From assembly GCA_028287505.1 (NCBI GenBank), contig JAQBPN010000084.1, forward strand, positions 22,147 through 86,146: a stretch of 64,000 bases of DNA. Reading direction: 5' to 3'. The DNA comes from Fibrobacterota bacterium. Its GTDB lineage: Bacteria; Fibrobacterota; Fibrobacteria; UBA11236. Position 1 is the first letter of the stretch, and each line of letters begins with the position of its first letter. The notes under the pieces are model-generated. The model saw nothing but the letters and a program-made list of their open reading frames with translations, had not been told where the DNA came from and did not search any database. A program made the position numbers and the translations under genes. Below are positions 1 through 64,000 of this stretch, one piece after another.

Positions 1-1048
1 TCCATTTGGCCGAATCGGGGGCCGGCACCGTCACCCCCCACGCTCCCCGGCTCACCTTGTCCATGTAATTCATGGCGGCGCCGGGCGTGGCATAGGTGTA
101 GACGGGAGTGCAACTGATGTTGCCTTCCGGACTATGGCAATGGGAACAGTTGGAGGCCAGGTAGGAACGGGCCCGCTTCTCCAGGGTCGAGCCCGGGCTG
201 GCCGAATCATCCAAGGCGTACCAACGATGGGCGGCGGACGGAATGTAAGCCGCTCCGGCCCGCTTGACCAGATAGCCTTTGTCCATCAGGTCCTGAATCT
301 GGTCCTTGCCGTTGGCCAGGCGCGTCAGTTGGGGCGTGATGAAACCCAGGATCCCGCGTTGCCTTCCGGACCGGCCGTTGACGTGGCAACTATTGCAAGT
401 CGTCAACCCGAATCCCCGGACGTCGGGTCCCGACCGCGCGGGAAAGAGCCATTTCTTCTTGCGCGGGTTTCCCGAGGCGTCCCGGACGTAAAGCGAATCC
501 GTTTCGCCCCCGCCCGCCGCCTCCCCGATCAGATCCGCGTCGCTTTGATCCTTGCGCCATTTGTAGCTGAACCCGTGCCACTTGCCATACTGCCGCACCA
601 TGATCCGGGTCTCGAGGTAGATCCGGGATGCCGGATTGTCCTTCAGGGTATCCATCATGAAATGCTTGACGAACGTGGCGCCTTCGGGAAACAGGTATTC
701 GTCCGTGTCGTTGACGTAGGTGATGACGGAATCCTTGGGCAGCACCAGAAAGCGGGATTTGACCGCTCCGTCGTTCCAGAGCGGACTGTTGATTTCGAAC
801 GGGTATATTCCCGGGCCCACCACCTTGGCGGCGGGATCCGAAAAAAATCCCGTGGCTGAAAAGGTTTTGGGGTAGAGGGCGTAGTTCTCATCCGGCAGGC
901 TGGTCTCGCTGACCATGGCCTTGAAAAACCGGAAGGTCGGCGCCTCCCGGATGGGAACCGGGCCGCAGGCCGGACAAGCCACTTTCGCCCCCACCTGGGT
1001 CAAGGACAAGGCGAGGGTGGAAATCAGCAACGGGATTGCGGTTTTCAT
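1..1048 (-). CDS. Secreted c-type (diheme) cytochrome, 3'-truncated at the window edge. Not in the supplied ORF track.
   Basis: Manual minus-strand translation from the ATG at 1048 gives an uninterrupted >349-aa frame running off the window. N-terminus is MKTAIPLLISTLALSLTQVGA, a signal peptide. Two CxxCH heme-binding motifs are present: CNSCH and CSHCH. A GGAG lies 9 nt upstream of the ATG. The plus-strand ORF 134..859 is the antisense frame. Confidence 0.6.
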   Translation of the reverse strand, partial: MKTAIPLLISTLALSLTQVGAKVACPACGPVPIREAPTFRFFKAMVSETSLPDENYALYPKTFSATGFFSDPAAKVVGPGIYPFEINSPLWNDGAVKSRFLVLPKDSVITYVNDTDEYLFPEGATFVKHFMMDTLKDNPASRIYLETRIMVRQYGKWHGFSYKWRKDQSDADLIGEAAGGGETDSLYVRDASGNPRKKKWLFPARSGPDVRGFGLTTCNSCHVNGRSGRQRGILGFITPQLTRLANGKDQIQDLMDKGYLVKRAGAAYIPSAAHRWYALDDSASPGSTLEKRARSYLASNCSHCHSPEGNISCTPVYTYATPGAAMNYMDKVSRGAWGVTVPAPDSAKW

Positions 1049-1137
1049 GGAGGCTCCAATCAGATGCGCGGTTGCATAGAACCTAACACCGGGATGGAGC
1101 AAAAGCGCGAATTGGGGGAATCCCGGGAATCGAGGCG

Positions 1138-1338
1138 TTGTCTGGAGACAACGCCCGGCGAGGCCGATTCATCGTCGCCTTCAAGGAAAAGGCGGAGAGC
1201 GTGGGCGCGGACCACGTGGATGGAATCGTGAGCAACTACAAGAAGATGGAGTACTCGAGCCCCACCGAGTATGAATGCCATGTGGGAGGAGTGGTGGCGG
1301 GAGTGGCCTTGAAGGGCACCCTGGTCAAGGGCAAGTAA
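1138..1338 (+). CDS. Small hypothetical protein (66 aa, TTG start). Weak resemblance to the C-terminal half of YbjQ/DUF74 proteins.
   Basis: Coding-like, GC3-rich codon usage in the gap between two minus-strand genes. A GADHVDGIVSNY...GGVVAGVALKG segment loosely resembles the YbjQ motif NAIVGVDVDYE...AVSGTAV. No longer upstream start exists in frame. Confidence 0.3.
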   Translation: MSGDNARRGRFIVAFKEKAESVGADHVDGIVSNYKKMEYSSPTEYECHVGGVVAGVALKGTLVKGK

Positions 1339-1411
1339 GGAACGGCCGATTCGGCCTTCATCCGGAGCGGGCGGTTACGGCGCGGGACGGATTCCCGCCG
1401 TAACCTCCGGG

Positions 1412-2578
1412 TTACTTAGCCTGTTCGGGATTTCGCGTGCCCGCGGGCACCTGGGCTTCCCGGGATGGCAAGGGGAAGATGCTCAATTTCGTCTTGCGGC
1501 CCAGGGCGTCCTGTCCGGTTGCGAAGCGGATATTGAATCCTTCCGTCAAGGTCCGGAATCCCGTCTTGGGGAGTTTGCCCTGGGGAAGCAGCAAGGCGGT
1601 GGTGTTGGGGGGAGGGATGAAGGCGACGCCGCGGGCGGTCATCCCCGAGGCGAGATAGCCTCCGAAGGAATAAATGGTGTCACCCACCGTGGCGCAGGCG
1701 AGCGCTTTCCAGACTTCGGTCATCTTGAGCACGGTGCGCCATTTGTTCGTGACGGGATCGTATTCCTCGTTGGTGTCCCAGATGCCCGGCCATTCGCCGC
1801 CGAAGGCGTAGAACCTGCCGTTGACGAATCCGAAACCGATGTCGCTCCGGCCCGTGGGGATGTCCGCCAGCTTGTACCAGGTGTCGCTGGCGGGGGAATA
1901 GGCTTCCATGGCGGACACGTTCACTTTGCGGACGCCGCCGCTGCATACGTAGATGAGCGAGTCATGCACCTCCGCTCCGGGATGATCGCGGCGCGTGGGC
2001 ATGGGCTTAAGCAGCTTCCAGGTGTCCGTGGCCGGATCATAGACCTGATTCACGGCCATGACGATGCCGAAGCTGTCGACCCCGCCCATCACGTAAATCT
2101 TATCCTTGAAGGCGGTGATGGCGCAGGTGGCAGTGGTCTGAATCATCGACTTGAGGTTCTTCCACTGGTCCGTTGCCGGGTCGTACTGCAGGGCCCAGGA
2201 GGTTCCGGTATGTTCGGCTCCTCCGGGTTTGGGGCTGTTCGAATCACCATGGGTGTCCCCGCCCATCACGTACAGTTTGCCGCCCACCGTGACTCCATTT
2301 CCGATATGGTGCAAGGCCACGGGCAGGTTCGCGCCGGACTTCCACGTCTTGGTGTCCAGGTTGTAGATGAACAGGGTCTTGGTGGGATTCCCCGAGTTAT
2401 AACCGGCGGCGTAATAGATGTTCCGCCCGATGAGGCAGACAGCCCCGTTCGCACGCGGGGAGGGCATGGAAGGCTTTGTCGCCCAACTCCCCAGATTGCC
2501 TGCCTGGGCGAAGGCCTGGACCGCGCAAAAGACGGACATGAGCGCCATGGCTCCGAAAAGAGAGGATCTTCTTCTCAT
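1412..2578 (-). CDS. Secreted Kelch-repeat beta-propeller protein
   Basis: Internal Met begins a signal peptide, MRRRSSLFGAMALMSVFCAVQAFAQA. Repeated Kelch-like blades follow (GGxxxGxxxxxxxxYDPxTxxW). The table ORF extends upstream without support. Confidence 0.7.
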   Translation of the reverse strand: MRRRSSLFGAMALMSVFCAVQAFAQAGNLGSWATKPSMPSPRANGAVCLIGRNIYYAAGYNSGNPTKTLFIYNLDTKTWKSGANLPVALHHIGNGVTVGGKLYVMGGDTHGDSNSPKPGGAEHTGTSWALQYDPATDQWKNLKSMIQTTATCAITAFKDKIYVMGGVDSFGIVMAVNQVYDPATDTWKLLKPMPTRRDHPGAEVHDSLIYVCSGGVRKVNVSAMEAYSPASDTWYKLADIPTGRSDIGFGFVNGRFYAFGGEWPGIWDTNEEYDPVTNKWRTVLKMTEVWKALACATVGDTIYSFGGYLASGMTARGVAFIPPPNTTALLLPQGKLPKTGFRTLTEGFNIRFATGQDALGRKTKLSIFPLPSREAQVPAGTRNPEQAK

Positions 2579-2803
2579 ACACAAACCCCCGGAAAGGAAA
2601 TGGCCCGATTCCAAAAAAATGGAATTCCCGCGCCAATATAGGCTCGGTACCGGGCATCCTTTACGATAATCCTGTTTTCCGGGAATGGGGTCCCGTTTCC
2701 CCCCGGGACGGGGAAGCATTATTCACAATAGTGAACGGATCGGGAAAAACCGCGGATTTGGGGAATAAGGGGTTACCCCCGTTTTTCCCCGCGAAACGGA
2801 AAC

Positions 2804-3817
2804 CTATCCGATGAACTCGTTGCCCACTTTGCGGGCGCGCACGGGTTTGTCCAGATCGATGCCCAACCGGATCCCCACTTCCACCAACAGGTTCCAGCCG
2901 GCGGCCAGCTGGATGTACTCGTCGAAATGTTTCACCGAGGGGATGCGGATGGTGGGGAAAGAGGTTTCCCGCGAGCTGATGGCGATGACCTTCATGCCCA
3001 CGCCGGTCCTGAGGACCTGGGTGAACTTTTCCTCTTCTTCCGGGAAGGGTTCCACCAGGATGACCACTTCGTCCGGGTTCATCACCTCTTCGATCCCGTG
3101 CACGGCATAGGTGCCTTCCAGGAAGGCCGATTTCTTGCGGGTGATTTCGTTGGTCTTCAGGGTCAGTTCTTCCGCCACGCCGTTGTTGCGGCCGGAGAAG
3201 TAGATGACCGGGGCCGCGGCGATGGCCATGGCCTGATCCGCGTCGATTTGGATTTCCAGGGCCGCTTTCACCGCGGCCGCGGCGGCGGGCAGTTGATCCA
3301 GGGTGGTTTTCCTCAACTTGGCCAGCACGGCCTGGTAGAACAGGGCCTGCTCCACGACGCTCTTGGTCGCGGCCACCGCGTTCTCGGGGCCGCAGGACAG
3401 CACGTGGGCCTTTTGGGAAAGCCCGGCCAGCGGGGCGCCCGCATGGGCCATCACCCCGTAGCAATGCTTGTGGGACTTGGCGTTGAGGCTCTTGAAGAGC
3501 CGCACCACTTCCTTGGTCTTGCCGGAGTTGGAGGCCGCCAGCACCGCATGGCGCGACAGATCGTACTCCAGGGCCTGGGTGGCGCCGTCCGTGGCCATGG
3601 GCAGGGGGAAGCCGGTTTTCATGGCTTCGTACATGGCGCGCTTGGCGGGGAAAATCCGGCTGCTGCCTTCACCCGTGAAGAACAGGCGGTTCTCCTGATG
3701 CAGGGAGTCGGCGAAGGCCGCGGCGCATTCGGGATCGAACTTCCCGATCACTTCCGCGGTCTCGAGCATTTCCTTGACCAGGGCGTAGCTTTTGTATTTG
3801 CCGTCTTGCAGGTTCAT
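2804..3817 (-). CDS. SIS-domain sugar-phosphate isomerase/deaminase (GlmS C-terminal-like; GlcN-6-P deaminase type)
   Basis: Two SIS-like halves with a nucleotide-binding-like motif LFFTGEGSSR. Start is MNLQDGKYKSYALV at 3817. Its start overlaps the stop of the upstream deacetylase gene by 4 bp (ATGA). Confidence 0.65.
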   Translation of the reverse strand: MNLQDGKYKSYALVKEMLETAEVIGKFDPECAAAFADSLHQENRLFFTGEGSSRIFPAKRAMYEAMKTGFPLPMATDGATQALEYDLSRHAVLAASNSGKTKEVVRLFKSLNAKSHKHCYGVMAHAGAPLAGLSQKAHVLSCGPENAVAATKSVVEQALFYQAVLAKLRKTTLDQLPAAAAAVKAALEIQIDADQAMAIAAAPVIYFSGRNNGVAEELTLKTNEITRKKSAFLEGTYAVHGIEEVMNPDEVVILVEPFPEEEEKFTQVLRTGVGMKVIAISSRETSFPTIRIPSVKHFDEYIQLAAGWNLLVEVGIRLGIDLDKPVRARKVGNEFIG

Positions 3818-4611
3818 GCCAGGCTCCCTTGGGCCACGGCCCTGGATCGGTGTTCGATGACGTATTCCGAGATGGTTTCCTGGAGCAGCGGATCCTTCTG
3901 GAACCCTCCCCCCAGATGCTGCCAGAACGCTTCCGCGTAGCCGCATCCCGCCCGTTCCCCGAACTCGATGTTCTGCTTCTTCATCTCGCCGAAGAAATCG
4001 TTCATCTTGTGCATCACGCGCATCAGCTCGATCTGGGACTGGTGCTGGCCCAGCATTTCCATCTTGGTGTCCATGACGCCGGTGATGTCCACGTAGAAAT
4101 GCGGGTTGATGGTCTTGCCTCCGATGGGATCCGAAGAGCCCAGGGGCGCGGTATGGTAGAGCAGCGGGGTGATGTCCAACGGCGCGGACTTGCAGGGCAC
4201 GTTGGGAAGGGTGGCCACCATGGTGGCCGCTTCCACGATGCCGCAGGTGGCGCGGTGATCGCTGTGGTAATCGAAGGGCAGATGGGTCATGACGATTCCG
4301 GCTTTTTCCTTGCGCAGGATTTCCGTGACCTGGATCCGGAGTTCGGCGGTGTCGTACAGGTATCCGTCCCGGCCGTCCAGGCAATAGTATTTCGCGCCGA
4401 GCATGTTGGCGGCGCGTTCGGCTTCCCGCTTGCGGGTGGCGATGGTTTCCTTCTCGGTGGATCCGATGCCTCCCAGGCCTCCGGGAGTCATGGTGACCAC
4501 GGTCAGCTCGTACCCCTTGGCCTTCATGAGGGCCATGGTGCCGGCGGAAAAGATTTCCGTGTCGTCAGGATGGGCGTGGATGGCTACGATTTTCTTCGGA
4601 AACTGGTTCAA
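3814..4611 (-). CDS. PIG-L/LmbE-family N-acetylglucosaminyl deacetylase
   Basis: Signature KKIVAIHAHPDDTEI (HPDDE motif) and a later HxDH. Probable TTG start immediately after the PFK stop; the first ATG of the table ORF lies inside the PFK gene. Confidence 0.6.
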   Translation of the reverse strand: MNQFPKKIVAIHAHPDDTEIFSAGTMALMKAKGYELTVVTMTPGGLGGIGSTEKETIATRKREAERAANMLGAKYYCLDGRDGYLYDTAELRIQVTEILRKEKAGIVMTHLPFDYHSDHRATCGIVEAATMVATLPNVPCKSAPLDITPLLYHTAPLGSSDPIGGKTINPHFYVDITGVMDTKMEMLGQHQSQIELMRVMHKMNDFFGEMKKQNIEFGERAGCGYAEAFWQHLGGGFQKDPLLQETISEYVIEHRSRAVAQGSLA

Positions 4612-5837
4612 ACCGACGCTCCTTGTTTCGCCAGGGGTTTCTGCACGAACGATTTTTCCAAGGTGACATACTCGGGCACTTCCCCGAGCAGGGGACGCAG
4701 ATACTCCAGGCATTCCGGGGTGACGAAATTGCCCGCCGCGTTGATGTACGAATCCGGCATGGGCTTGGCCCTTACGGCCACGTCTCCCAGGGCCGCTTTG
4801 CCGAAGCGGATTTTGTAAGGAGAGTTGCCTATGCGGTCGATCGTGACCATGAAGCCGCTTTCGCCGTTATCGGCCAGGTCCACGGCCTGTTTGCCGCAAT
4901 CGAAGGCTTCCTGCAAATCCTGCTTCAAGGCGCGGTCCATGGCGCACATGATGAGGGATTCCGTGATCTGGAACTCGCCGCGCAATCCGGTCACCTTGGA
5001 CATCATCTTGTGCAGGTTGAGTCCCACGCTGGCGCCGCCCATGGCGCCGAATTCGGTGTTGTGGAAGTTGTCCTTGGTCAGGGAAGCGCTGACGGGAGAC
5101 CCGTCCGCGTACTTCAGGCCTTCGCCGCAGACGACGGAGACCCAGCCGTATTTCTTGATGCACTCCTGGGCGTCTACCAGGAACTTGTCCGCGTCGAATA
5201 CGCGTTCCGGCATGTAGATGAGGTGGGGCGCGTCGTCCTCGTTGGTCTTGGCCATGGCGGTGGCGGCGGCCAGCCAGCCCGCGTCCCGGCCGATGGTCTG
5301 GTAGATGACGAACTGATCCACGCGCTGCATGTCCCGGAACAGCCAGCCCGATTGGCGCACGCTGAGCATGTTGGACCGTCCCGCGGAAGCGAATCCCGGG
5401 GTATGGTCGGTTCCGAACAGATCATTATCCACCGTCTTCGGGATTCCGATACCGTGCAGTTCATAATGGTGTTCGCGGCAATATTTCTCCACCCGGTGGA
5501 TGGTATCCATGGTGTCGTTGCCGCCGATGAGGAAGAAAAAGCGGATGTCGTATTTGCGCAGGACTTCCAGGATGCGGGGGAAATCCGGATCCGAGACCTT
5601 GTGGCGCGAGGATCCCAGGGCCGAGGACGGCGTGGTCCGCAATCCATCGATGACGTGGGCCGGTTGCCTGCCCAGATCGATGAGGCGCTCCTCCATCAAA
5701 CCCTTGATGCCGAAGTTCATTCCATACAGGTTGTCCGCGAGGCCGGAGGCCCGCACCTGATGGATGACGCCGGCCAGACTGGAATTGATGACCGAAGTCG
5801 GTCCGCCCGATTGCCCGATGACAGCATTGCCCTTCAC
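4608..5837 (-). CDS. pfk: 6-phosphofructokinase, probably the PPi-dependent type
   Basis: N-terminal GQSGGPTSVINSSLAGV and a GGNDT motif where ATP-PFKs have GGDGS. A TVDNDL substrate motif is present. 409 aa; an intergenic promoter region lies upstream. Confidence 0.8.
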   Translation of the reverse strand: MKGNAVIGQSGGPTSVINSSLAGVIHQVRASGLADNLYGMNFGIKGLMEERLIDLGRQPAHVIDGLRTTPSSALGSSRHKVSDPDFPRILEVLRKYDIRFFFLIGGNDTMDTIHRVEKYCREHHYELHGIGIPKTVDNDLFGTDHTPGFASAGRSNMLSVRQSGWLFRDMQRVDQFVIYQTIGRDAGWLAAATAMAKTNEDDAPHLIYMPERVFDADKFLVDAQECIKKYGWVSVVCGEGLKYADGSPVSASLTKDNFHNTEFGAMGGASVGLNLHKMMSKVTGLRGEFQITESLIMCAMDRALKQDLQEAFDCGKQAVDLADNGESGFMVTIDRIGNSPYKIRFGKAALGDVAVRAKPMPDSYINAAGNFVTPECLEYLRPLLGEVPEYVTLEKSFVQKPLAKQGASV

Positions 5838-6017
5838 CCGATCCCCTTAATCCTGTTCCGGGCCCTGATTAGCCCGGCCAACCGCCCCTTAAAGGCCTGT
5901 TCCCAAGCTACTTCGCCAAAAAAGACAATTGGTTAGGTGATCTGATGATTTTTTTAACAAATCCGTTTGTTTTAGGGAAAAGGAAAACGGGTTTTTGAGG
6001 AGACGGGGATTGTATGG

Positions 6018-6857
6018 CTAGAAGGCGTATCCCAGGGAGAATCCCGGCAACAGGAACTGGAAGGTATTGTCGTCCCCCGGATCCAGGACGCCGAAGTTGG
6101 CGGGGACTTCCGTGCGCCCGGATTTGGCGTTGGCATAGTCGAAGGACACTTCCACGTCGGCGCTGCGCAGATAGGTCGCCATGACATTGACGAAGAAACC
6201 GGAGGAGAAGATATACTCCACTCCCGCGGAGAGATAAAAGGCGTCCACCCGGAGGATGGAATAGCTTTCGTGATAGCTGAGGCGCGTGAATCCCGTTTCC
6301 ACGAAGGGACTGAAATTTTCCAGGGCCAGGTAGGATATCACCCCCAAGGCCAGGGACGTCCCTTTCATCTTCCCGTCGTCGATGATGCTTCCCACGGAAA
6401 AGGTGGCGCCCAGCCGGGAGAACGGCAGGTAATGGATGCCCATGCCGCCGCCGAACATGTCCGCACCGGCCTTGAGGCTGAAGGAAAGCGGCCGTTCGTC
6501 CCTCAGGATCACGGCCGGCCTCCAGCTCTTCACCTTGGAGGAGCCGCTATACTCGATGTCCGAGAATTTCACGTACCCGACCACGCCGCCCATGTCTATC
6601 TTCGCCCACTTGGACTCGGTGGGATCCAGCAGCACTTCCCTTATTCCGATGACTTCTCCGGCGTAAAGCAGGCGCAGGGCGTTGGCGAGCACGTCCGGGT
6701 TCTCGAAAACGATGGCGCCGTCTTTGACGACCACCGCATGGGAGGAGTCGGGCAGCTTCCCCGTTTCCGCATCCTTGGCGGAAACCGCGGCGGGCAGGCT
6801 CAAGAGCAATATCAGGGGAAAAATCGCCTGCGGGAAAATCCGTTTCATAAGCGTCAT
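6018..6857 (-). CDS. Outer-membrane beta-barrel-like protein with signal peptide
   Basis: Signal peptide MKRIFPQAIFPLILLLSLPAAVSA. C-terminal half shows alternating hydrophobic residues and ends ...LGYAF, the terminal aromatic Phe typical of OMPs. Confidence 0.5.
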   Translation of the reverse strand: MTLMKRIFPQAIFPLILLLSLPAAVSAKDAETGKLPDSSHAVVVKDGAIVFENPDVLANALRLLYAGEVIGIREVLLDPTESKWAKIDMGGVVGYVKFSDIEYSGSSKVKSWRPAVILRDERPLSFSLKAGADMFGGGMGIHYLPFSRLGATFSVGSIIDDGKMKGTSLALGVISYLALENFSPFVETGFTRLSYHESYSILRVDAFYLSAGVEYIFSSGFFVNVMATYLRSADVEVSFDYANAKSGRTEVPANFGVLDPGDDNTFQFLLPGFSLGYAF

Positions 6858-6873
6858 GCTGCTCCGGGGCTGT

Positions 6874-7836
6874 TCAGGGATGGGTCGTGGCCAGGGATTG
6901 ATGGAAGGCGCGTATCCAGCCGCCGACCAGGTCCGGATTCGTGAGTTGGGGGAGATGCCCCGCGTCGGGCGCCACTTTCATGCGGATATCCCTGATGTTG
7001 CTCAACAGGAAGAATCCGTTCTGGATGGGGAAGATGGGATCGTTTTCCCCCCAGATGAGGAGCACCGGGACCGTCAGGTTGCGGATGTGGTTCCGATAGG
7101 TCTGGTTGAAGGAGTCCAAGGCGGCGATCACGGTGGGATCGTCGCTGACCAGCCGGTTCACGAGGCTTTGATCCCCGCCCGTCAAGATGGAGATGGCCGG
7201 ATGGCTTGCCACGGAGATGCTGCCCAGGTTCACCTTCCCGAACCGCTTCGCCATCCGTTGGGCGAATTCGCCCTGGTCGTAGGAACCGGCCGCGTCTATC
7301 AAGGTCAGGCTGGAAACGTTGGCGGGATGCTCCAGGCCGAACGCCATGCAGACCTGGCCGCCCAGGGAATGGCAGACCAGATCCACCTTGCGGAAGTCCA
7401 TGCGGCGGATGAGCAATTCATGAAGGGCATCGGCCTGGGCGTTGATGGTGAATTCATTGTTCTGGCTGGTGGATCGGCCCGTACCCGGGAGGTTAACGGC
7501 GACGACGGTGCGTTCCGTATCCTCGGCAAGCAGGAGGGGTCCGAAATCCCCCATGTTGCCGCCCAGACCGTGGACGTAGACGATGGGCACCTCCGGAGCC
7601 GCCCCGGCCGCGGTCTTCCGGATCCGGGGGCTGCGCTCCACGAATTCGAATTGTCCATGGTTGTATCGGAGGATGCGGGAATCGTACGCGGGCGCCAGTT
7701 GCAGGCGTTTCTGGCGCTGCTCGGAATTCAAACCGATCCAGGTTTCCGACGGCTTGATCATGCGGTTGGCGCAGCCCGCCAGAAGCATGGCCATGGCCAG
7801 AAGGGGCCGGATGGATTTCGAATTCTCGCCAGTCAT
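6874..7836 (-). CDS. Alpha/beta-hydrolase lipoprotein
   Basis: Start MTGENSKSIRPLLAMAMLLAGC with a lipobox, and a GGAGG RBS 5 nt upstream. HGLGGN oxyanion-hole motif; GHSLGG nucleophile elbow; C-terminal DAGH. Confidence 0.65.
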   Translation of the reverse strand: MTGENSKSIRPLLAMAMLLAGCANRMIKPSETWIGLNSEQRQKRLQLAPAYDSRILRYNHGQFEFVERSPRIRKTAAGAAPEVPIVYVHGLGGNMGDFGPLLLAEDTERTVVAVNLPGTGRSTSQNNEFTINAQADALHELLIRRMDFRKVDLVCHSLGGQVCMAFGLEHPANVSSLTLIDAAGSYDQGEFAQRMAKRFGKVNLGSISVASHPAISILTGGDQSLVNRLVSDDPTVIAALDSFNQTYRNHIRNLTVPVLLIWGENDPIFPIQNGFFLLSNIRDIRMKVAPDAGHLPQLTNPDLVGGWIRAFHQSLATTHP

Positions 7837-8122
7837 ACGCCTCCGGAAAAATAGCCTATGTTGCGCGCCCGCCCGGATTCTCCGGCCATCATCGTCGAAA
7901 TTCCGGCGGGCTGGAAAGAATTCCGACGTCCCGGGTCCGGATAGGGTCCTTGGATCGCGATTTGCGTTCATTGAAGGGCTTATGCCCGGAAAATGTCGAA
8001 AAGTTTTCAGGTCGTTCTCTCCGGAGAGAACCAATTGGATTACTTTGGATGCTCGCGTAAGTTTTCGAGCATTACGATCGTTACATTGTCTTTTGTTCCC
8101 GCCAAGATACCGTCACATATGC

Positions 8123-8132
8123 GTTACGTAAC
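8123..8132. promoter_or_regulatory. Perfect 10-bp palindrome GTTACGTAAC in the divergent promoter region upstream of the collagen-like gene
   Basis: Exact inverted repeat 35 bp upstream of the ATG at 8167, in the 330-bp divergent intergenic region. Confidence 0.25.
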
Positions 8133-8166
8133 AGCGTGATGCGTATTAACAGAAAGTCGAGACCCC

Positions 8167-11100
8167 ATGAGATTGTCGTCCCTGCTGTCCTTCCTTTGCG
8201 TCGTCCTGCCGTTTTCGGCGCGGGCGGCCAATTTTTCGTCGTGGCCCTTCTCCACGGTGATCAGGCTCAACACTTCGGGTTCCGGCGCCAACGTGTCCGG
8301 CAACGTCGCCAACTTTCCGGTGCTGGTCAAGCTGACCCCGTACAATTTCGATTTCGACCAGGCCAATCCGGACGGCAGCGATCTCCGCTTCAGCAAGGAC
8401 GAGAATGCCTCCGCGGCCACCGAACTGACTTTCCAGATCGAACGCTGGGATAACGCCAACAAGGTGGCCGAAGTCTGGGTGAAAGTCCCGGATGTCTTCG
8501 GGAACAACGCCACCCAGGCCATCAAAATGTATTGGGGGCACGCCACGCCGCCCTCCCCGGCCCCCACCGCGGCCGTCTTCGGTTCGGCGAACAGTTTTTC
8601 CGGCGTATGGCATCTCAATGAAGCGGCCGGATCCGTGTACAAGGATGCGACCGCCACCGGAGCCAACGGGTCCGGAAACGCGACCGCCACCTCCGGCCCC
8701 ACGGGCCAGGGCGTGGAGTTCAACAACAACCAATCGATCTTCATCCCCCGGCCGGCTTCGAACGCCCTGCATCCCACCGGCAACCTTACCATCGAGTGCT
8801 GGATGAGCGCGAATGCGCAGGGTCAATGGAAGCGCTTTGTCAGCAAGCCCTATTCCTCCGCCAACAGTCCCTGGGACGAATACGACATCCAATTCAGCGA
8901 CTATTCGAATACCTTCGCCTTCGTGCTGGGCATGGGTGCAAACCAGTCCTACGTCAACAGCACCACTCCCACCGTGATCGGCCAGTGGTATCACGTCGTA
9001 GGGACCTATGATCAAAGCACCATGCGGATCTACGTGAACGGCGTCCTGGAAGGCGCCAAACCGCAGTTGGGGCTCATTCCGGATTATAACCAGGGCCTGG
9101 TCTTCGGCAAATTCCTGCACGACAACGTCAGCAGCTACAGCGGCAAGCTCGACGAAGTCCGGATTTCCTCCTCGGCGCGCTCCGCCGACTGGATCAAGCT
9201 CTCCTATTCCAACCAGAAGCAGAACCAGGATCTCGTGGAAATCCAATATGGCGCCACGGGTCCCCAGGGCCCCGTCGGTCCCGCCGGCGCCACCGGTCCG
9301 CAAGGCCCCCAGGGCACGACCGGCATGACAGGCGCCACGGGTGCTACCGGTGCCCAAGGCCCTATCGGCTTGACGGGCGCGATTGGCGCCACGGGCGCGC
9401 AAGGTCCGATCGGTTTGACCGGCGCGGTTGGAGCGACCGGAGCCACGGGTGCAACCGGCGCTCAGGGACCCATCGGATTGACGGGAGCCATCGGAGCAAC
9501 CGGAGCCAAAGGCGACAAGGGTGATCAGGGTAACGAAGGAGCCATCGGTCCGCAGGGTCCGATGGGTTTGACTGGCGCGGTTGGTGCGAATGGAGCCACG
9601 GGCGCCATGGGCGCGACTGGCGCCAAAGGCGATCAAGGTGATGTAGGTGCGACTGGCGCTGCCGGAGCAACTGGAGCTACGGGAGCCAAGGGTGACCAGG
9701 GCGATGTGGGTGCAACCGGCGCCACGGGCCTTCAGGGCCCCATTGGCCTGACTGGGGCTCAAGGCGACAAAGGCGATCAAGGTGACGTGGGTGCTACCGG
9801 TGCAACGGGCGCACAAGGTCCAATCGGTCTGACCGGCGCCAAAGGCGATAAAGGGGACCAGGGCGATATCGGGCCTATCGGTTTGACTGGAGCCAAAGGC
9901 GACAAGGGTGATCAGGGTGACGTCGGTGCGACGGGTGCCGTGGGCGCAACCGGTGCGCAAGGTTCCATTGGGGCGACTGGCGCGGTTGGAGCGACTGGAG
10001 CCAAGGGCGACAAAGGCGATCAAGGCGATGTGGGCGCGACGGGTGCCATGGGTCCGCAGGGACCCATTGGCTTGACCGGCTCGACCGGCACGCAGGGACC
10101 GATTGGTTTGACCGGAGCGACCGGCGCACAGGGTCCCGTTGGACTGACGGGGGCGACCGGTTCCACGGGCGCAACCGGAGCCGTGGGTGCCACTGGCGCC
10201 ATCGGTCCGATTGGCCCGCAAGGCTCAACCGGATTGACCGGTGCAACCGGTCCGCAGGGTCCGGTTGGTCTGACCGGTGCAACGGGTGCGACAGGTCCGC
10301 AAGGCCTGACCGGATTGACCGGTGCAACCGGCCCCGCGGGCGCGCAAGGCCTGACGGGTCTCACGGGTGCTACCGGTCCCGCCGGAGCTACGGGTGCGAT
10401 GGGTCCCGTCGGCCCTCAAGGTCCGAATGGCTTGACGGGCGCAACCGGCGCCGTTGGCCCCCAGGGTATTGCCGGTCCGGTTGGCGCTACCGGCGCCACG
10501 GGTTCCGTAGGCCCCCAAGGTCCTATTGGTTTGACCGGTCCGACCGGTGCGAATGGAGCGACCGGCGCTGTCGGCCCCCAGGGAACCACCGGTGCGAACG
10601 GGGCGGGTCTCAATGAAAAACAGATAGCCACCTTGCGGTGGAATCAGGTTAATGAGTCCGGTGTCGCCTTCTCATCGGCCCAACCCACCGCTGCCGTATT
10701 CGACGGCGATTATCTGTGGATTTGCAGCAATGCCGGACCCAGCGTGACGAAAGTCCTCGCCAGCACCGGCGCGGTCGCGGCTACGGTCACGGTCAATGTC
10801 ACTCCGAGATCAATCGCGTTCGACGGGACCTACATCTGGGTCGCCAACCAGAACGCCAACACGGTGCAGAAGATTCTCGCCAGCACGGCCGCCGTTACGC
10901 AGACGATCTCGGGCTTCAATTCCCCCAAGGGTCTCGCCTTCGACGGCAAGAACATGTGGGTCGCGAACGGAAACGAAACGATTACCAAAGTACTCGCCAG
11001 CAACGGCACCATCGTGGGAACCTACTCCCTGGGCGGGGGAGCCATAACATCCATGTTGGCCTTCGATGGAACCTATATCTATGCTTCGACCCTCCAGGGA

Positions 11101-11478
11101 ACGATTAAAGTGGACCCGGCCACCGGCGCGGTGGTGTATGGCCCAATCTGGACCGGCGACGGACAGCGCTGGGTGACGTATGATGGAACCAACCTCTGGT
11201 TCTCGCATGCGTCCACCGCGACCGTAGTCAAGGTGAATCCGGCCAACGGCGCGGTGCTGGCAAGCTATAACGTCGGGACCCAGCCGCTCGGTGTCACCTT
11301 TGACGGCAACTCCGTCTGGGTGGCCAATCAGCAGTCCGCCAGCGTAACGAAGATCAATGCGACCACCGGAACGATCATCGGTACCTATACCGTGGGTTCC
11401 TTCCCGTACCAGCTTGTATTCGACGGCGTCAACGTGTGGGTGATGAGCCAATTCGGCAACAATATCCAGAAGATGTGA
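8167..11478 (+). CDS. Secreted multidomain protein: signal peptide, DUF2341, LamG/concanavalin-like, ~151 collagen Gly-X-Y triplets, then a 7x 'FDGxxxWVAN' YVTN/NHL-type beta-propeller
   Basis: Signal peptide [20 protein letters not shown]. aa ~45-125 (FPVLVKLT...DGSDLRF...AEVWVKVP) is DUF2341-like. aa ~140-355 is a LamG-like jelly roll. aa 362-814 is uninterrupted GXY ([13 protein letters not shown]...). The C-terminus carries seven ~42-aa repeats with an FDG(T/K/N)x(I/M)WVAN core. Confidence 0.8.
9250..10608 (+). repeat. Collagen-like (Gly-X-Y)n coding repeat: 9-bp/3-bp periodic, low-complexity GC-rich DNA
   Basis: ~1.36 kb of GGN-GCN-ACN / GGN-CCN-CAG-type triplets. It generates long spurious ORFs in five other frames (e.g. 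8146..10221-, 10020..10364-). Confidence 0.85.
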
Positions 11479-11527
11479 CCCTCGCATTCCCGGGCCCTTC
11501 CAGGCCCTGGAAAATCGAAGTGCTTCG

Positions 11528-11555
11528 AGGCCCGCGTAAGCGGGCCTTTTCGTTT
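11528..11555 (+). terminator. Rho-independent terminator after the collagen-like gene
   Basis: Stem AGGCCCGC / GCGGGCCT with a GTAA tetraloop, followed by TTTTCGTTT. Confidence 0.5.
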
Positions 11556-11788
11556 CCGGTCCTTACTTTCCTTTGACTTTTTGGGCGGATCCGCGAATCC
11601 GAAGGGATTGACCCGGCTATCACCCCAAATGGGGTGTTCACAGATGTGAAATTAATTTCCGGCCCCATGCCGACTCCTCATGTGTTTCCCCGGTCTTCCT
11701 GTACCTTCTGATTACGCCTGAACGGGCAGTGTACCGACCCAATCGGATACGCCTGACCGGGTTCTATGAAATAACAGGGGTAACCAAT

Positions 11789-12673
11789 ATGGCACGATCA
11801 ATTCAACGGCTGGTCCGCATTCTTGCCTTGGCCGGGACCGTCTCCGCCGCCTTTTCCCAGACTCCCGATGTCTGGATGAAGCTCTTCGACGGCAAGGACC
11901 TGACCGGCTGGCAAGGCCGGACCGGCGGCTACTGGGTGGTCGACAGCGCGGGCGTGATCGTCGGCACCCATCCCACCGCGGCGGCGGCCATGAACGGAGA
12001 GAACACCTTCCTGTTCACGGACAGCATGTTCAGCGACTTCCGTCTCAAGCTGGACGGCCGGATGCCCGGCTCCGGCGGCTACCGGAACAGCGGAATCATG
12101 TACCGCAGCACCATCGTCAACAAGACCGGATATGCCGCCAGCGGTTACCAATACGAGATTTCCGACGGAGGCACGGGAGCCTTCTACCATGAACGTGGAA
12201 CCGAGCTCGGATTCACCGGCGGCTGCTCGGGCGCCGGCCTCACGGCCAATGACTTCAAGAAAATGGAGATCATCGCCGACGGTCCCCACGCCACCCATCT
12301 CATGAACGGAAAATCCTGCTTCGATTACAAAACGTTCAAAGTGGTGACCAAAGGCTACATCGGCCTGCAATTGCATGCGCCCGGGGACTTCATCGTGAAT
12401 TTCAAGAACATCTACATCCAGCCCCTGAACAATTCCTTCCAGATCCCGGCCAACAACGCGTGGGACTCCACCGGAAAGCAGATCGGCATCACTGGCATCC
12501 ATATCACGCCCAAGCTCAAGCGGGCGAACCAATACCTGGGGCTTCCCAATTCCATCCTGGGATACGATGCGCGGGGACGCGAAATCCCCGCCACTCCCGC
12601 GGATTTGAATGCGATGGGTTCGGCCTTCAGGGTCGGCCGGGGCGCTCCCGGACTTTACATCCGGGCGGATTGA
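11789..12673 (+). CDS. Secreted DUF1080 (3-keto-disaccharide hydrolase / LamG-like) protein with a C-terminal extension
   Basis: Signal peptide MARSIQRLVRILALAGTVSAAFSQ after an AGGGG RBS. DUF1080 hallmarks: WMKLFDGKDLTGWQ, YQYEISD, GYIGLQLH, NIYIQPL. An extra ~80 aa follow the domain. Confidence 0.65.
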   Translation: MARSIQRLVRILALAGTVSAAFSQTPDVWMKLFDGKDLTGWQGRTGGYWVVDSAGVIVGTHPTAAAAMNGENTFLFTDSMFSDFRLKLDGRMPGSGGYRNSGIMYRSTIVNKTGYAASGYQYEISDGGTGAFYHERGTELGFTGGCSGAGLTANDFKKMEIIADGPHATHLMNGKSCFDYKTFKVVTKGYIGLQLHAPGDFIVNFKNIYIQPLNNSFQIPANNAWDSTGKQIGITGIHITPKLKRANQYLGLPNSILGYDARGREIPATPADLNAMGSAFRVGRGAPGLYIRAD

Positions 12674-12692
12674 CGCGCTCCGGCGCGTCGTT

Positions 12693-14117
12693 TCAGATTA
12701 TGCGGCGGCGGCGCACGGCCAGGACGAGCAGTCCCAGGCCAATCGCCATCAAAACGACCGACTGCGGTTCCGGCACCACCTCTTGCCGCACAAAGGAGAG
12801 GTTCATTCCCGCCAGATCCGCGTCCGTGAATCCGAAGGCGTAGAACTGGCTGGGACCGGCGACGCCGGGAATGAAGTCGTTGTCGTTGGAAACGAACAAG
12901 GTGTGGTTGACCACGCCGTCAATAGTGACATCCTGCCCGAAGGCGAGGCCTTCCAGCTTGGCCGGGATCTGGGTATCCTTCAGCCCGAAGGCCAGCAACG
13001 CGCCTTCGATGTCCAGGAACAGGGTTTTCGTCGGCGCCACCGCCAGCAATGCGGACTCGCCCTGCAGGGTGGAAACGTCCTGGGCACCCGTCAGATCCAC
13101 GGCCCAGAGCTGTTTGACCACGGCCTTGCTGCCGTCGCCCAGGCCCTTGCCGTCCCGCTCCAGCACCACGAATTGATGATCGTTCAAGGCCAGGATTTCG
13201 CTGCTGTTGAAATTCTTGCTCCCGATTTTGTTGTCATATGCGTATTCATGGGTCGCTCCGGTGGCGATGTCGATGGTGACGATGCGGTTGGCGCGTCCGC
13301 CGTCGCCGCCATCCTGGATCAAGGGGCTCTGCATGAACCCGATCAGGGTCTTGCCGTCGGGAGAGATGGCCAGGCCTTCCATGCCCTTGTTGGTCACGCG
13401 GCCCGTGGTGTTGCCGCTGATCTCGGTAGCGCCCAGTCCGCTCAGGTTGGCGATGTCGAAATGATCCGGCAGGTCGAATGTCCTGATGCGTTTGCCGGTG
13501 TCGCGATCGAATTGGTAGACGTACGGTCCGTATTCATCCGCGATGAAGACGCTTTGGCCGTCGTTGGACACGCGGACGCCTTCCGGATCCAGGCGGGCGT
13601 CGTTGGGATTGGTGGATGAACCCGGACCGAAGCCGTCCGAGCGGCCGGTGAAATAGTACGTGCCGGCCGTGTTCTCGGCGGGAGCGCCGCCGGGCAATCC
13701 CACGGTGCTGCCGTAGAAAAGGGGCGTGGGGCTGGAGAGCAGGGTAGTGCCGGTCAGGCTTGTGGTCAGGGTGAAGGGCAGGGAACCGGACGGGGTGGCG
13801 TCCAAGGTCAATTGCAGGGAGTTGAAACGGGCGATGAAGGACTGGGTATTGTCGATGACGGCGCCTCCCGCATACGGGGTCGCATTGGGGCCGCGATCGG
13901 GAATGGCGATGAAATTGTTGCCGCCGGCCCAGGCGAGGCCGGAGCCGATGCCGCCCAGCGTATTGGCCGCCGCGCCGCTTTCCAGGGCGCCGGTCAGGCC
14001 CGACTTGTCGGTCGTGCCGTCCAAGGTTCCCGTCGCGATCAGAACCGGAGTGGCTTGGGCCGCGCCGGCGAGAAGTAAAAGGGTGGAAATGGAAGGGAAT
14101 GCGCGCTTTATATTCAT
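12693..14117 (-). CDS. Phytase-like (esterase-like, PF13449-type) secreted protein with a PEP-CTERM sorting tail
   Basis: Signal peptide MNIKRAFPSISTLLLLAGAAQA with an AGGAGAG RBS. The C-terminus VPEPQSVVLMAIGLGLLVLAVRRRRII is a canonical PEP motif plus TM plus Arg cluster. Confidence 0.65.
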   Translation of the reverse strand: MNIKRAFPSISTLLLLAGAAQATPVLIATGTLDGTTDKSGLTGALESGAAANTLGGIGSGLAWAGGNNFIAIPDRGPNATPYAGGAVIDNTQSFIARFNSLQLTLDATPSGSLPFTLTTSLTGTTLLSSPTPLFYGSTVGLPGGAPAENTAGTYYFTGRSDGFGPGSSTNPNDARLDPEGVRVSNDGQSVFIADEYGPYVYQFDRDTGKRIRTFDLPDHFDIANLSGLGATEISGNTTGRVTNKGMEGLAISPDGKTLIGFMQSPLIQDGGDGGRANRIVTIDIATGATHEYAYDNKIGSKNFNSSEILALNDHQFVVLERDGKGLGDGSKAVVKQLWAVDLTGAQDVSTLQGESALLAVAPTKTLFLDIEGALLAFGLKDTQIPAKLEGLAFGQDVTIDGVVNHTLFVSNDNDFIPGVAGPSQFYAFGFTDADLAGMNLSFVRQEVVPEPQSVVLMAIGLGLLVLAVRRRRII

Positions 14118-14383
14118 GGAAGTACTCTCCTGGATGGAATGGGATGTTGGTGAACGGGACTCGTGGCAATGGGTAGCCAAGGTAGGCGCGTCATGTTTCG
14201 GCCTTGAGAAAATCGGATTTCAATCGGGAATTATGCGAAGCTTCCCTTGTCTTTCCCCCGCCGGCTACGCACAAATTGCCGGGATTTTTTACACTGCGTC
14301 ATGAAAAAGGCTTGAATTCTCCTTGCCATACTTGACGTTTTCTTGATACCATCGTCCTCGAGATCTCAAACGATGCAGGGAGA

Positions 14384-15592
14384 ATGATGCTAAGAAGAAC
14401 TATCGGTATCGCGTTTGCCGGATTGATGGGAGCATTTTCCGTTGGGCAGGCTTTCACCATCGACGGCAAGGCCCCGACCGTGAAATTCAACAACAGCAAT
14501 CTCAATCCATTGCTCTTCACTCCGGACATGCAAGCGCAGTTCGAATCCAAAATGAACACCGAGGTCGGAGTGGCTTTCGACAAAACCATCGTCGATGCCC
14601 GGACGAAGCTGGCCGGCTTCAAGGATCAGAAGCAATTGGCCCAAGGCATGGCCAACGCCAATGTCTATTCCACCAATTCGGCCACCCTGCAGGGATTCCA
14701 GAACTATAGTCTCTTCGCGGTTTCAAGCGGCTTCATGCTCGGCCTCCAGGCCCCGAGCCTCAGCGTCAGCCCCGGGTCCATCGGCAAAGACATCGCCAAA
14801 GAGGGGGATCTCTACGCGGGCGTGGGAGTGGGTTTCACCTACCTGAACATCGGGATCAACTGCAGCAAGTTCCTGCTGCCGGGCCTCTACCTGAACGCGA
14901 AATACGGCGGCCTAAGCCAGGACGTCGGGGACTTCTCCATGGACTTCAAAGTGATGGGCGTGGGCGTGAACTACAAGATCCTGGAGCCCAAGAGCTTCGT
15001 CGGCCTGGTGAAGTGGCGCGGCATTTCCGTGGGTTCCGGATTCTATATGCAGATGGACAAGCTCAACATGAAAATCGTCCCCGACTCGCTCACCACCCCG
15101 GCGCATTTCCGCGAGGCGGTCCTTTCCGGAGCCACCACGGCCCAGGACTCGGCGGACAAGAAAACCCTGCTGGATCAGATGGGCTATACCGCTTCCAATC
15201 CGGATGCCAACGTGACCCTGACCCCGGAATTCAACATGGGCCTGGATATCTCCACCTACACCGTTCCCCTGGAAGTGAATACCGCCGTGGCTCTGCTCTG
15301 GGGCATCATCAACGTGAACGCGGGCTTGGGGATGGACATGAATTTCGGCTCGGCCAAGATCGTGCTGGAAGGCGAATCCCTGGCCAAGATCTCCTCGGAC
15401 ACGACCAAGGTCACCTTCTCGCCCGCCAAGGTGAAGGTGGACGGCAGCACCGACAACGGCCCGTCCTTCGCGCGCATGCGCGCCATGACCGGCGTCGGCT
15501 TGGGCCTGGGCCCGGTCAAGCTCGATATTCCCCTGATCTACTACTTCAACAGCGGTCTGGCCTTCGGCGTCACCGCCGCGGTCGTCTGGTAG
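14384..15592 (+). CDS. Secreted hypothetical protein (possible outer-membrane protein)
   Basis: Signal peptide MMLRRTIGIAFAGLMGAFSVGQA. Many amphipathic beta-strand-like segments; ends ...AAVVW. No recognisable domain. Confidence 0.45.
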   Translation: MMLRRTIGIAFAGLMGAFSVGQAFTIDGKAPTVKFNNSNLNPLLFTPDMQAQFESKMNTEVGVAFDKTIVDARTKLAGFKDQKQLAQGMANANVYSTNSATLQGFQNYSLFAVSSGFMLGLQAPSLSVSPGSIGKDIAKEGDLYAGVGVGFTYLNIGINCSKFLLPGLYLNAKYGGLSQDVGDFSMDFKVMGVGVNYKILEPKSFVGLVKWRGISVGSGFYMQMDKLNMKIVPDSLTTPAHFREAVLSGATTAQDSADKKTLLDQMGYTASNPDANVTLTPEFNMGLDISTYTVPLEVNTAVALLWGIINVNAGLGMDMNFGSAKIVLEGESLAKISSDTTKVTFSPAKVKVDGSTDNGPSFARMRAMTGVGLGLGPVKLDIPLIYYFNSGLAFGVTAAVVW

Positions 15593-15739
15593 CCTGATTC
15601 CGGAAGGAGCCGGGCGCACCCGGCTCCGGCCATCCCACTCTCTTCACTCCCTCCACTCCCGAATCCACCGCCGAGACAATCGTCAAGGAGGCGTCCTGCA
15701 GCCAGGCGCAACAGGCCATGGCGCGGGTCAGGGTCGCGC

Positions 15740-16969
15740 TCAAGGCACGCGTTTGAAGATCAGGGAGGTATTGATGCCGCCGAAGGCGAAGTTGTTGGTC
15801 ATCACGTGTTCGGTGGACAGGCGGCGCGGGCCTTCCATCACGTAATCCAGATCCGCGCAACGCGGGTCCACGTTCACGAGGTTCAAGGTGGGGGACACCC
15901 AATCGTTCCGCATCATCTCGATGGTCATCCAGGCTTCCAGCGCGCCGCAGGCCCCCAGGGTGTGTCCGAAGTAGCTCTTCAGGGAGCTGATCGGCACTTT
16001 GCGGCCGAAGACTTCGCGCGTGGCCGCGGTCTCGGCGATATCGCCGTGTTCGGTGGCGGTGCCGTGGGCGTTCACGTAGCCGATGGCTTCCCCGCTCAGG
16101 GAGGCGTCCCGCAGGGCGAGTTTCATGGCCACGCTCATGGTCTCGGAAGAAGGCTGGGTCACGTGGCTGCCGTCGCAATTGGTGCCGAAGCCGATCACCT
16201 CCGCATGGATGCGCGCGCCCCGGGCCAGGGCATGCTCGCGCTCTTCCAGGATCAGGGTGCCGGCGCCTTCGCCCACCACCAGGCCGTCGCGATCGCGGTC
16301 GAAAGGCCGGGGGGATTTGGTGGGGCTGTCGTTTTTCACCGAGGTGGCGAACAGGGTGTCGAACACGGCCGCCTCCGTGGGCGTCAGCTCCTCCGCGCCG
16401 CCCGCGATCATGACCGTCTGCCGGCCGCTCTGGATGGCCTCATAGGCCAGGCCGATGGATTGGCTGCCGCTGGTGCAGGCCGTGGAGGTGGTGTACACGC
16501 GGCCCTGCAATCCGAAATAGACGGCGATGTTGACGGAGGTGGTGTGCGGCATCATGCGGATATAGGTGGTGGCGGTGATGGCGTCCGTGGTCTTGTTGAG
16601 GAGCATGCGCGCGAAGTCGCCGATGGCCTCGGGGGATCCGGTGGAGGATCCGTAGGCCACGCCGGTCATGCCGCTCTTGAGGATGGGATGGCCGGTGAGA
16701 CCGGCGTCGCGCAGAGCCATGTCGGAAGCCCGCACCGCCATGCGCGCGACGGGACCCATGGAACGCAGGACCTTGCGCGGATAGAGATCGGCGGGAAGAT
16801 CGTACGGTTGCGCCGGGGCCGCCAGCAGGGTGTTGAGCCCCTGGTATTGGGTCCAATCCTCCATGCGCACCACCGCGCTGAGGCCTTTCCGGAGCCGATC
16901 CCCGGCCGCGGCCCAATCATTACCGATCGGCGAGATGCCCGCCATGCCGGTCACCACCACGCGTTTCAA
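15740..16969 (-). CDS. Beta-ketoacyl-ACP synthase (FabF/KAS-II-like), APE-cluster KS
   Basis: KRVVVTGMAGISPIG N-terminus, active-site TACTSGSQ, and His motifs NAHGTATEHGD and YFGHTLGACGA. TTG start shares TTGA with the upstream FabG stop. Confidence 0.8.
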   Translation of the reverse strand: MKRVVVTGMAGISPIGNDWAAAGDRLRKGLSAVVRMEDWTQYQGLNTLLAAPAQPYDLPADLYPRKVLRSMGPVARMAVRASDMALRDAGLTGHPILKSGMTGVAYGSSTGSPEAIGDFARMLLNKTTDAITATTYIRMMPHTTSVNIAVYFGLQGRVYTTSTACTSGSQSIGLAYEAIQSGRQTVMIAGGAEELTPTEAAVFDTLFATSVKNDSPTKSPRPFDRDRDGLVVGEGAGTLILEEREHALARGARIHAEVIGFGTNCDGSHVTQPSSETMSVAMKLALRDASLSGEAIGYVNAHGTATEHGDIAETAATREVFGRKVPISSLKSYFGHTLGACGALEAWMTIEMMRNDWVSPTLNLVNVDPRCADLDYVMEGPRRLSTEHVMTNNFAFGGINTSLIFKRVP

Positions 16970-17700
16970 GAACTCAATCCTCCGTCCACGGCGAACACCT
17001 GGCGGGTAATATACGAAGCTTCTTCGGACATCAGGAACGCCACCAGACCGGCCACCTCTTCGGGCTTGCCGGCGCGTTGCAGGGGGATGAGTTCCATGAG
17101 CTTTTCCAATACTTCCTCGCGGACCATCTCCGTGCCTATCAGCCCGGGCGCCACGCAATTGACCGTGATCTTGCGCTTGGCCAATTCCAGCGCCAGCGAC
17201 TTGGTGGCGGCGATGACGCCGGCCTTGGCCGCCGCGTAGTTGGCCTGGCCCCGGTTTCCCATCAGTCCCGACACCGACGCGATGGTGACGATCCGCCCCG
17301 GCAGCCGCCTCTGGATCATGGGCATGACCAGCGGGCGCAGGACATTGTAGAAGCTGTCCAGGTCCGTGCGGATGACGGTATCCCACTCCTCCCCGCTCAT
17401 GCCGGGGAAAGGCGCGTCCGCGGTGATGCCGGCGTTGCACACCACTCCGTAGTACGCCTCGTGGGATTCCAGATCGGCTTCCAGCACGGCCAAGGCTTCG
17501 GCCCGGTCCGCGATGTCGAAATGGATGGCCCGGGCCGATCCGCCCGCGGCCTGGATTGCGTCCACGGTTTCGCCCGTGGATCCGCCCGCTTTGCGCCCGT
17601 GCACCACCAAAGCATATCCGTCCCGGGCCAGGCGGATGGCCACGGCGCGGCCGATGCCCCGGCTGCTCCCGGTCACAAGGATGGACTTGGCCCCGTTCAT
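16966..17700 (-). CDS. fabG: 3-oxoacyl-ACP reductase (SDR, FabG-like)
   Basis: TGSSRGIGRAVA Rossmann motif, NAG, and YAAAKAG catalytic Tyr-xxx-Lys. Confidence 0.8.
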   Translation of the reverse strand: MNGAKSILVTGSSRGIGRAVAIRLARDGYALVVHGRKAGGSTGETVDAIQAAGGSARAIHFDIADRAEALAVLEADLESHEAYYGVVCNAGITADAPFPGMSGEEWDTVIRTDLDSFYNVLRPLVMPMIQRRLPGRIVTIASVSGLMGNRGQANYAAAKAGVIAATKSLALELAKRKITVNCVAPGLIGTEMVREEVLEKLMELIPLQRAGKPEEVAGLVAFLMSEEASYITRQVFAVDGGLSS

Positions 17701-18170
17701 GTGGATCTTTCCTCGAGGAATTTCCGGATATCCGGCACGTCGATCACGGTGATTTGCGCTTGGGCCAGGATGCGGCCGCCCGGATCCCGTATCCGGCAGT
17801 GCATGCTGCTGACTCCGTTTTCCTGAAAGATATCTATGCGGGCCAGCACTTCCAATTCCTGGCCGTCCTTGAATACCGGCTCCTCCGCGGTGAATTCGCG
17901 CGTGCCCAGGAGCATGCCCACCTTGACTTCGCCGCCGGAGGCCAGGCCCTGGGCTCCGGAATAGGCGGCCACGGTCTGGGCCATGTATTCCAGGCCCACC
18001 CAGGCGGGCACGCCGTCCCCCGCGAAGAACGGGCTGGCGGGCGTGATGCGCACCTTGGCCTTGAAGCTGTCGCCTTCCATGCCGCAGGCTTCGTCGATGA
18101 GGATCATGGGCGCGCGGTGGGGCAGCAGTTGGGCGATGGGACGGCGGCAGATTTCGATCAAGTCGTTCAT
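17697..18170 (-). CDS. Hot-dog-fold 3-hydroxyacyl-ACP dehydratase (FabZ/ApeI-like)
   Basis: MNDLIEICRRPIAQLLPHRAPMILID... is FabZ-like. 157 aa. ATGA overlap with the upstream KS stop. Confidence 0.7.
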   Translation of the reverse strand: MNDLIEICRRPIAQLLPHRAPMILIDEACGMEGDSFKAKVRITPASPFFAGDGVPAWVGLEYMAQTVAAYSGAQGLASGGEVKVGMLLGTREFTAEEPVFKDGQELEVLARIDIFQENGVSSMHCRIRDPGGRILAQAQITVIDVPDIRKFLEERST

Positions 18171-19351
18171 GGCGCGCCCAGCAGGAGGGAAACGTTGGTC
18201 CCGCCGAATCCGAAGACGTTGCTGAGGGCGAAACGGAGGGGCCCCGGCGCCTTGCCTCCGGATCGCACCAGGTCCATGGGTTCGAGATCCGGATCCACCG
18301 CGCCGTCGTTCACTTGCGGGGGAAGGCATCCCTCCGGGTCCGCCAAAAGTGCCCAGCATATGCCCGCTTCCAGGGCTCCGGCCGCGCCCAGGGTATGCCC
18401 GGTCAGGGCCTTGGTGGAGGAACAGGCCACGCCGCCGGGAAACACCGCGCGCATGGCCCGGGATTCCATGACGTCGTTCTGGAGGGTCCCGGTACCATGC
18501 AGGTTTACGTAACCGACTTGATACGGTTCCACGCCCGCGTCCCTTAGGGCCGCCGCCATCGCATCCCGGGCGCCTTCGCCGCCGGGAAGGGGCGCGGAGA
18601 TGTTGTGCGCGTCCGAGGTTTCCCCTGCGCCCAGCAGGCGGACCGTTCCACGGTCGCGCCGCATGACGAAAAAGGCGGCCGCTTCCCCGATATTGATGCC
18701 CCTGCGATTGGGGCTGAAGGGAAGGCAGGGCTCCGGCGAAAGGGCCCCCAGGGCGGAGAAGCCGCGCAAGGTGAATTCGCACAGGGTGTCCACCCCGCCG
18801 ACCAGTACGGCATCGCAAACTCCCAGGCGGAGCAGACGGCGCCCCGAAGCCAGGGCCTTGGCGGAAGAAGAACAGGCGGTGGAAACCGTGAAGGCGGGCC
18901 CCTTGAGGCCCCAGGCCAGGGCCAGGAACTCCGCGGGCGATCCCAGTTCCATCTGCGCGTAGGCGAAAGAACGGGGCAGGGATCCGTTTTCCTTCGCCGA
19001 CAGGAATGCGGCTTCGGCTTCCGCCATGCCGGAAGTGGTGGTGCCCACCACCACGCCCACGCGGCCGGCTCCGAACGCGGCGACCGCCTGCAGCACCTCC
19101 GCTTCGATTTGCCGCGAGGTATACAGGGCCAGCCCGTTGTTGCGCGTCCTGTGCCCGATTGCGTATCCGTCCAAGGCGGGAAGCGCCGGTGATACCTCTC
19201 CCACGGTCTGGCGCTGCCCGGGAGTCCAGTGGTCGCGGGCGACCAGGCCGGGACTGACGCCCTTGCGCAGATTGGCCAGGATAGCCGGGGTCCCGTCTCC
19301 GGCGGCGCACGTCATTCCCGGCGCGCTGAGAAAAACGGCCTCTCGTTTCAC
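18167..19351 (-). CDS. Beta-ketoacyl synthase family protein (second KS, CLF-like partner)
   Basis: KAS fold with TACSSSAKAL Cys motif, HGTGT and GHTLGAAG. GTG start overlaps the upstream stop (GTGA). Confidence 0.7.
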   Translation of the reverse strand: MKREAVFLSAPGMTCAAGDGTPAILANLRKGVSPGLVARDHWTPGQRQTVGEVSPALPALDGYAIGHRTRNNGLALYTSRQIEAEVLQAVAAFGAGRVGVVVGTTTSGMAEAEAAFLSAKENGSLPRSFAYAQMELGSPAEFLALAWGLKGPAFTVSTACSSSAKALASGRRLLRLGVCDAVLVGGVDTLCEFTLRGFSALGALSPEPCLPFSPNRRGINIGEAAAFFVMRRDRGTVRLLGAGETSDAHNISAPLPGGEGARDAMAAALRDAGVEPYQVGYVNLHGTGTLQNDVMESRAMRAVFPGGVACSSTKALTGHTLGAAGALEAGICWALLADPEGCLPPQVNDGAVDPDLEPMDLVRSGGKAPGPLRFALSNVFGFGGTNVSLLLGAP

Positions 19352-19848
19352 TGCGAGTCCCGTTCCACCGTGGTCACGTGCACCTGGTAGCCTTCGGCCA
19401 GATGATCGACCAGGACGCCTTCCCCTGTTTCCCCGCCCTCGCCGGCTTCCGGTCTGACGGACACCCAAGGACGCCCCCGCCAGGATAGCTTCCGTTCCGG
19501 GCCCTTGAAATCCGCGCTCCATCCCGTCTTGGCGAACACGCGCGTCAGGGAGGACTCGGGCCAATTCACGAGGACGATATCGCGCAGGATGGCTTCCCCG
19601 TCGATGGCCACCGGCAGGTTGGGGTCGCTTTCCTGCGCCACTTTTCCGCCCGACCAGGTGATGAGCACCAGGCGTTGTCCCATGGGACTCAGGCCCGCCA
19701 GGGTGAATGTCTTCCCGTCGTTCTCGATCACGGCCATGAGTTCCAGCGACTTGCCCTGGCGCTCCAACCTCAGGGATTGCACCCGACGGCCGGGCATGGT
19801 TCCGGTTTCCAGGGGAGGCAAGTCCCAGGCGGTGGGACGAGGGTGCAT
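19348..19848 (-). CDS. Small DUF3261-like protein of APE clusters; true start may lie within the upstream 24-bp repeat tract
   Basis: 166-aa C-terminal part (MHPRPTAWDLPPLE...HVTTVERDSQ). The frame stays open upstream through the repeats, which encode a LLTTGCAL-type hydrophobic/lipobox-like peptide. Confidence 0.4.
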   Translation of the reverse strand: MHPRPTAWDLPPLETGTMPGRRVQSLRLERQGKSLELMAVIENDGKTFTLAGLSPMGQRLVLITWSGGKVAQESDPNLPVAIDGEAILRDIVLVNWPESSLTRVFAKTGWSADFKGPERKLSWRGRPWVSVRPEAGEGGETGEGVLVDHLAEGYQVHVTTVERDSQ

Positions 19849-19990
19849 GAGGGCGCAGCCCGTGGTGAGCAAAAGGGCGCAGCCCGTTGTCAAAAAGAAG
19901 GCGCAGCCCGTGGTGAGCAAAAGGGCGCGGCCCGTGGCAAGAAAAAGGGCGTAGCCCGTGGTCAATAAAATGGCGCAGCGCGTGGCTGCG
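19849..19990. repeat. In-frame 24-bp tandem repeat, ~6 copies (GGCGCAGCCCGTGGTGAGCAAAAG-like units)
   Basis: Consecutive units GGGCGCAGCCCGTGGTGAGCAAAA, GGGCGCAGCCCGTTGTCAAAAAGAAG, GCGCAGCCCGTGGTGAGCAAAAG, GGCGCGGCCCGTGGCAAGAAAAAG, GGCGTAGCCCGTGGTCAATAAAAT. They lie between the halogenase-like gene stop (19995) and the DUF3261-like gene. On the minus strand they encode L(T/A)TG(C/Y/R)A(L/F)(L/F) octapeptides. Confidence 0.6.
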
Positions 19991-19994
19991 GCCG

Positions 19995-21239
19995 TCAGGA
20001 ACCTGGTGCCGCGCAAAGTTCCTCCAGAACCTTCAGGCGGGACGGATCGGCGACATAGGGATTGGACCTGTCCCAGGCGTATCCGGCCAGGATGGAACAA
20101 ATCATCGCCTTCACTTCCGGCTGCTGCCCGGGAAAGAAAATGACGTCCTGGAATCCGCCCCGGTACCAGGAATCCACGAAGGCGCGGAATGCGTCCACGC
20201 CGCGGCGCAGAGGGATATCGTACTCGCCGGCCCAATCGACGGCGGCCCCGGAGAGGTGTCTTTCCACCAGGGGCGCGACCAGGCTGGCCGAACGCATGGC
20301 GATGGTCACACCCGAACTGAAAACCGGATCGAGGAACTCGCCGGCATTGCCGAGCAGGGCGAAGGAAGGCCCATGCAGGGAGGCGACGTTCGCGGCATAG
20401 CCCTTGAGGGATCGGGCCGGCGTATCCCAGACCGCGTTGCTGAGCATATCGTTGAGGGCGGGGGTTTCCGCCACGATGGCTTTGAGGAGGGCGGTATCGT
20501 CCGCTCCGGGATTTTTTTGCCGGACGTGCTCCAGCAGGCGCGGTTCCGCCACCACGCCGATGGAACAGCGGCCATTGGAGAACGGGATCAGCCAATACCA
20601 GATGGCCTTGTCATCCGGGTGCACGCTGACCAGGATCTTCTCGCGGTCCATGCCGCCATGGGGTATGCCGTCGCGGATATGCGTGAACAGGGCCATGCGC
20701 ACCGGGAATTCGGAAGGGGTTTCCAGCTTCAACAGCCGGGGCAGCAGGCGTCCGAAGCCGGTGGCGTCCAGAACGAAGCGGGCCTTTATTTCCAGGTCGC
20801 CGCCGGGATGCCTGATGGTCAAGCGCCCTCCCGTGCCGTCCATGGCCACCGCGGTCACTTCATGGCGATAGTGCACGGGAACGCCTTGGGCGGCCACGGC
20901 ATCGATGAGCACTTTGTCGAAATCGGCGCGCACCACCTGGAAGGTCGTGCTCCAACCCTTGCTGCTCTTGTCGCGGAAGTCGAAGACGGAGGAACGTTCG
21001 CCGCGGCGGAAGGCCGCGCCGTTCTTGTGCTGGAAGCCCGCTTCCACCACCGGGCGCAGCAATCCGGCTTCTTCCAGGATTTCCATGGTCTGGGGCAGCA
21101 GGCTCTCGCCGATGGAAAAACGCGGGAAGGTCTCCCGTTCGAAAACGGCGACCTTCAATCCCCGCTTATGCAGCAACGCCGCGGCCAGGCTCCCGGACGG
21201 GCCGGCGCCCAGTATCGCAACGTCCAGATCATGAGCCAT
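19995..21239 (-). CDS. FAD-dependent oxidoreductase / halogenase-like (tryptophan-halogenase fold)
   Basis: DVAILGAGPSGSLAA GxGxxG FAD motif; flavin-monooxygenase-like throughout. The start could alternatively be 21260 or 21272. Confidence 0.7.
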   Translation of the reverse strand: MAHDLDVAILGAGPSGSLAAALLHKRGLKVAVFERETFPRFSIGESLLPQTMEILEEAGLLRPVVEAGFQHKNGAAFRRGERSSVFDFRDKSSKGWSTTFQVVRADFDKVLIDAVAAQGVPVHYRHEVTAVAMDGTGGRLTIRHPGGDLEIKARFVLDATGFGRLLPRLLKLETPSEFPVRMALFTHIRDGIPHGGMDREKILVSVHPDDKAIWYWLIPFSNGRCSIGVVAEPRLLEHVRQKNPGADDTALLKAIVAETPALNDMLSNAVWDTPARSLKGYAANVASLHGPSFALLGNAGEFLDPVFSSGVTIAMRSASLVAPLVERHLSGAAVDWAGEYDIPLRRGVDAFRAFVDSWYRGGFQDVIFFPGQQPEVKAMICSILAGYAWDRSNPYVADPSRLKVLEELCAAPGS

Positions 21240-23604
21240 TCGCAAATCCTTCTTCTTCATTTGAAACCGCAAAGCAAGGCGCGGTCAACCAGGCGACGCC
21301 GAGTCCCACCGCCAGGACCAGTCCGAAGGCTTTCAAGGCCGGAGTGGTGCTGAACACCAACATGCCGAAAGCTAACATATTCGAGGCCGCGCCCATATTG
21401 ATGGCCACCAGGGCGGCCGCCCGCTGGCGCTGTCGCCTGCTTTCCTGGACGAAAATGCCGTAATCGATTCCCATCCCCAGGATCAGGGCCAGGGCCAGCA
21501 AAGCGAAAAGATTCACGGGGAGTCCGCTCCAACCCAGGCTTCCCAATCCGGCGCCCACGCCCAGCGCGGCCGGCGCCACGGCGCCCCAGGCCCGTTTCCG
21601 GAACAGGAGAATCAGGGCGGCCAGCACGATGCCGGATCCGATGCACAGCACCCAGACCAGATGGCGCCGCAGAAAAGCAAGAGTGTCCGAGACGTCCTGA
21701 ATCTGATCCACGAGCACGATGTCCGGGTCCGCGTTTTTGGCCAAGGCCCGCAAGGGCTCCATGCCCAGGCGCATGGCCGCGGGAACGGGAACCACGGTGG
21801 CGACGGCGCCGTCCCCGAGGCCGTCCGGCGGCCCGCGCCAGAGATACCGGAACGGCGCGGACACCGGATCCGCCAGCCATTGCGCCACGGTCACGGGACG
21901 CGAGTTTTTTTCCAGGTCCTTCCGCAAATCCGTTTCCAGCTCCGGAGCGCCCAGGTCCCGGGCCAAGCGCGCGCCGGTTCCGCCCGCGCCTTCGAAGGCC
22001 GATCGCAGCAAGGCCGAATCCCCGGCTTGGCGGGACCGGGAAGGCACGAAGGCGGAAACGCCCACCGCCGTCGACCCTGCGGAATCCGCCGCCGCCATCG
22101 CGGCCAGAAGTTTCTCCTCCCGTTCTAGGACCTGCTGCCCGTCCTTGCCGCGCACCAGGAAGAAGCGGCCGCCCCCCGGCATCCGCAGCACGGACATGAT
22201 CTTGTCCTGTTCTTGTTGCAAGCGCAGGTCATGGGCGTAGAGCAGGCGCACGTCATCGTCCACGCGCATGCGCAGGCAACCCCATAGGGAGAAGGCCAGC
22301 AGTCCCGTCAACGCCAGCCCGGTCGCATAGCCGCCATGCACCTTGGGCCATCTCCGTTCCATGGCTTCCGCCGCGCGGCGCACGCCGGCGCCCACCGGTT
22401 TCAGGCGCGTTCCCAGCCAGGGATACCAAAGCATCACCGTGGCCCAGGACGCGACCAGTCCGGCGATGGAGAACAGGCCGATCTGCCGCAGGCCGGGAAT
22501 GGGCACGAAGAACAGGGCCAGGTATCCCAGCACGGAGGTGAGCAATCCCAGGAAGATGCTGCGCTGCACGTCCAGGAGCCGCCGCCGGCCGTCCCAGGGC
22601 TTGTCCTCGTAGAGACCGGCGATGAACAACATGCCGTAATCCTCGGCTACGCCCACGATGGTGGACCCGAACACCATGGCGATGAGATGGACCTTGCCTC
22701 CGCCCGCCCATAGCAAAATGGCGGTAGCGGCCATGCACCCGATGACGACGGGAAGAAATCCGAGCAGGGTGGGCCAGATGCCGCGGAAGGCCAGCAGCAT
22801 CAACACGATCAGGAGCACGGCGGAAACGGTGCCGATGGAGGTCATCTCCTTGTGGGCCTGGCGCGCGGCGAGCAATTCGTGGAACACGAAGCCGGAGCGC
22901 AGGACCGTCGCGCCGGGAACGGCTTCCGCCGCCCGGCCCGCGCTGTCGAAGCGGGCGGACAGGAGGTTCTGGGCCTGCATGCCGCGCCCGCGGGGACCCA
23001 GGGTTCCCAATACGGCCACGGCGGTTTTCCCGTCCACCTCCGCGGTGAGATGCCCGTTCCGGAGGGTGAGGCCCGCGCTCGCCCCGCTGCGCGAGGACAG
23101 CCATCGGCCCCAGGTGCCGAAGGGATCCTTGCGGAACCCCAGACTGCCGGAAACGCCGGGCGGCAGGTACAGGGTGCGTTGCGCGGCGTCATATAGGCTG
23201 CCCGAGTCGCGTTCCAGGGCTTCGCGATCCTCCGCGGAAAGGAGCGCGTACCGGTGCGGCTCGTAGAAGTCCAGCATGCGGCCCACGCCGGTGGCCGGGA
23301 TTGCGCAGGCCACTTCCTGCATGCTTCCGGACGCGCGCAACCGCGCCGCATAGGCTTCGGCGGCCAGGACGGCTTTTTCCGGATCGGCATGCGCGACCAG
23401 GACCAGGAAGCGTCTTTCCAATTCCGAGCGGAGCGCCGCGCCGGCTTCGCGCACGGCGGGATCCTGGTTCCGCTCCGGAAGCAGGGCGAAGATGCTGCTT
23501 TCGATGGAGGCGGTGGGAAGCCGCCAGGCGAGATAGGCGCCGCAGGCGAGGATAAACAGGGCCCAGGCGAGGGCGAGCGCTTTTTTGATCACGGAACTAA
23601 TCAC
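21229..23604 (-). CDS. MMPL/RND-superfamily exporter
   Basis: 791 aa with two clusters of TM helices separated by large periplasmic loops; architecture typical of APE/flexirubin exporters. Confidence 0.75.
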   Translation of the reverse strand: MISSVIKKALALAWALFILACGAYLAWRLPTASIESSIFALLPERNQDPAVREAGAALRSELERRFLVLVAHADPEKAVLAAEAYAARLRASGSMQEVACAIPATGVGRMLDFYEPHRYALLSAEDREALERDSGSLYDAAQRTLYLPPGVSGSLGFRKDPFGTWGRWLSSRSGASAGLTLRNGHLTAEVDGKTAVAVLGTLGPRGRGMQAQNLLSARFDSAGRAAEAVPGATVLRSGFVFHELLAARQAHKEMTSIGTVSAVLLIVLMLLAFRGIWPTLLGFLPVVIGCMAATAILLWAGGGKVHLIAMVFGSTIVGVAEDYGMLFIAGLYEDKPWDGRRRLLDVQRSIFLGLLTSVLGYLALFFVPIPGLRQIGLFSIAGLVASWATVMLWYPWLGTRLKPVGAGVRRAAEAMERRWPKVHGGYATGLALTGLLAFSLWGCLRMRVDDDVRLLYAHDLRLQQEQDKIMSVLRMPGGGRFFLVRGKDGQQVLEREEKLLAAMAAADSAGSTAVGVSAFVPSRSRQAGDSALLRSAFEGAGGTGARLARDLGAPELETDLRKDLEKNSRPVTVAQWLADPVSAPFRYLWRGPPDGLGDGAVATVVPVPAAMRLGMEPLRALAKNADPDIVLVDQIQDVSDTLAFLRRHLVWVLCIGSGIVLAALILLFRKRAWGAVAPAALGVGAGLGSLGWSGLPVNLFALLALALILGMGIDYGIFVQESRRQRQRAAALVAINMGAASNMLAFGMLVFSTTPALKAFGLVLAVGLGVAWLTAPCFAVSNEEEGFANGS

Positions 23605-24235
23605 GGAATGCGTCGGCCTGCCAGGAACCCAGTTCCCCGGCGTTGTCCGCCACCCCGGCGAAATCGATGCGGGTCTTGTCGCCGTTGGTTTCGGAGTATT
23701 CCACGCGGTCGACGTGCTTGCTTCCCTGCAAGAGGATGGAGAGGATGACGCGGGCGACCACGGGATCCAACGGCTTCAGCTCCAGTGACCAGCCGCCCCC
23801 GCCGCCCACCTCGCTTTCTTTCGTAACGGAGAAAGCCTTGGCGAGGGATGCGGGATCCCCGGCCAGCACCTTCTGGATCATGTCCATGGCCGCGCCCAGG
23901 TTGCCTTGGTGGATGGGCTCGCGCTTGAGATCGGCGCCCGTCCGTTTCAGGGACCAGATTCCCTTCCGCGTGACGGCCACGGCGGCGGCAAACGGCTTCT
24001 GCGTGCGCCAGATGACCCCCTTGTCGCGCACGACCAGGAAATCGCCCGTGCTGATCAGGGGTTTCTTCAATCCTACGATGCGTTTTTCCTGGGTGAAGCG
24101 TCCGGACAGGATCGGCGGCGAGGCCAGGCGGTCCGCAAGCGGCGCTTTCGCGGCTTCGGCTCCCAGGCTCGGGTTGAAGTTCAGGATCAAACCCAGGCCC
24201 AGGCAAAGGGAACCCGCGAACGGAAGTGATTTCAT
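23597..24235 (-). CDS. LolA-like outer-membrane lipoprotein carrier protein
   Basis: Signal peptide MKSLPFAGSLCLGLGLILNF. Size and neighbourhood (MMPL partner) match LolA-like proteins of APE clusters. ATGA overlap with the thioesterase stop. Confidence 0.55.
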   Translation of the reverse strand: MKSLPFAGSLCLGLGLILNFNPSLGAEAAKAPLADRLASPPILSGRFTQEKRIVGLKKPLISTGDFLVVRDKGVIWRTQKPFAAAVAVTRKGIWSLKRTGADLKREPIHQGNLGAAMDMIQKVLAGDPASLAKAFSVTKESEVGGGGGWSLELKPLDPVVARVILSILLQGSKHVDRVEYSETNGDKTRIDFAGVADNAGELGSWQADAFRD

Positions 24236-24642
24236 TTCAGGGCGCTCCGTATTTTCGAGGCGAAAACCTCCGGGGTCTCGAACTGCAGTTCTCCCGTGCG
24301 CATGTCCACGGCCACCTGCACGCTGTCCGCCTTGGTGATCTTCTCGCCCGTGACCGCATCGTGGATCAGGAACTCCATGCGCACGCGGTTTTCCCATTCC
24401 ACCAGGGTGGCGGTAACGCGCAGGCGCTGGCCCAGACGCGCGGGCTGCACGTACCGGATATGCAGGTCCACCACCGGCCAGCTGAATCCGCTCGCCTCCA
24501 TGGCCGTATATCCGAAGCCCAGCTTTTCCAACAAGGCGTTGCGGCCTATCTCGAGGAAGCGCGCATAGTTTCCATGCCAGACCACCTTCATGGCGTCCAC
24601 GTCGAAGAACTCGACCAGGATATCCGCGCTGGCCGTGATCAT
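24232..24642 (-). CDS. 4HBT/YbgC-type hot-dog acyl-CoA/ACP thioesterase
   Basis: MITASADILVEFFDVDAMKVVWHGNYARF... matches the YbgC/4HBT N-terminus. 136 aa. Confidence 0.65.
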   Translation of the reverse strand: MITASADILVEFFDVDAMKVVWHGNYARFLEIGRNALLEKLGFGYTAMEASGFSWPVVDLHIRYVQPARLGQRLRVTATLVEWENRVRMEFLIHDAVTGEKITKADSVQVAVDMRTGELQFETPEVFASKIRSALK

Positions 24643-26198
24643 GGGCCTGCCTCCAAGTCTCCGCCCACCAGAGCCGGGTCCCGCGCGCGTAGTCCTTCCA
24701 GCAGGCTGCGCAGATCGTCTTCCAGGGACCGGTCCGCCTGGACCAGGGCGCTGCGCCCGCGCGTCCAGACCAAGGCGGCGCCCAAGGGACCGTGGAGATC
24801 CGCGGCGACGCGGCCCTGCTCGCGCATACGCAATTCCACTCCCTGGCAGGCGGCCAGCAGGCCGCAAGCCGCCACCTGTTCGGTCAATTCCAGGACGCGC
24901 CGGCAATCGCGGGCCGCGAGCGTGCCCAGGCTCACCTTGTCCTGGTTGTGGCTTTCCGTGGAACGGGAGAACACGCTGGCGGGCATGCACAGTTTCAGGG
25001 CTTCCGCCGTGCAGGCGGACGCGGTGATCTGCAGGGCCTTGAGCCCGTGGTCGGTGGCGGATTCCGCGCCCACGGCGCCGCTCAGGTTGGCGGGCAGGCC
25101 GGCGTTCATTTTCGGATCGACCAGCAGGGCGATCTGGCGATCGATGAGATCGGCCAGGTTGGCCACCGTAGTCTTCATCGAGTCCATCACGTGGCAGATA
25201 TGCCCGCCGTAGAAATGGCCGCCGTGGTAGACCACGCCGTTCTCGGCGTCCACTATCGGGTTGTCGTTGGAGCTGTTGAGTTCGGTTTCGATGAAGTCCC
25301 GGTACCAGGGCAGGCAGTCCTCCAGCACGCCGATCACGTGCGGGGCGCAGCGGATGGAATACCTGTCCTGAAGGCTCCCCCCCGGCGTAACCTGATCCCG
25401 TTGCGCCAGATCCCGGCGGATGCGCGCGGCCGCGGCCCCCATGCCCGTGAAAGGCTTGACCGCGAAAAGGCCTTCGGCGAAGTGGCCGGCGTTGCCGTCC
25501 AGGGCCACCAGGGTCAGGGCCGTCAGGCGGGAGCAGACCAGCGTCAGGTATTCCGCCCGGGCGAAGTTCAGGCAGGCGATGGCGGTCATGACGGCGGTGC
25601 CGTTCATCATCGCCAGGGCTTCTTTGGGCCGCAGGCTGTAAGGATGCAGTCCCGCGGTCCGCAGCGCCTCCGCCGCGGGTACCATATCGCCGTCCTTCCA
25701 CGCCCGGCGTTCGCCGCACAGCACGGCCGCCACGTAGGAAAGGGGAGTGAGATCGCCGCTGGCGCCCACGGAACCTTCTTCGGGAATGACGGGCAGGATG
25801 TCGTGCTGCAAAAGCGCCTGCAGCCCTTCCAGCAACGCGAAGCTCACGCCCGAATAGCCCCGGGCCAGGGAGATGAGGCGGGAAGCCAGGATGGCGCGCG
25901 TCTCTTCTTCGCAGAACGGCCGCCCCAGGCCCACTCCGTGGTAGCGGACCAGCTTGGCGGGCAGCAGGGAGGCGAGCAGCGGGGAAACCTGCACGGACAC
26001 GTTCTCGCCGTAGCCGGTGGTCACGCCGTAGACGGTCCCGTTCCGCTCGATGAGGGCGTCGATGAGATCGGCGCCTTTGTTGATGCGGACGCGGAAGCCT
26101 CCGCTCTCGCCCATCCGCGATGCGGCCTTCCTTTCGGCCAAGGCCACCACATCCTCAAGGCGCAACCTGCCGCCGTCGAAAACAACCGTCCGCTTCAT
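24639..26198 (-). CDS. Aromatic amino-acid ammonia-lyase (HAL/PAL/TAL family, MIO-forming)
   Basis: GASGDLTPLS carries the Ala-Ser-Gly MIO precursor triad. 519 aa. HAL/PAL-like throughout (GYGENVS, NSSNDNP). Confidence 0.8.
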   Translation of the reverse strand: MKRTVVFDGGRLRLEDVVALAERKAASRMGESGGFRVRINKGADLIDALIERNGTVYGVTTGYGENVSVQVSPLLASLLPAKLVRYHGVGLGRPFCEEETRAILASRLISLARGYSGVSFALLEGLQALLQHDILPVIPEEGSVGASGDLTPLSYVAAVLCGERRAWKDGDMVPAAEALRTAGLHPYSLRPKEALAMMNGTAVMTAIACLNFARAEYLTLVCSRLTALTLVALDGNAGHFAEGLFAVKPFTGMGAAAARIRRDLAQRDQVTPGGSLQDRYSIRCAPHVIGVLEDCLPWYRDFIETELNSSNDNPIVDAENGVVYHGGHFYGGHICHVMDSMKTTVANLADLIDRQIALLVDPKMNAGLPANLSGAVGAESATDHGLKALQITASACTAEALKLCMPASVFSRSTESHNQDKVSLGTLAARDCRRVLELTEQVAACGLLAACQGVELRMREQGRVAADLHGPLGAALVWTRGRSALVQADRSLEDDLRSLLEGLRARDPALVGGDLEAGP

Positions 26199-27136
26199 GG
26201 CTTACCAACTTCCGGGTCGCCCCAAAAACGATAGATGTTGCCCCAGAGCATGGGCGCCAAAGTGCAATAGTACGAAAGTCTGTCCGCATACCGGCCGGCC
26301 AGGGCCGCCAGGTCTTCGCGCCGCGTGGCGCGGTTCAAGGCGATCCGTTCCGAAAAGGCCTCGTAATGGATGTCATAGCGGCCGTTCCGGCCGATGCAGA
26401 AGAACAGGAATACCGGGCATTCCAGCACCGAAGCCAGCACGTAGGGCCCGATGGGCAAAGGCGCCGGATGCGCCAGGAACGGCGCCCAGGCGATCCCTTT
26501 GCCGTCCAGGGGAACCCGGTCCCCGGCGATCAGGACCACCTCTCCCGCATCGATCTTGTCCTTCAACAGCATGGCGGTGGCGGGGGAAATGTCGCTCACC
26601 TGGAACAGGGACATCTGGCTCATGGGATTGATCCGGCTCATCAGGGCGATGAAACGCGGATTGTGCTTGGTGTGCACCAGCACGTTCACGTGGACCTTCC
26701 GCTCGCTCAGGGCCAGGTGGCGCGCCACTTCCATGTTCCCCAGGTGGGAACCGATCAGCAATATACCCTTGCCCCGTTCGAGCGCGCGCACCACCGCCTC
26801 GCGGCCGTGGCGGGCGAAGCGGGGAGGAGCGCTTTGGGGATCCCAGGCCAGGACCCTTTCCAGCACGCCCTCTCCGGAAACCAGCAGATGCCTGAAGACG
26901 GAAAAGTAGGAAGGCCTTCCTTTCGATCCCCGGAACGCGTAGAGGCGCTCCAGATACTGGCGGGACGCGTCCCGCTTGGATTTGCGAGTGAGGAAGAAAT
27001 AGAGCACCACCGGAACCAACGCGATGCGGAAAGGCCAGCGGCCCAGGCTGCGGCTGACCTCGAACAGAAAGCGCAGGCCCCAGGCGGAACCCAATTCCGC
27101 CGTGCCGGCCCAATGATCCTCGGCTACCGGTCTCAT
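26195..27136 (-). CDS. LpxL/HtrB-type lysophospholipid (lipid A-like) acyltransferase
   Basis: Internal Met start gives a ~313-aa LPLAT-family protein. 4-bp overlaps at both ends. Confidence 0.6.
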   Translation of the reverse strand: MRPVAEDHWAGTAELGSAWGLRFLFEVSRSLGRWPFRIALVPVVLYFFLTRKSKRDASRQYLERLYAFRGSKGRPSYFSVFRHLLVSGEGVLERVLAWDPQSAPPRFARHGREAVVRALERGKGILLIGSHLGNMEVARHLALSERKVHVNVLVHTKHNPRFIALMSRINPMSQMSLFQVSDISPATAMLLKDKIDAGEVVLIAGDRVPLDGKGIAWAPFLAHPAPLPIGPYVLASVLECPVFLFFCIGRNGRYDIHYEAFSERIALNRATRREDLAALAGRYADRLSYYCTLAPMLWGNIYRFWGDPEVGKP

Positions 27137-27870
27137 GCGATGGCCTTGCGCAGAAGCGGGACAAAGCGCGCCAGCATCCCGAAGAACAGCCGGGTATGCA
27201 TCCAGGATATGAGGGTATTGTCCAGCCCCAGGCGGAAATGGGACACGCCGCCTTCCGGATAGTTCACGGCCACGGGCAGAAAGCGCAAGGCGAGCCCGGC
27301 CCACTTGAGACGCACCAGCACCTCCGGATCGAAGTCCATGCGGTTTCCGGTCCGGCCCGCGTCGAGCACCCGCAGGGTGGCGGCCAGGGGATAGACCCGC
27401 AAGCCGCACATCCCATCGGGAATGGCCCTGGAAAGGGTGTTCACCTTGACCCAGAAATTGGTCAGCCGCCTTCCGTACAGGCGGGAGGATGGAACGCTGG
27501 CGTCGAACACCGGCCGGCCGCAGATGACGGCGTCCGGTTCCTTTTCGGCCGCGGCCAGGAGTTCCGGCAAGGCCCGCAAATCGTGTTGTCCGTCCGCGTC
27601 CACCTGGAGCGCATGGGTGAATCCCAGCTTCGCGGCCAGCCGCAATCCGGCCTTCACGGCCGCGCCCTTGCCGCCGTTCCTGTCCAGGCGCGCCAGGGTA
27701 ACCTGGGTGTTATGCGCGGCGGCCAGGCTTTCCAGGGCCCTTCGGCACGCCTCGCCGGAGCCGTCGTCCACCACCACGCAGGGAATCCCGTTGGGGCGCA
27801 GTCCCGCCAACACTTTTTGCAACGGGCCCGCGTGCTCATAGACCGGAATGACGATGCAGGGGCGGAACAT
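27133..27870 (-). CDS. Family-2 glycosyltransferase
   Basis: CIVIPVYEHAGPLQKVL...VVVDDGSGE matches the GT2 N-terminal DxD region. Confidence 0.7.
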   Translation of the reverse strand: MFRPCIVIPVYEHAGPLQKVLAGLRPNGIPCVVVDDGSGEACRRALESLAAAHNTQVTLARLDRNGGKGAAVKAGLRLAAKLGFTHALQVDADGQHDLRALPELLAAAEKEPDAVICGRPVFDASVPSSRLYGRRLTNFWVKVNTLSRAIPDGMCGLRVYPLAATLRVLDAGRTGNRMDFDPEVLVRLKWAGLALRFLPVAVNYPEGGVSHFRLGLDNTLISWMHTRLFFGMLARFVPLLRKAIA

Positions 27871-27880
27871 CAGGAGGCCG

Positions 27881-29626
27881 TTACGCTGTGAAGATGGCCT
27901 GGCCGCTGGCGTGCCGGCCCTGGGAGGAATCGTATTTGAACGAGATGCCGGATTTGTCCTTGAGGCGCGCGAGCTCCAGGCTGATGCGCATGCCGGGAAA
28001 GATGGGGCGCTGGAACTTAAGGGCCTGCAATCCGCGGAAAGCGCCGAAGGGGCCGAACAGGCGGGCGCCTTCCAGGATGGCCCAATCCAATTGCACCACG
28101 CCCGGCAACAAAGGCAGTTGGGGAAAGTGGCCGCGGAAATGTTCCAGCTCCGCGGGAATCTCCAGCTCCAGCACGGCGGCGCCGTTTTCCAACCGCCGCG
28201 TTTCCAGGATCACGGGGTTGACCTGGGGATCGAACAGGGACCGCAAGGCGGCCAGCGCAGTCTTGCCCGCGGCATTGGCCGGCATGGTTTCCACCAGCCG
28301 CCACCGCTTGGGCAGCAGCACGCGATCGAAACCGTTCAAGAGATGCGCGCGCAGGGACTGCACCAGGGCGGCCCTGGCTTCGCTGCCGCGCGTGGGAATC
28401 GCGCTGTCCCTGAGCCGCAACACCGCGCCCAGGGTGTCCCGATCGCCCGCCAGCACCAGCACGCGGGCCTCGGCTACGCGGGGATGGGCGGTCAGCAGGT
28501 CTTCCATCGCCGTGAGGGATAGGCGCTTCTCTTCCACTTTCACAATCCGGTCCGCGCGGCCCAGCAGCCGGAAGCCACCCTCGACCGCGCTCACGCGATC
28601 GGAGGTGGCGAACGGCTTCGAAGCCTTCATATGCGGCGATTTCACCAGCAGGAGTTCGCCCGCTTCGCCGATGGCGATTTCAACTTTCGGAAAAGCGGTC
28701 CAGGGCGGATCTTCTCCGGCCCGCCGGCGCCAAGCGATGCCGCCGGTTTCCGAACTCCCGTAGATTTCCACCGGGTCCGCGCCCAGCAGATGCGCGCAGG
28801 CGGGGACGCAGGCCCAGGGCAGCGGGCCGCCCGAGGAAAAAACCGCCGTCAACGGTCTGAAGCCTACCGTAGCGCCGGACGCATCCGGAAGATGCGGCTC
28901 GGGGAGACGCGCCTCCGGGAGGCGGCGCAAGAAAGCGGGGGAGGCCACCAGCACCACGGGACCCGGAGCTTGCAGCGACTCAGCCAATTCCTCGGGAAAG
29001 CGTATGAGGCGATCGGAAAAAGGCCGGCCCGCGGCCAGGGGCCAGAGGCACCGGAACAACAGGCCGTAGATATGCTGATGGCCGACCGTGGAAAGCACGC
29101 GCGCGCCGGAAAGACCCGCGCCCAGCACGGCCTCCAGCGTCTCCACCTCGTTGCCCAGATCGCTCCAGGTCTTTTCGACGGCCAAGGGCAGGCCCGTGGA
29201 TCCGGAAGTGAAGATGATCACCGGTAGATCCGGAACGGCCGGCGGTAAGGGAGTTGCGTGAGTCGCGGGAGCCGGTGCCGCGAAGGGCGGTTCGTTCCAC
29301 GTCGTCCGCATTCCGGGCCGCCCCGGGCCGCCGGCGGGAAAATCCCCCAGCAAGACGTCCGCCCTGCCGGCCAGCAGGGCGGTTGTGATCTCCGTCGCAT
29401 CTCCTGCGATTACCGCGGTGCATCCGGCGGCCCAGCAACCCAGCAGCGCGGCCGCGAAGTCGAAGGTATTCCCGAAATGCAGGGCCGCGCGCTTTGCGCC
29501 CGCTCCCTTCAGCGCATCGCGCCAGGCGTCGCGGAGCGCGGCGAGCGCGGTCCAATCCTGTCCGGGCGCAAGCCCCACGGGCCCGGAGAGGCCGGTCCCG
29601 GCCGCCATGTCGGTAAACCTCAGCAT
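27881..29626 (-). CDS. AMP-dependent synthetase/ligase (adenylation) fused to a C-terminal FabA/FabZ-like dehydratase
   Basis: Adenylation motifs IIFTSGSTGLPLAV and YGSSETGG. C-terminal ~140 aa carries LEHFRGHFPQLPLLPGVVQLDW, a hot-dog dehydratase motif. Confidence 0.65.
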   Translation of the reverse strand: MLRFTDMAAGTGLSGPVGLAPGQDWTALAALRDAWRDALKGAGAKRAALHFGNTFDFAAALLGCWAAGCTAVIAGDATEITTALLAGRADVLLGDFPAGGPGRPGMRTTWNEPPFAAPAPATHATPLPPAVPDLPVIIFTSGSTGLPLAVEKTWSDLGNEVETLEAVLGAGLSGARVLSTVGHQHIYGLLFRCLWPLAAGRPFSDRLIRFPEELAESLQAPGPVVLVASPAFLRRLPEARLPEPHLPDASGATVGFRPLTAVFSSGGPLPWACVPACAHLLGADPVEIYGSSETGGIAWRRRAGEDPPWTAFPKVEIAIGEAGELLLVKSPHMKASKPFATSDRVSAVEGGFRLLGRADRIVKVEEKRLSLTAMEDLLTAHPRVAEARVLVLAGDRDTLGAVLRLRDSAIPTRGSEARAALVQSLRAHLLNGFDRVLLPKRWRLVETMPANAAGKTALAALRSLFDPQVNPVILETRRLENGAAVLELEIPAELEHFRGHFPQLPLLPGVVQLDWAILEGARLFGPFGAFRGLQALKFQRPIFPGMRISLELARLKDKSGISFKYDSSQGRHASGQAIFTA

Positions 29627-29633
29627 GGGCGCT

Positions 29634-30191
29634 TTACCTGTGCCTCGCCGACATCACCCGGCGGCGCACCAGCCATTCCCCCGCGAACAGAACGCCCATC
29701 AGCAGGTAGGCCAGGAACCCGTTGTAGAAAGCCCATAGTCCCGGATTGCCGGAAAGGGCGGTGGCCGCCGCGGCGCAGGCGTTGAGCGCGAAAAAACCGC
29801 ACCAGACCTGGGTGACCCGGCGCGTATAGCGTACGCCATGCTCATCAAGATCGGGATGGCGGAAGCGCGCCAGGCGTTCGATGACGGTGGGAGGAATCCA
29901 CAGGCTCAGGCCGAAAACCAGAAGCAGGCTGAGATTTACGGCCACGGGGTAGTACAGCACGGATGCCTCGCCCCAGATCCAGGCCAGGGCGCCGGCGCCG
30001 GCGATCATCCCGATCAAGGCGTAGACCGGGACCTTGCGCACGATGGTTTTCCCCCAGCGCAGGGCCAGCACCGCCAGCAGCCCCAGGGCGATGAAGCGGG
30101 CGGGGATGCCTTGGCGAAGCCCGGCATAGACCAGCGCCGGATAGGCCGCCAGCAGAACCGCGGTCACGGCGGTGAGCTTGGACGGCGCCAC
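29634..30191 (-). CDS. Integral membrane protein (5-6 TM) of the APE cluster
   Basis: 185 aa, entirely hydrophobic helices. Confidence 0.5.
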   Translation of the reverse strand: MAPSKLTAVTAVLLAAYPALVYAGLRQGIPARFIALGLLAVLALRWGKTIVRKVPVYALIGMIAGAGALAWIWGEASVLYYPVAVNLSLLLVFGLSLWIPPTVIERLARFRHPDLDEHGVRYTRRVTQVWCGFFALNACAAAATALSGNPGLWAFYNGFLAYLLMGVLFAGEWLVRRRVMSARHR

Positions 30192-30193
30192 GG

Positions 30194-30463
30194 CTACTCG
30201 TTCACCAGCTTTTCGATGACGTTCACGACATCGTCGATGGTGCGCACGGTCTTGAACGGCTCCGGCTGCATGCGCTTGCCGATCAGCTTCTGCAGCTTGA
30301 CCATCAGATCGATGGCGTCGATGCTGTCGATTTCCAGGTCTTTGTAGAGTTCGGCGCCGGGAACCAACCGGCTTTTTTCGATGCCGAAGGTTTCGTTCAA
30401 AGTGGAAACCACCGCGGCCATGATTTCGTCCCGGGTCCTGATGCTCATGCTATTTCTCCGCAA
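30194..30463 (-). CDS. Acyl carrier protein
   Basis: LEIDSIDAIDLMVKL contains the phosphopantetheine-attachment Ser. Probable start at MSIRTR (~30448). Confidence 0.7.
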   Translation of the reverse strand: MRRNSMSIRTRDEIMAAVVSTLNETFGIEKSRLVPGAELYKDLEIDSIDAIDLMVKLQKLIGKRMQPEPFKTVRTIDDVVNVIEKLVNE

Positions 30464-30722
30464 CCGGGGCGCGGCGGCTTTCCACGAAGCCGGCGAGTTT
30501 TCTGACGCTGGAAAAATGTTCCCGGTTCTCCTTGGAGTCCGACGACATCTTGATTCCGTACTTTTTCTGGATGGCGATGCCGAGCTCCAGGGCGTCGATG
30601 GAATCCAATCCCAATCCGTCCCCGAAAATGGCGGCTTCCGCGTCGATGGATTCGGGGGTGACCTCTTCCAGTTTGAGCGTCGTGATGATCAGCTCCTTTA
30701 TTTCCAATTCAAGCTCCGGCAC
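30450..30722 (-). CDS. Acyl carrier protein (second, tandem)
   Basis: GLDSIDALELGIAI; tandem ACPs are an APE-cluster hallmark. Confidence 0.7.
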   Translation of the reverse strand: MPELELEIKELIITTLKLEEVTPESIDAEAAIFGDGLGLDSIDALELGIAIQKKYGIKMSSDSKENREHFSSVRKLAGFVESRRAPVAEK

Positions 30723-31485
30723 TGCAAAGGTCCTTGTTGAAGTAATACTGAAGATGATCGTTCAGGTCCCGGGCCGCCAGCGCCGGTTGGTCCGGGCGCG
30801 CCTTCAGGAACGGGCTGATGGGGATGTCGTCTTTCACGCGCAGGACAATCCTCATCCGGTGTTCCGGGGCCAGATACCACGCACCGCCCTTGTGGAGGTT
30901 GCTGCGGGTGCTTTCAATCACCACCGGAGTCACGTTTTGCCGGGTGCGGACCGCTACCTGGGCCGCGCCTTTCCGGAATTTCACGGGCATGCCCGGCGGC
31001 GTGCGCGTCCCCTCGGGGAAGATGATCACGTTGTTGCCCGAGTCGAGGCTCTTGCGGCAGCGCGCCATGGTGGATTCCCCTTCGTCGTTGCGGATGTAGC
31101 CGGCCAGCAGCACCGGCCAGCGCTTGAACCAATCGTTCAGCAAGGCGCTCTTGACGAAGCAATCGGCCTGGGGAATGACGGAGGCGAGCAGCACGAAATC
31201 GATGAGCGTGGGATGATTGGCAAGCACCAGATTGCCGGACCTGCGCAGGGCTTCCAGGCCTTCGTAGCGGACATGGAGCACTCCCGTGATCCGCATCAGC
31301 AGTACGAAGAGATGGAATCCCCTTTGGATGATAATGCGGCCCACACGGTGGCGCGATTCTTCCTTGCGCCAGACCAGCCATACCAGGGGGATGCCGAATA
31401 GACCCAAGGTCGCCCCCCCCAGGGCGAAGATGGCGAAGCACATGAGGGTGGCCGCCGTACGCCAGGTCCGCCAAAGCAGTTTCAT
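30709..31485 (-). CDS. PlsC-type 1-acyl-sn-glycerol-3-phosphate/lysophospholipid acyltransferase
   Basis: NHPTLIDF (HxxxxD) and FPEGTRT motifs. N-terminal TM. ATGA overlap upstream. Confidence 0.65.
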   Translation of the reverse strand: MKLLWRTWRTAATLMCFAIFALGGATLGLFGIPLVWLVWRKEESRHRVGRIIIQRGFHLFVLLMRITGVLHVRYEGLEALRRSGNLVLANHPTLIDFVLLASVIPQADCFVKSALLNDWFKRWPVLLAGYIRNDEGESTMARCRKSLDSGNNVIIFPEGTRTPPGMPVKFRKGAAQVAVRTRQNVTPVVIESTRSNLHKGGAWYLAPEHRMRIVLRVKDDIPISPFLKARPDQPALAARDLNDHLQYYFNKDLCSAGA

Positions 31486-32231
31486 GGGCGGACCCAATCC
31501 CAACGGCGGGTTCCGCGCCGCCAGGAGGCGCTCTTCCCGTTCCCGGCCCACATTTTCAGGAAGACCAGGGCCTGGGGCGGAACGGTTTCCCGGTCCGGCT
31601 CCGATTGCGTTTCCCACAAGGACAATTCGAATTCTTCGCCTCCTGAGGCTCCCAGCTCAAGCCCAAGGGCATAGCCCCCCGGTTCCCGGTCCCAATGCCC
31701 GTCGAGCGCGGAGGGCGGCACGGGATCGCTCATTACCACCAGCACGCGATCATGGCCTTCCAGGACCATGCCTTGGGCCTCCAGCAATGCGGCGGTGAAA
31801 CTCTCGCCGCGGGAGGAAAGCGAAGAGCTCATGCTGCGATCGCCTTTGGCGATGGAGAACTGGCCGGCCGCGGCGTTGTGCACGGACAGGCTGAAGTCCA
31901 TGGGGGAAGCCAACTCCTCCTCCGCCTGCGCCCTGAGCATGGCGACGGATCGCGCCACCTGCCCGTGCCGGCTGGCGAACACGCAGGGAAGGTCGTTTCC
32001 CGGAGGCGCCAGGCGGAACGCGACTTCCAGTCCCAGGCGATCGGCCGCATCCGCGCGCCGCCGGAGTATGGGCGGCATGGCGGAAACGGGGGCGGTGTGG
32101 GTCAAAGTATCGCTCCATTCCCGGTCTGAAGACGCCCATTCCCGCCATGCTTCCCGGTCAGAAAGCGACGGTCCCGCCCAGGCCTCCCAGGCCAGAATTC
32201 GAAGGGGCAGTCGAAAGCAATTTGAAAGCAT
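31482..32231 (-). CDS. First gene of the operon: KS N-terminal-domain-like (PF13723-type) protein
   Basis: 249 aa, no catalytic Cys. AT-rich promoter-like region immediately upstream (32232-32300). Confidence 0.4.
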   Translation of the reverse strand: MLSNCFRLPLRILAWEAWAGPSLSDREAWREWASSDREWSDTLTHTAPVSAMPPILRRRADAADRLGLEVAFRLAPPGNDLPCVFASRHGQVARSVAMLRAQAEEELASPMDFSLSVHNAAAGQFSIAKGDRSMSSSLSSRGESFTAALLEAQGMVLEGHDRVLVVMSDPVPPSALDGHWDREPGGYALGLELGASGGEEFELSLWETQSEPDRETVPPQALVFLKMWAGNGKSASWRRGTRRWDWVRP

Positions 32232-32553
32232 ATGGGGTGATTAATAATGGGTAGGTGAAATATAGTAACTGAGGGAAATTATTGGGGTCAGACGGCCTTC
32301 CCGGAGCCAGAGATCTTCCGCAATTTACCGCAAAAAAGCGGAATCCCGGCAACGTCGGGCGGGCCGCCCACGCCGCCGGCCGGCCCGGACTCAAGCCCCG
32401 CGGGATTCCGCCCGCTCACCGCCGACGACGAAGGCATCTCCGGTCCGGCGCCCGGGTGCGGATCGACCGTCACCGCAGGCCCAAGGCGCTCCGGCGCTCC
32501 AGGGCACCATAATCCATGGTGACTTTCAAAATGCGGCCCCCGGCCTCCACTAC

Positions 32554-32580
32554 GGGAATAAATGCGTGGGAATAAATGCG
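32554..32580. promoter_or_regulatory. Tandem direct repeat GGGAATAAATGCG-T-GGGAATAAATGCG
   Basis: Two exact 13-bp copies 1 bp apart, ~120 bp upstream of the lipoprotein gene at 32699 and ~320 bp upstream of the divergent APE operon. Confidence 0.3.
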
Positions 32581-32698
32581 CGTTTGCAAATGACATCCGT
32601 CGCGGTTTTGTTAAATTCCGGGAGCCCGAAAATCAAATCATGCCCCGTGCGTCCGTCGATGAAATCGGGACGCACGATCCACAGTGAAAGGAATCCCC

Positions 32699-33406
32699 AT
32701 GAAGCGGTTGAACTTGAAACTCTTATTGTCCGGGCTTTGCGGGTTCTTTTTGATCAATTGCTCCCAGCGGTTCATCAACGTGAATTATTCGGGAAATGGA
32801 TTCTCGGTCAATGAATTGAAATCCTCAAAGGTGGCCTTGGTCGCCTCGGAAAAGGTGACCGTTCTCGAATTCAGGAAGGCGTACGATAAGAAGTTCCAGG
32901 ATTCGGATTCCTGCAGGAAATTCATCTCGGGCAAAATCGTCGAATCGATAAACAAAGGCATACCCGAAATCAATGTGTCGGGCGTGGACGCCGAATATTC
33001 GAATGTGTTCGATATCGACAACCTGAATGCTGAGGCGCTCGCCAAGGTCGACGGGTTTTTCAAATCAACCGATTCGAAGTACGTGATTAATATCAAGAAC
33101 ATAATCGTCAGCAATGCATTCATCGCCAATCCCGCCACCATGATGGCCGCCCCTCCCGGTACGAACGGCGCCGTTTCCGGCGGGATGGTGATGGGGACCG
33201 GCGGTACCACTGAAAGTTGCGTGATTTCCTACGATGTGGAGATTTGGGACTCGAAGACCAGGGAGAAAAAGCTCTCATTCAACAATAGAGGGGAATCCAA
33301 GGTATCGTTTTTCGCCTACGGCAAGGCGTTGAACAATGCTTTTGAAAACAGCTTTCAGCATCTGATCGGATATCTGAAAACGCAACAGGTGGATTTCAAG
33401 AAATAA
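32699..33406 (+). CDS. Hypothetical lipoprotein, compositionally atypical (~49% GC vs ~66% flanks)
   Basis: MKRLNLKLLLSGLCGFFLINCSQ (lipobox LSGLC). AAGGAA RBS. Markedly AT-richer codons than all neighbours. Confidence 0.55.
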   Translation: MKRLNLKLLLSGLCGFFLINCSQRFINVNYSGNGFSVNELKSSKVALVASEKVTVLEFRKAYDKKFQDSDSCRKFISGKIVESINKGIPEINVSGVDAEYSNVFDIDNLNAEALAKVDGFFKSTDSKYVINIKNIIVSNAFIANPATMMAAPPGTNGAVSGGMVMGTGGTTESCVISYDVEIWDSKTREKKLSFNNRGESKVSFFAYGKALNNAFENSFQHLIGYLKTQQVDFKK

Positions 33407-34262
33407 AGGCGCGCCAGATCGAGAACCGCCGGTCCTCCACGTCTTCGTGGAAATCCACGAGCGGGCTCAGGGCCCGGCCTTCGCGCACCAATTCATAACC
33501 CCCCGCGCCCTTTGCCAATTCCAGGAAAAGTGCGTGTTCCTTCAGGGTATGCGTGAACACCAACAGCCATCCGCCCGGGCGGGTCAACGCCGCGGCTTTG
33601 GCCAACAGGTTCGCGGGCTGGAAAAAGCGCAGGGGCAATCCCCATAGCAGCAGATGGTGCCGGGTGACGAACGGGTAGAATAGGGTGATCAGGCCGTACC
33701 CGCCGCCCCCGGCCTTGAGGAAGTCCCCGATCTCGTAGGCGACGTCCGGGTTCTCCGTCTGCGCCATATAGGCTTGCGCATAGTCCTTGCGGGATCGGAA
33801 ATCCGGGTAGATTCCGTACCCGTCCACCTCCACGCCTTTCAGGCTTACCCGCATGGCTTCCGCGCCCACCCGCTCCGCTTCCGTCGGGTTGGCGTGGCGC
33901 AGCCATCTCTCCAGAGCGAAAACGTAGTGCCAATCCTGGGAGCCCACGTCCATGGCCGCAATATGACCATTTTCCCTGGTGGGAATGGAAAGGCCCTCGC
34001 AGGCTTTCTCCAGGATGTCGAGCAGATAGAGGTTTTTCCGGTAGAGGGCCCGGGTGGATGCATCGGCCAGCGGGCCCAGACGGTAACGTCCGCGCAGTTC
34101 GCGTTCCCGCGCTTCACAGGCGGCTTCCTCTCCCGCGGCCAGATAGGAGAACAGCCTCTCCTTGGGCTCATGGGGCAGCGACGGCATTCCCCGCGACCAG
34201 CGGAGGGACTTCCGGATCCAGAAGGAAAAGGCGTTGCCGGGAATCCGGGAGAACGCCAGCAT
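33396..34262 (-). CDS. Hypothetical protein (possible methyltransferase-like fold)
   Basis: 288-aa ORF with host-like codon usage; no confident motif. Confidence 0.35.
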   Translation of the reverse strand: MLAFSRIPGNAFSFWIRKSLRWSRGMPSLPHEPKERLFSYLAAGEEAACEARERELRGRYRLGPLADASTRALYRKNLYLLDILEKACEGLSIPTRENGHIAAMDVGSQDWHYVFALERWLRHANPTEAERVGAEAMRVSLKGVEVDGYGIYPDFRSRKDYAQAYMAQTENPDVAYEIGDFLKAGGGGYGLITLFYPFVTRHHLLLWGLPLRFFQPANLLAKAAALTRPGGWLLVFTHTLKEHALFLELAKGAGGYELVREGRALSPLVDFHEDVEDRRFSIWRAFIS

Positions 34263-34292
34263 GATCCACAGGCGATAGGGAATCAGATGTCC

Positions 34293-35429
34293 TTACTCCT
34301 CGGCCCCCGGGCGCGGAAAGAGGCTGACATATGTCCGCGTCCGTCCGTCTTCCGCGCGGCCGGAGAGATTCCGGCGCGAGCCGCCGTAAAAGATAACCAG
34401 GGGAGACTGGGGGAAGCGGTACGGGCCCCGGGAAAAATCGGCCGGATCGGGACGCGCCCGGAAAAACAACGCGCTGGAGGAGCCCGGACGCTTGCGGCCG
34501 CGCACGTTCAGTCCGATTTTGAAAAGACCGCCGTTGCCGGTGATGTACAGGGTCTTGAAGTCCGGCCCGCCGAAGCATTGGTTGGCGTTGTTGCCCGCGG
34601 CGGTGGGGCTTCCCTTGACCAGGATATGGCCGAGAAAGGGATCCTTCTTGCCCGGCGAGTAGAGGTGCACGGCGCCCTGGGCGAAGCCGGCGAGGTACAC
34701 GTCTTCCCTCTCATCCAGGGTGATGCCGTCCGGCGTGGGGATGTCGAGCACGTAGCCGCGTTTGTTGGACAGGGAGCCGTCCGGGGCCACGTCGAACTGC
34801 CAGGTGGTGGTGGCGTTGCGATCGGCCACGTAGAGGATTTTCCTTTCTTCCAGCCATTCCACCCCGTCCGGATTGGGCACGGTGGTATTGGCGATCACGG
34901 TCTTCCCGTCCGCGCTGACGTGGAAGACGGTTTTGCCCGAGGACTGGTTGGACAGGAACATGGAACCGTCCGAGCCGATGGTGATGTCGTTGAGCGCCTT
35001 GAACTCGAAGCCGGCGCCTGACATCGCCAGGGTATCCCGGCTCCCGTCCTTATTGAAGCGCAGGATGGCTCCCAGGGTGCAGGCCACCAGGCGGCCCTGG
35101 GGATCGAATTCCAGGCCGTTGGGGGAATCCCCGTGGCCGGAATAGAAAACCGATCCCTGGCCGTCCGGGGTAACCTTGTAGATACTGTTGGCCGCCGGTT
35201 CCGAGAAGAACACGTTACCATCCGCGTCCACGGCCACGCCGTCGCAAAGCCCGAAGGCTCTGCCGGTCTCCGGATGCTTGGTCAGGACGGGAAGGACCTT
35301 GGCCCCTTTGTCGGCGATGGTAACGGGAACGTCGCCTTGGGCGTATCCGTAATCCTGGGCCGCGGGCGTACCGGGGCCGATGGCGAGGAAAAGAAGCGAA
35401 TGGACGAAAATATCCGAGGGTCGGCGCAT
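34293..35429 (-). CDS. Secreted SMP-30/gluconolactonase/LRE-like six-bladed beta-propeller protein
   Basis: Signal peptide. Repeated ...DGNVFFSE..., ...DPQGRLV..., ...DGSMFLSN... blades. Confidence 0.55.
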   Translation of the reverse strand: MRRPSDIFVHSLLFLAIGPGTPAAQDYGYAQGDVPVTIADKGAKVLPVLTKHPETGRAFGLCDGVAVDADGNVFFSEPAANSIYKVTPDGQGSVFYSGHGDSPNGLEFDPQGRLVACTLGAILRFNKDGSRDTLAMSGAGFEFKALNDITIGSDGSMFLSNQSSGKTVFHVSADGKTVIANTTVPNPDGVEWLEERKILYVADRNATTTWQFDVAPDGSLSNKRGYVLDIPTPDGITLDEREDVYLAGFAQGAVHLYSPGKKDPFLGHILVKGSPTAAGNNANQCFGGPDFKTLYITGNGGLFKIGLNVRGRKRPGSSSALFFRARPDPADFSRGPYRFPQSPLVIFYGGSRRNLSGRAEDGRTRTYVSLFPRPGAEE

Positions 35430-35657
35430 GGATCATCTCCTGTGCCCCCTCCACCCTGGGGAAACAATATAGTACCGCCCGCTCCTCCTCGCCTTCGCCC
35501 TGATTGACCCCGGGCATTTCCTTTCCCGGCGACGGGCCGTCAAAGATTAATTTTGACGATGCCGGCGGCAGGTCGGCCCCGGCCGCGGTGCGGCCGAGTG
35601 AAACGCGCGGTACGCCGCGTGAAAAGTGCGCGGCGCGCCGCGCAAAAGGAGGGTTCC

Positions 35658-36635
35658 TTGAAAGCAACCAACGCATTCAAATCGGGCCTCGTCGTTTTCC
35701 TGGCCGCCCCGGTTCTTTGCCTGCTTTTTCCCGGGTCCGCGACCGCCCAGGTCAAGGCCGACAGCAGCATGAGCTTTTTCATCTCCAGCGCCAATCCCGG
35801 CAAGGGGGCCAACCTGGGCGGGCTCGCGGGAGCGGACGCCCATTGCCAGAGCTTGGCGGCGGCCGTCGGCGCAGGCAGGCGCACCTGGCACGCTTACCTC
35901 AGCACCCAGCCCGCCGCCGGAAAGCCGGCCGAAAACGCACGCGATCGCATCGGAACCGGACCCTGGTACAACTTCAAGGGATTGCGGATGGCCATGAGCG
36001 TGGAGGATCTGCACAGCGTCAACAACAAGCTGAACAAGGAGAACTCTCTGACCGAAAAAGGCGAAGTGGTCAATGGCAGGGGAGACACTCCCAACCGGCA
36101 CGACATCCTGACGGGATCCAAAGCGGATGGCACCGCCTTTCCGGCCGGGACCGATATGACGTGCAACAACTGGACCAGCGAAACCACGGGCAGCGCGATG
36201 CTGGGGCATCACGATCGCCATGGCGCGGCGGGCAATATCGATTCGACGTCCTGGAACCAGGCGCATGCCTCCACCGGATGCAGTCCTTCCGCCCTGGTCA
36301 GCACCGGCGGCAACGGATTCATCTATTGCTTCGCCGCCGATGCGGCGACCGGAACGAAAGACCCCGTCGGCAAGGCCATCCAGGCAAGCCTTTCCGGATT
36401 CGCCTGGCTGCGGAGTTTTTCCCCGGGGGCGGGCGATCAGGTCGTTTACCGCTTGGATTTGCCCCAAGCGCGGCACGTGGATGCGGCTATTTTCACCCTG
36501 AATGGGCGGAAATTGGCGGACCTGAGCCTGGGAATACGGCCGGCCGGCGTCCAGGACCTCCACTGGAATGGCCGGGATTCCCGCGGAAACCCTGTTTCCA
36601 GGGGATTTTACCTGATCGCCGTTACGGTACGATAA
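35658..36635 (+). CDS. Secreted protein with a C-terminal T9SS/FlgD-Ig-type (Por_Secre_tail-like) sorting domain
   Basis: TTG start 4 nt after AAGGAGGG. Signal peptide LKATNAFKSGLVVFLAAPVLCLLFPGSATAQ. The C-terminal 75 aa (VVYRLDLPQARHVDAAIFTLNGRKLADLSLGIRPAGVQDLHWNGRDSRGNPVSRGFYLIAVTVR) fits the IYDxxGRxVxxL...AGxHxxxWDGxDxxGxxVxSGVY consensus. Confidence 0.55.
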   Translation: MKATNAFKSGLVVFLAAPVLCLLFPGSATAQVKADSSMSFFISSANPGKGANLGGLAGADAHCQSLAAAVGAGRRTWHAYLSTQPAAGKPAENARDRIGTGPWYNFKGLRMAMSVEDLHSVNNKLNKENSLTEKGEVVNGRGDTPNRHDILTGSKADGTAFPAGTDMTCNNWTSETTGSAMLGHHDRHGAAGNIDSTSWNQAHASTGCSPSALVSTGGNGFIYCFAADAATGTKDPVGKAIQASLSGFAWLRSFSPGAGDQVVYRLDLPQARHVDAAIFTLNGRKLADLSLGIRPAGVQDLHWNGRDSRGNPVSRGFYLIAVTVR

Positions 36636-36711
36636 CTCCGCTCAATTCTTGCCGTGAGGTCGAAATAACATTAGTTAGTGGAGTAATCAGGAAATCCGGA
36701 GGGTCCGTTTA

Positions 36712-38649
36712 ATGTCGAGTGCGGAGGCATGGCGTTTCCAATGGACCGCCGCCATAGTAGTCTGTTTTGCTATGGCTCTGGATTCCGCTTCCGCCCAGGA
36801 CATGGAGAGTCTGCCTTCGCCGGGTCAATTGAAAAGAATGAGCCTGGAAGAACTGATGGACGTCAGGGTCACCCTGGTCTCCAGGCAATCCGAAAAACTC
36901 AACGAAGTCCCCTCCGCCGTCCAGGTCATCACCCAGGACGACATCCGCCGCTTCGGAGTCTTCACGCTTCCGGAGGCGTTGCGCCTGGCCACCAATCTGC
37001 AGGTGGCCCAGGTGGACGCGCGCCAATGGGCCATCAGCGCCCGCGGCCAGAACAATGTCCTGTCCAACAAACTATTGGTCATGATCGACGGGCGCACCGT
37101 CTATACGCCCTTGCACGCCGGGGTTTTCTGGGACGTGCAGAACATCATGCTGGACAACGTCGATCGCATCGAAGTCATCAGCGGGCCCGGGGGAACCCTG
37201 TGGGGGGCCAATGCCGTCAACGGCGTCATCAACATCGTCACCAAGGGCGCCGAATCCACCCAGGGCGGCTTGATCGGCGGCGGCGCGGGAACGGCCATGC
37301 AAGGCGTTGGGGCGGGGCGCTATGGCGGCAGGATCGGCAAGGACGTCTATTACCGCGTCTGGGGACGGGGTCTGCGGCACAACAGCACGGATTTCTCCAA
37401 CGGGAACGACGCCAAGAATCCCTGGGACATGTTGCAGAGCGGCTTCCGGACTGACTGGCTGCCGAAAGAAGGGGATAGGGTCACCGTTACCGGAAACCTC
37501 TATTCCGGCGATTTGGACCAGGATACTCCTTCGCCCACTGCCGTGGACGGCCAATATCTCATCGGCCGCTGGACGCGCGACTATTCCCAAGAATCCGGCA
37601 TCCAGGCCCAGGTGTATTTCGATCGCTCCGCGCGCACCATCCCGGCCATCTTTGGCGAGGATCTCCAGATTTACGATTTCGATTTCCAGCACCGGCTGCG
37701 CCTTGGCGATAGGAACGCGTTGATCTGGGGAACGGGTTACCGCTTCATGCGGGACGATGTGGTCAACAGCCCGGCCCTCGCATTCGTGCCGGGCCACAAG
37801 GACTTGAGCCTCTTCAACGGCTTTCTCCAGGATCAGATCATGCTGATCCCGGAGAGATTGCGGCTGATAGTGGGCAGCAAGCTCGAGCACAACGATTATT
37901 CCGGATTCGAAGTGATGCCGTCGGGGCGTCTGGCCTTCACGCCCGATGACCGCCAGACCATATGGGGAGCCGTCTCCCGGGCGGTGCGCTCCCCCAGCCG
38001 CATCGACGTGGACCTGTATCTGCCCGGCCCGCCGGTCCCGGCGGACTCCATCAGGTTGGAAGGCGGCCCCGGCTTCAAGGCCGAGGACCTGACCGCCTAT
38101 GAGGCGGGTTATCGGGTGGTGCCGATGCCGAACGTAACGGCTTCCCTCTCGGCCTTCTACAACTGGTACGATAATCTCCGCATTTTCGAGCCGGTGGGCG
38201 GCAATGTGATCCAATTCACCAACGGTTCGAAAGGCGAGGTGCGCGGGGTGGAGCTCTCCGCGGGCTGGCAGGCGATGGCGTGGTGGCAGCTCAAAGGCGG
38301 CTATACCTATCTGCAAGAGGAGTTCTGGACCAAGCCGGGCCATATCGAGCTCGCTTCCCCCGGAAGCCAGGGCGACGATCCGGATCACCAATTCCTGGTG
38401 CAGTCGATGATGGACCTCCCTGCGGGTTTTCAGCTCAACGGCGCCGTGCGTTACGTCTCCGCGCTTCCTTCCCCCGCCGTTCCCTATTACTCCACTTTCG
38501 ATCTGAGCGTAGTCTGGATGTTCCATTCCTTCACTTTTTCCATCGTGGGGCATGACCTCGCGGAGAAGAGCCATGCGGAATTCGGCCCGGTAACGACGCG
38601 AAACGAGGTTCCCCGTTCGGTTTCGGCGAGGGCCTCATGGCGTTTTTGA
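36712..38649 (+). CDS. TonB-dependent outer-membrane receptor
   Basis: Signal peptide, plug domain (EELMDVRVTLVSRQ...VPSAVQVITQDDIRRFGV), 22-strand barrel region, terminal ...SWRF. Confidence 0.8.
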   Translation: MSSAEAWRFQWTAAIVVCFAMALDSASAQDMESLPSPGQLKRMSLEELMDVRVTLVSRQSEKLNEVPSAVQVITQDDIRRFGVFTLPEALRLATNLQVAQVDARQWAISARGQNNVLSNKLLVMIDGRTVYTPLHAGVFWDVQNIMLDNVDRIEVISGPGGTLWGANAVNGVINIVTKGAESTQGGLIGGGAGTAMQGVGAGRYGGRIGKDVYYRVWGRGLRHNSTDFSNGNDAKNPWDMLQSGFRTDWLPKEGDRVTVTGNLYSGDLDQDTPSPTAVDGQYLIGRWTRDYSQESGIQAQVYFDRSARTIPAIFGEDLQIYDFDFQHRLRLGDRNALIWGTGYRFMRDDVVNSPALAFVPGHKDLSLFNGFLQDQIMLIPERLRLIVGSKLEHNDYSGFEVMPSGRLAFTPDDRQTIWGAVSRAVRSPSRIDVDLYLPGPPVPADSIRLEGGPGFKAEDLTAYEAGYRVVPMPNVTASLSAFYNWYDNLRIFEPVGGNVIQFTNGSKGEVRGVELSAGWQAMAWWQLKGGYTYLQEEFWTKPGHIELASPGSQGDDPDHQFLVQSMMDLPAGFQLNGAVRYVSALPSPAVPYYSTFDLSVVWMFHSFTFSIVGHDLAEKSHAEFGPVTTRNEVPRSVSARASWRF

Positions 38650-39194
38650 AGGGCAAAGCCGCTTGGGTGCTGGTCGCGATGGTTCTCCTGGGACTTCCGG
38701 GCTTGGCCGCGCAGGCGTCCCCGGACCGTGAACATCGGATCAAAGCCGTCTTCCTTTTCAATTTCGCTCAGTTCGTGCAATGGCCGGACAGCGCTTTCGC
38801 CGGGCCGGAGGATCCGTTGGTGGTGGGAATCCTGGGGGAGGATCCCTTCGACACCTATCTGGACGAGGTGGTGCGCGGCGAGAAAGTGAACAACCGCTCC
38901 ATCGTCGTAAAGCGCTACAAACGCATCGAAGACGCCAAAGGATGCCATGTGCTTTTCATAAGCGATTCGGAAATCCCCAGGACCGAGGCCATCTTCGCGG
39001 CCCTCAAGTCGAGCCATATCCTGACCGTGGGGGAATCGGATCTGTTCTTCCAGCGCGGGGGCATGGTCTGTTTCGCCACCGAGGCGGGCCGGATCCGCCT
39101 CAAGATCAACCTGGAAGCGGTCCAGGACGCGGAGCTCGTCGTGAGTTCGAAACTTCTCAGGCTTGCGGACGTCGCGGGTCCGCGCAAGGAGTAG
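38637..39194 (+). CDS. YfiR-family (DUF4154) periplasmic protein
   Basis: Signal peptide, then AVFLFNFAQFVQWP and VGILGEDPF...KGCHVLFIS; the DUF4154/YfiR signature. Overlaps the TBDR stop by 13 bp. Confidence 0.65.
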   Translation: MAFLKGKAAWVLVAMVLLGLPGLAAQASPDREHRIKAVFLFNFAQFVQWPDSAFAGPEDPLVVGILGEDPFDTYLDEVVRGEKVNNRSIVVKRYKRIEDAKGCHVLFISDSEIPRTEAIFAALKSSHILTVGESDLFFQRGGMVCFATEAGRIRLKINLEAVQDAELVVSSKLLRLADVAGPRKE

Positions 39195-39197
39195 CCG

Positions 39198-41573
39198 ATG
39201 GCATTCGGGAACATGCGCCTGCAGCAACGGCTGATGGCCATCATGCTCCTGACGAGCGCTTCGGTGTTGGTGCTCACCTGCGCCGGATTCTTCGCCTACG
39301 AATTCCTCACTTTCCGCCGATCCACCGTCCGCCAATTGTCCACTGTCGCGGCCATCATAGCCGACAACAGCACCGCCGTTCTCGCCTTCGCGGATAGGCC
39401 CGGCGCCCGGGAAATCCTTTCCGCGCTGAAGGCGGAGCCCCACATCACCGAGGCCGCCCTTTATGATGAAAACGGCAACGTGTTTTCCATCTACCCGGAG
39501 GGGCGCGGAGCGGCCGGGATACCCTCCGTTCCCGCCGCGGATGGATTCCGTTTCGAACAATCCTTTTTGATCGGCTTCCAGCCGGTGGTCCAGAACGATC
39601 GCCGCCTGGGCACTTTGTACGTGCAATCGGATCTGAAGGCCGTGTCCGCGCGCTTCCGCTTGTACGGCGCGGTGGCGGCCCTGGTTGCCGCGGTGGCCTT
39701 TCTGGCATCCTATCTTCTCTCCCGGGCCTTGCAGCGTCAGATCTCCGCGCCCATCATGGCGCTGGCGGAAACGGCCCAGGCGGTTTCCGATCGGCGCGAT
39801 TACTCCGTGCGGGCCCGCCGGATCGGGGACGGCGAGCTGGGGCTCCTGACGGATTCGTTCAACCAGATGCTCAACCAGATCCAGGAACAGCTGGGCCGCA
39901 TGGAGCTTCTCAACCAGATTACCCGCGCCATCGGCGAACGCCTCGATCTCTCGAGCGTTTTCCAGGTGATGACCGGCGCCCTGGAAAACGACCTGCCGGT
40001 GGATTTCGTTTGCGTGTGCCGCTACGATGCCGCGCAGGACCGCCTGACGGTGACGAGCGTGGGAGCCAAATCCGGCGCCCTGGCCGCCGAACTGGGCTTG
40101 ACCTCGCAAGCGCGCATGCAGGCGGAGGGGAGCGGACTGGAAAAATGCCTGCGCGGGGAAATGGTCTACCATGCGGATGTATCCGGAACCGGCTCCCCCT
40201 TCGCGGAGCGCCTGGTCGCGCAAGGCTTGCATTCGTTGGTGCTTGCGCCCCTGATTGTCGAAAGCGGCGTGTTCGGGGTCCTGATAGCCGCGCGCCGCAT
40301 GCCGGATGGATTCAGCGCGATGGACCGCGAGTTCCTGCGGCAGTTGAGCGATCATGCGGCCCTGGCGGCGCATCAGGCCCATCTTTACGGGGCATTGCAG
40401 CAAGCCTATGAGGATTTGCGCCGTTCCCAGCAGGCGGTGATGGAACAGGAGCGCTTGCGGGCCCTGGGACAGATGGCCAGCGGCATAGCGCACGACATCA
40501 ACAATGCCATCTCCCCGGCGGCCCTGTATACGGAATCAATCCTGGAAAGCGAAACCGGGCTGAGCCCCAAAGCGCGGGAACAGTTGCAGACCATCGCCCA
40601 CGCCATCGAGGACGTGTCCGCCACGGTGGGGCGCATGCGCGAGTTCTCCCGCAAGAAGGAGCCGATGATGGCGCTGGTGCCCGTGCAGCTCAACCGCTCC
40701 CTGCAGCAGGTGATCGATCTCACGCGCGCCCGCTGGCACGACACGCCGCAGCAGCGGGGGTTCGTCATCAAGATCGAGACCGAACTGGACCAGAGCCTGC
40801 CCGTGGTCATGGGCGTGGAAGGGGAAATCCGCGAAGCCTTCACCAACCTGTTCCTGAACGCTTTCGACGCCATGCCGGAGGGCGGCACCCTGACCCTGCG
40901 GACGCGCGTCGTGCGCAATACCCTCGTATGCGTGGAGGTGTCCGATACGGGCGCGGGCATGGACGAGGAGACGCGGCGGCGATGCCTGGAACCCTTCTAC
41001 ACCACCAAGGGCGAGCGGGGCACAGGGCTGGGGCTGGCCATGGTGTACGGCGTGACCGAGCGCCATGGGGCGGATCTGGAGATCGACAGCGAGGTGGGCA
41101 AGGGAACCACCATGCGGCTGATATTCCCGGTGGCGCAGTATGCGGCCGTGGAGGCCGCGCCGTCCCCGCAGGCTCCCGCCGCGCCGGTCCATGTCCGCGT
41201 CCTGGTGGTGGACGACGATCCGCTGGTGGCCAAGGTATTGCGGGATACCATGAAGACGGACGGCCATGACGTTTCCACCGCCAACGGCGGCCAGGCCGGC
41301 ATCGACGCCTTTTTGGCGGCGCAGAAGGCGGGCGCGCCGTTCGACGTGGTCATGACGGATCTGGGAATGCCGTACGTGGACGGCCGCAAGGTGGCGGCCG
41401 CGGTGAAGAAGGCTTCGCCCGCGACGCCGGTGATTCTGCTGACGGGTTGGGGGCAAAGCCTCTTGGCGGATGGAGACATGCCGGCCCACGTGGACCGGCT
41501 CCTGAGCAAGCCGCCCAAGATTGCGGAATTGCGGGAAGCCTTGATGCTCTCCGTGCCGCAAACCGTGCGCTAG
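39198..41573 (+). CDS. Hybrid sensor histidine kinase: TM, periplasmic sensor, TM, HAMP, GAF, HisKA, HATPase, receiver
   Basis: H-box IAHDINNAIS, N/G-boxes (LFLNAFDAM, DTGAGMD, GTGLGLA), receiver VLVVDDDPLV...DVVMTDLGMP. Begins 4 bp after the YfiR-like stop. Confidence 0.8.
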   Translation: MAFGNMRLQQRLMAIMLLTSASVLVLTCAGFFAYEFLTFRRSTVRQLSTVAAIIADNSTAVLAFADRPGAREILSALKAEPHITEAALYDENGNVFSIYPEGRGAAGIPSVPAADGFRFEQSFLIGFQPVVQNDRRLGTLYVQSDLKAVSARFRLYGAVAALVAAVAFLASYLLSRALQRQISAPIMALAETAQAVSDRRDYSVRARRIGDGELGLLTDSFNQMLNQIQEQLGRMELLNQITRAIGERLDLSSVFQVMTGALENDLPVDFVCVCRYDAAQDRLTVTSVGAKSGALAAELGLTSQARMQAEGSGLEKCLRGEMVYHADVSGTGSPFAERLVAQGLHSLVLAPLIVESGVFGVLIAARRMPDGFSAMDREFLRQLSDHAALAAHQAHLYGALQQAYEDLRRSQQAVMEQERLRALGQMASGIAHDINNAISPAALYTESILESETGLSPKAREQLQTIAHAIEDVSATVGRMREFSRKKEPMMALVPVQLNRSLQQVIDLTRARWHDTPQQRGFVIKIETELDQSLPVVMGVEGEIREAFTNLFLNAFDAMPEGGTLTLRTRVVRNTLVCVEVSDTGAGMDEETRRRCLEPFYTTKGERGTGLGLAMVYGVTERHGADLEIDSEVGKGTTMRLIFPVAQYAAVEAAPSPQAPAAPVHVRVLVVDDDPLVAKVLRDTMKTDGHDVSTANGGQAGIDAFLAAQKAGAPFDVVMTDLGMPYVDGRKVAAAVKKASPATPVILLTGWGQSLLADGDMPAHVDRLLSKPPKIAELREALMLSVPQTVR

Positions 41574-41598
41574 CCCCGGGCTTCCCGCCCGGGCGCAA

Positions 41599-42558
41599 TC
41601 AATTAATACCGATATATTCCGTGCCCACCGCTACGTCGTCCACGTACATGGTGGAAGGCTGGCTGGGGCTTGAGCAGCTGTTGCCGTGGGCGGAGTTGGA
41701 GTACCAGCCGCCCAGGCGGATGCGGTTCAGTTTCACCGTCGCGCCGCCTTTGCCGCGGATGTTGATTCCGGTCTTGGAGGCCGCTTCCACGCCGTCCACC
41801 CAGATCTTCACCCAGCCGTCGTTCCTGCCGGGCGTGTTCAGGAACACCTGGTATTCGATGGCGTACCAGCGGTTGCGCTGGAACGTGCGCGTCGAAGTCA
41901 GGTTGCCCCAATCGAAGCCCACCGGGCGGCCGTTGAAGAACAGGCCCATATCGGACATGTCCGTGGTGCCGCATTGGTTGACGCCGCCATTGCTGCGCAC
42001 CGTCATCACGATGTCGATATCGTTCAGCTGGGTGGCCTCGTTGAAGGACTGCACGCGGGCGATCTTCACGCCCTGCCCGAAGTCATAGCCCGTCCCGAAG
42101 TAATAATAGGCGCGCACGTCCACGACGTTGGCGGAAAGCGTCAGGGAGGTGCCGGCCACGTCTTCGTTCTTGGCGTAGGTCACGGCCAGGGACTTGTTTC
42201 CGGAATGATGGATTCCATTCTCATTCAGCTTGGCGCCCCAGGAACCGATGCCGCCGTACTCTCCGCAGGCGGCGGTGGCGTAACCGGAGGAACTGCGGGC
42301 TCCCCAACAGGAAGACGTCTGATCCTCGAAGTCGCTGCGCCACAGGAGCGGGTAGCCGGATAGCTTCGCCAGCGCCTCGCCGGGCACATCGGAGAGGACT
42401 TTCGGGCCCAGGGGCGCCAGGTCGGCTTCGTTATAGGCTTCGGACATGGGTGAAGAGCTTTCGGATTGGATCGGACTCGATGACGCCGACATGAAATCGC
42501 AGGCGTTGAAGCCGAGGGTGAGGGAAAGCGCGAACGCGGGATAGAGAAGTGAACGCAT
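41599..42558 (-). CDS. Hypothetical lipoprotein with a Ser-rich linker and jelly-roll-like C-terminal domain
   Basis: MRSLLYPAFALSLTLGFNAC followed by SASSSPIQSESSSP. No confident family assignment. Confidence 0.4.
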   Translation of the reverse strand: MRSLLYPAFALSLTLGFNACDFMSASSSPIQSESSSPMSEAYNEADLAPLGPKVLSDVPGEALAKLSGYPLLWRSDFEDQTSSCWGARSSSGYATAACGEYGGIGSWGAKLNENGIHHSGNKSLAVTYAKNEDVAGTSLTLSANVVDVRAYYYFGTGYDFGQGVKIARVQSFNEATQLNDIDIVMTVRSNGGVNQCGTTDMSDMGLFFNGRPVGFDWGNLTSTRTFQRNRWYAIEYQVFLNTPGRNDGWVKIWVDGVEAASKTGINIRGKGGATVKLNRIRLGGWYSNSAHGNSCSSPSQPSTMYVDDVAVGTEYIGIN

Positions 42559-43075
42559 GAAGTCCTTCCAGGAACGAATTCCGGCTGGGGTGATTGCCGA
42601 ACCGTCAAGAGGCCGCTGCGTCGGTCCGGCTCCCCCTGATGGATTCGGGAGAGCCGGATGGAAGCGGATTGAGTCTCCAAGGACTCGGCTGACATGATTT
42701 TAAATATTAGCGGATCCGGAAACCACCCGGGATGGAAACTTTTACCTTTCTCTGAACAAATCGGCGCATACGGCCGCCAAAGCCCGCCGTTGCTGGGATG
42801 CAGGCGGTCAGAGAACGGTCAGGGAATTTTTACAGGGTAACTTTAGGGGTACCTCGCCGCCGCCGCCCCGTTTCCCGGCGGACCGGTCCATTGGTAACGT
42901 TCGCGTTACCGTGCATCTCCCGGAACGGCCTCCGGAGAGGTACCGGATCCTCCCCGGGACGGCATCCAAACCGCCCGGATCGCCCCTTGGGAGCCGTTTT
43001 GCCCGCGCCCCGACCCCGCTTTGGCCGGACATCGGCCCATTTCGGCCCCGGTCCGGGGTAAGTATCTTTACCCCG

Positions 43076-45760
43076 ATGCCATCCCCCACTTTCCGCGACA
43101 TTCTCGAGACCTTGCCTTCCGAATACCGTTCCGACAACGGGTTCCTGCTGGAGTCGTTCCTGGATTGGGCCCGCCTGCGCGGCCTGTCCCTGTATCCGGC
43201 CCAGGAGGCCGCCGTCCTGGAGCTCTTCGAGGGCAAGAATGTCATCCTCAACACGCCCACCGGCTCCGGAAAATCCCTGGTGGCCTCCGTGCTGCACTTC
43301 CAGGCCCTGGCCCAGGGCCGCCGGTCCGTCTACACCTGTCCCATCAAGGCCCTGGTGAACGAAAAGTGGATGGCCTTGTGCAGGGAGTTCGGCCCGGAAA
43401 ACGTGGGGCTGTCCACCGGGGACGCCACCGTGAACCGGGACGCGCCCATCCTCTGCTGCACGGCCGAAATCCTGTCCAACATGGCCCTGTCCGAAGGCGA
43501 AGACAGCCCCATCCGAGAAGTGGTGATGGACGAGTTCCACTATTACAGCGATCGGGATCGCGGCGTCGCCTGGCAGGTGCCGCTCTTGACCATGCCCCGG
43601 GCGCGCTTCCTGCTGATGTCGGCCACTCTGGGCGAGACGGTATTCTTCGAAGAGGCGCTCACCAGGCTCACGGGGCTTCCCACCGTGGCGGTCCGATCCC
43701 AGGATCGCCCGGTGCCCTTGTCCTTCCACTATGCGGAAACCGCCTTGTCCGAAACCGTCCTGCGCTTCGCCACGGAGGGCAAGGCTCCCGTGTACGTGGT
43801 CCACTTCACCCAGGCCGACGCGGCCCGCAACGCCCAGAGCTTCACCAGCCTTGACCTTTGCACCAAGGAGGAAAAGAACGCCCTCTCCGCCGCGGTGGAA
43901 GGCTTCCGCTTTTCCAGCCCTTATGGGCCCGATCTCAAGCGCTGGCTGCGCCAGGGGATAGGCCTGCATCACGCCGGCCTGCTTCCCAAGTACCGCATCC
44001 TGGTGGAGAAGCTGGCCCAGCAGGGCCTGCTCAAGGTGATTTGCGGCACGGACACCCTGGGGGTGGGCGTGAACGTGCCCATCCGCACCGTGCTCTTCAC
44101 CCAGCTCTGCAAATACAGCGGCGACAAGACCGCCATCCTTACCGCCCGGGACTTCCACCAGATCTCCGGGCGCGCGGGCCGCAAGGGTTTCGATGATCAC
44201 GGATACGTGGCCGCCCAGGCTCCCGAACACGTGATCGAAAACCTGAAGCTGGCGGCCAAGACTTCCCAGTCCGGAAAGAAATTCGTCAAGCGCCAGCCTC
44301 CGGAAAAGGGCTACGTGCCCTGGGACAAAGGCACTTTCGAACGCCTGATCGTCGCCCAGCCGGAGCGGCTGGTGTCCCGCTTCCAGGTCACCCATGCCAT
44401 GCTGCTCAATGTTCTGGGGCGCAAGCCGGGCCCCGGCCAGGCCGGAGACGGATGCCGCGCCATGCGCAACCTCATCACGGACAGCCACGAATCCGCCAAG
44501 GACAAGGCCGCCCACCGCAAGCGCGCGTTCCAGTTGTTCCGGTCGCTGGTGGAGCGGGGTATCGTGGAAATTACCCCGTCCGCGGGACGCGGGGCGGCGG
44601 CCGGGGAAGCCGGCCCGGGACGGAAATCCAAGCTGCGCGTGAACGTGGACCTGCAGCAGAATTTCTCCATGGACCAGACCCTTTCCCTGTACCTGCTGGA
44701 CACGCTTCCCCTTTTGAACCCGGAACTCCCCGAGCACCATCTGGACGTGCTCACCCTGGCCGAGGCCATCCTGGAGGATCCGGACCTGGTGCTGCGGCGC
44801 CAGTTGGACATGCTCAAGACCGAGCGCATGGCGGAATTGAAGGCCCAGGGCATGGAGTTCGATCAGCGTATCGCGGAGCTGGACGCCATGGAGCATCCCA
44901 AGCCTTTGCGTGAATTCATCTACCAGACCTTCAATGCCTTCACGGAAAAGCATCCCTGGGTGGGCGGCGGGAACATCCGGCCCAAATCCATCGCCCGGGA
45001 GATGCTGGAAGGTTACTACACCTTTTCCGGCTACATCAAACGCTATGGACTGGAACGATCGGAAGGCTTGCTGCTGCGGCATCTGAACAGCGTTTACAAG
45101 GTGCTGGCCAATACCATCCCGGAATCCGCCAAGACCGATCCGGTGCGGGAAACGGAAGTCTTTTTCGGAGATCTCGTCCGGCGCGTGGATTCCAGCCTGT
45201 TGGAGGAATGGGAGCGGCTGATGGATCCGGACTTCAAACCCGTGGAACGCTCCGAGCCCTTGCCTCCCGGGGCGGAGGAGGCCGCGCGCGCGGCGGCGCG
45301 AGACGTAACGGCGGATGCCAAGACCTTCACCGCGGCCATCCGGGCCCGGGTATTCAGCTTTCTGGCTTCACTGGCGCGTTACGATACCGCCGGGGCATTC
45401 GAAGCCTTGTCGGAAGGATTGGGCGACGCCGGAACGGCCGCGACCGGCGGGGCCCAAGGCGCCGCTGCGTTGGCGATGGCCGCCCTGGCGGGGGGAGAGA
45501 ATGCGCCTTGGACGGAAGATCGGGTGCGCAAGGCCTTGGATGAATATCGCGCCGACCATGGAATGTTCCGCCTGGATCCGGAAGGACGATCGGCCGTCCA
45601 CACCGTGGTCGATCGGGCCGCGCACGCGGGGGCATGGCGCGTGGATCAAATGCTGCAGGATCACGAAGGCCACAATGACGGGAAGGCGGTGTTCGAGGTT
45701 GATTTGGCCGCGTCCCGGGCGGCCGGGGCTCCGGTCATGAGGCTGACCGGATTCGGTTGA
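43076..45760 (+). CDS. DEAD/DEAH-box (Ski2/Lhr-like) helicase with a long C-terminal DUF3516-like extension
   Basis: Walker [14 protein letters not shown] box, motif III SAT, helicase-C HAGLLP...[18 protein letters not shown]. Start at [10 protein letters not shown] (43076). Confidence 0.7.
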
Positions 45761-45775
45761 AAGTTCCGGGAGGGG

Positions 45776-46003
45776 TTATTTCCGCGACCGTACCAGGTCC
45801 GATACGGGGACTTCCAGGGCAATCGCGATCTTGTTCAGGGAACTCAATCTCGGATCCGCCTTGAGATTCAGGATCCGGCTGATAAGGGATTTCTGGATTC
45901 CGGTAGAACTGGCGAAGTTATCGATGCTGGAGAATTCGCCTTGCTTGATCTTCTTCTCGATCAGGCGTCTTATGTTTTCAGCTATGGTTTGTCTATCGTG
46001 CAA
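45776..46003 (-). CDS. XRE-family (Cro/cI-type) HTH transcriptional regulator; TTG start
   Basis: IAENIRRLIEKK...GEFSSIDNFASSTGIQKSLISRILN HTH. 75 aa. Lies within a ~48% GC islet. Confidence 0.6.
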   Translation of the reverse strand: MHDRQTIAENIRRLIEKKIKQGEFSSIDNFASSTGIQKSLISRILNLKADPRLSSLNKIAIALEVPVSDLVRSRK

Positions 46004-46053
46004 TGTGGTTCAGCCTTCGAGTGCAAAGGTACGGATTAAGAACCGTCCTTGAG

Positions 46054-46067
46054 TTCTATTGATAGAA
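46054..46067. promoter_or_regulatory. Perfect palindrome TTCTAT-TG-ATAGAA in the XRE / downstream-gene divergent region (candidate operator)
   Basis: 6+2+6 exact inverted repeat, ~50 bp from the XRE start and just upstream of (or overlapping) the alternative TTG start of the next ORF. Confidence 0.35.
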
Positions 46068-46484
46068 CAAACGCCATTACCTATACTTTCATCTGGACAC
46101 ATGAACTCTCCTGCACCCGGACAAAATCTTCCCGTCAACGCAGAACTCACCGTCATAGAGGATAGGTGGGAAGTCAGTTGTACCGGCGCGTTCCAACGCG
46201 GCGATGTCATCGCGCTCATCGACACCATCTCGGCCCGGATGGACCGACGGCCCGAGGTCAGAAAATGCCTGGTGGATATCCGGGAAGCGGAAGTGACCCT
46301 CGGAATCATGGGCGAATACATCATCGGCGAATATGCGGCCAAGAAGCTGGTCGGTTTGAGAATCGCATTGATCCAGGATGCCGGGCAGGTGAAAAAACTG
46401 ATGGAAGACACCGCCTATAACCGGGGATTACGGATCTTGATGGTAAATGGCCATGAAGACGCCCTGGCCTGGTTGAACAAATAA
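46059..46484 (+). CDS. Small hypothetical protein with a STAS/SpoIIAA-like C-terminal pattern. Possibly starts at the ATG at 46101.
   Basis: ...GLRIALIQDAGQVKKL...GLRILMVNGHEDALAWLNK. Low-GC islet. An inverted repeat (AGCACCA/TGGTGCT, ~46523-46546) follows the stop. Confidence 0.35.
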   Translation: MIEQTPLPILSSGHMNSPAPGQNLPVNAELTVIEDRWEVSCTGAFQRGDVIALIDTISARMDRRPEVRKCLVDIREAEVTLGIMGEYIIGEYAAKKLVGLRIALIQDAGQVKKLMEDTAYNRGLRILMVNGHEDALAWLNK

Positions 46485-46634
46485 ATAGCCGCTTCGCATA
46501 AAACCAATCTACCCCCGTAAAACCCCTCTGTAAGCACCATTTTGCTTGGTGCTGTAATCTTTCCGCCAATTCACCTGGTATTTTCCAGTCACTAACGGGT
46601 AAGCATATATGGCATAGGGGATCCCCCTACGCAG

Positions 46635-49118
46635 TCAAGGCGGAGTAATTCGTTCCGCCCCAATCAGGGACAATTCGTTGATCTGCACGAATCCGGTGCC
46701 CGTAAGGCCCGTCACGGTAAAGCGGAATATTTTGAACGGCCGGGCCTTGTAGGCCTGCCTGGACCATGCATCCGCCGCCGCTTGCGGAACCGAGGCCAGT
46801 TCCATGAAGCTTCCGGACTTTCCGTCCATATCCGCCTGGGTGTCGGCGCCCGCCAGGCTCCAGGAATACCGGCCGGTGCCCAAGGACCCGGATAGGGCCG
46901 CGCCCGCGCCCATGGTCCAGACGGGCTTGTCGAAGGCGAAGGTAACCGAAAGGGGCCGGGAGGGAAAGACGCCCAGGCGCATCTGCTCGCGCACCTGGTA
47001 CCCGTTCAAAGCCTGCTTGAACAGTTTGATTTCCCGGATGCCGCCCGCATAGGTGCTCCATTCGGGATGGTTGCCGATGGTGACCGGCCGGTCGGTGATC
47101 TTCATCGGTCCCGTTACGGAAAGTTCATTGATCAATTCCCCATTGATGAAGATCCGCAATAGGGCTCCGTCATAGGTGCCGGTTACATGGGTCCACTCCC
47201 CGATTACGGCCGGGGCCGTAACCACGTAGGAATGTCCGTCGGGGGTGCCGTCCTCGATGACGATGCCGAAATTATATTGCCCGTCCACGATCTCCAGGGC
47301 GAAGGAGGTGGGCCAGTACAGCCTTCCCACCAGGGTGCGCCGGAATACCGTGCTATCGGGCTTGACCAGGGCCGTCACCGTCATGGACTCGCGGAAATCC
47401 AGATCGGGGGCGGGCTTCGCCGTCACTGTATCGTCGTTGCTGAATTGCGCCCAGGCGCCGGCGCTGTCGCTTTTGCAGACCAGGGAACCTTGCACCAATC
47501 CGTCATGGCCGTTTCCGGACAGGTCGGGTATGGAGGCCTTGCCGCAATCCTTGAAGTCCCAATCGGCTACGGGCTTGGGAATCAGGTCCGGATTGGAGGA
47601 CTTGAATTCGATGAGGCCGGGCAGCAGGGTGTCCCCGTCGTACAATCCTCCCGGGAAGCGGGCTACGCCCGGGCTTACGGCATTATGGGACGTGTAGGCT
47701 TTGGTGAAATCCACGGCGACGGGAGCATAAGCGGTGTCGTCGTCCTGGATGGAAAGGACGGCGCGCACGGGGTCGGCCAGGACGGCGCCATTGCCGGGAG
47801 AGTGCAGCACGGCCGCGAAACTTTCCGTCCCTTCCGCGCGATCGTCTTTCACCAGCAGGGCGTGCAGGGGCTGCAGGGTGTCTCCGGCGGCGAAGACCAG
47901 CTCGCCGCTCAGGGGCAGGTAATCCGAGTCCCGCACGGCGGTGGAATCCCGGAGATTCCATTTGACGGAAACGGGCCGGTCCGCGGGCCCGAGCCTGCGG
48001 ACCATGGCCACCACGGCGGCGTCGCTTTCCCGGGCGGAGAATTGCGCGCGGGTGAATTGGAACCGGATGGGAGATGCCGAGGGCGGAACATGCACCGGCG
48101 TAATCACGGCGGCCGCGCTGCGGTTGCCTTCCGCGTCCACGGCCGCCAGGCGATAAGTGCAGGCGAAGTCCGCGGTGTCGGGAACGGTCCGGTAAAGGGT
48201 GTCCCGGAAGACGGTGTCGCGGATGAGGATATCCGTAAGCGGGGTCTCGATCACGTTGGGGACGGACTCGATGGGTTTGCGGAACAGGATGTAACCGGCC
48301 ACGTCGGGCACTTCCGCCGGGTCCCAGGCCAGGACGGCGATGCGTTTGCCCTCGTCCACGGCGATGCGGAAGCCTTTGGGGGCGGGAGGCGGCCCGGCCG
48401 GATTGAGGACCAGAACCACCGTGTCCGGAAGGGGAGCGATGCTTCCGGAGACGACCTGGATGGGGCCCAGTTTGCGGGCCACGTATTCCGCGTTGTCGAA
48501 CTCCACCGTGTAGGAGCCTTCGGGAATGTTCAGCAGGGTGCAGCGTCCGCTTTCATCGGTAAAGGCCACGTAGGAAAGGCCGGGTATGTGGCAGGTGACG
48601 TTCTCCAGGGGTTTGCGGCCGGATCCGGGGCCAGAGCCGGCGCCCGCGGCGACCACGGCCGTGATGCCGCCCACGCGGCGCAGGTCCAGGTCCGCCGCCT
48701 GGGTGATGGACAGGGCCGTGACCTTTACGGAGGGCAGGTAGCCCACCCATTTCCCGCCCTGGCCCGGATTGGAATAGAAGCCGAGGATGCCGTAGTCGCC
48801 GGCGGCGAGTCCGGTAAAGCGGTATCGCCCGCGCGCATCCGCCAGGGTGGCCCGGAACCGGACGGTGTCCCGCAAGGTATCCGGGTTCTGCAGCACCCGG
48901 AGCAGAACGGCGCTGTCCGGCCGCGCGGCCGGGTCCCGCCGGAATGCATATACTTCCGCGCCCGCGGCGGAAGCGGCATCGTCCCGGGACAAGCCTCCCT
49001 GGATGCCCTGCATGCCCGTCTCGGTGCCGCTTTCCGTGCCCTGCATGCAGGCGAGCGGGACGAACAGGAGCAGGAACGCGATGGGGAAAAGGGGGAGGAC
49101 GGTTCGCAGGAGTTTCAC
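46635..49118 (-). CDS. Giant secreted multidomain protein: 2x CarboxypepD_reg-like, FN3, Calx-beta, LamG, C-terminal discoidin-like
   Basis: Modules include YRFTGLAAGDYGILGF and CTLLNIPEGSYTVEF (CarbopepD_reg), FRIAVDEGKRIAVLAWDP (FN3), DDRAEGTESFAAVL (Calx-beta) and WTHVTGTYDGALLRIFINGE (LamG). Likely GTG start at 49118, overlapping the upstream stop (GTGA). Confidence 0.6.
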   Translation of the reverse strand: MKLLRTVLPLFPIAFLLLFVPLACMQGTESGTETGMQGIQGGLSRDDAASAAGAEVYAFRRDPAARPDSAVLLRVLQNPDTLRDTVRFRATLADARGRYRFTGLAAGDYGILGFYSNPGQGGKWVGYLPSVKVTALSITQAADLDLRRVGGITAVVAAGAGSGPGSGRKPLENVTCHIPGLSYVAFTDESGRCTLLNIPEGSYTVEFDNAEYVARKLGPIQVVSGSIAPLPDTVVLVLNPAGPPPAPKGFRIAVDEGKRIAVLAWDPAEVPDVAGYILFRKPIESVPNVIETPLTDILIRDTVFRDTLYRTVPDTADFACTYRLAAVDAEGNRSAAAVITPVHVPPSASPIRFQFTRAQFSARESDAAVVAMVRRLGPADRPVSVKWNLRDSTAVRDSDYLPLSGELVFAAGDTLQPLHALLVKDDRAEGTESFAAVLHSPGNGAVLADPVRAVLSIQDDDTAYAPVAVDFTKAYTSHNAVSPGVARFPGGLYDGDTLLPGLIEFKSSNPDLIPKPVADWDFKDCGKASIPDLSGNGHDGLVQGSLVCKSDSAGAWAQFSNDDTVTAKPAPDLDFRESMTVTALVKPDSTVFRRTLVGRLYWPTSFALEIVDGQYNFGIVIEDGTPDGHSYVVTAPAVIGEWTHVTGTYDGALLRIFINGELINELSVTGPMKITDRPVTIGNHPEWSTYAGGIREIKLFKQALNGYQVREQMRLGVFPSRPLSVTFAFDKPVWTMGAGAALSGSLGTGRYSWSLAGADTQADMDGKSGSFMELASVPQAAADAWSRQAYKARPFKIFRFTVTGLTGTGFVQINELSLIGAERITPP

Positions 49119-49969
49119 GGCCGGGTCCTCGCCTGGGGAAACAATTGGATGTTCAATTGGCACAGGCGGTCCGCGGGCTTCTCGTCCTTATGCACCAGGG
49201 ACCGCACTTCCGACAGGAACTTCTGCAGCTTCTTTTCGATCTTGACGTAGATGTCCGAGGAGACGCTCAAGGTCCGCGTGACGAAGGTTTTGGGTTGCAG
49301 GTCGGGATCGTAGAGGGCGGGCAGCCCCAGCTCGATGCATTTGGCCTGATAGCGTTTGACGAGGGCGTCGTTGGCGTCCGATTTCGAGAACAGGATCTTT
49401 TCGCCCGGCTTCCAGAACCCGCGCTTGTCCTGCCTGATGAAATTCAGCCGCTTCAACAGCTCCATGGAAGCCTTCACCTGGGGCACGGTGACGGGAGGAT
49501 AGAGCGCCTTGGCGATCTTCTCGTGTTCGTCCGAGATGTCGGCGATATCCAGGTAGGCGCGGATGGCGCTGGTATACCATTCCCGGTAATATTCATAGGC
49601 GCTCCTGTCCACCAGCATCCAGGGCGTGCGGTTCAAGGCGATGAGCTGATCCAGGTAGAACTCCCTTTCGTCCTTGACCACGGTCTGGTTGTACAGGACC
49701 AGGAATCGGAAATACTGGGCCTCGTCCCCGTCCAGGCCGAAAATGGGGATCAGCAATTCCATCTTGGCCTTGGAAAGCTGCTTCTTGCCCGCGATGATGT
49801 CGGAAAAGAAACTGCGGCTGTTGGGCAGGCCCATCTGGCGGCAGATGGAGGTCTTGGTGAACCTGTCGTCGCTGCCGGCGCGCCATTCGTAGGCTTCCGC
49901 CAGGAAGCGCTTGAAGTCCACGAAGCTGAAGATGTTGACGGGCGCCGGGGCGCCATGCGATTTTTCCAT
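49115..49969 (-). CDS. TIGR02147-family ('Fibrobacter paralogous family') putative HTH regulator
   Basis: NIFSFVDFKRFLAEAYEWRAG...SICRQMGLPNSRSFFSDIIAGKKQLSKAKMELLIPIFGLDGDEAQYFRFLVLYNQ matches the family consensus. Start at MEKSHG (49969). Confidence 0.6.
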   Translation of the reverse strand: MEKSHGAPAPVNIFSFVDFKRFLAEAYEWRAGSDDRFTKTSICRQMGLPNSRSFFSDIIAGKKQLSKAKMELLIPIFGLDGDEAQYFRFLVLYNQTVVKDEREFYLDQLIALNRTPWMLVDRSAYEYYREWYTSAIRAYLDIADISDEHEKIAKALYPPVTVPQVKASMELLKRLNFIRQDKRGFWKPGEKILFSKSDANDALVKRYQAKCIELGLPALYDPDLQPKTFVTRTLSVSSDIYVKIEKKLQKFLSEVRSLVHKDEKPADRLCQLNIQLFPQARTRP

Positions 49970-50182
49970 ACCGGGCCAAAAAATAATACCCATCCCGGGA
50001 GACACCCGTGCATTTCTTGGAGAACATGAAAGTGGGAGAATGCAGGAAAAATGGGTCCTGAAATGCCGCCGGGGACGCGAGTCACCCATTTCCAGGGAGA
50101 ACAAGGCGAACATCCCGTTTAGGTTATATTTTTGCGAGGATTGATTGCGGATCTCCATTCACTACGCGAGCGGGCCCGTTCC

Positions 50183-50671
50183 ATGCTGACCATTTACATC
50201 GACGCGGATGCCTGTCCGGTCAAGGACGAGACCTACTCCGTGGCCAAGCGCCATCTGCTTCCCGTGGTGGTGGTGGCCAATTCGCCCATGCGCATGCCCC
50301 TGGAAAACACCATCCGGCTGCAGGTGGTCTCGGACGGATTCGACGCGGCGGACGATTGGATCGTGGAGCAGGCGGGGCCCGGGGACATCGTCATCACCGC
50401 CGACATCCTGTTGGCCGATCGATGCCTGAAGAAGGGCGCATTCGTGCTGGGGAATACCGGGCGGCCCTTCACCGAAGAGAATATCGGCGATGCCGTGGCT
50501 TCCCGGGAGCTGGCCACCGAGATGCGGGAGATGGGGATGATGCGCGGAGGGCCCGCGCCCTTCCAGAAAAAGGACCGCTCCGAGTTCCTGATGCAGTTGG
50601 ACCGCGCCATCCATGCGCTCAAGCGCCGCCACAAGCCCGGTACCCCTCCGTTGCTTCCCCCGGGAACCTGA
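50183..50671 (+). CDS. yaiI: YaiI/YqgV (UPF0178, DUF188) family protein
   Basis: [17 protein letters not shown]-terminus is diagnostic. Confidence 0.7.
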
Positions 50672-50673
50672 TC

Positions 50674-51159
50674 ATGGAAGGCATGAGCATTTTCCAAGCC
50701 GATCTCGACGATACCGGACACCAATCGGCCATTCTGGAACTGGTGGACATGTATGCCCGCGAGCCCATGGGCGGAGGCCGGCCGCTTCCCGATTCCGTCC
50801 GCGCCGGCATGATCCCGGGATTGCGCGCCCATCCCACCACGGTGGTTTTTCTGGCCCGCGTCGGGGACGTCCCGGTCGGCGTCGCCGTGTGCTTCGGTGG
50901 CTTTTCGACTTTCGCCGCCAAGCCGCTCCTCAACATCCACGATCTGGCGGTGCGCCCGGAGTTCCGCGGCCGGGGAATCGGCCGGGGATTGATGGAGGCG
51001 GCGGAAGCGCATGCCCGGGCCATGGGCTGCTGCAAGCTGACCCTGGAAGTGCTGGAGACCAATGCCCTGGCGCGGAAGGCATATCATGCCTTCGGATTCA
51101 ATCCCCTGTCGTATACGGGGGACACGGGGAGTTGCCTGTTTTACGCCAAGCCGCTTTGA
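50674..51159 (+). CDS. GNAT-family N-acetyltransferase
   Basis: IHDLAVRPEFRGRGIGRGLMEAAE is acetyl-CoA-binding motif A (RGxGxG). Starts 3 nt after the yaiI stop. Confidence 0.7.
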   Translation: MEGMSIFQADLDDTGHQSAILELVDMYAREPMGGGRPLPDSVRAGMIPGLRAHPTTVVFLARVGDVPVGVAVCFGGFSTFAAKPLLNIHDLAVRPEFRGRGIGRGLMEAAEAHARAMGCCKLTLEVLETNALARKAYHAFGFNPLSYTGDTGSCLFYAKPL

Positions 51160-51322
51160 CCCCGGGTTTCCGCGAAAACAGGGTCAATTCGGCCCCGCGG
51201 GTGCCGGGATTCGGGAGTCGGAACCCTCCCGCCCGCGTATGTTTACAACGGCCGCATCGCTTTCCTCCCGGGAAGCGGTAGAATTGGACTATGCGGAACG
51301 AATGTGGAAGGACGAGGACGCG

Positions 51323-52813
51323 ATGATGACAAGGACGGTTTTTTCTTCGCTCGGCATGGCCTTGTGGCTGGCCGCAATCCCGGCCCTGGCCCAGGTGAAT
51401 CTTACCGGCAAAGTGGTGGGCTCGGACGGCAAGGGCATTCCCGGCGTGCAGGTAAGGCTGAAAAGCCTGAAGCTCACCGCTCTGACCGATGCGGACGGCG
51501 CCTATAGGCTGGACGGTAATTCCGGAATCCTGAGCCGATCCCAGGGAAACGCGCCTGTTACTCCCGCCTTCCGCCGGGGCCGGCTGGAATTCGGGGTCGC
51601 CGCGGACCGGGCCGATGTCCGCATCCAGGCTTTCGATCTGGCGGGGAAACCGGTGCGCTCCTTGGTGGATGCCCGCCTGGAAAAGGGAAGCTACCGGATC
51701 GATCCGTTCCCGGCCGGCTCGGAAGCGGGCCTCGCATTCCTCCGGGTCCGCATCGGATCGGAGAGCCATACCCTGAAACTGATCGGCGGCGGAGCCCTCG
51801 CCTCCGGGGCGGTTTCCGCGCAAGCGTCGGCCGGGTCCGCGCGCGCGGCGGCGAAGACCGCGGCCGCCGGATCCTACGACACCCTGCTGGTGAGCAAGGA
51901 CGGGTATTCCCCGGATTACAAGCGCATCAATTCCCTGGCTGGCGTCTATGATTTCTTCCTCGTCAGGCCGGCGGCGTTCTGGGGGGATCCCGCAAGTTAC
52001 CCCGCGGCCAAGAACGTGATGACCTACGTATTCCTCAATCGGACTAATGGCAAGTACGCGGACGACCAGGTCTTCTGGACCCTGACCGGCAAAGGGATCG
52101 CCACCCAGAACGGCAACCTGAAGGATCAACCCACCCTGGACGTGGCCGCCCACAGCGCGGGACGGGTGACCTTCCACCTGGGCACTCCCACCGGGGAGTA
52201 CTGGGATTTCATGGAACAGACCCTCGATGCCACGGGATGGCACGGCAACACCACCCGGGTGGACGGTTTCACCCTTCCCGTGGCCATGCGGCTTATCTGC
52301 GGGGACGGGCACGACGAACTTCTCGGAGAGAAGTACGAGGTCTTCTATCTGGGCCGGGACAAGTTTTTCGCGAAGTACAAGGCCTCGGTCCCGGTGGAAT
52401 TCCAGTCCACCATCGACAGCGTGGGCGGCAAGCGGATTGTCGCGCCCGGCAAGGGCGAAAAGGCCTTCGGCCCCAAGGACAAGTATGCGGATTATTTCAA
52501 CACCTATTTCACGCAGCTGGGGCTGGCCGGGGCGGTGACCCAGGATGCATTCGCCTGCGCCGGTCCCGTGTTCGGGCAGAACGCCCAATTATGCGGCGCC
52601 GTCAACCGGCACACGGCCCATCTGGCCAAGAGCGAATGGGGCAAGCCGGAGAACTTCTACCAGCAGGCGCCCGCGAACTATTACGCCAGGTTCTTCCATG
52701 AATACAGTTTCCAGGAAAAAGCCTATGGCTTCGCGTACGACGATGCCGCCGGGATGGCCGCCTATTCGGAATGCGCCAAACCCAAGACTCTCATCATCGC
52801 CATCGGTTTCTGA
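51323..52813 (+). CDS. Secreted CarboxypepD_reg-domain protein with a GH64-like (beta-1,3-glucanase/thaumatin-like) C-terminal domain
   Basis: Signal peptide MMTRTVFSSLGMALWLAAIPALAQ. VNLTGKVVGSDGKGIPGVQVRL...DADGAYRL is CarbopepD_reg. C-terminal ...AYGFAYDDAAGMAAYSEC is GH64-like. Confidence 0.45.
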   Translation: MMTRTVFSSLGMALWLAAIPALAQVNLTGKVVGSDGKGIPGVQVRLKSLKLTALTDADGAYRLDGNSGILSRSQGNAPVTPAFRRGRLEFGVAADRADVRIQAFDLAGKPVRSLVDARLEKGSYRIDPFPAGSEAGLAFLRVRIGSESHTLKLIGGGALASGAVSAQASAGSARAAAKTAAAGSYDTLLVSKDGYSPDYKRINSLAGVYDFFLVRPAAFWGDPASYPAAKNVMTYVFLNRTNGKYADDQVFWTLTGKGIATQNGNLKDQPTLDVAAHSAGRVTFHLGTPTGEYWDFMEQTLDATGWHGNTTRVDGFTLPVAMRLICGDGHDELLGEKYEVFYLGRDKFFAKYKASVPVEFQSTIDSVGGKRIVAPGKGEKAFGPKDKYADYFNTYFTQLGLAGAVTQDAFACAGPVFGQNAQLCGAVNRHTAHLAKSEWGKPENFYQQAPANYYARFFHEYSFQEKAYGFAYDDAAGMAAYSECAKPKTLIIAIGF

Positions 52814-52922
52814 AACCGGCGGAATCGTCCCTCCAATCCGCTTGAATCAACCCCTCAGGAACGTAATTTCGAGGTAGGGTTCCCGCGCCGGGAGCCCCTT
52901 CGAAACCGGACGGGGCCATGCC

Positions 52923-54596
52923 ATGATCTCCCTAAGCCCGAATCATCTCAAGCGCTATAAAGACATCGCCTCTCTGCTCATCAAGTACGGGCATTCCGAT
53001 CTTGTCAGGAAGATGAAGAGCGATTTCCCGGACATGGGGGACGCGGTCAACGAGTCCAGTGAGACCCAAGGCCGTCCCGGGGAATTCGCCCATGACCTGG
53101 AAAAGCTCGGCCCCACCTATATCAAGCTGGGGCAGCTCCTGAGCACCCAGACTTCCTGGATGCCGGAAGCCTATATCCTGGCCTTGGAAGAGCTGCAGGA
53201 TCGCGTGGAGCCTTTCCCTTTCGAAGAGGTGGATCGGGCCATCGCAGCCGAACTGAGCGCGCCCATCAAGAAGATCTTCCACGCGTTCGACGCGGAACCG
53301 CTCGCGGCGGCATCCCTCTCCCAGGTCCACAGGGCGGTCACGCATGACGGACAGGACGTGGTCGTGAAGGTGCAGCGGCCGGGCGTGCGGCAGACGGTGG
53401 TGCAGGATCTGGAGGTGCTGGACGAGGTGGCCGGGTTCATGGAGCGGCATACCCGGGCGGGCCGCCATTACCGCTTCCGGGAGCAATTAGGGGAACTCCG
53501 CAACGCCCTGCTCCGGGAGCTCGACTACAAGCAGGAAGCCCGGAACATGACCCTGATGCGCGAGAACCTGAGGGAGTTCAAAAATCTGATCGTCCCCGCC
53601 CCGCTGGAAAGCTATTCCTCCGACCGCGTGCTGACCATGGAATACCTGGCCGGGCGCAAGATCACCACGCTTTCGCCCCTGGCCCGCCTGGACGTGAAGG
53701 GCGCGCCCTTGGCGGAGGAGCTGTACCGCGCCTTCATCAAGCAGATCCTCATCGACGGCCTGGTGCACGTGGATCCGCATCCCGGCAACGTGTATCTCAC
53801 CGGGGACAATCGCCTGGTGCTCCTGGATTTCGGGATGGTCGGATACATACCGCCCCAGATGCAGAGCCAGCTCACCAAGATGCTCGTGGCGGTGAGCGAC
53901 GGGCGCGGAGAGGATGCCGCCGAGATCGCGTTGCGCCTGGGGCGGCGCGAAGACGGTTTCGATCCCCTGAAATGGCGGGATCTGACCGCGGGCATGGTGG
54001 CGGAATTCCAGAACCTGAAAGTCTCGGACATCACGGTCGGGCGCCTGTTCCTGAACATCGCCGCCATTTCGGAAAGCGCCGGAGTCTCTCCGCCTCCCCA
54101 GTTCATCACCTTGGGTAAGACGCTCTTGAAGCTCGATCGCGTGGCCAAAAGCCTGTCGCCGGATTTCAATCCCAACGTAACCGTCAAACGTTACGCTTCG
54201 GAACTGCTTCAGGAAAAGATGCGCAAGACCCTGAGCCTGGGCAAGCTCTACAATACGGCGCTGGAGGCCAATGAGTTCGTCCAGCAGTTGCCGGCCAAGC
54301 TGAACGCCATTCTGGACATGGCGGTGAACAACGACCTGCGCGTGCGCGTCGAAGGCCACGGCGAGGACAAGCTGATCGGCGGACTGCAGAAAATAGCCAA
54401 TCGCATCACCATGGGTCTGGTGCTGGCGGCCCTGATCATCGGAGCCGCGCTGCTGATGCGGGTGGATACGCCGTTCAAGATATTGGGATACCCGGGTTTG
54501 GCGGTGCTGTTGTTCCTGGGGGCCTGCGTCGGCGGTATACTGCAGATTTTCAGCATCATCAATACCGACGATACCTCGCGTCCAGGTCCCGCTTAG
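52923..54596 (+). CDS. ABC1/UbiB-family atypical protein kinase with C-terminal TM helices
   Basis: AAASLSQVH, VVVKVQRPG, HVDPHPGNV and LLDFGM motifs; C-terminal TM pair. Confidence 0.75.
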   Translation: MISLSPNHLKRYKDIASLLIKYGHSDLVRKMKSDFPDMGDAVNESSETQGRPGEFAHDLEKLGPTYIKLGQLLSTQTSWMPEAYILALEELQDRVEPFPFEEVDRAIAAELSAPIKKIFHAFDAEPLAAASLSQVHRAVTHDGQDVVVKVQRPGVRQTVVQDLEVLDEVAGFMERHTRAGRHYRFREQLGELRNALLRELDYKQEARNMTLMRENLREFKNLIVPAPLESYSSDRVLTMEYLAGRKITTLSPLARLDVKGAPLAEELYRAFIKQILIDGLVHVDPHPGNVYLTGDNRLVLLDFGMVGYIPPQMQSQLTKMLVAVSDGRGEDAAEIALRLGRREDGFDPLKWRDLTAGMVAEFQNLKVSDITVGRLFLNIAAISESAGVSPPPQFITLGKTLLKLDRVAKSLSPDFNPNVTVKRYASELLQEKMRKTLSLGKLYNTALEANEFVQQLPAKLNAILDMAVNNDLRVRVEGHGEDKLIGGLQKIANRITMGLVLAALIIGAALLMRVDTPFKILGYPGLAVLLFLGACVGGILQIFSIINTDDTSRPGPA

Positions 54597-54649
54597 GAGC
54601 GGTCGGTCCGGCCTGGGACTGCCCGGTCCTCAGGACCGTCCGGTTCCGC

Positions 54650-56002
54650 TTATTCGGCGCTGCCCAATCTGCGCGGCGTCACGGCGGGGCATTCCCAGCC
54701 CGAATGGAAAACCTTGGCCTGGTCCGCTCCGAACAAGGGGGCGTGATAGTACACGGTCACTCCCGCCTCCGCCCCGCCGGATCCGAACGAAGGGTTTTCG
54801 GAGCAATCGTGATAGACATCGGGCGCCGGGGGCCCGGCAGGCTTCGCCCCCCGTTTTCCCGCCGGCGGTTCGATCCTCCATGCCTCTTTGCGGGCTTCCA
54901 GATAAGCCGCCGCCTTGTCCGTGTCGTATAAAGAGAGTGTAATGGCCGTGACGGTATTCTCACGCAGCCGCGCGAAGGATTCCAGGGCGATGGTCCTGCC
55001 CCACGCTTCCGCGTGCGCGGTTTCGAACGGGATGGGATTCTCCCGGGCCAGGCGCGCGAATGCGCGGGTGTCCAGGTACGACAGATGCAGTTCCCCCGGG
55101 GAGGCCAGCAGATAGGAGGCATACGGGGCGATGGCGCGCGTGGCCGCAGGGGTGCCGCCATGGCACGCGGACAGAACGATGAGGGAGAAGGGCTTGGCAT
55201 GGGGACAAGCGGGCCCTCCGAACCGCTCCAGACCGCGGGCGAAGGAAGCCACGGAAAAGGCCATGTCCGGCCGGGAGCGGGAGTAGGGTATCCCGCCGGT
55301 TACCGGAATCTCGTGTCCGAAATAGATGAAGAAACGGACCGGCCCGCGCCTGCCCCCCGGGGCCGCCGCCGCAAGCGAGGTGTCGAAGGTATCGATCATC
55401 GCCAAACCGCTGTCCGTGCGGGGCGGGCAAATCCCGGGGACGGGATAGGCCGAATATTTCAGGTACAGGGCCGCCTCCGCTCCCAGATCATCCTCCCGGG
55501 TGGAGCGGTCATAAGGCACGGTACGCACCAGCTTCCCTTTCCGGTAATGCCGCATGACCCCATCGGAACCCCGGAAGAACCACAGAAAGGGAGTGGGTTT
55601 TTGATGGAAGATGAAGACTTCCGCGCCCGGCGCGCCGCGCGCGACCTCCACGGCCTGGGCCACCGCCTCGGTATCGGCCAGATGGCGATCGCCATTCCGA
55701 TCGTAGTACGTATAGCCCGCGTCCCCGTGGACCACGTAGATGATTTGGAAGCGGATGCCCTGGGTGTCCCCGGCGGGGCTGGGGACCCGGATACCCATGC
55801 CGTCGGTCCCGGAATCCGGATCGCGGACCGGAGGGGCTGCCGGGGGGGGCGCCGGATCGGCGGCGGTATCGGATCCGGGGTATCTGGGGTAACCGCCGGG
55901 TTGCGGCGCGGAGGACGAGCAGGCGCAGAGCAGAACAAGGCAAAAGGCCCCCAGGGCCCAGGGAACGGCGCGGATGGAAGGCCGGATCCGGAGCCGCATC
56001 AT
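54650..56002 (-). CDS. Lipoprotein with caspase-like (clostripain/C11-type) His-Cys dyad signature
   Basis: LVLLCACSSS lipobox; Pro-rich linker; FIYFGHE and LIVLSACHGG motifs. Confidence 0.35.
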   Translation of the reverse strand: MMRLRIRPSIRAVPWALGAFCLVLLCACSSSAPQPGGYPRYPGSDTAADPAPPPAAPPVRDPDSGTDGMGIRVPSPAGDTQGIRFQIIYVVHGDAGYTYYDRNGDRHLADTEAVAQAVEVARGAPGAEVFIFHQKPTPFLWFFRGSDGVMRHYRKGKLVRTVPYDRSTREDDLGAEAALYLKYSAYPVPGICPPRTDSGLAMIDTFDTSLAAAAPGGRRGPVRFFIYFGHEIPVTGGIPYSRSRPDMAFSVASFARGLERFGGPACPHAKPFSLIVLSACHGGTPAATRAIAPYASYLLASPGELHLSYLDTRAFARLARENPIPFETAHAEAWGRTIALESFARLRENTVTAITLSLYDTDKAAAYLEARKEAWRIEPPAGKRGAKPAGPPAPDVYHDCSENPSFGSGGAEAGVTVYYHAPLFGADQAKVFHSGWECPAVTPRRLGSAE

Positions 56003-56003
56003 T

Positions 56004-56459
56004 CTAACGGATCAGAAGGAGGAGAATCAGCAGGATGATGATGATGGCGCCGCCGCTGAGGTATATGCCGCCGCCCACGGGCGCCTGTTCCATCCCTTGT
56101 TGGATGTATCCGGCGAATCCGTCCAGATTGGCGTCCGCCACGGGGGCGAACCCGGGCATGCCCTTCAGTTCCGAGTCATAGGCGTAGAACTTCCCGAGCA
56201 CGGAATGCAGGGACGCCCGGTCCTGCTCGGAAATGGATTGCATGGCTTCCGCCTTCTCCAAGCCCTGGCTCATATGCGTGATGAAATGTTCCAGGATCTG
56301 GCGCTTGGCGGCGGGATCCGGCGTGTTACGCACTTCCTGGACCATATCGTTCAAGGCCGCCTTATAGCGCTCCTCGAGCATGGCGGATCCGGGACTGGCC
56401 TTTAGCGGGGCCGTAGCCGCGAAAATACCTAAGGCCACTACTTGTAAAAACCTGTTCAT
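56004..56459 (-). CDS. Small secreted protein with C-terminal Gly-Gly / hydrophobic helix / Arg tail (GlyGly-CTERM-like)
   Basis: Signal peptide MNRFLQVVALGIFAATAPLKA; ends ...PVGGGIYLSGGAIIIILLILLLLIR. Confidence 0.4.
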   Translation of the reverse strand: MNRFLQVVALGIFAATAPLKASPGSAMLEERYKAALNDMVQEVRNTPDPAAKRQILEHFITHMSQGLEKAEAMQSISEQDRASLHSVLGKFYAYDSELKGMPGFAPVADANLDGFAGYIQQGMEQAPVGGGIYLSGGAIIIILLILLLLIR

Positions 56460-56693
56460 GACGGTTCTCCCTGAGGAATTGGTTTCGAGTTGAATAAAGG
56501 CTCTGGGAAGGCCGGATGCAAGAAAACGTCGTCCATCATTACGGGGCACTGCGTTTTTTGCTGGGGAAAAGGGTTATGGGGCGTCCTTTTTCGCGGACGC
56601 CAAACGCCGATTAGATTGAAAAGGGAATCCAGATAGCATATGATTCACCATAATTTTACCGGAACCGGATCCAACCCCGAATAAAGGCCCGAT

Positions 56694-58340
56694 ATGAAAT
56701 TGAAATTGCTGTTGGCAGCCGCCCTCGCCGCTCAGGTCTCCTACGGTCAGGGTTTCTTCACCAAAGGCCTCACCAAGCTGGCCAAGGCGGTCGGGAACCT
56801 GACCACCGCCAAGGTCGCCAACCTGGACGGGGTGGTGGCCACGGTCAATATCGGCAGCAATCTCCATACGGACAAGCTGGGAACGATTTCCCAATCGTTT
56901 TTCAACGGCTGGAAATCGGGCGGCGACGCCGTCAGCGTCATGTTCTCCAAGAAGGACCTGCCGGGCTTTTTCAAGATCGACGGCAGCGTCACGGTAGACG
57001 GCAAGCCCATGGATTACCTGACGGCGGGCAACTATGGCCTGGTTTCCGATGCCAACCCCGCGGCGCGCAAGATCGAAATCACCACCACTTCCGGGCAGAA
57101 GGCCAGCTTCAAGATCGAACCGTGCCGCAAGATGATCAAGCTGATTTCCATCAACGGACAGAAGGACGGCGATATCAAGGTGGACCTCAGCAAGGATGTG
57201 GAGCTGGAACTGGGGGTTCCCGCCGGCATGGAAAACGCCATGATGAAGGTCAGCGTCGCCATCAACCAGATGAGCGTCAAGAGCATCTACGACGTATGCT
57301 ATACGCACGCGGCTCCCAAAATCATCGTCCCCGCCAGCGCGTTCCGCAACGTCGGCGTCGCCCCCGCGAGCACGGCCCTATACAGCTTCAAGAACAGCTA
57401 CCTGTCGGTGGGCGTGGAAACCGTCGAAGACGCGAAGGAAGTCACCGGGAGCTTTTCCGCCCTCAGGTATTCCGCCTCCTACAACGACGGCAAGCTGGTC
57501 ACGGTCACGGTGGAGCCGAACTTGAACAAAGGACTGGCGTCCAAAGGGACGGACAAGCAATTGGACATGAAGTACGATTTCTTCAAGCCCAACGCCTTCA
57601 TGAGCCGCCCGTTCGAACAGATGAAAACCATCGGCCTGAAATCCTTTTCCATCCGGGGCACCACTTACCACCAGTCCTCTTCCACTTCCACCTCGGAAAC
57701 CGCGACGACCATCACCACTACCACGACCACTACCACCTTGCAGTTCCCGATGCAGCCCGATTCGGTCTGGGACGGCCTTATGGAGCGGGCCTATCCGGAT
57801 TTCATCGCCGTGATCGAATCGGAGATGGGCGCCAAGGTCCTTCCCGTCGAAGCCGTCTCCCATTCCGACGCCTACAAGAACACCGTCGCATTCGCCAAGG
57901 ACGACGCCAATACCAAGGTCGCATTCGCCCGGTCGTTCCGCGATACGAAGGTGATGTCCGCATTCATGCCGGTGACGGAAGGCTATGGATCCAACGGGAT
58001 CAACGAGAAGCTCATGAACCAGGCCGGGGCCGACGGGCTGCTTACGATGACCCTGGATCTGGAGATCTCGTCCGACGGCAAGCTCGTTCTCATGGTCCCG
58101 AAATTCGGCTTCGAAATGGTCGGAAGGACCAATGGCCCCATTGTGGATACCAAGTATTGCTCCGGCAGCATCCAAAGCAACACCGGCGTCGGTTTCAAAA
58201 CCCCTATCACACCCGCGGAATTGGAAAAGATCATCCGCAAATCCGATTTGGTGGCGGTTTTCCGCAAGGGGCTGCAGGACCTCAAGGAAAAGGAAAAGGC
58301 CAACGGCGACTATGCGCCGGTATGGGCCCTGCAAAAATGA
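56694..58340 (+). CDS. Secreted hypothetical protein with an internal poly-Thr linker
   Basis: Signal peptide MKLKLLLAAALAAQVSYGQ; SSSTSTSETATTITTTTTTTT linker; no known domain. Confidence 0.5.
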   Translation: MKLKLLLAAALAAQVSYGQGFFTKGLTKLAKAVGNLTTAKVANLDGVVATVNIGSNLHTDKLGTISQSFFNGWKSGGDAVSVMFSKKDLPGFFKIDGSVTVDGKPMDYLTAGNYGLVSDANPAARKIEITTTSGQKASFKIEPCRKMIKLISINGQKDGDIKVDLSKDVELELGVPAGMENAMMKVSVAINQMSVKSIYDVCYTHAAPKIIVPASAFRNVGVAPASTALYSFKNSYLSVGVETVEDAKEVTGSFSALRYSASYNDGKLVTVTVEPNLNKGLASKGTDKQLDMKYDFFKPNAFMSRPFEQMKTIGLKSFSIRGTTYHQSSSTSTSETATTITTTTTTTTLQFPMQPDSVWDGLMERAYPDFIAVIESEMGAKVLPVEAVSHSDAYKNTVAFAKDDANTKVAFARSFRDTKVMSAFMPVTEGYGSNGINEKLMNQAGADGLLTMTLDLEISSDGKLVLMVPKFGFEMVGRTNGPIVDTKYCSGSIQSNTGVGFKTPITPAELEKIIRKSDLVAVFRKGLQDLKEKEKANGDYAPVWALQK

Positions 58341-58378
58341 GCGTTTAACGGGGAAGGATATGTATTTTCCATGCATCC

Positions 58379-58795
58379 ATGCATGAAAAAGACCTGAGCC
58401 TCCTGGCCAGAATCCTGCCCCACATGTTCGCCCGGTGGCGCCTGCCCCGGGACTTCGAGATCCTGGCGGAACATCCGGACGGCCGCATTCTCATCGATGC
58501 CCTGGCCGGCGCCGCCATCCACGAAACCGCGGGAACCCTCGACCTCACGATTGCCCGGGAACTGAAGGCCGGCCTGGACAGCCAATTGGAGCAAAGAGGT
58601 ATCGCCCGGGATACCCTGTGGGAAGCGACGGTCGCAATCGTCGTCGACACCAGCCGGGTCAAAACCGACCGCAACAACATCGTCCATTTCGATTTCCGCA
58701 TCACGTCCCGGATCCGCGCGGAATCGGGAACCTACGAGGGCGCCCAGGACGAGGAGCATGTCTGGCATTCACGGGCGGAGGGGGCGGAGGAATAA
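58379..58795 (+). CDS. Hypothetical protein
   Basis: 138-aa ORF with host-like codon usage. Confidence 0.3.
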   Translation: MHEKDLSLLARILPHMFARWRLPRDFEILAEHPDGRILIDALAGAAIHETAGTLDLTIARELKAGLDSQLEQRGIARDTLWEATVAIVVDTSRVKTDRNNIVHFDFRITSRIRAESGTYEGAQDEEHVWHSRAEGAEE

Positions 58796-58799
58796 CGCG

Positions 58800-59018
58800 T
58801 CAGTCGGTGGCTTTGTCCACGGCTTTATCCAGTTTCTTGCCCGCCTTTTCCCCCAAGCCGTCGGGTTCCACCGCATCATGGATGGAGTTGGATTTGGTCC
58901 CGTCCAGCTTTTCGCCCATTTTCTCGGCGCCGCCTTCCTTGCGGCAACCCGTGTTCAGGGTCAGGGTGGCGGCCATCAGGACGGCGGCGAGCACGGCGGG
59001 AATCGTGGATTTCTTCAT
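58800..59018 (-). CDS. Small lipoprotein (~72 aa), Lys/Asp-rich
   Basis: MKKSTIPAVLAAVLMAATLTLNTGC. Confidence 0.4.
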   Translation of the reverse strand: MKKSTIPAVLAAVLMAATLTLNTGCRKEGGAEKMGEKLDGTKSNSIHDAVEPDGLGEKAGKKLDKAVDKATD

Positions 59019-59249
59019 GGTATTCCTCTTGGGTAGCCCCCTACCGGATGGACCGGTCCTGGGGCGGGTTCCACCCGAAACTAGGTTTCCACTAGTCGGA
59101 AGCAATGGGGAAAAAGAGCGGGGCGCGCATGGCGGACGTTCTGCGCCTGGGAGAACTCATCCACTCGCAATTCTGAAAGGGCGCGAAGTTCCCTGGAACC
59201 CCGCGCCTCTTCTGGAACCCGGCTCGGAATCGGGAGTCCGAGGGACTCC

Positions 59250-61061
59250 TTAGAATTCGGCGCGACGCGCTTTGACGGGCACGCCCTTGATGCGGACCTT
59301 CTTGAACACGGCCACGATGGTGTCGAGGCTGTCCTCGGGCACTTCCGCGATGGTGTGCTTTTCCTTCACCTCGATGTTGCCGAAAGCTTTTCCGGGAATG
59401 CCGGTTTCCCCCGCCAATGCGCCCAGGATGTCCTTGGGACGGACTCCCTGCAGGGTGCCCACGTTGATGAACAGTTTGGCGTGGGTGGCGCCTTCGAATT
59501 CGGCCATGTCCTTGGAGGCGGGTTTATTCTTCCACTCCCGCTTGGGCCGGTCCTCGGCGACATTGTCGCTGCGGCTGGGCCGATCGTTGTATCCACCGCG
59601 ATCGGGGCGGGGTCCGCGGTCACCGTTACCTCCGCGGTCAATGTTACCTCCGCGGTCGCCGTAGCCTCCGCGATCCTGTCCGCCCTTGCGATCGCTTCGA
59701 TCGCCGCGGTCGCGGGGATCGAATCCGCCGCCCTCGCGGCCGGCGTTGAACTGCTCCGGTTCGCGCGTCTGCGCTTCCGGCAGGGTCAGCTTGAGCATGG
59801 CGGCGGCCACGTCCGACGCGGTCACATCCCCTTCAATCAGCGTATCCACCATGGCGTGGAACCGGTCCAGGCCGCCCGCGGCCAGGGTCTCGCGGATCTT
59901 GTCCAGAACCACCGAGTGCTGGGCCGATTCAACCTGATCCAGGGTGGGCACGGCGCGGCGCGTGATCTTCATCTTGGCGAAGCGTTCGATGTTGCGCAGG
60001 CGGAAGATGTCCTTGCCGGAGGCGAAGCTCAGGGCCAGGCCCTTCTTGCCGGCGCGTCCCGTGCGGCCGATGCGGTGCACGTAATCCTCTTCGTCCTTGG
60101 GCAGATCATAGTTGACGACCATCTCCACGTCCTTGACGTCGATGCCGCGGGAAGCCACGTCCGTGGCTACGAGGATTTCGGTGGTGCCGCTGCGGAACTT
60201 GGCCATGATGCGATCACGCATGGCCTGCTTGTGCTCGCCGTGCAGGCCTTCCGCGGAGTAGCCGCGCGCTTGGAGGTGTTCCACCAGTTCGTCCACCCCG
60301 ATGCGGGTATTGCAGAACACGATGCCGAGTTTGACGCGGTGGAAATCCAGGACGCGGCTCAGGGCCTCGGCCTTCTGGTAGCGCTGGACTTCCATGTACG
60401 CCTGTTCGATGGCGGGGATGGTCAGGTTTTCCGGCGTGGATTTGATCATCAAGGGATTCTTGAGGAAGGCCTGGGCCAGGCGCTTGATGCCCGGCTGCAT
60501 GGTAGCCGAGAACAGTACCGTCTGGCGTTCCGCCGGGATCCGTCCCACGATCTTCTCCAGATCCTCCTGGAAGCCCATGTCGAGCATTTCGTCGGCTTCG
60601 TCGAGCACCACCAGCTTGACCTTGTCCAGCTTGAGACTGCCGCGCTCCAGATGATCGATCAGGCGCCCGGGAGTGCCGATGACGATGTGGGCGCCGCGCT
60701 TGAGGCCGAACAATTGGCGGTCATAAGCCTGGCCGCCATAGATGGGAAGCGCTCGCAGGTTTTTCTTGTGCTTGCCCAGCTTGCCGATCTGTTCGGCCAC
60801 TTGGATGCAGAGCTCGCGGGTGGGGCAGAGGACGAGCACCTGAACGGCATCGCTGCCGGTGTCGGTTTTCTCGACGGCGGGAACGGCGAAGGCGATGGTC
60901 TTTCCCGTCCCGGTGCCGGACTGGCCGATCACGTCGCGGCCTTCCAGGATGGGAGGGATGGCTTCGCCCTGGATGGCGGTGGCGATTTCGAAACCCATTT
61001 CCTCGATGCTTTTGAGCACTTCTTTGGAAAGGGACAAGGCTGTGAACGGAACTTTGGACAT
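59250..61061 (-). CDS. deaD: DEAD-box ATP-dependent RNA helicase with RGG/Asp-Arg-rich linker and C-terminal DbpA-type RNA-binding domain
   Basis: Q-motif; Walker A AQSGTGKT; DEAD; SAT; HRIGRTGRAG; GYGDRGG repeats; start MSKVPFTAL. Confidence 0.8.
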   Translation of the reverse strand: MSKVPFTALSLSKEVLKSIEEMGFEIATAIQGEAIPPILEGRDVIGQSGTGTGKTIAFAVPAVEKTDTGSDAVQVLVLCPTRELCIQVAEQIGKLGKHKKNLRALPIYGGQAYDRQLFGLKRGAHIVIGTPGRLIDHLERGSLKLDKVKLVVLDEADEMLDMGFQEDLEKIVGRIPAERQTVLFSATMQPGIKRLAQAFLKNPLMIKSTPENLTIPAIEQAYMEVQRYQKAEALSRVLDFHRVKLGIVFCNTRIGVDELVEHLQARGYSAEGLHGEHKQAMRDRIMAKFRSGTTEILVATDVASRGIDVKDVEMVVNYDLPKDEEDYVHRIGRTGRAGKKGLALSFASGKDIFRLRNIERFAKMKITRRAVPTLDQVESAQHSVVLDKIRETLAAGGLDRFHAMVDTLIEGDVTASDVAAAMLKLTLPEAQTREPEQFNAGREGGGFDPRDRGDRSDRKGGQDRGGYGDRGGNIDRGGNGDRGPRPDRGGYNDRPSRSDNVAEDRPKREWKNKPASKDMAEFEGATHAKLFINVGTLQGVRPKDILGALAGETGIPGKAFGNIEVKEKHTIAEVPEDSLDTIVAVFKKVRIKGVPVKARRAEF

Positions 61062-61300
61062 GGAACTCCTGATTGGACCGGCGCGATCGGCCGGAACGGC
61101 GATAAGGCGGGTAGGGGAGAATAGCTTTTTATCCGGGATCGGCCAATCCCGCTTTTTGGGGAACCGGCGGATATGGGGAAGTGCATGGGGAAGAAAGGCC
61201 GTAATGGAGGTGAACGGAGGCGAACGCCGCAAAATCCCGGGGGGATCGGGGCGCTGAAGCCCCGTCCCTGCGGATCCCGGAACCGAGGGAAGCCCTCGTC

Positions 61301-62065
61301 TCAGTATGACGGCGGCTTGGGAGCCGTGTCCACCGGAACGGGGACGGGAATGGTATCCGTCTTGATGGTCGTCGTATCCTTCGTGCCGGTCGTATCGTTC
61401 TTGATCACGGTGGTATCGGTCGGATTGCCGGTCACCAGTCCGATTATGCCGCAACCGATGCGGCCGTCCGAGCCGCCCGCGGGTTGGGTCATGTAGTCGT
61501 CCGGAAGGGCGTGGACCACCACGCTGCGTCCCAACACGGAGCGCGATGCCGTATCCAGGTCGGCAGCCGAATCCTTGATGGGCCCGCCGGCCAACGCGGT
61601 TACGGTGCTCAGCGTGAAGACGCCCGTAATGATCTCGAAATGGCCCACTCCATTCGTATCGACCTGGAGATTGGGCAAATCGCCCCTATGATGCGACGGG
61701 AGAGTGTCGAACGGGTTGCCATGGATTTCCCCCGCGGACGCGAAATGGCCTCCGGAGGCTTCCGGCGAGGTGCAATTGCCGAATTGATGCACATGGATGG
61801 CGTATTGCGTGCCTGGGAATAGGCCGGAGACGGTTCCTTGCACCAGTATGGAATCGCCCAGTTCCTTGAAGGTGACAGTTCCCGTGAGGTTACTGTCGGT
61901 GTAGCCGCGGATTGCGGCGGTGGCCATGGCCGAGGCCAACGGGAATTGGCTGGTGGGACTCGTTCCGCTGTCGTTGTCATTGTCATTCCAGCAACCGGCC
62001 ATCAGCAGGCCGGCCAAAGGCGCGGCAATGGCCAGGGTTTTCATGCGGAGAGGAAGGGCCTTCAT
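61301..62065 (-). CDS. sodC: Periplasmic Cu/Zn superoxide dismutase lipoprotein with a Thr/Pro-rich C-terminal extension
   Basis: LAGLLMAGC lipobox; HVHQFGNC, HGNPFD, HHRGDLPN, GGSDGRIGCGII metal/disulfide motifs; C-terminal TDTTVIKNDTTGTKDTTTIKTDTIPVPVPV. Confidence 0.75.
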   Translation of the reverse strand: MKALPLRMKTLAIAAPLAGLLMAGCWNDNDNDSGTSPTSQFPLASAMATAAIRGYTDSNLTGTVTFKELGDSILVQGTVSGLFPGTQYAIHVHQFGNCTSPEASGGHFASAGEIHGNPFDTLPSHHRGDLPNLQVDTNGVGHFEIITGVFTLSTVTALAGGPIKDSAADLDTASRSVLGRSVVVHALPDDYMTQPAGGSDGRIGCGIIGLVTGNPTDTTVIKNDTTGTKDTTTIKTDTIPVPVPVDTAPKPPSY

Positions 62066-62243
62066 GGGAAGCTCCTTTCGTAGGGATGGAAATCGGGGTG
62101 CGAGCCGAGAGTAAGATCAAAATAAACTCGGGACGGCCGGAAGCGAAAACATTCGCCGCGCCCCCAGGCGCCACATTGGCAGGCCTCCGCGCTTCCATTT
62201 TTTCCGCACGCAATTGCGGGAAAGTTTAATTTGGAGACTTCGA

Positions 62244-63416
62244 ATGTCCCCGGATGGATTACTCCGTCCCTTCCCAGCTGGAGGCTCCGTGAAGACGAAA
62301 ACCAAATCCCGCGCGCAGGCCGAAATCGAAAACCTCCTGGAGCACACCAACGTCCGCATCGGCGGCGACAGGCCGTGGGATCCGGAAATCCACGATGAAC
62401 GCTTCTTCGAGCGCGTGCTCGCGCACGGCACCCTGGGGCTGGGAGAGTCCTACATGCAGGGCTGGTGGGATTGCGAGTCCATCGATGAATTCTTCTGCCA
62501 ATGCCTGCGCGGCGGTCTCCAGGAAAAGGTGGATCGCAAGCCCATGCTGATCCTTTCCGCGATCGAAGCCAGGCTCCGCAACCGCCAATCGAAATTCGAG
62601 CCCATGGGCACGGTCCGGGCGCATTACGATCTGGGCAACGATCTTTACGTGGGCATGCTCGACGGGAACATGGTGTATACCTGCGCCTACTGGAAGGACG
62701 CGCACAACCTGGAACAGGCCCAACTGGACAAGCTCGATCTGGTATGCCGCAAACTGGAACTGGAAAAAGGCATGCGCATGCTCGACATCGGTTGCGGCTG
62801 GGGCAGCCTATGCAGGTTCGCCGCGGAGAATTACGGCGTCGAGATGGTCGGCATCACCATCGCCGGGGAGCAGGCCAGGCTGGCCCGGGACATGTGCAAA
62901 GGCCTGAAGGTGGAAATCCGCGTGCAGGACTACCGGGAGGTGGACGAAGAGTTCGATCGGGTGGTCTCGCTGGGAATGTTCGAGCACGTGGGCGTCAGGC
63001 ATTTCCGCCCCTATATGAAAATGGCCCATCGCTGCCTCAAGGACGGCGGCCTCTTCCTGCTGCACACCATGGGGGGCAACAAATCCTACACGGAGACCAA
63101 CGATTGGATCGACAAGTACATCTTCCCGGACTCCATCATCCCTTCCATCGCCCAAATCGGCGAGGCCGTGGAGAATCTTTTCGTCATGGAAGATTGGCAC
63201 AATATCAGCACCGACTACGATCTCACCCTGCTTTCCTGGCACGCCAATTTCCAGCGCGCCTGGCCGCAATTGCGGGACCAGTACGGAGAGACCTTCAAGA
63301 GGATGTGGGACTATTACCTGTTGTCGTTCGCGGGACTGTTCCGGGCGCGTCAGAACCAGGTCTGGCAGATCGTGCTCTCGAAGAACCGCCCGTCCCAGTA
63401 CCGGTCGGTGCGGTAG
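62244..63416 (+). CDS. cfa: Cyclopropane-fatty-acyl-phospholipid synthase
   Basis: Near-colinear with E. coli Cfa: LGLGESYMQGWWDC, HYDLGNDLY, VLDIGCGWG, VSLGMFEHVG, YIFPDS, FVMEDWHN. Confidence 0.85.
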   Translation: MSPDGLLRPFPAGGSVKTKTKSRAQAEIENLLEHTNVRIGGDRPWDPEIHDERFFERVLAHGTLGLGESYMQGWWDCESIDEFFCQCLRGGLQEKVDRKPMLILSAIEARLRNRQSKFEPMGTVRAHYDLGNDLYVGMLDGNMVYTCAYWKDAHNLEQAQLDKLDLVCRKLELEKGMRMLDIGCGWGSLCRFAAENYGVEMVGITIAGEQARLARDMCKGLKVEIRVQDYREVDEEFDRVVSLGMFEHVGVRHFRPYMKMAHRCLKDGGLFLLHTMGGNKSYTETNDWIDKYIFPDSIIPSIAQIGEAVENLFVMEDWHNISTDYDLTLLSWHANFQRAWPQLRDQYGETFKRMWDYYLLSFAGLFRARQNQVWQIVLSKNRPSQYRSVR

Positions 63417-63441
63417 GGCGGGGGGCTTCTTGGCGCGGAAT

Positions 63442-63966
63442 TCAGGCTACGGCTTCCGCCTGCTGCCCATGGCATTTCTTGTATTTTTTCCCGCTGCCGC
63501 AGGGGCATGGATCATTCCGGCCTATTTTGGGGCCTTCCAACCGGACCTGTTTGACGGGAGGAGTGCGTCCGTCGTCGAAGTACCATGAGCCTTCGAGCTT
63601 CACGAAGGTGGCCAGCTCGTGATGTTTGTTTTCCTCGCCCTTTTCGCGATACTTCACGATGAACTCGACCTGGCCGGTGGCGTCCGCGGGGCCGCCTTTT
63701 TCCGTGGACACGATTTCAAGTCCGTCCCACTCGGAATTCCGCGACCAGTCCTCGATGCCCTTCCGGTCGAATTCCTTCCTTCTGGCGGGAGAAACCGAGT
63801 TCAGGATGAAATCGATTTCATGCGTAACAAAGGCCGTATACCGGGCCCGCATCAGATCGACCGCGGATTCGGGGGTTTTCAGCCCCTTCAACACCGGCTC
63901 ACAGCACACGGAGAAGGTTTTTTGCGTGCCGCACGGACAAAGATCGTTTTCCATTTTCGGGATCAC
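63442..63966 (-). CDS. ychJ: YchJ-family (UPF0225) protein with SEC-C motifs at both termini
   Basis: N-terminal CPCG...CC and C-terminal [14 protein letters not shown]. Confidence 0.7.
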
Positions 63967-64000
63967 CTCGGTTTAAGCTTGGCATGAAAATTAATAAACC

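Follow-up and report, generated by a model that had tools for sequence, protein, structure and literature searches.

The region examined here lies in a 64-kb stretch of DNA (hereafter the window) and consists of 18 intact ORFs, all encoded on the minus strand, which fill positions 15740 to 32231 exactly, from the ATG of the first gene at 32231 to the stop of the final gene at 15740 (Table 1). A GC3 frame plot supports their coding frames. Nine of the 17 gene junctions are 4-bp overlaps of the ATGA type, another three overlap by 8–32 bp and the others are gaps of 1–10 nt, with the exception of G13–G14, the G14 start being uncertain (candidates are TTG at 20016, 19965, 19920, 19893 or 19872, or ATG at 19848). 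The original prediction of 18 co-directional, tightly joined genes was thus confirmed. An independent related MAG (L083, GCA_025360005.1) carries the genes in identical order with 75–79% nucleotide identity; the cluster is neither split nor rearranged in this second assembly and the arrangement is therefore no assembly artefact.

Table 1. Genes and features of the cluster, in order of transcription (positions refer to the window; bit scores are followed by the model cut-off where one applies).
Feature	Position	Strand	aa	Assignment	Family matches and motifs	Identity to E. coli protein
G01	31482..32231	-	249	ApeC, chain-length-factor partner of ketosynthase ApeO	PF13723, 171 bits	29% (full length)
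G02	30709..31485	-	258	ApeD, lysophospholipid acyltransferase	PF01553	44%
G03	30450..30722	-	90	ApeE, acyl carrier protein	PP-binding; NF006617, 99 bits (70); LDSID	59%
G04	30194..30448	-	84	ApeF, second acyl carrier protein	PP-binding; NF003757, 107 bits (65)	49%
G05	29634..30191	-	185	ApeG, membrane protein	no match in Pfam or NCBIfam searches	55% (residues 78-183)
G06	27881..29626	-	581	ApeH-ApeI fusion: aryl-acid adenylating/ACP-loading domain and hot-dog dehydratase domain	AMP-binding, residues 45-311; ApeI-like PF22818, residues 484-567	32% (ApeH), 38% (ApeI)
G07	27133..27870	-	245	N-terminal (GT2) half of ApeJ, separate gene	PF00535	53% (ApeJ residues 5-242)
G08	26195..27136	-	313	C-terminal (LpxL-like acyltransferase) half of ApeJ	PF03279 (Lip_A_acyltrans)	36% (ApeJ residues 246-554)
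G09	24639..26198	-	519	MIO-dependent aromatic amino-acid ammonia-lyase, APE-linked subfamily	PF00221 (Lyase_aromatic), 503 bits	
G10	24232..24642	-	136	ApeK, 4HBT-type thioesterase	PF13279, PF03061	42%
G11	23597..24235	-	212	ApeL, LolA-like periplasmic carrier	PF03548, PF19574	23% (E=2e-11)
G12	21229..23604	-	791	ApeM, MMPL/RND-type exporter	PF03176	29% (full length)
G13	19995..21260	-	421	Flavin-dependent halogenase-like enzyme	PF04820 (Trp_halogenase), PF01494 (FAD_binding_3)	
G14	19348..20016	-		ApeN, DUF3261 LolB-like lipoprotein	PF11659, 87 bits	30%
24-bp tandem repeat	19850..19985	-		In G14 signal-peptide region	5.7 copies; TRF score 160-202	
G15	18167..19351	-	394	ApeO, active elongating ketosynthase pairing with ApeC	NF006618, 478 bits (407); TACSS Cys and both His	45%
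G16	17697..18170	-	157	ApeP, hot-dog dehydratase	PF22817 (ApeP-like), 70 bits	34%
G17	16966..17700	-	244	ApeQ, ketoreductase of FabG2 type	TIGR01831 (fabG_rel), 352 bits (339)	56%
G18	15740..16969	-	409	ApeR, second (initiating) ketosynthase	NF006587, 690 bits (470)	60% (full length)

Sixteen of the 18 genes match ApeC to ApeR of E. coli CFT073 one-to-one and in colinear order, with identities of 23–60%, in agreement with the expectation of an aryl polyene (APE) cluster of type-II-PKS-like organization with lipid-attachment and export genes. Beside the family-specific Pfam models ApeI-like and ApeP-like, the NCBIfam models PRK09116, PRK09185, PRK09184, PRK05350 and fabG_rel were matched, the latter five above their cut-offs, and every item of the domain list given originally was found with Pfam and NCBIfam. 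Both PP-binding acyl carrier proteins carry the DS motif, and the Cys-His-His set is complete in two ketosynthases, G15 and G18. Compared to the E. coli cluster, ApeH and ApeI are fused in one gene, ApeJ is split in two, apeA and apeB are absent and two genes without E. coli counterparts are inserted, encoding the ammonia-lyase G09 and the halogenase-like flavoenzyme G13; the rest corresponds to ApeC–ApeR. Neither a flavin reductase gene nor a PPTase gene was found within the window. In the signal-peptide region of G14 the tandem repeat multiplies, in translation, a lipobox-like LLTTGCA unit, whereas the relatives L083 and L001 possess one lipobox only; this expansion is odd and could impair export.

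Comparison with the E. coli proteins also changed some assignments. The roles of ketosynthase (KS) and chain length factor (CLF) had been swapped: G01, which carries PF13723, corresponds to E. coli ApeC, named ‘chain length factor’ in RefSeq, and ApeO, the active KS, is G15, previously taken for a CLF-like KS. In the PDB, G15 matched 6qsp_A (E=4e-96) and 7f28_B (E=4e-84), and G01 matched 6qsp_B (E=2e-21), the partner chain of the ApeO-like KS 6qsp_A, as well as 7f28_A from Acinetobacter (E=3e-10); the two 6qsp chains are annotated as beta-ketoacyl synthase and uncharacterized protein. Judged by identity to the E. coli proteins, ApeD and the split ApeJ simply account for both acyltransferases and the glycosyltransferase, which had been singled out originally, and the best NCBIfam match of G07, polyprenyl-phospho-GalNAc synthase, is likewise that of E. 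coli ApeJ.

The supposedly unusual character of the gene complement did not survive comparison with other genomes, as all 18 genes occur in identical order, including the fusion of adenylation and dehydratase domains, in Janthinobacterium HH01. An orthologous lyase is encoded in at least 593 genome stretches, and 66 loci were complete, i.e., contained all core genes; these derive from Burkholderiales, Xanthomonadales, Methylococcales and Myxococcota. Colinearity with the 18-gene arrangement of the window, fusion included, was observed in 62 of them, the ApeH-ApeI fusion is kept in 65 and the halogenase is present in 51. An ammonia-lyase is also treated as a standard component of the reference cluster APE_Vf from Aliivibrio fischeri, and listed with its genes, in published antiSMASH/MIBiG comparisons (PMC5851621, PMC8719888). 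We therefore regard it as very probable, judging from gene content and order, that the region represents an intact ape-type operon for an aryl polyene lipid, belonging to a widespread subfamily that carries an ammonia-lyase.

The source is labelled as a Fibrobacterota MAG by NCBI and a TIGR02147 ‘Fsuc_second’ paralogue is encoded on the same contig, in line with the non-proteobacterial background assumed before. Nevertheless, proteobacterial DNA might have been mis-binned or chimerically assembled into this MAG, since the GC content is 0.65–0.68 in the cluster and 0.57–0.62 in the flanks, and the named orthologues with 55–61% identity all belong to Proteobacteria or Myxococcota. We consider this quite improbable: the sampled proteobacterial proteins all show at most 69% identity, whereas the closest lyases (74–86%) are encoded in other MAGs, among them one with the label Fibrobacteria, and form a group placed outside the proteobacterial clade in a neighbor-joining tree without bootstrap support. 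Besides the ‘Fsuc_second’ gene on the contig, the independent MAG L083 shares not only the cluster but also the downstream Lsa36-like flank.

The annotation of G09 as an MIO enzyme was corroborated by the Pfam match and the ASG triad (residues 146–148); further key residues are Tyr57, Tyr86-His87, HGGHFYGGH and NQDK. It scores below every NCBIfam equivalog cut-off, with 388 bits for hutH (TIGR01225, cut-off 539), 415 for BagA (1000) and 285 for FlxA (700). That a housekeeping histidase merely lies inside the cluster appears extremely improbable. Although His87 is equivalent in position to His83 of HAL, TIGR01225 gives the score just mentioned and many orthologues are labelled ‘histidine ammonia-lyase’ by JGI, that score misses the cut-off, identity to bona fide HutH adjoining hutI, hutG and hutU is only about 35%, compared to 55–61% for cluster-linked orthologues, and NQDK stands where HutH has NQED. 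Moreover, the window is free of hut genes, and G09 overlaps both ape neighbors by 4 bp in a position kept in 62 of the 66 loci.

Canonical selectivity pairs are His-Leu in TAL, Phe-Leu in PAL and Ser-His in HAL. The Tyr-His pair of G09 matches none of them; among 86 cluster-linked lyases, Phe-His occurs in 13, and HFY replaces the conserved GNFH/GNFQ motif in 85. The substrate of G09 is uncertain because of this non-canonical pair and the replaced motif. By these signatures G09 is a member of an uncharacterized MIO subfamily, for which no biochemically characterized representative was found in the searched literature. The best-scoring characterized relatives, the BagA TAL and the aminomutase SgTAM, use tyrosine, and His87 aligns with His93 of SgTAM; L-tyrosine is thus the most probable substrate, and a cinnamate/coumarate starter made in situ, as proposed originally, seems plausible. 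Were G09 instead a phenylalanine ammonia-lyase, a cinnamate starter and an unhydroxylated head group would result. The PAL model TIGR01226 scores G09 at 293 bits, and the switch position (His89 in RsTAL, Phe in PAL; aligned by residue numbering) carries an aromatic residue, Tyr in 62 of the 86 lyases and Phe in another 13, but never His. Phenylalanine is nonetheless distinctly unlikely in view of the tyrosine-using relatives and of the co-clustered halogenase, which groups with enzymes of the phenol/pyrrole type (CmlS, PltA, Bmp2, ChlB4) and needs an activated ring. Furthermore, to our knowledge all characterized APE, xanthomonadin and flexirubin pigments have hydroxyphenyl heads.

For G13 the halogenase-like character predicted earlier was upheld, as all four motifs, GAGPSG, Lys79 (GFQHKNG), WYWLIP and FLDPVFSSG, are present, each being kept in 53–56 of 56 cluster-linked homologues. 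The best PDB match was 3nix (2e-101), a Cytophaga hutchinsonii protein with no assigned function, followed by the halogenases ChlB4, CmlS, PltA and Bmp2. An oxidoreductase such as a flavin mono-oxygenase, which would hydroxylate or otherwise modify the ring or the lipid, is an unlikely alternative that still carries some weight: GenBank labels G13 only as ‘FAD-dependent oxidoreductase’, 3nix is described as an uncharacterized ‘flavoprotein/dehydrogenase’, and G13 matches FAD_binding_3 and, weakly, p-hydroxybenzoate hydroxylases. The hydroxylases reach E-values of about 1e-9, compared to about 1e-42 to 1e-30 for halogenases, and the conserved WxWxIP, FxxPxxSxG and the Lys aligned to the GF..K.G lysine of ChlB4 likewise speak against it. 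G13 hence looks like a genuine flavin-dependent halogenase. Across 65 loci, halogenase and ApeB methyltransferase tend to replace each other (halogenase only in 48, methyltransferase only in nine, both in two, neither in six; Fisher p = 7e-6, kinship of the loci being ignored), and this alternation together with the halogenase motifs suggests a halogenated phenol as aryl head.

A flexirubin-type cluster, whose polyene acid would be esterified to a dialkylresorcinol as in the Bacteroidota, was the former label. It could draw on the joint presence of ammonia-lyase and halogenase-like enzyme, on the Cytophaga origin of 3nix and on the host phylum, which like the Bacteroidota falls within the FCB group. 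However, no DarA/DarB-like genes for dialkylresorcinol formation were detected among all sizeable annotated ORFs of the window, and not only FlxA but also FlxB (257 bits, cut-off 340) and LolA2_flexi (33 bits, cut-off 125) stayed below the cut-offs, while the genes and their order agree with E. coli apeC–R, including the lipid-attachment enzymes ApeD and ApeJ. The label was accordingly dropped as highly improbable. Glycosylated, lipid-anchored aryl polyenes are already described, and the product can no longer be called a chemically uncharacterized type: the structure of a Xenorhabdus APE-GalNAc-phosphate-glycerolipid was solved (bioRxiv 10.1101/2020.12.19.423268), and brominated xanthomonadins, whose clusters contain a halogenase gene, are long known (PMC3691225).

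From homology and the published Ape protein roles and APE lipid structure (10.1101/2020.12.19.423268; PMC8253772) we infer the following route. The lyase G09 would remove ammonia from an aromatic amino acid and so release an aryl-acrylate; with L-tyrosine, the most probable substrate, this would be 4-coumarate. The adenylation domain of G06 (ApeH) would activate the aryl acid and load it directly onto the acyl carrier protein G03 (ApeE); for Xenorhabdus ApeH, direct loading of 4-hydroxybenzoate was demonstrated to proceed with no CoA intermediate. The best NCBIfam match of this domain, 4-coumarate-CoA ligase, is uninformative here, because E. coli ApeH, with 4-hydroxybenzoate as reported substrate, yields the same one. 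Extension with malonyl units would be started by G18 (ApeR) and continued by the KS:CLF pair G15:G01 (ApeO:ApeC), with reduction by G17 (ApeQ) in every round and dehydration to the all-trans polyene by the hot-dog pair of the C-terminal G06 domain (ApeI) and G16 (ApeP). G13 would tailor the phenol ring, a role for which sister clusters seem to use the ApeB methyltransferase instead. G10 (ApeK), G02 (ApeD) and the split ApeJ (G07 and G08) may then join the chromophore and another conjugated acyl chain, assembled on the acyl carrier protein G04 (ApeF), to a sugar-phosphate-glycerolipid, before G05, G12, G11 and G14 (ApeG, ApeM, ApeL and ApeN) carry the pigment lipid to the outer membrane.

Since genes and order match those of a cluster known from hundreds of Proteobacteria, the operon is an unremarkable representative of an established family, sitting in a Fibrobacterota genome. 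Its predicted product is a membrane-anchored yellow “aryl polyene” pigment, which in the outer membrane would protect the cell against oxidative stress.

The pigment cluster is real and intact but ordinary: it is a Fibrobacterota member of a type of aryl polyene (APE) cluster that is known and extremely common. All 18 ORFs (G01 to G18) are intact and their reading frames are backed by the GC3 frame plot. Every domain named in the original prediction was recovered with Pfam and NCBIfam, the end coordinates match (see the table), and the cluster was correctly delimited. The statement that most genes are joined by 4-bp overlaps applies, with the most plausible start codons, to nine of the 17 junctions; three others overlap by 8-32 bp, and the remaining ones are gapped by 1-10 nt. 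The junction between the halogenase-like gene G13 and G14 (ApeN) was excepted, because the start codon of G14 is rendered ambiguous by a 24-bp tandem repeat. In translation the repeat yields a lipobox-like unit, LLTTGCA(L/F)(L/F), several times over within the signal-peptide region of ApeN, the DUF3261 lipoprotein, and relatives carry a single lipobox (LLGGCA in L083, a locus from the related MAG GCA_025360005.1, and LAGCA in L001, the Janthinobacterium locus). Such a tract may be prone to slippage or phase-variable, or it may be an artefact of assembly. Neither the Rfam nor the tRNA scan yielded a hit in the window, and the promoter and terminator scan gave counts no better than those of shuffled sequence; the one promoter-like site upstream of G01 counts as no evidence.

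Coordinates of the features discussed (positions refer to the window unless another locus is named)
Feature	Coordinates	Strand	Remarks
Collagen-like ORF	8167-11478	plus	1103 aa; collagen triple-helix repeats (212 bits), Laminin_G_3, DUF2341; large protein, probably secreted or on the cell surface
Phytase-like esterase	12693-14180	minus	C-terminal PEP-CTERM sorting signal
Lsa36-family lipoprotein gene	14384-15592	plus	convergent to the cluster
Spacer after ApeR	15593-15739		~147 bp, from the ApeR stop to the end of the Lsa36-family gene
ape cluster, 18 genes	15740-32231	minus	15740, last stop codon; 32231, first ATG
Raised-GC part of the cluster	16001-30000		GC 0.65-0.68 (flanks 0.57-0.62)
Tandem repeat in G14 (ApeN)	19850-19985	minus	5' end of the gene; 5.7 copies
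Ammonia-lyase gene G09	24639-26198	minus	between ApeJ and ApeK
Promoter-like site	32811-32784	minus	upstream of G01
TIGR02147 gene	49115-50158	minus	'Fsuc_second' paralogue (232 bits); also DUF4423
PPTase gene of related MAG	L083 20559-21194		Sfp-like, after ApeR
PPTase gene of Janthinobacterium	L001 20380-21042		Sfp-like, after ApeR

The ape cluster of E. coli CFT073 was fetched and its proteins were compared with those of the window. Sixteen window genes correspond one-to-one and colinearly to ApeC, D, E, F, G, H, I, J, K, L, M, N, O, P, Q and R, with identities of 23-60%. Only two genes are without an E. coli counterpart, namely G09, which encodes an MIO-type ammonia-lyase, and G13, inserted between ApeM and ApeN. 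Features that had been regarded as special found their place in this comparison. The fusion of an AMP-ligase with a dehydratase is ApeH fused to ApeI (G06) and part of the standard complement. The two lipid acyltransferases and the glycosyltransferase, also described as distinctive, are ApeD (the PF01553 gene) and a split ApeJ, with one half encoded by the GT2 gene and the other by the gene of the LpxL-like acyltransferase; E. coli ApeJ is one protein of 558 aa. The unannotated membrane protein of the cluster was recognized as ApeG.

The labels of ketosynthase and chain-length factor (CLF) had been reversed: G01 (PF13723) is the CLF, in the truncated form typical of ApeC, and G15, in which Cys-His-His is kept, is the active ketosynthase. 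G15 and G01 matched chains A (E=4e-96) and B (2e-21) of 6qsp, which we take to be the Xenorhabdus ApeO:ApeC complex, with chains B and A of the Acinetobacter structure 7f28 as second matches, and identity to the E. coli proteins is 45% for G15 (ApeO) and 29% for G01 (ApeC). The second stand-alone ketosynthase, G18, reached 690 bits with NF006587 (cut-off 470; 60% identity to ApeR), and the ketoreductase G17 reached 352 bits with TIGR01831 (cut-off 339; 56% identity to ApeQ). The two hot-dog dehydratases matched PF22818 (ApeI, 38% identity to E. coli) and PF22817 (ApeP, 34%), the tandem ACPs G03 and G04 scored above the cut-offs of NF006617 and NF003757, and the A domain of G06 is 32% identical to E. 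coli ApeH. Among curated models, PRK09116, PRK09185, PRK09184, PRK05350 and fabG_rel (NCBIfam) were exceeded, and ApeI-like and ApeP-like (Pfam) were matched. The lipid-attachment set (ApeD, ApeJ, ApeK) and the export set (ApeG, ApeL, ApeM, ApeN) have reciprocal, colinear counterparts in CFT073. At the level of sequence, membership in the ape family is established by all defining features that could be tested. ApeA and the methyltransferase ApeB were not detected within the window, and tblastn revealed no PPTase anywhere in it. Both Janthinobacterium and the related MAG have an Sfp-like PPTase gene after ApeR; here it is missing, and a short spacer leads to the Lsa36-family gene.

The window thus has the 16 Ape proteins, their order and the single strand in common with the APE lipid (APEL) producers E. 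coli CFT073 (APE_Ec, apeA-R) and Xenorhabdus doucetiae, including the KS:CLF pair, the second ketosynthase, two hot-dog dehydratases, tandem ACPs, the lipid-attachment enzymes and LolA/MMPL/DUF3261 export. It differs from them in the fused ApeH-ApeI, the split ApeJ, the lack of ApeA and ApeB and the two inserted genes. Uncharacterized clusters in which the 18 genes recur in identical order, with the lyase, the ApeH-ApeI fusion and usually the halogenase among them, are found in Janthinobacterium sp. HH01 (with an additional PPTase), Stenotrophomonas maltophilia, the Ralstonia solanacearum megaplasmid (same core, with ApeJ fused), Methylobacter, Corallococcus and others. The protein identities to these orthologous clusters are only 24-69% and the phylum is a different one; many of them have the PPTase that the window lacks, and some harbor an ApeB methyltransferase in place of the halogenase.

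Homologs of the lyase number in the thousands. The closest (74-86% identity) derive from other MAGs, one of them labeled Fibrobacteria, and a dense block at 55-63% comprises Oxalobacteraceae, Rhodocyclaceae, Xanthomonadales and others; in a scan of species-representative genomes at least 593 genome stretches encode lyase relatives. When the 18 window proteins were run by tblastn against the fetched loci of relatives (L001-L086), nearly every long-enough locus carried the whole set. All core genes were present in 66 loci; colinearity with the window on one strand holds for 62 of these, a single HSP spans the fused ApeH-ApeI in 65, and the halogenase is encoded in 51. In the literature, Pseudomonas clusters have been compared with APE_Vf from Aliivibrio fischeri ES114 (MIBiG BGC0000837), in which ammonia-lyase and acyl/glycosyltransferase genes lie beside the PKS genes, and the ammonia-lyase was counted among the characteristic aryl-polyene genes (PMC5851621, PMC8719888). 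Since the ape order is widely shared and the lyase is listed in APE_Vf, the gene complement presented as distinctive in the original prediction is what a very widespread subfamily of such clusters normally contains. The gene order is conserved but not fixed, as two distant relatives are rearranged: L084 (ERZ18242345) has the lyase behind ApeQ and ApeI as a gene of its own, and in L085 (soil Ga0210388) the halogenase and an acyltransferase are inverted between two ACP genes.

Other pigment systems show less agreement. Xanthomonadins are built on 3- and 4-hydroxybenzoate starters provided by the chorismatase XanB2, and annotation of the window's ORFs showed no XanB2-type chorismatase domain. The xanthomonadin cluster of Xanthomonas resembles the window in its PKS pair, a type II PKS-like ketosynthase with an ORF16/ApeC-type partner, and in its halogenase gene, and its brominated outer-membrane APE pigments are a precedent for halogenated aryl polyenes (PMC3691225). 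With the chorismatase lacking and the gene order different, the analogy is a partial one. The designation as flexirubin-type, drawn from a functional parallel, had to be abandoned. Flexirubins, for which the tyrosine ammonia-lyase (TAL) FlxA supplies a coumarate starter and of which chlorinated variants exist, are esters of dialkylresorcinols formed via DarA/DarB in Chitinophaga and Flavobacterium. Neither a DarA-like nor a KS-III/DarB-like gene could be detected with Pfam and NCBIfam in the sizeable ORFs across the 64-kb window, and the flexirubin models were not reached (FlxA, 285 bits vs. 700; FlxB, 257 vs. 340; LolA2_flexi, 33 vs. 125).

The lyase G09 carries the ASG triad (residues 146-148), the catalytic Tyr57 and the carboxylate-binding pair Tyr280/Arg283, all of them invariant in an alignment of 24 orthologs, and the triad is present in all 86 cluster-linked lyases, i.e., those encoded inside such ape loci. 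By these features G09 can be assigned to the MIO-dependent ammonia-lyase/aminomutase superfamily. Within it, a histidase was ruled out. G09 did not reach the hutH models (TIGR01225, 388 bits vs. 539; NF006871, 382 vs. 524), shares ~35% identity with genuine HutH proteins whose genes adjoin hutI, hutG and hutU as opposed to 55-61% with cluster-linked orthologs, contains NQDK where HutH of S. meliloti has NQED, and overlaps both adjoining ape genes by 4 bp; hut genes are absent from the window. An active site of histidase type, which the original prediction named as refuting its reading, was not encountered, but a histidine shared with HAL makes the case less clean than that of a textbook TAL.

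This histidine belongs to the selectivity pair Tyr86-His87. His87 aligns with His93 of SgTAM and His83 of HAL, and Tyr86 corresponds to His89 of RsTAL by residue numbering against 2o6y, assuming no gaps. RsTAL His89-Leu90 is the canonical TAL selectivity pair, and numbering and alignment show that this His-Leu pair is absent from G09. G09 also scored below the cut-offs for FlxA, BagA, PAL and aminomutases. The tyrosine enzyme SgTAM has a Ser-His pair and thus the histidine in common with G09, so that G09 may use tyrosine, though without the hallmark of the canonical TAL class. We consider tyrosine the most likely substrate, since hydroxyphenyl heads are found in the characterized pigments of this class, tyrosine is also what the best-scoring characterized relatives act on, and the halogenase in the same cluster belongs to the phenol/pyrrole type. 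The chromophore of APE_Vf is a 4-hydroxyphenyl polyene acid, and its head group is reportedly dimethylated. For the E. coli APE, the starter 4-hydroxybenzoate is thought to derive from UbiC (PMC8253772). The best NCBIfam match of G06, TIGR02372 (4-coumarate-CoA ligase, 104 bits), is likewise the best match of E. coli ApeH (75 bits), which is reported to use 4-hydroxybenzoate, and therefore says nothing on coumarate versus hydroxybenzoate.

Among the 86 cluster-linked lyases the selectivity pair is Tyr-His in 62 and Phe-His in 13, and HGGHFYGGH (HFY) replaces the near-universal GNFH/GNFQ in 85 of the 86 (orthologs from L001-L086 and G09). The Tyr/Phe-His pair and HFY are a subfamily signature of which we found no description, and the literature searched contained no biochemical characterization of this subfamily; a paper listed for 'RmXAL' deals with bioproduction of cinnamate in Pseudomonas putida. 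Forming a tight clade far from HutH and bearing their own active-site signature, the cluster-linked lyases are a distinct subfamily.

For G13, the closest structure is 3nix, a Cytophaga protein of no assigned function (2e-101), followed by the halogenases ChlB4, CmlS, PltA, Bmp2 and RadH (1e-42 to 1e-30), with hydroxylases at ~1e-9. The protein contains the full set of flavin-dependent halogenase motifs, with GAGPSG at residue 18 (GxGxxG), Lys79, WYWLIP at 221 (WxWxIP) and FLDPVFSSG at 309 (FxxPxxSxG); in the alignment, Lys79 falls on the lysine of GF..K.G in ChlB4 (7fco) and 8zop, and each motif is kept in 53-56 of 56 cluster-linked homologs. In the 65 complete loci among L001-L086, the halogenase occurs alone in 48 and the ApeB-type methyltransferase alone in nine, both in two and neither in six (Fisher p = 7e-6, phylogeny not corrected for), which suggests that the two enzymes largely stand in for each other in tailoring the phenol ring. 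With the halogenase motifs complete and this alternation in line with it, the halogenated head group put forward originally is a reasonable prediction. That such a product has not been characterized chemically was too strong a statement: a preprint (10.1101/2020.12.19.423268) reports the complete structure of the APE lipid, and aryl polyenes carrying halogens are known. As far as we found, the product of an ape cluster with both lyase and halogenase is indeed undescribed.

On the basis of homology and synteny, and building on the published Xenorhabdus and E. coli work, we infer the following pathway. G09 would produce 4-coumarate, which the ApeH domain would adenylate and load onto ApeE. ApeR would initiate and ApeO:ApeC elongate the chain, each round involving reduction by ApeQ and dehydration by ApeI/ApeP, and G13 would modify the ring. 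ApeK, ApeD and the split ApeJ may then join two chains to a GalNAc-phosphate-glycerolipid, namely the chromophore and a second conjugated acyl chain built on ApeF, and ApeG, ApeM, ApeL and ApeN would carry the finished lipid to the outer membrane. The best match of the GT2 half of ApeJ (G07) is a polyprenyl-phospho-GalNAc synthase, as it is for E. coli ApeJ.

The non-proteobacterial background assumed for the cluster is supported by several observations. In GenBank the window proteins are products of a 95.7-kb contig from a 'Fibrobacteres/Fibrobacterota bacterium' MAG, and the same contig carries a protein of the paralogous family TIGR02147, named after Fibrobacter succinogenes, which supports the taxonomic label. 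The related MAG, which is independent of the present one, contains the whole cluster at 75-79% nucleotide identity together with the downstream Lsa36-like gene. In a neighbor-joining tree without bootstrap, the window lyase falls into a clade of MAGs outside the Proteobacteria/Myxococcota clade, and none of the proteobacterial proteins sampled exceeds 69% identity to the window proteins. The GC content of the cluster lies mildly above that of its flanks, a difference compatible with old acquisition or gene-class bias, and recent transfer or mis-binning of the cluster is unlikely. Regarding aryl polyenes in Fibrobacterota, the literature search yielded only generic metagenome surveys. Upstream of the Lsa36-family gene, the sorting signal of the phytase-like esterase implies an exosortase system in the organism.

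A more far-reaching interpretation is that the APE-linked lyases are a functionally distinct, never-characterized MIO branch, whose substrate or product differs from those of TAL, PAL and HAL (e.g., a ring-substituted tyrosine) and which, together with the halogenase, would lead to an undescribed, vertically inherited halogenated APE outer-membrane lipid in Fibrobacterota. The Tyr/Phe-His pair, HFY instead of NFH/NFQ and the missing HAL glutamate are cited in its favor; taken as a whole we regard it as rather improbable. For an ordinary ape cluster with tyrosine as the likely lyase substrate, the residual novelty lies in the uncharacterized lyase subfamily and the predicted halogenated product, which are traits of hundreds of proteobacterial genomes and not of this window. 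The signature of the lyase clade and the alternation of halogenase and ApeB apply to hundreds of genomes, and with Janthinobacterium, Stenotrophomonas maltophilia and Ralstonia solanacearum the subfamily has culturable carriers.

Follow-up and report, generated by a model that had tools for sequence, protein, structure and literature searches.

Organization of the locus

Within the window, that is, the whole 64-kb stretch of DNA analyzed here, lie three + strand genes which in 5' to 3' order specify a TonB-dependent receptor (TBDR), a DUF4154/YfiR-like protein and a CHASE8-HAMP-GAF-HisKA-HATPase-REC hybrid kinase. Their open reading frames match those of the earlier note exactly. The features of the locus are:

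36712..38649, +, TonB-dependent receptor, 645 aa, TOL_0244 family (Pfam, NF053590, AF2, Foldseek)
36829..36885, +, conserved N-terminal segment of the TBDR, residues 40–58, LKRMSLEELMDVRVTLVSR; family consensus LKKLSLEELMNIEVTSVSK (family alignment)
38637..38649, +, 13-nt overlap of the TBDR stop region and the YfiR-like start, ATGGCGTTTTTGA (read directly)
38637..39194, +, YfiR-like periplasmic protein, 185 aa, TOL_0243 family, DUF4154 (PF13689, NF053591, AF2, Foldseek)
39186..39191, +, AAGGAG, Shine-Dalgarno-like hexamer for the kinase gene, within the last codons of the YfiR-like gene (read directly)
39198..41573, +, hybrid sensor histidine kinase, 791 aa: TM1, CHASE8, TM2, HAMP, GAF, HisKA, HATPase, REC (Pfam, NF053592)
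39315..39623, +, CHASE8 periplasmic sensor, residues 40–142 (PF17152, E=3e-17)
39375..39389, +, A-V-L-A-F motif, residues 60–64 (BLASTP vs DgcN)
39732..39887, +, HAMP, residues 179–230 (PF00672)
39942..40367, +, GAF, residues 249–390 (PF13185, PF01590)
40464..41135, +, kinase core: HisKA residues 423–488 (H432), HATPase_c residues 541–646 (Pfam)
41199..41543, +, C-terminal receiver, residues 668–782 (PF00072, E=3.9e-17)
41575..41593, no strand assigned, GC-rich hairpin (7 bp), CCCGGGC ttccc GCCCGGG, separating the kinase stop from the convergent gene downstream (read directly)

The earlier note had described the genes as tightly linked, and direct reading of the junctions bears this out. The TBDR gene ends GCC TCA TGG CGT TTT TGA (A-S-W-R-F-stop), overlapping the ATG GCG TTT TTG (M-A-F-L) of the YfiR-like gene, and this overlap is the likely site of translational coupling of the two genes. 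The second junction, AAGGAG TAG CCG ATG, leaves a gap of 3 nt, the kinase start being the fourth nucleotide after the stop. A GGAGGG sequence stands 9 nt 5' of the TBDR ATG. The operon probably ends at the hairpin, which has no T-run and for that reason escaped a simple terminator scan. Genes for an inner-membrane transporter, TonB/ExbBD, an anti-sigma factor or an ECF sigma factor are not linked to the operon in the 64-kb window, a finding more in keeping with sensing than with nutrition. A YfiB homologue was found neither in the window nor in any of 80 related loci.

The receptor, the periplasmic protein and the kinase

All domain calls of the earlier note (TBDR, DUF4154 and those of the hybrid kinase) proved right against Pfam and NCBIfam. 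The TBDR is made up of a signal peptide, the conserved N-terminal segment, a plug [Pfam, 1.3e-18] and a TonB-dependent barrel [2.7e-27]. Its AF2 model (pLDDT 81, pTM 0.82) has the plug and 22 strands, Foldseek matched it to Cir and BtuB (TM 0.78–0.85), and its closest solved relatives include PfeA and PirA. Only about 34 residues separate signal peptide and plug, and the STN signalling domain (PF07660) gave no Pfam match at the N-terminus; the receptor is therefore no "transducer" in the classical sense, as the earlier note had termed it. Directly ahead of the plug the N-terminal segment carries a V-T-x-V-S motif which, by resemblance, is TonB-box-like. K41 and L48 are invariant (63/63), while V53, T54, V56 and S57 each occur in at least 57 of the 63 sequences; AF2 confidence is low over this segment, as expected for a flexible one. 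The plug is intact, with a mean majority-residue frequency of 81%. Of all parts of the TBDR, the periplasmic turns of the barrel vary most (1.88 bits vs 2.26 for the extracellular loops), so that any docking site would have to be sought on the plug or in the N-terminal segment.

The second protein has an N-terminal Sec-type signal segment without a lipobox Cys, judged by hydropathy. Its assignment to DUF4154 in the earlier note holds on both HMM and fold: it matches the YfiR/HmsC-like family PF13689 [5.9e-45, 153 bits vs a cutoff of 24.9], its PDB sequence match is YfiR [4.4e-5], and its AF2 model (pLDDT 84.5) retrieves YfiR structures in Foldseek [1.6e-8, target-normalised TM-score 0.74–0.76]. 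It scores only 38.5 against the canonical YfiR model NF053586, below the cutoff of 85. Nor are the YfiR disulfide pairs C71-C110 and C145-C152 kept, so that the redox-sensing behaviour of YfiR is not transferable to it. The invariant residues of its family lie in the N-terminal and C-terminal helices, a surface which in YfiR serves both YfiB and YfiN (PMC4655355). Alignment to YfiR places L159/V162/V169/S171/L174 at the positions of the pocket residues L166/I169/V176/P178/L181; small aromatic molecules bind this partner-binding pocket of YfiR, with millimolar affinity only (PMC4887326).

In the kinase the CHASE8, HAMP, GAF, HisKA, HATPase_c and Response_reg domains all lie above the Pfam cutoffs. 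Hydropathy places TM segments at 12–34 and 157–175, flanking residues about 35–156, CHASE8 included. The N-terminus is a YfiN-type CHASE8-HAMP module [NF007423, 7.7e-22], and BLASTP aligns its CHASE8 to the periplasmic domain of E. coli DgcN [2e-10], pairing DgcN 66-AAVVF-70 with 60-AVLAF-64. The AAVVF of YfiN/DgcN is the genetically defined YfiR-binding motif (PMC3375315); in the kinase, A63 and F64 are kept without exception (65/65 relatives). CHASE8 is presumed to be the docking site of the YfiR-like protein, and judged from these sequence features its control of the kinase, proposed in the earlier note, is well supported. H432, N550, D583 and the G-boxes do not vary across the family alignment, and the GAF domain is a possible second, cytoplasmic input.

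Family membership and conservation

NCBIfam release 20 holds three dedicated models for this triad, all matched above cutoff: NF053590, TOL_0244 family TonB-dependent receptor (758.7 bits, cutoff 645); NF053591, TOL_0243 family YfiR-like periplasmic protein (161.9, cutoff 125); and NF053592, "sensor histidine kinase, YfiR-like protein-associated" (237.4, cutoff 194, residues 8–229). The locus therefore adds a new member to an already catalogued family, its TBDR belonging to an orthologous family at equivalog level. Gene order and adjacency agree with the model names, which imply consecutive locus tags; the window kinase differs in adding GAF and a fused REC, found in only 6/65 and 11/65 relatives, while in many others REC is encoded on its own, by a gene of about 150 aa 3' of the kinase. 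The relay concept is not novel, being preceded by these models, by the YfiR-YfiN[PAS/HAMP] cores of Malone 2012, which have kinase outputs and no YfiB, and by Wang 2023, who described non-ECF cell-surface signalling through a TBDR/periplasmic protein/kinase relay, PahS/PahP/PahK (PMC10570129). No experimental test of the NCBIfam triad as a signalling system was found in the literature searched.

The comparison set comprised 80 loci from about ten phyla. The triad recurs well beyond the Fibrobacteres MAG. Strong conservation of the neighbourhood and HMM support for DUF4154 were the two points on which the earlier note had let its proposal depend, and both are found. A TBDR gene lies directly upstream of the YfiR-like gene in 61/67 loci with enough flank (62 with the fragmented match of locus L020); the remaining 5/67 have the YfiR-like/kinase pair without it, making the TBDR an accessory input, not essential to the core switch. 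A CHASE8 kinase is directly downstream in 71/72 loci. Every one of the 65 complete downstream genes has CHASE8, HAMP, HisKA and HATPase, and GGDEF is among the matched families of none. In 60 of 72 TBDR-containing loci, across phyla, a start codon stands where it would produce the 13-nt overlap, and between the YfiR-like and kinase genes the spacing falls within −4 to +3 nt in 62/78. With the same order and spacing seen in many phyla and dozens of genomes, chance is far from sufficient to account for the adjacency. Tandem-DUF4154 versions also precede CHASE8 kinases, with TBDR absent. In mirror-tree analysis the TBDR/YfiR-like pair correlated best (r=0.63; other pairs 0.59 and 0.58; 0/2000 permutations as high), and mean p-distances of 0.47, 0.45 and 0.46 give the TBDR the same rate as its partners; such linkage and correlations are also expected from shared operon inheritance.

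Known systems, rival explanations and a putative relay

The YfiBNR system (P. aeruginosa; yfiR-dgcN-yfiB in E. coli) shares with this locus a periplasmic DUF4154 protein of the same fold, an inner-membrane partner whose CHASE8-HAMP input is homologous and which carries a conserved AAVVF-type motif, three compartments including an outer-membrane component, and close coupling within the operon (an 11-nt overlap between yfiR and dgcN in E. coli). It differs in having a GGDEF rather than a HisKA/HATPase(/REC) output, a downstream-encoded OmpA/Pal-like lipoprotein in place of the upstream-encoded 22-strand TBDR, and the disulfides and canonical YfiR score noted above. HmsCDE of Yersinia belongs with YfiBNR in this comparison. 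As in FecA/FecR/FecI and FpvA/FpvR/PvdS, an outer-membrane TBDR comes first in a pathway altering cytoplasmic regulation, but here it has no STN and no anti-sigma or ECF sigma gene nearby. PfeA-PfeSR and PirA-PirSR of P. aeruginosa likewise link a TBDR genetically to a sensor kinase; they are not known to have a dedicated periplasmic adaptor or a CHASE8 kinase and, unlike the window locus, they have an adjacent DNA-binding regulator.

The PAH-sensing Pah system of Cycloclasticus sp. P1 (PahS/PahP/PahK/PahR; Wang et al., iScience 2023) shows the same order of TBDR, periplasmic protein and histidine kinase, with the regulator unlinked, and similar sizes (PahS 687 vs 645 aa, PahK 771 vs 791 aa). 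Binding of PahS to PahP and of PahP to PahK was demonstrated by SPR, BACTH and FRET, and the relay, in which PahP shuttles between receptor and kinase, was proposed and tested as non-ECF cell-surface signalling (PMC10570129). Compared by description, PahP is a 318-aa two-lobe solute-binding protein whereas the window protein is a 185-aa single-lobe DUF4154, and PahK lacks the periplasmic sensor domain represented here by CHASE8. Related to this system is OmpS, the alkane sensor of Alcanivorax dieselolei, to which TOL_0244 is reported to be 40% similar (PMC6304351).

The TBDR might be an ordinary TonB-energised importer whose substrate, once periplasmic, is sensed by free YfiR-like protein and/or CHASE8, a reading we regard as a serious though less probable one. 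Enterobactin brought in by PfeA is believed to be detected in this way by PfeS/PfeR, as are imported glycans by Bacteroides hybrid two-component systems. Both the plug and the TonB-box-like motif are unbroken and conserved, the extracellular loops exceed the periplasmic turns in conservation, suggesting one conserved ligand, and in Foldseek solute-binding proteins (5Z6V, 3LFT, 3LKV) resemble the YfiR fold in one of their lobes. Small aromatics bind the YfiR partner pocket (PMC4887326), and the namesake TOL_0244 is up sevenfold on n-C28 alkane (PMC6304351). Transport alone, however, explains neither the conserved 13-nt coupling nor the TBDR/YfiR-like pair heading the mirror-tree; an inner-membrane uptake system is not linked in the window, and in the sole tested analogue PahS binds PahP directly.

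It is rather improbable that the YfiR-like protein and kinase form a self-contained periplasmic stress or redox sensor, as in YfiB-independent YfiNR, with the TBDR merely co-expressed as cargo or target and giving no signal. The five loci with the pair alone, the tandem-DUF4154 arrangements and the many YfiNR pairs without an outer-membrane partner (Malone 2012) are in keeping with such a sensor, but the TBDR is linked in 62/67 loci across phyla with the overlap conserved, is a dedicated equivalog-level family evolving at a partner-like rate, and the redox-sensitive Cys pairs of YfiR are absent. Chance adjacency or a mis-annotated small ORF, for which nothing but the size of that ORF speaks, we consider extremely improbable; it is refuted by the DUF4154 E-value, by the recurrence of the arrangement in dozens of genomes and by an independent assembly in which the identical protein is called, and a GC3 of 0.78, matching the neighbouring genes, also speaks against it.

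With moderate confidence we regard the three genes as a single sensory unit that spans the envelope, is translationally coupled and has the YfiR-YfiN[CHASE8/HAMP] switch as its basis. The relay is favoured because of the NCBIfam matches of the triad, the conserved linkage and overlap, the kinase output, the AVLAF motif, the YfiR fold and pocket, the lack of a YfiB homologue, the mirror-tree, the conserved plug and N-terminal segment and the Pah precedent. Counted against it are the loci without a TBDR, the poorly conserved periplasmic turns, the lost disulfides and the millimolar YfiR binding.

Homology and motif conservation suggest that the secreted YfiR-like protein would bind A-x-L-A-F on CHASE8 and set the state of the kinase, holding it off by analogy with YfiR and YfiN. 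The TOL_0244-type TBDR, in the place of the YfiB lipoprotein, would be the outer-membrane input, and that it reports substrate binding to the YfiR-like protein is plausible from linkage, apparent translational coupling and analogy. Ligand binding or import would shift the partitioning of the YfiR-like protein between receptor and kinase, with either polarity. The YfiR-like protein may be captured by the conserved, flexible N-terminal segment or plug face of the TBDR, or ligand may be handed to its hydrophobic pocket, whose equivalent in YfiR takes YfiB F57 or small aromatic molecules (PMC4887326 for the latter). The freed or engaged kinase would then autophosphorylate H432 and pass phosphate to its own receiver domain and on to Hpt/response-regulator partners encoded outside the window. 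In this manner the operon probably carries a cell-surface signal to the kinase.

Operon layout and family membership

The three genes of the triad are adjacent and co-directional, in the order receptor, YfiR-like protein and kinase, and ORF calling placed them exactly where the earlier note had done.

Triad genes of the window (ORF calls)
36712-38649, + strand: TonB-dependent receptor (TBDR), 645 aa
38637-39194, + strand: YfiR-like protein, 185 aa
39198-41573, + strand: hybrid histidine kinase, 791 aa

Pfam searches bore out each of the domain names that had been proposed for the three products: Plug and TonB-dependent barrel for the receptor; DUF4154/YfiR-HmsC-like for the small protein, an assignment which the HMM search upholds (PF13689, E=5.9e-45); and CHASE8, HAMP, GAF, HisKA, HATPase_c and Response_reg for the kinase. 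Hydropathy analysis indicates that the CHASE8 domain is flanked by two TM segments, and that the YfiR-like protein carries a signal peptide without a lipobox.

Both junctions were read directly and agree with the tight linkage claimed earlier. The first two genes do overlap by 13 nt, the receptor gene ending GCC TCA TGG CGT TTT TGA (A-S-W-R-F-stop) and its neighbour opening ATG GCG TTT TTG (M-A-F-L). The kinase gene begins just after the YfiR-like gene, as had been said, with three bases between stop and start (AAGGAG TAG CCG ATG); the Shine-Dalgarno-like hexamer AAGGAG for the kinase gene lies within the end of the YfiR-like gene. A GC-rich 7-bp hairpin is found 3' of the kinase stop, with a convergent gene beyond it, and a promoter and terminator scan around the operon returned nothing above background.

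The receptor is 100% identical to JWO30_3278 ("hypothetical protein") of a Fibrobacteres MAG, and the stretch is also present in the Logan assembly of SRR13312994. The NCBI record for JWO30_3278 (625 aa) begins at M21 and thereby loses most of the signal peptide (window 36712-36771); the start at 36712, with GGAGGG 9 nt upstream, gives back a normal signal sequence.

NCBI has already catalogued the family to which this locus belongs as an ordinary member: all three proteins pass the curated cutoffs of the corresponding NCBIfam models (release 20), two of which are named after Thalassolituus locus tags. The receptor matches the TOL_0244 family TonB-dependent receptor [NF053590, 758.7 bits, cutoff 645] over profile positions 1-604 of 604, the small protein matches the TOL_0243 family YfiR-like periplasmic protein [NF053591, 161.9 bits, cutoff 125], and kinase residues 8-229 match the "sensor histidine kinase, YfiR-like protein-associated" [NF053592, 237.4 bits, cutoff 194]. 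Literature searches on DUF4154, YfiR-like, CHASE8 and PF13689 found no paper on a DUF4154-linked triad with a TBDR.

The flanking genes (SMP-30/gluconolactonase-like [SGL], FlgD_ig [secreted], PL14-like and DEAD/DUF3516 helicase) are unrelated to the triad. Of the 33 window ORFs that were scanned, none proved to encode a response regulator, an Hpt protein, TonB/ExbBD or an ABC importer; the triad is thus a self-contained operon. Elsewhere in the window, positions 15740-31617 of the - strand probably hold an aryl-polyene/flexirubin-type lipid-pigment biosynthetic cluster.

Genes of the probable pigment cluster
15740-17440 and 18167-19564, - strand: two ketoacyl synthases
19995-21272, - strand: FAD halogenase-like enzyme
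21229-23604, - strand: MMPL transporter
24639-26198, - strand: aromatic amino-acid ammonia-lyase
27133-27870, - strand: GT2
27881-29626, - strand: AMP-ligase fused to ApeI-like dehydratase
30709-31617, - strand: acyltransferase

The + strand gene at 8167-11478 encodes a protein of 1103 aa in which DUF2341 and a Laminin_G_3/ConA-like domain occur together with long stretches of collagen triple-helix repeats (Collagen, E=8e-64), an unusual combination among bacteria. Another surface protein of this sort, with Laminin_G_3/Calx-beta, is encoded at 46635-49163.

The YfiR-like protein, its kinase and YfiBNR

The canonical E. coli operon yfiR-dgcN-yfiB served as the reference for comparison; here YfiR is the periplasmic repressor, YfiN/DgcN the inner-membrane diguanylate cyclase and YfiB the outer-membrane lipoprotein. 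The secreted DUF4154 protein of the triad shares the fold of YfiR. It matches YfiR in the PDB by sequence (E=4.4e-5), and a Foldseek search with its AF2 model (pLDDT 84.5) recovered 4YN7 and 5EB1 (E=1.6e-8, target-normalised TM 0.74-0.76), followed by one-lobe solute-binding proteins and by 3LFT/3LKV. Its invariant residues are gathered in the N-terminal helix (KAVFLxNFxQFVxWP) and the C-terminal helix (SSKLLRxA), and it is the YfiR surface equivalent to these two helices which engages both YfiB and YfiN (PMC4655355). The YfiR pocket formed by L166/I169/V176/P178/L181, which takes F57 of YfiB or vitamin B6/Trp (PMC4887326), has its equivalents in L159/V162/V169/S171/L174 of the window protein.

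The kinase likewise resembles YfiN, having a YfiN-type periplasmic domain, a HAMP domain and an equivalent of the YfiN AAVVF motif. Its N-terminus matches the N-terminal half of DgcN/YfiN (NF007423, E=7.7e-22), and residues 37-236 align with DgcN residues 43-239 (E=2e-10) such that DgcN 66-AAVVF-70 falls upon 60-AVLAF-64 of the kinase. AAVVF was defined genetically by Malone et al. 2012 as the YfiR-binding site of YfiN (PMC3375315). Every kinase of the family alignment has A63 and F64 (65/65), and the surrounding A-N-S-T-A-A-L-A-F is almost as constant.

The earlier note had supposed, by analogy with YfiBNR, that the YfiR-like protein acts upon the kinase. Homology (the DgcN alignment, the AVLAF motif and the YfiR fold) lends strong support to a YfiR-type periplasmic switch that would act on a histidine kinase with CHASE8. 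Full membership of the YfiBNR system can be ruled out. The output of the triad is HisKA, HATPase_c and REC, whereas that of YfiBNR is a GGDEF diguanylate cyclase; a tblastn search with E. coli YfiB found no homologue in the window (best E=3.5) or, at E<=1e-3, in any of the 80 loci compared; and the small protein scores 38.5 bits against the cutoff of 85 for the canonical YfiR model [NF053586]. Unlike YfiR, it also lacks C71-C110 and C145-C152 as pairs, having only C103 (= C110) and C145 (= C152), of which C103 alone is near-invariant in the family. In Malone et al. 2012 the YfiR-YfiN[PAS/HAMP] core is treated as a module which in distant phyla has kinase outputs and no YfiB; TonB is not mentioned there (PMC3375315).

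Tandem-duplicated DUF4154 proteins with two domains (341-378 aa) were also encountered, among them L083:2931-3959, L084:1196-2290 and L085:197-1222 of the numbered loci (341-364 aa). A tandem form of this kind was considered as a candidate identity for PahP, a periplasmic protein of 318 aa from Cycloclasticus which is described below. In the two cases with readable context the tandem gene precedes a CHASE8 kinase gene and there is no TBDR; in L083 the kinase gene is itself followed by another DUF4154 gene.

Conservation of the triad and its receptor

The small protein matches 22,233 clusters (50% identity) at E<=1e-3 and 1,057 at E<=1e-30. When one genome of each species was scanned, relatives were encoded at no fewer than 446 loci, and the best 80 of these were taken for comparison. 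By record title they span about ten phyla, including Fibrobacterota, Acidobacteriota, Gemmatimonadota, Verrucomicrobiota, Bacteroidota, Gammaproteobacteria, Nitrospira, Methylomirabilota, Polyangia and others.

Searches with the window proteins (tblastn) showed that the triad, which the earlier note had described from a single genome, recurs beyond it. In 61 of the 67 loci with enough flank the receptor gene immediately precedes the YfiR-like gene on the same strand, a 62nd having a fragmented match, and a CHASE8/HAMP gene lies directly downstream of the YfiR-like gene in 71 of 72 loci, the sole exception (L075) having the order kinase, receptor, YfiR-like. Each of the 65 downstream genes that are complete, that of the window counted, encodes CHASE8, HAMP, HisKA and HATPase_c, and no match to the GGDEF family was found in any of them; a fused receiver is present in 11, GAF in 6 and PAS in about 21. 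The junctions are conserved as well: a start codon stands at the exact 13-nt overlap position in 60 of the 72 receptor-containing loci, and the gap between the YfiR-like and kinase genes is -4 to +3 nt in 62/78. Pairwise-distance matrices of the three proteins are correlated (r=0.63, 0.59 and 0.58, values which 0 of 2000 permutations reach), and their mean divergence is alike (0.45-0.47), which argues that the three are inherited as a unit. Complete triads numbered 59, and cultured carriers include Thalassolituus oleivorans MIL-1 (TOL_0243 and TOL_0244, with a kinase gene next to them), Flavitalea sp. BT771 (L065) and Opitutus terrae PB90-1.

In five loci (L030, L044, L061, L067 and L069) the YfiR-like/CHASE8-kinase pair occurs without the receptor. 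The upstream genes there specify a FIST protein, a phosphoglucomutase, a CHASE3 kinase and a DUF1501 protein, L069 resembling L044. Such loci suggest that the core of the switch is the two-protein pair, for which the receptor serves as an accessory input.

Many relatives (L021:11137-13532, L061:10008-13531 and about 35 other loci) have two more genes past the CHASE8 kinase, the first for a protein of about 150 aa that consists of REC only and the next for a PAS-HisKA-HATPase-REC-REC hybrid kinase, an arrangement suggestive of a phosphorelay with several kinases. The window differs in that its kinase carries the receiver as a fusion, and neither a REC-only nor a second hybrid kinase gene follows.

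The receptor was modelled (AF2, pLDDT 81, pTM 0.82) as a plug inside a 22-strand barrel, its closest structures being Cir, BtuB, PirA and PfeA (TM 0.7-0.85). The signal peptide is about 29 residues long, the plug begins at residue 63, and the C-terminus is aromatic (...S-W-R-F). When conservation among 63 family members was mapped onto this topology, the plug proved to be the most conserved region (81% mean majority-residue frequency). The segment preceding the plug is also highly conserved (consensus LKKLSLEELMNIEVTSVSK; K41 and L48 invariant in 63/63), and just before the plug there is a conserved V-T-x-V-S motif which is TonB-box-like by resemblance only. A regular-expression search of the loci found no TBDRs outside the triad with which this N-terminal motif might be compared. 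The extracellular loops are moderately conserved (2.26 bits), suggesting a common ligand. Conservation is lowest in the periplasmic turns (1.88 bits), and no conserved docking surface was found upon them; if the receptor has a docking site on its periplasmic side, the plug face and the N-terminal segment would thus be the places for it. TOL_0244 of Thalassolituus, after which the receptor family is named, is up sevenfold on n-C28 alkane, and its reported similarity to OmpS, an alkane sensor, is 40% (PMC6304351).

Two further observations concern individual receptors. That of a Methylococcales MAG (L016:6079-7941) shares 66-75% identity with proteins that bear the labels Verrucomicrobia, Acidobacteria and Opitutaceae, far closer than the phyla would lead one to expect, which suggests either cross-phylum transfer of the triad or some mis-binning. 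In receptor relatives P0417 (708 aa) and P0435 (724 aa) the Plug and barrel domains are accompanied by a precomputed Response_reg (PF00072) match; either the gene call may have joined the receptor to a receiver gene upstream of it, or the two proteins may be genuinely odd.

Surface signalling systems and the possible role of the receptor

The earlier note saw in the triad a signalling route distinct from the classical one. Classical TBDR/anti-sigma/ECF-sigma signalling is indeed ruled out, since the receptor has no match to the STN signalling domain (PF07660), and FecR-type anti-sigma and ECF sigma genes neither flank the triad nor occur among the 33 window ORFs scanned. A precedent comes from Cycloclasticus sp. 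P1, in which Wang et al. 2023 described clustered pahS (TBDR, Q91_0827), pahP (Q91_0826) and pahK (Q91_0825), with an unlinked GacA-type PahR, as a non-ECF cell-surface signalling relay, binding having been shown by SPR, BACTH and FRET (PMC10570129). By that paper's description the gene order (TBDR, periplasmic protein, histidine kinase) is that of the triad. However, PahP is described as a two-lobe solute-binding protein of about 318 aa, whereas the triad protein is a single alpha/beta domain of 185 aa; PahK is described as lacking a periplasmic sensor domain, while the triad kinase has CHASE8 between two TM segments. Because of these differences the Pah system looks like a parallel design. 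No Cycloclasticus protein was present among the best 120 matches of a search seeded with a Methylococcales family member, the matches being uncultured relatives. As a whole, the triad family departs from both of the experimentally characterised systems, YfiBNR and Pah.

The interpretation of the triad as a signalling relay is partly supported. From the gene linkage, the apparent translational coupling, the co-inheritance and the Pah precedent we infer that a dedicated TonB-dependent receptor would provide the outer-membrane input in place of YfiB. The receptor may capture the YfiR-like protein, may hand a ligand to it, or may merely import a ligand which is then sensed. A tentative proposal, which we consider rather unlikely as it stands, takes up the first of these: TOL_0244-type receptors would be the true outer-membrane signalling partners of the YfiR-type switch, capturing the YfiR-like protein through its kinase-binding pocket. 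Ligand binding would free the N-terminal segment of the receptor (LKKLSLEELM...VTSVS) into the periplasm, and the freed segment would grip the YfiR-like protein by the hydrophobic pocket which otherwise would hold the A-L-A-F motif of the kinase. The model for such a step is the capture of YfiR by the N-terminal loop of YfiB. The AxLAF motif, the pocket residues and the N-terminal segment of the receptor offer specific targets for mutation.

Surface-to-cytoplasm signalling in Gram-negative bacteria is well understood mainly for the TBDR/anti-sigma/ECF-sigma route. The triad is widespread, YfiR-like relatives being found in at least 446 species-level genomes, and is common in poorly studied soil and freshwater phyla (for instance Verrucomicrobiota, Gemmatimonadota, Acidobacteriota, Bacteroidota and Fibrobacterota). 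Were capture by the receptor to prove true, it would define an ancient, cross-phylum class of TonB-dependent cell-surface signalling which ends in a histidine kinase and employs neither an ECF sigma factor nor a solute-binding shuttle. If the receptor does gate a YfiR-type kinase switch, many "orphan" TonB-dependent receptors would be sensors rather than nutrient importers, and YfiBNR, whose mechanism is well studied, would represent a single branch within a far larger family of modular systems.
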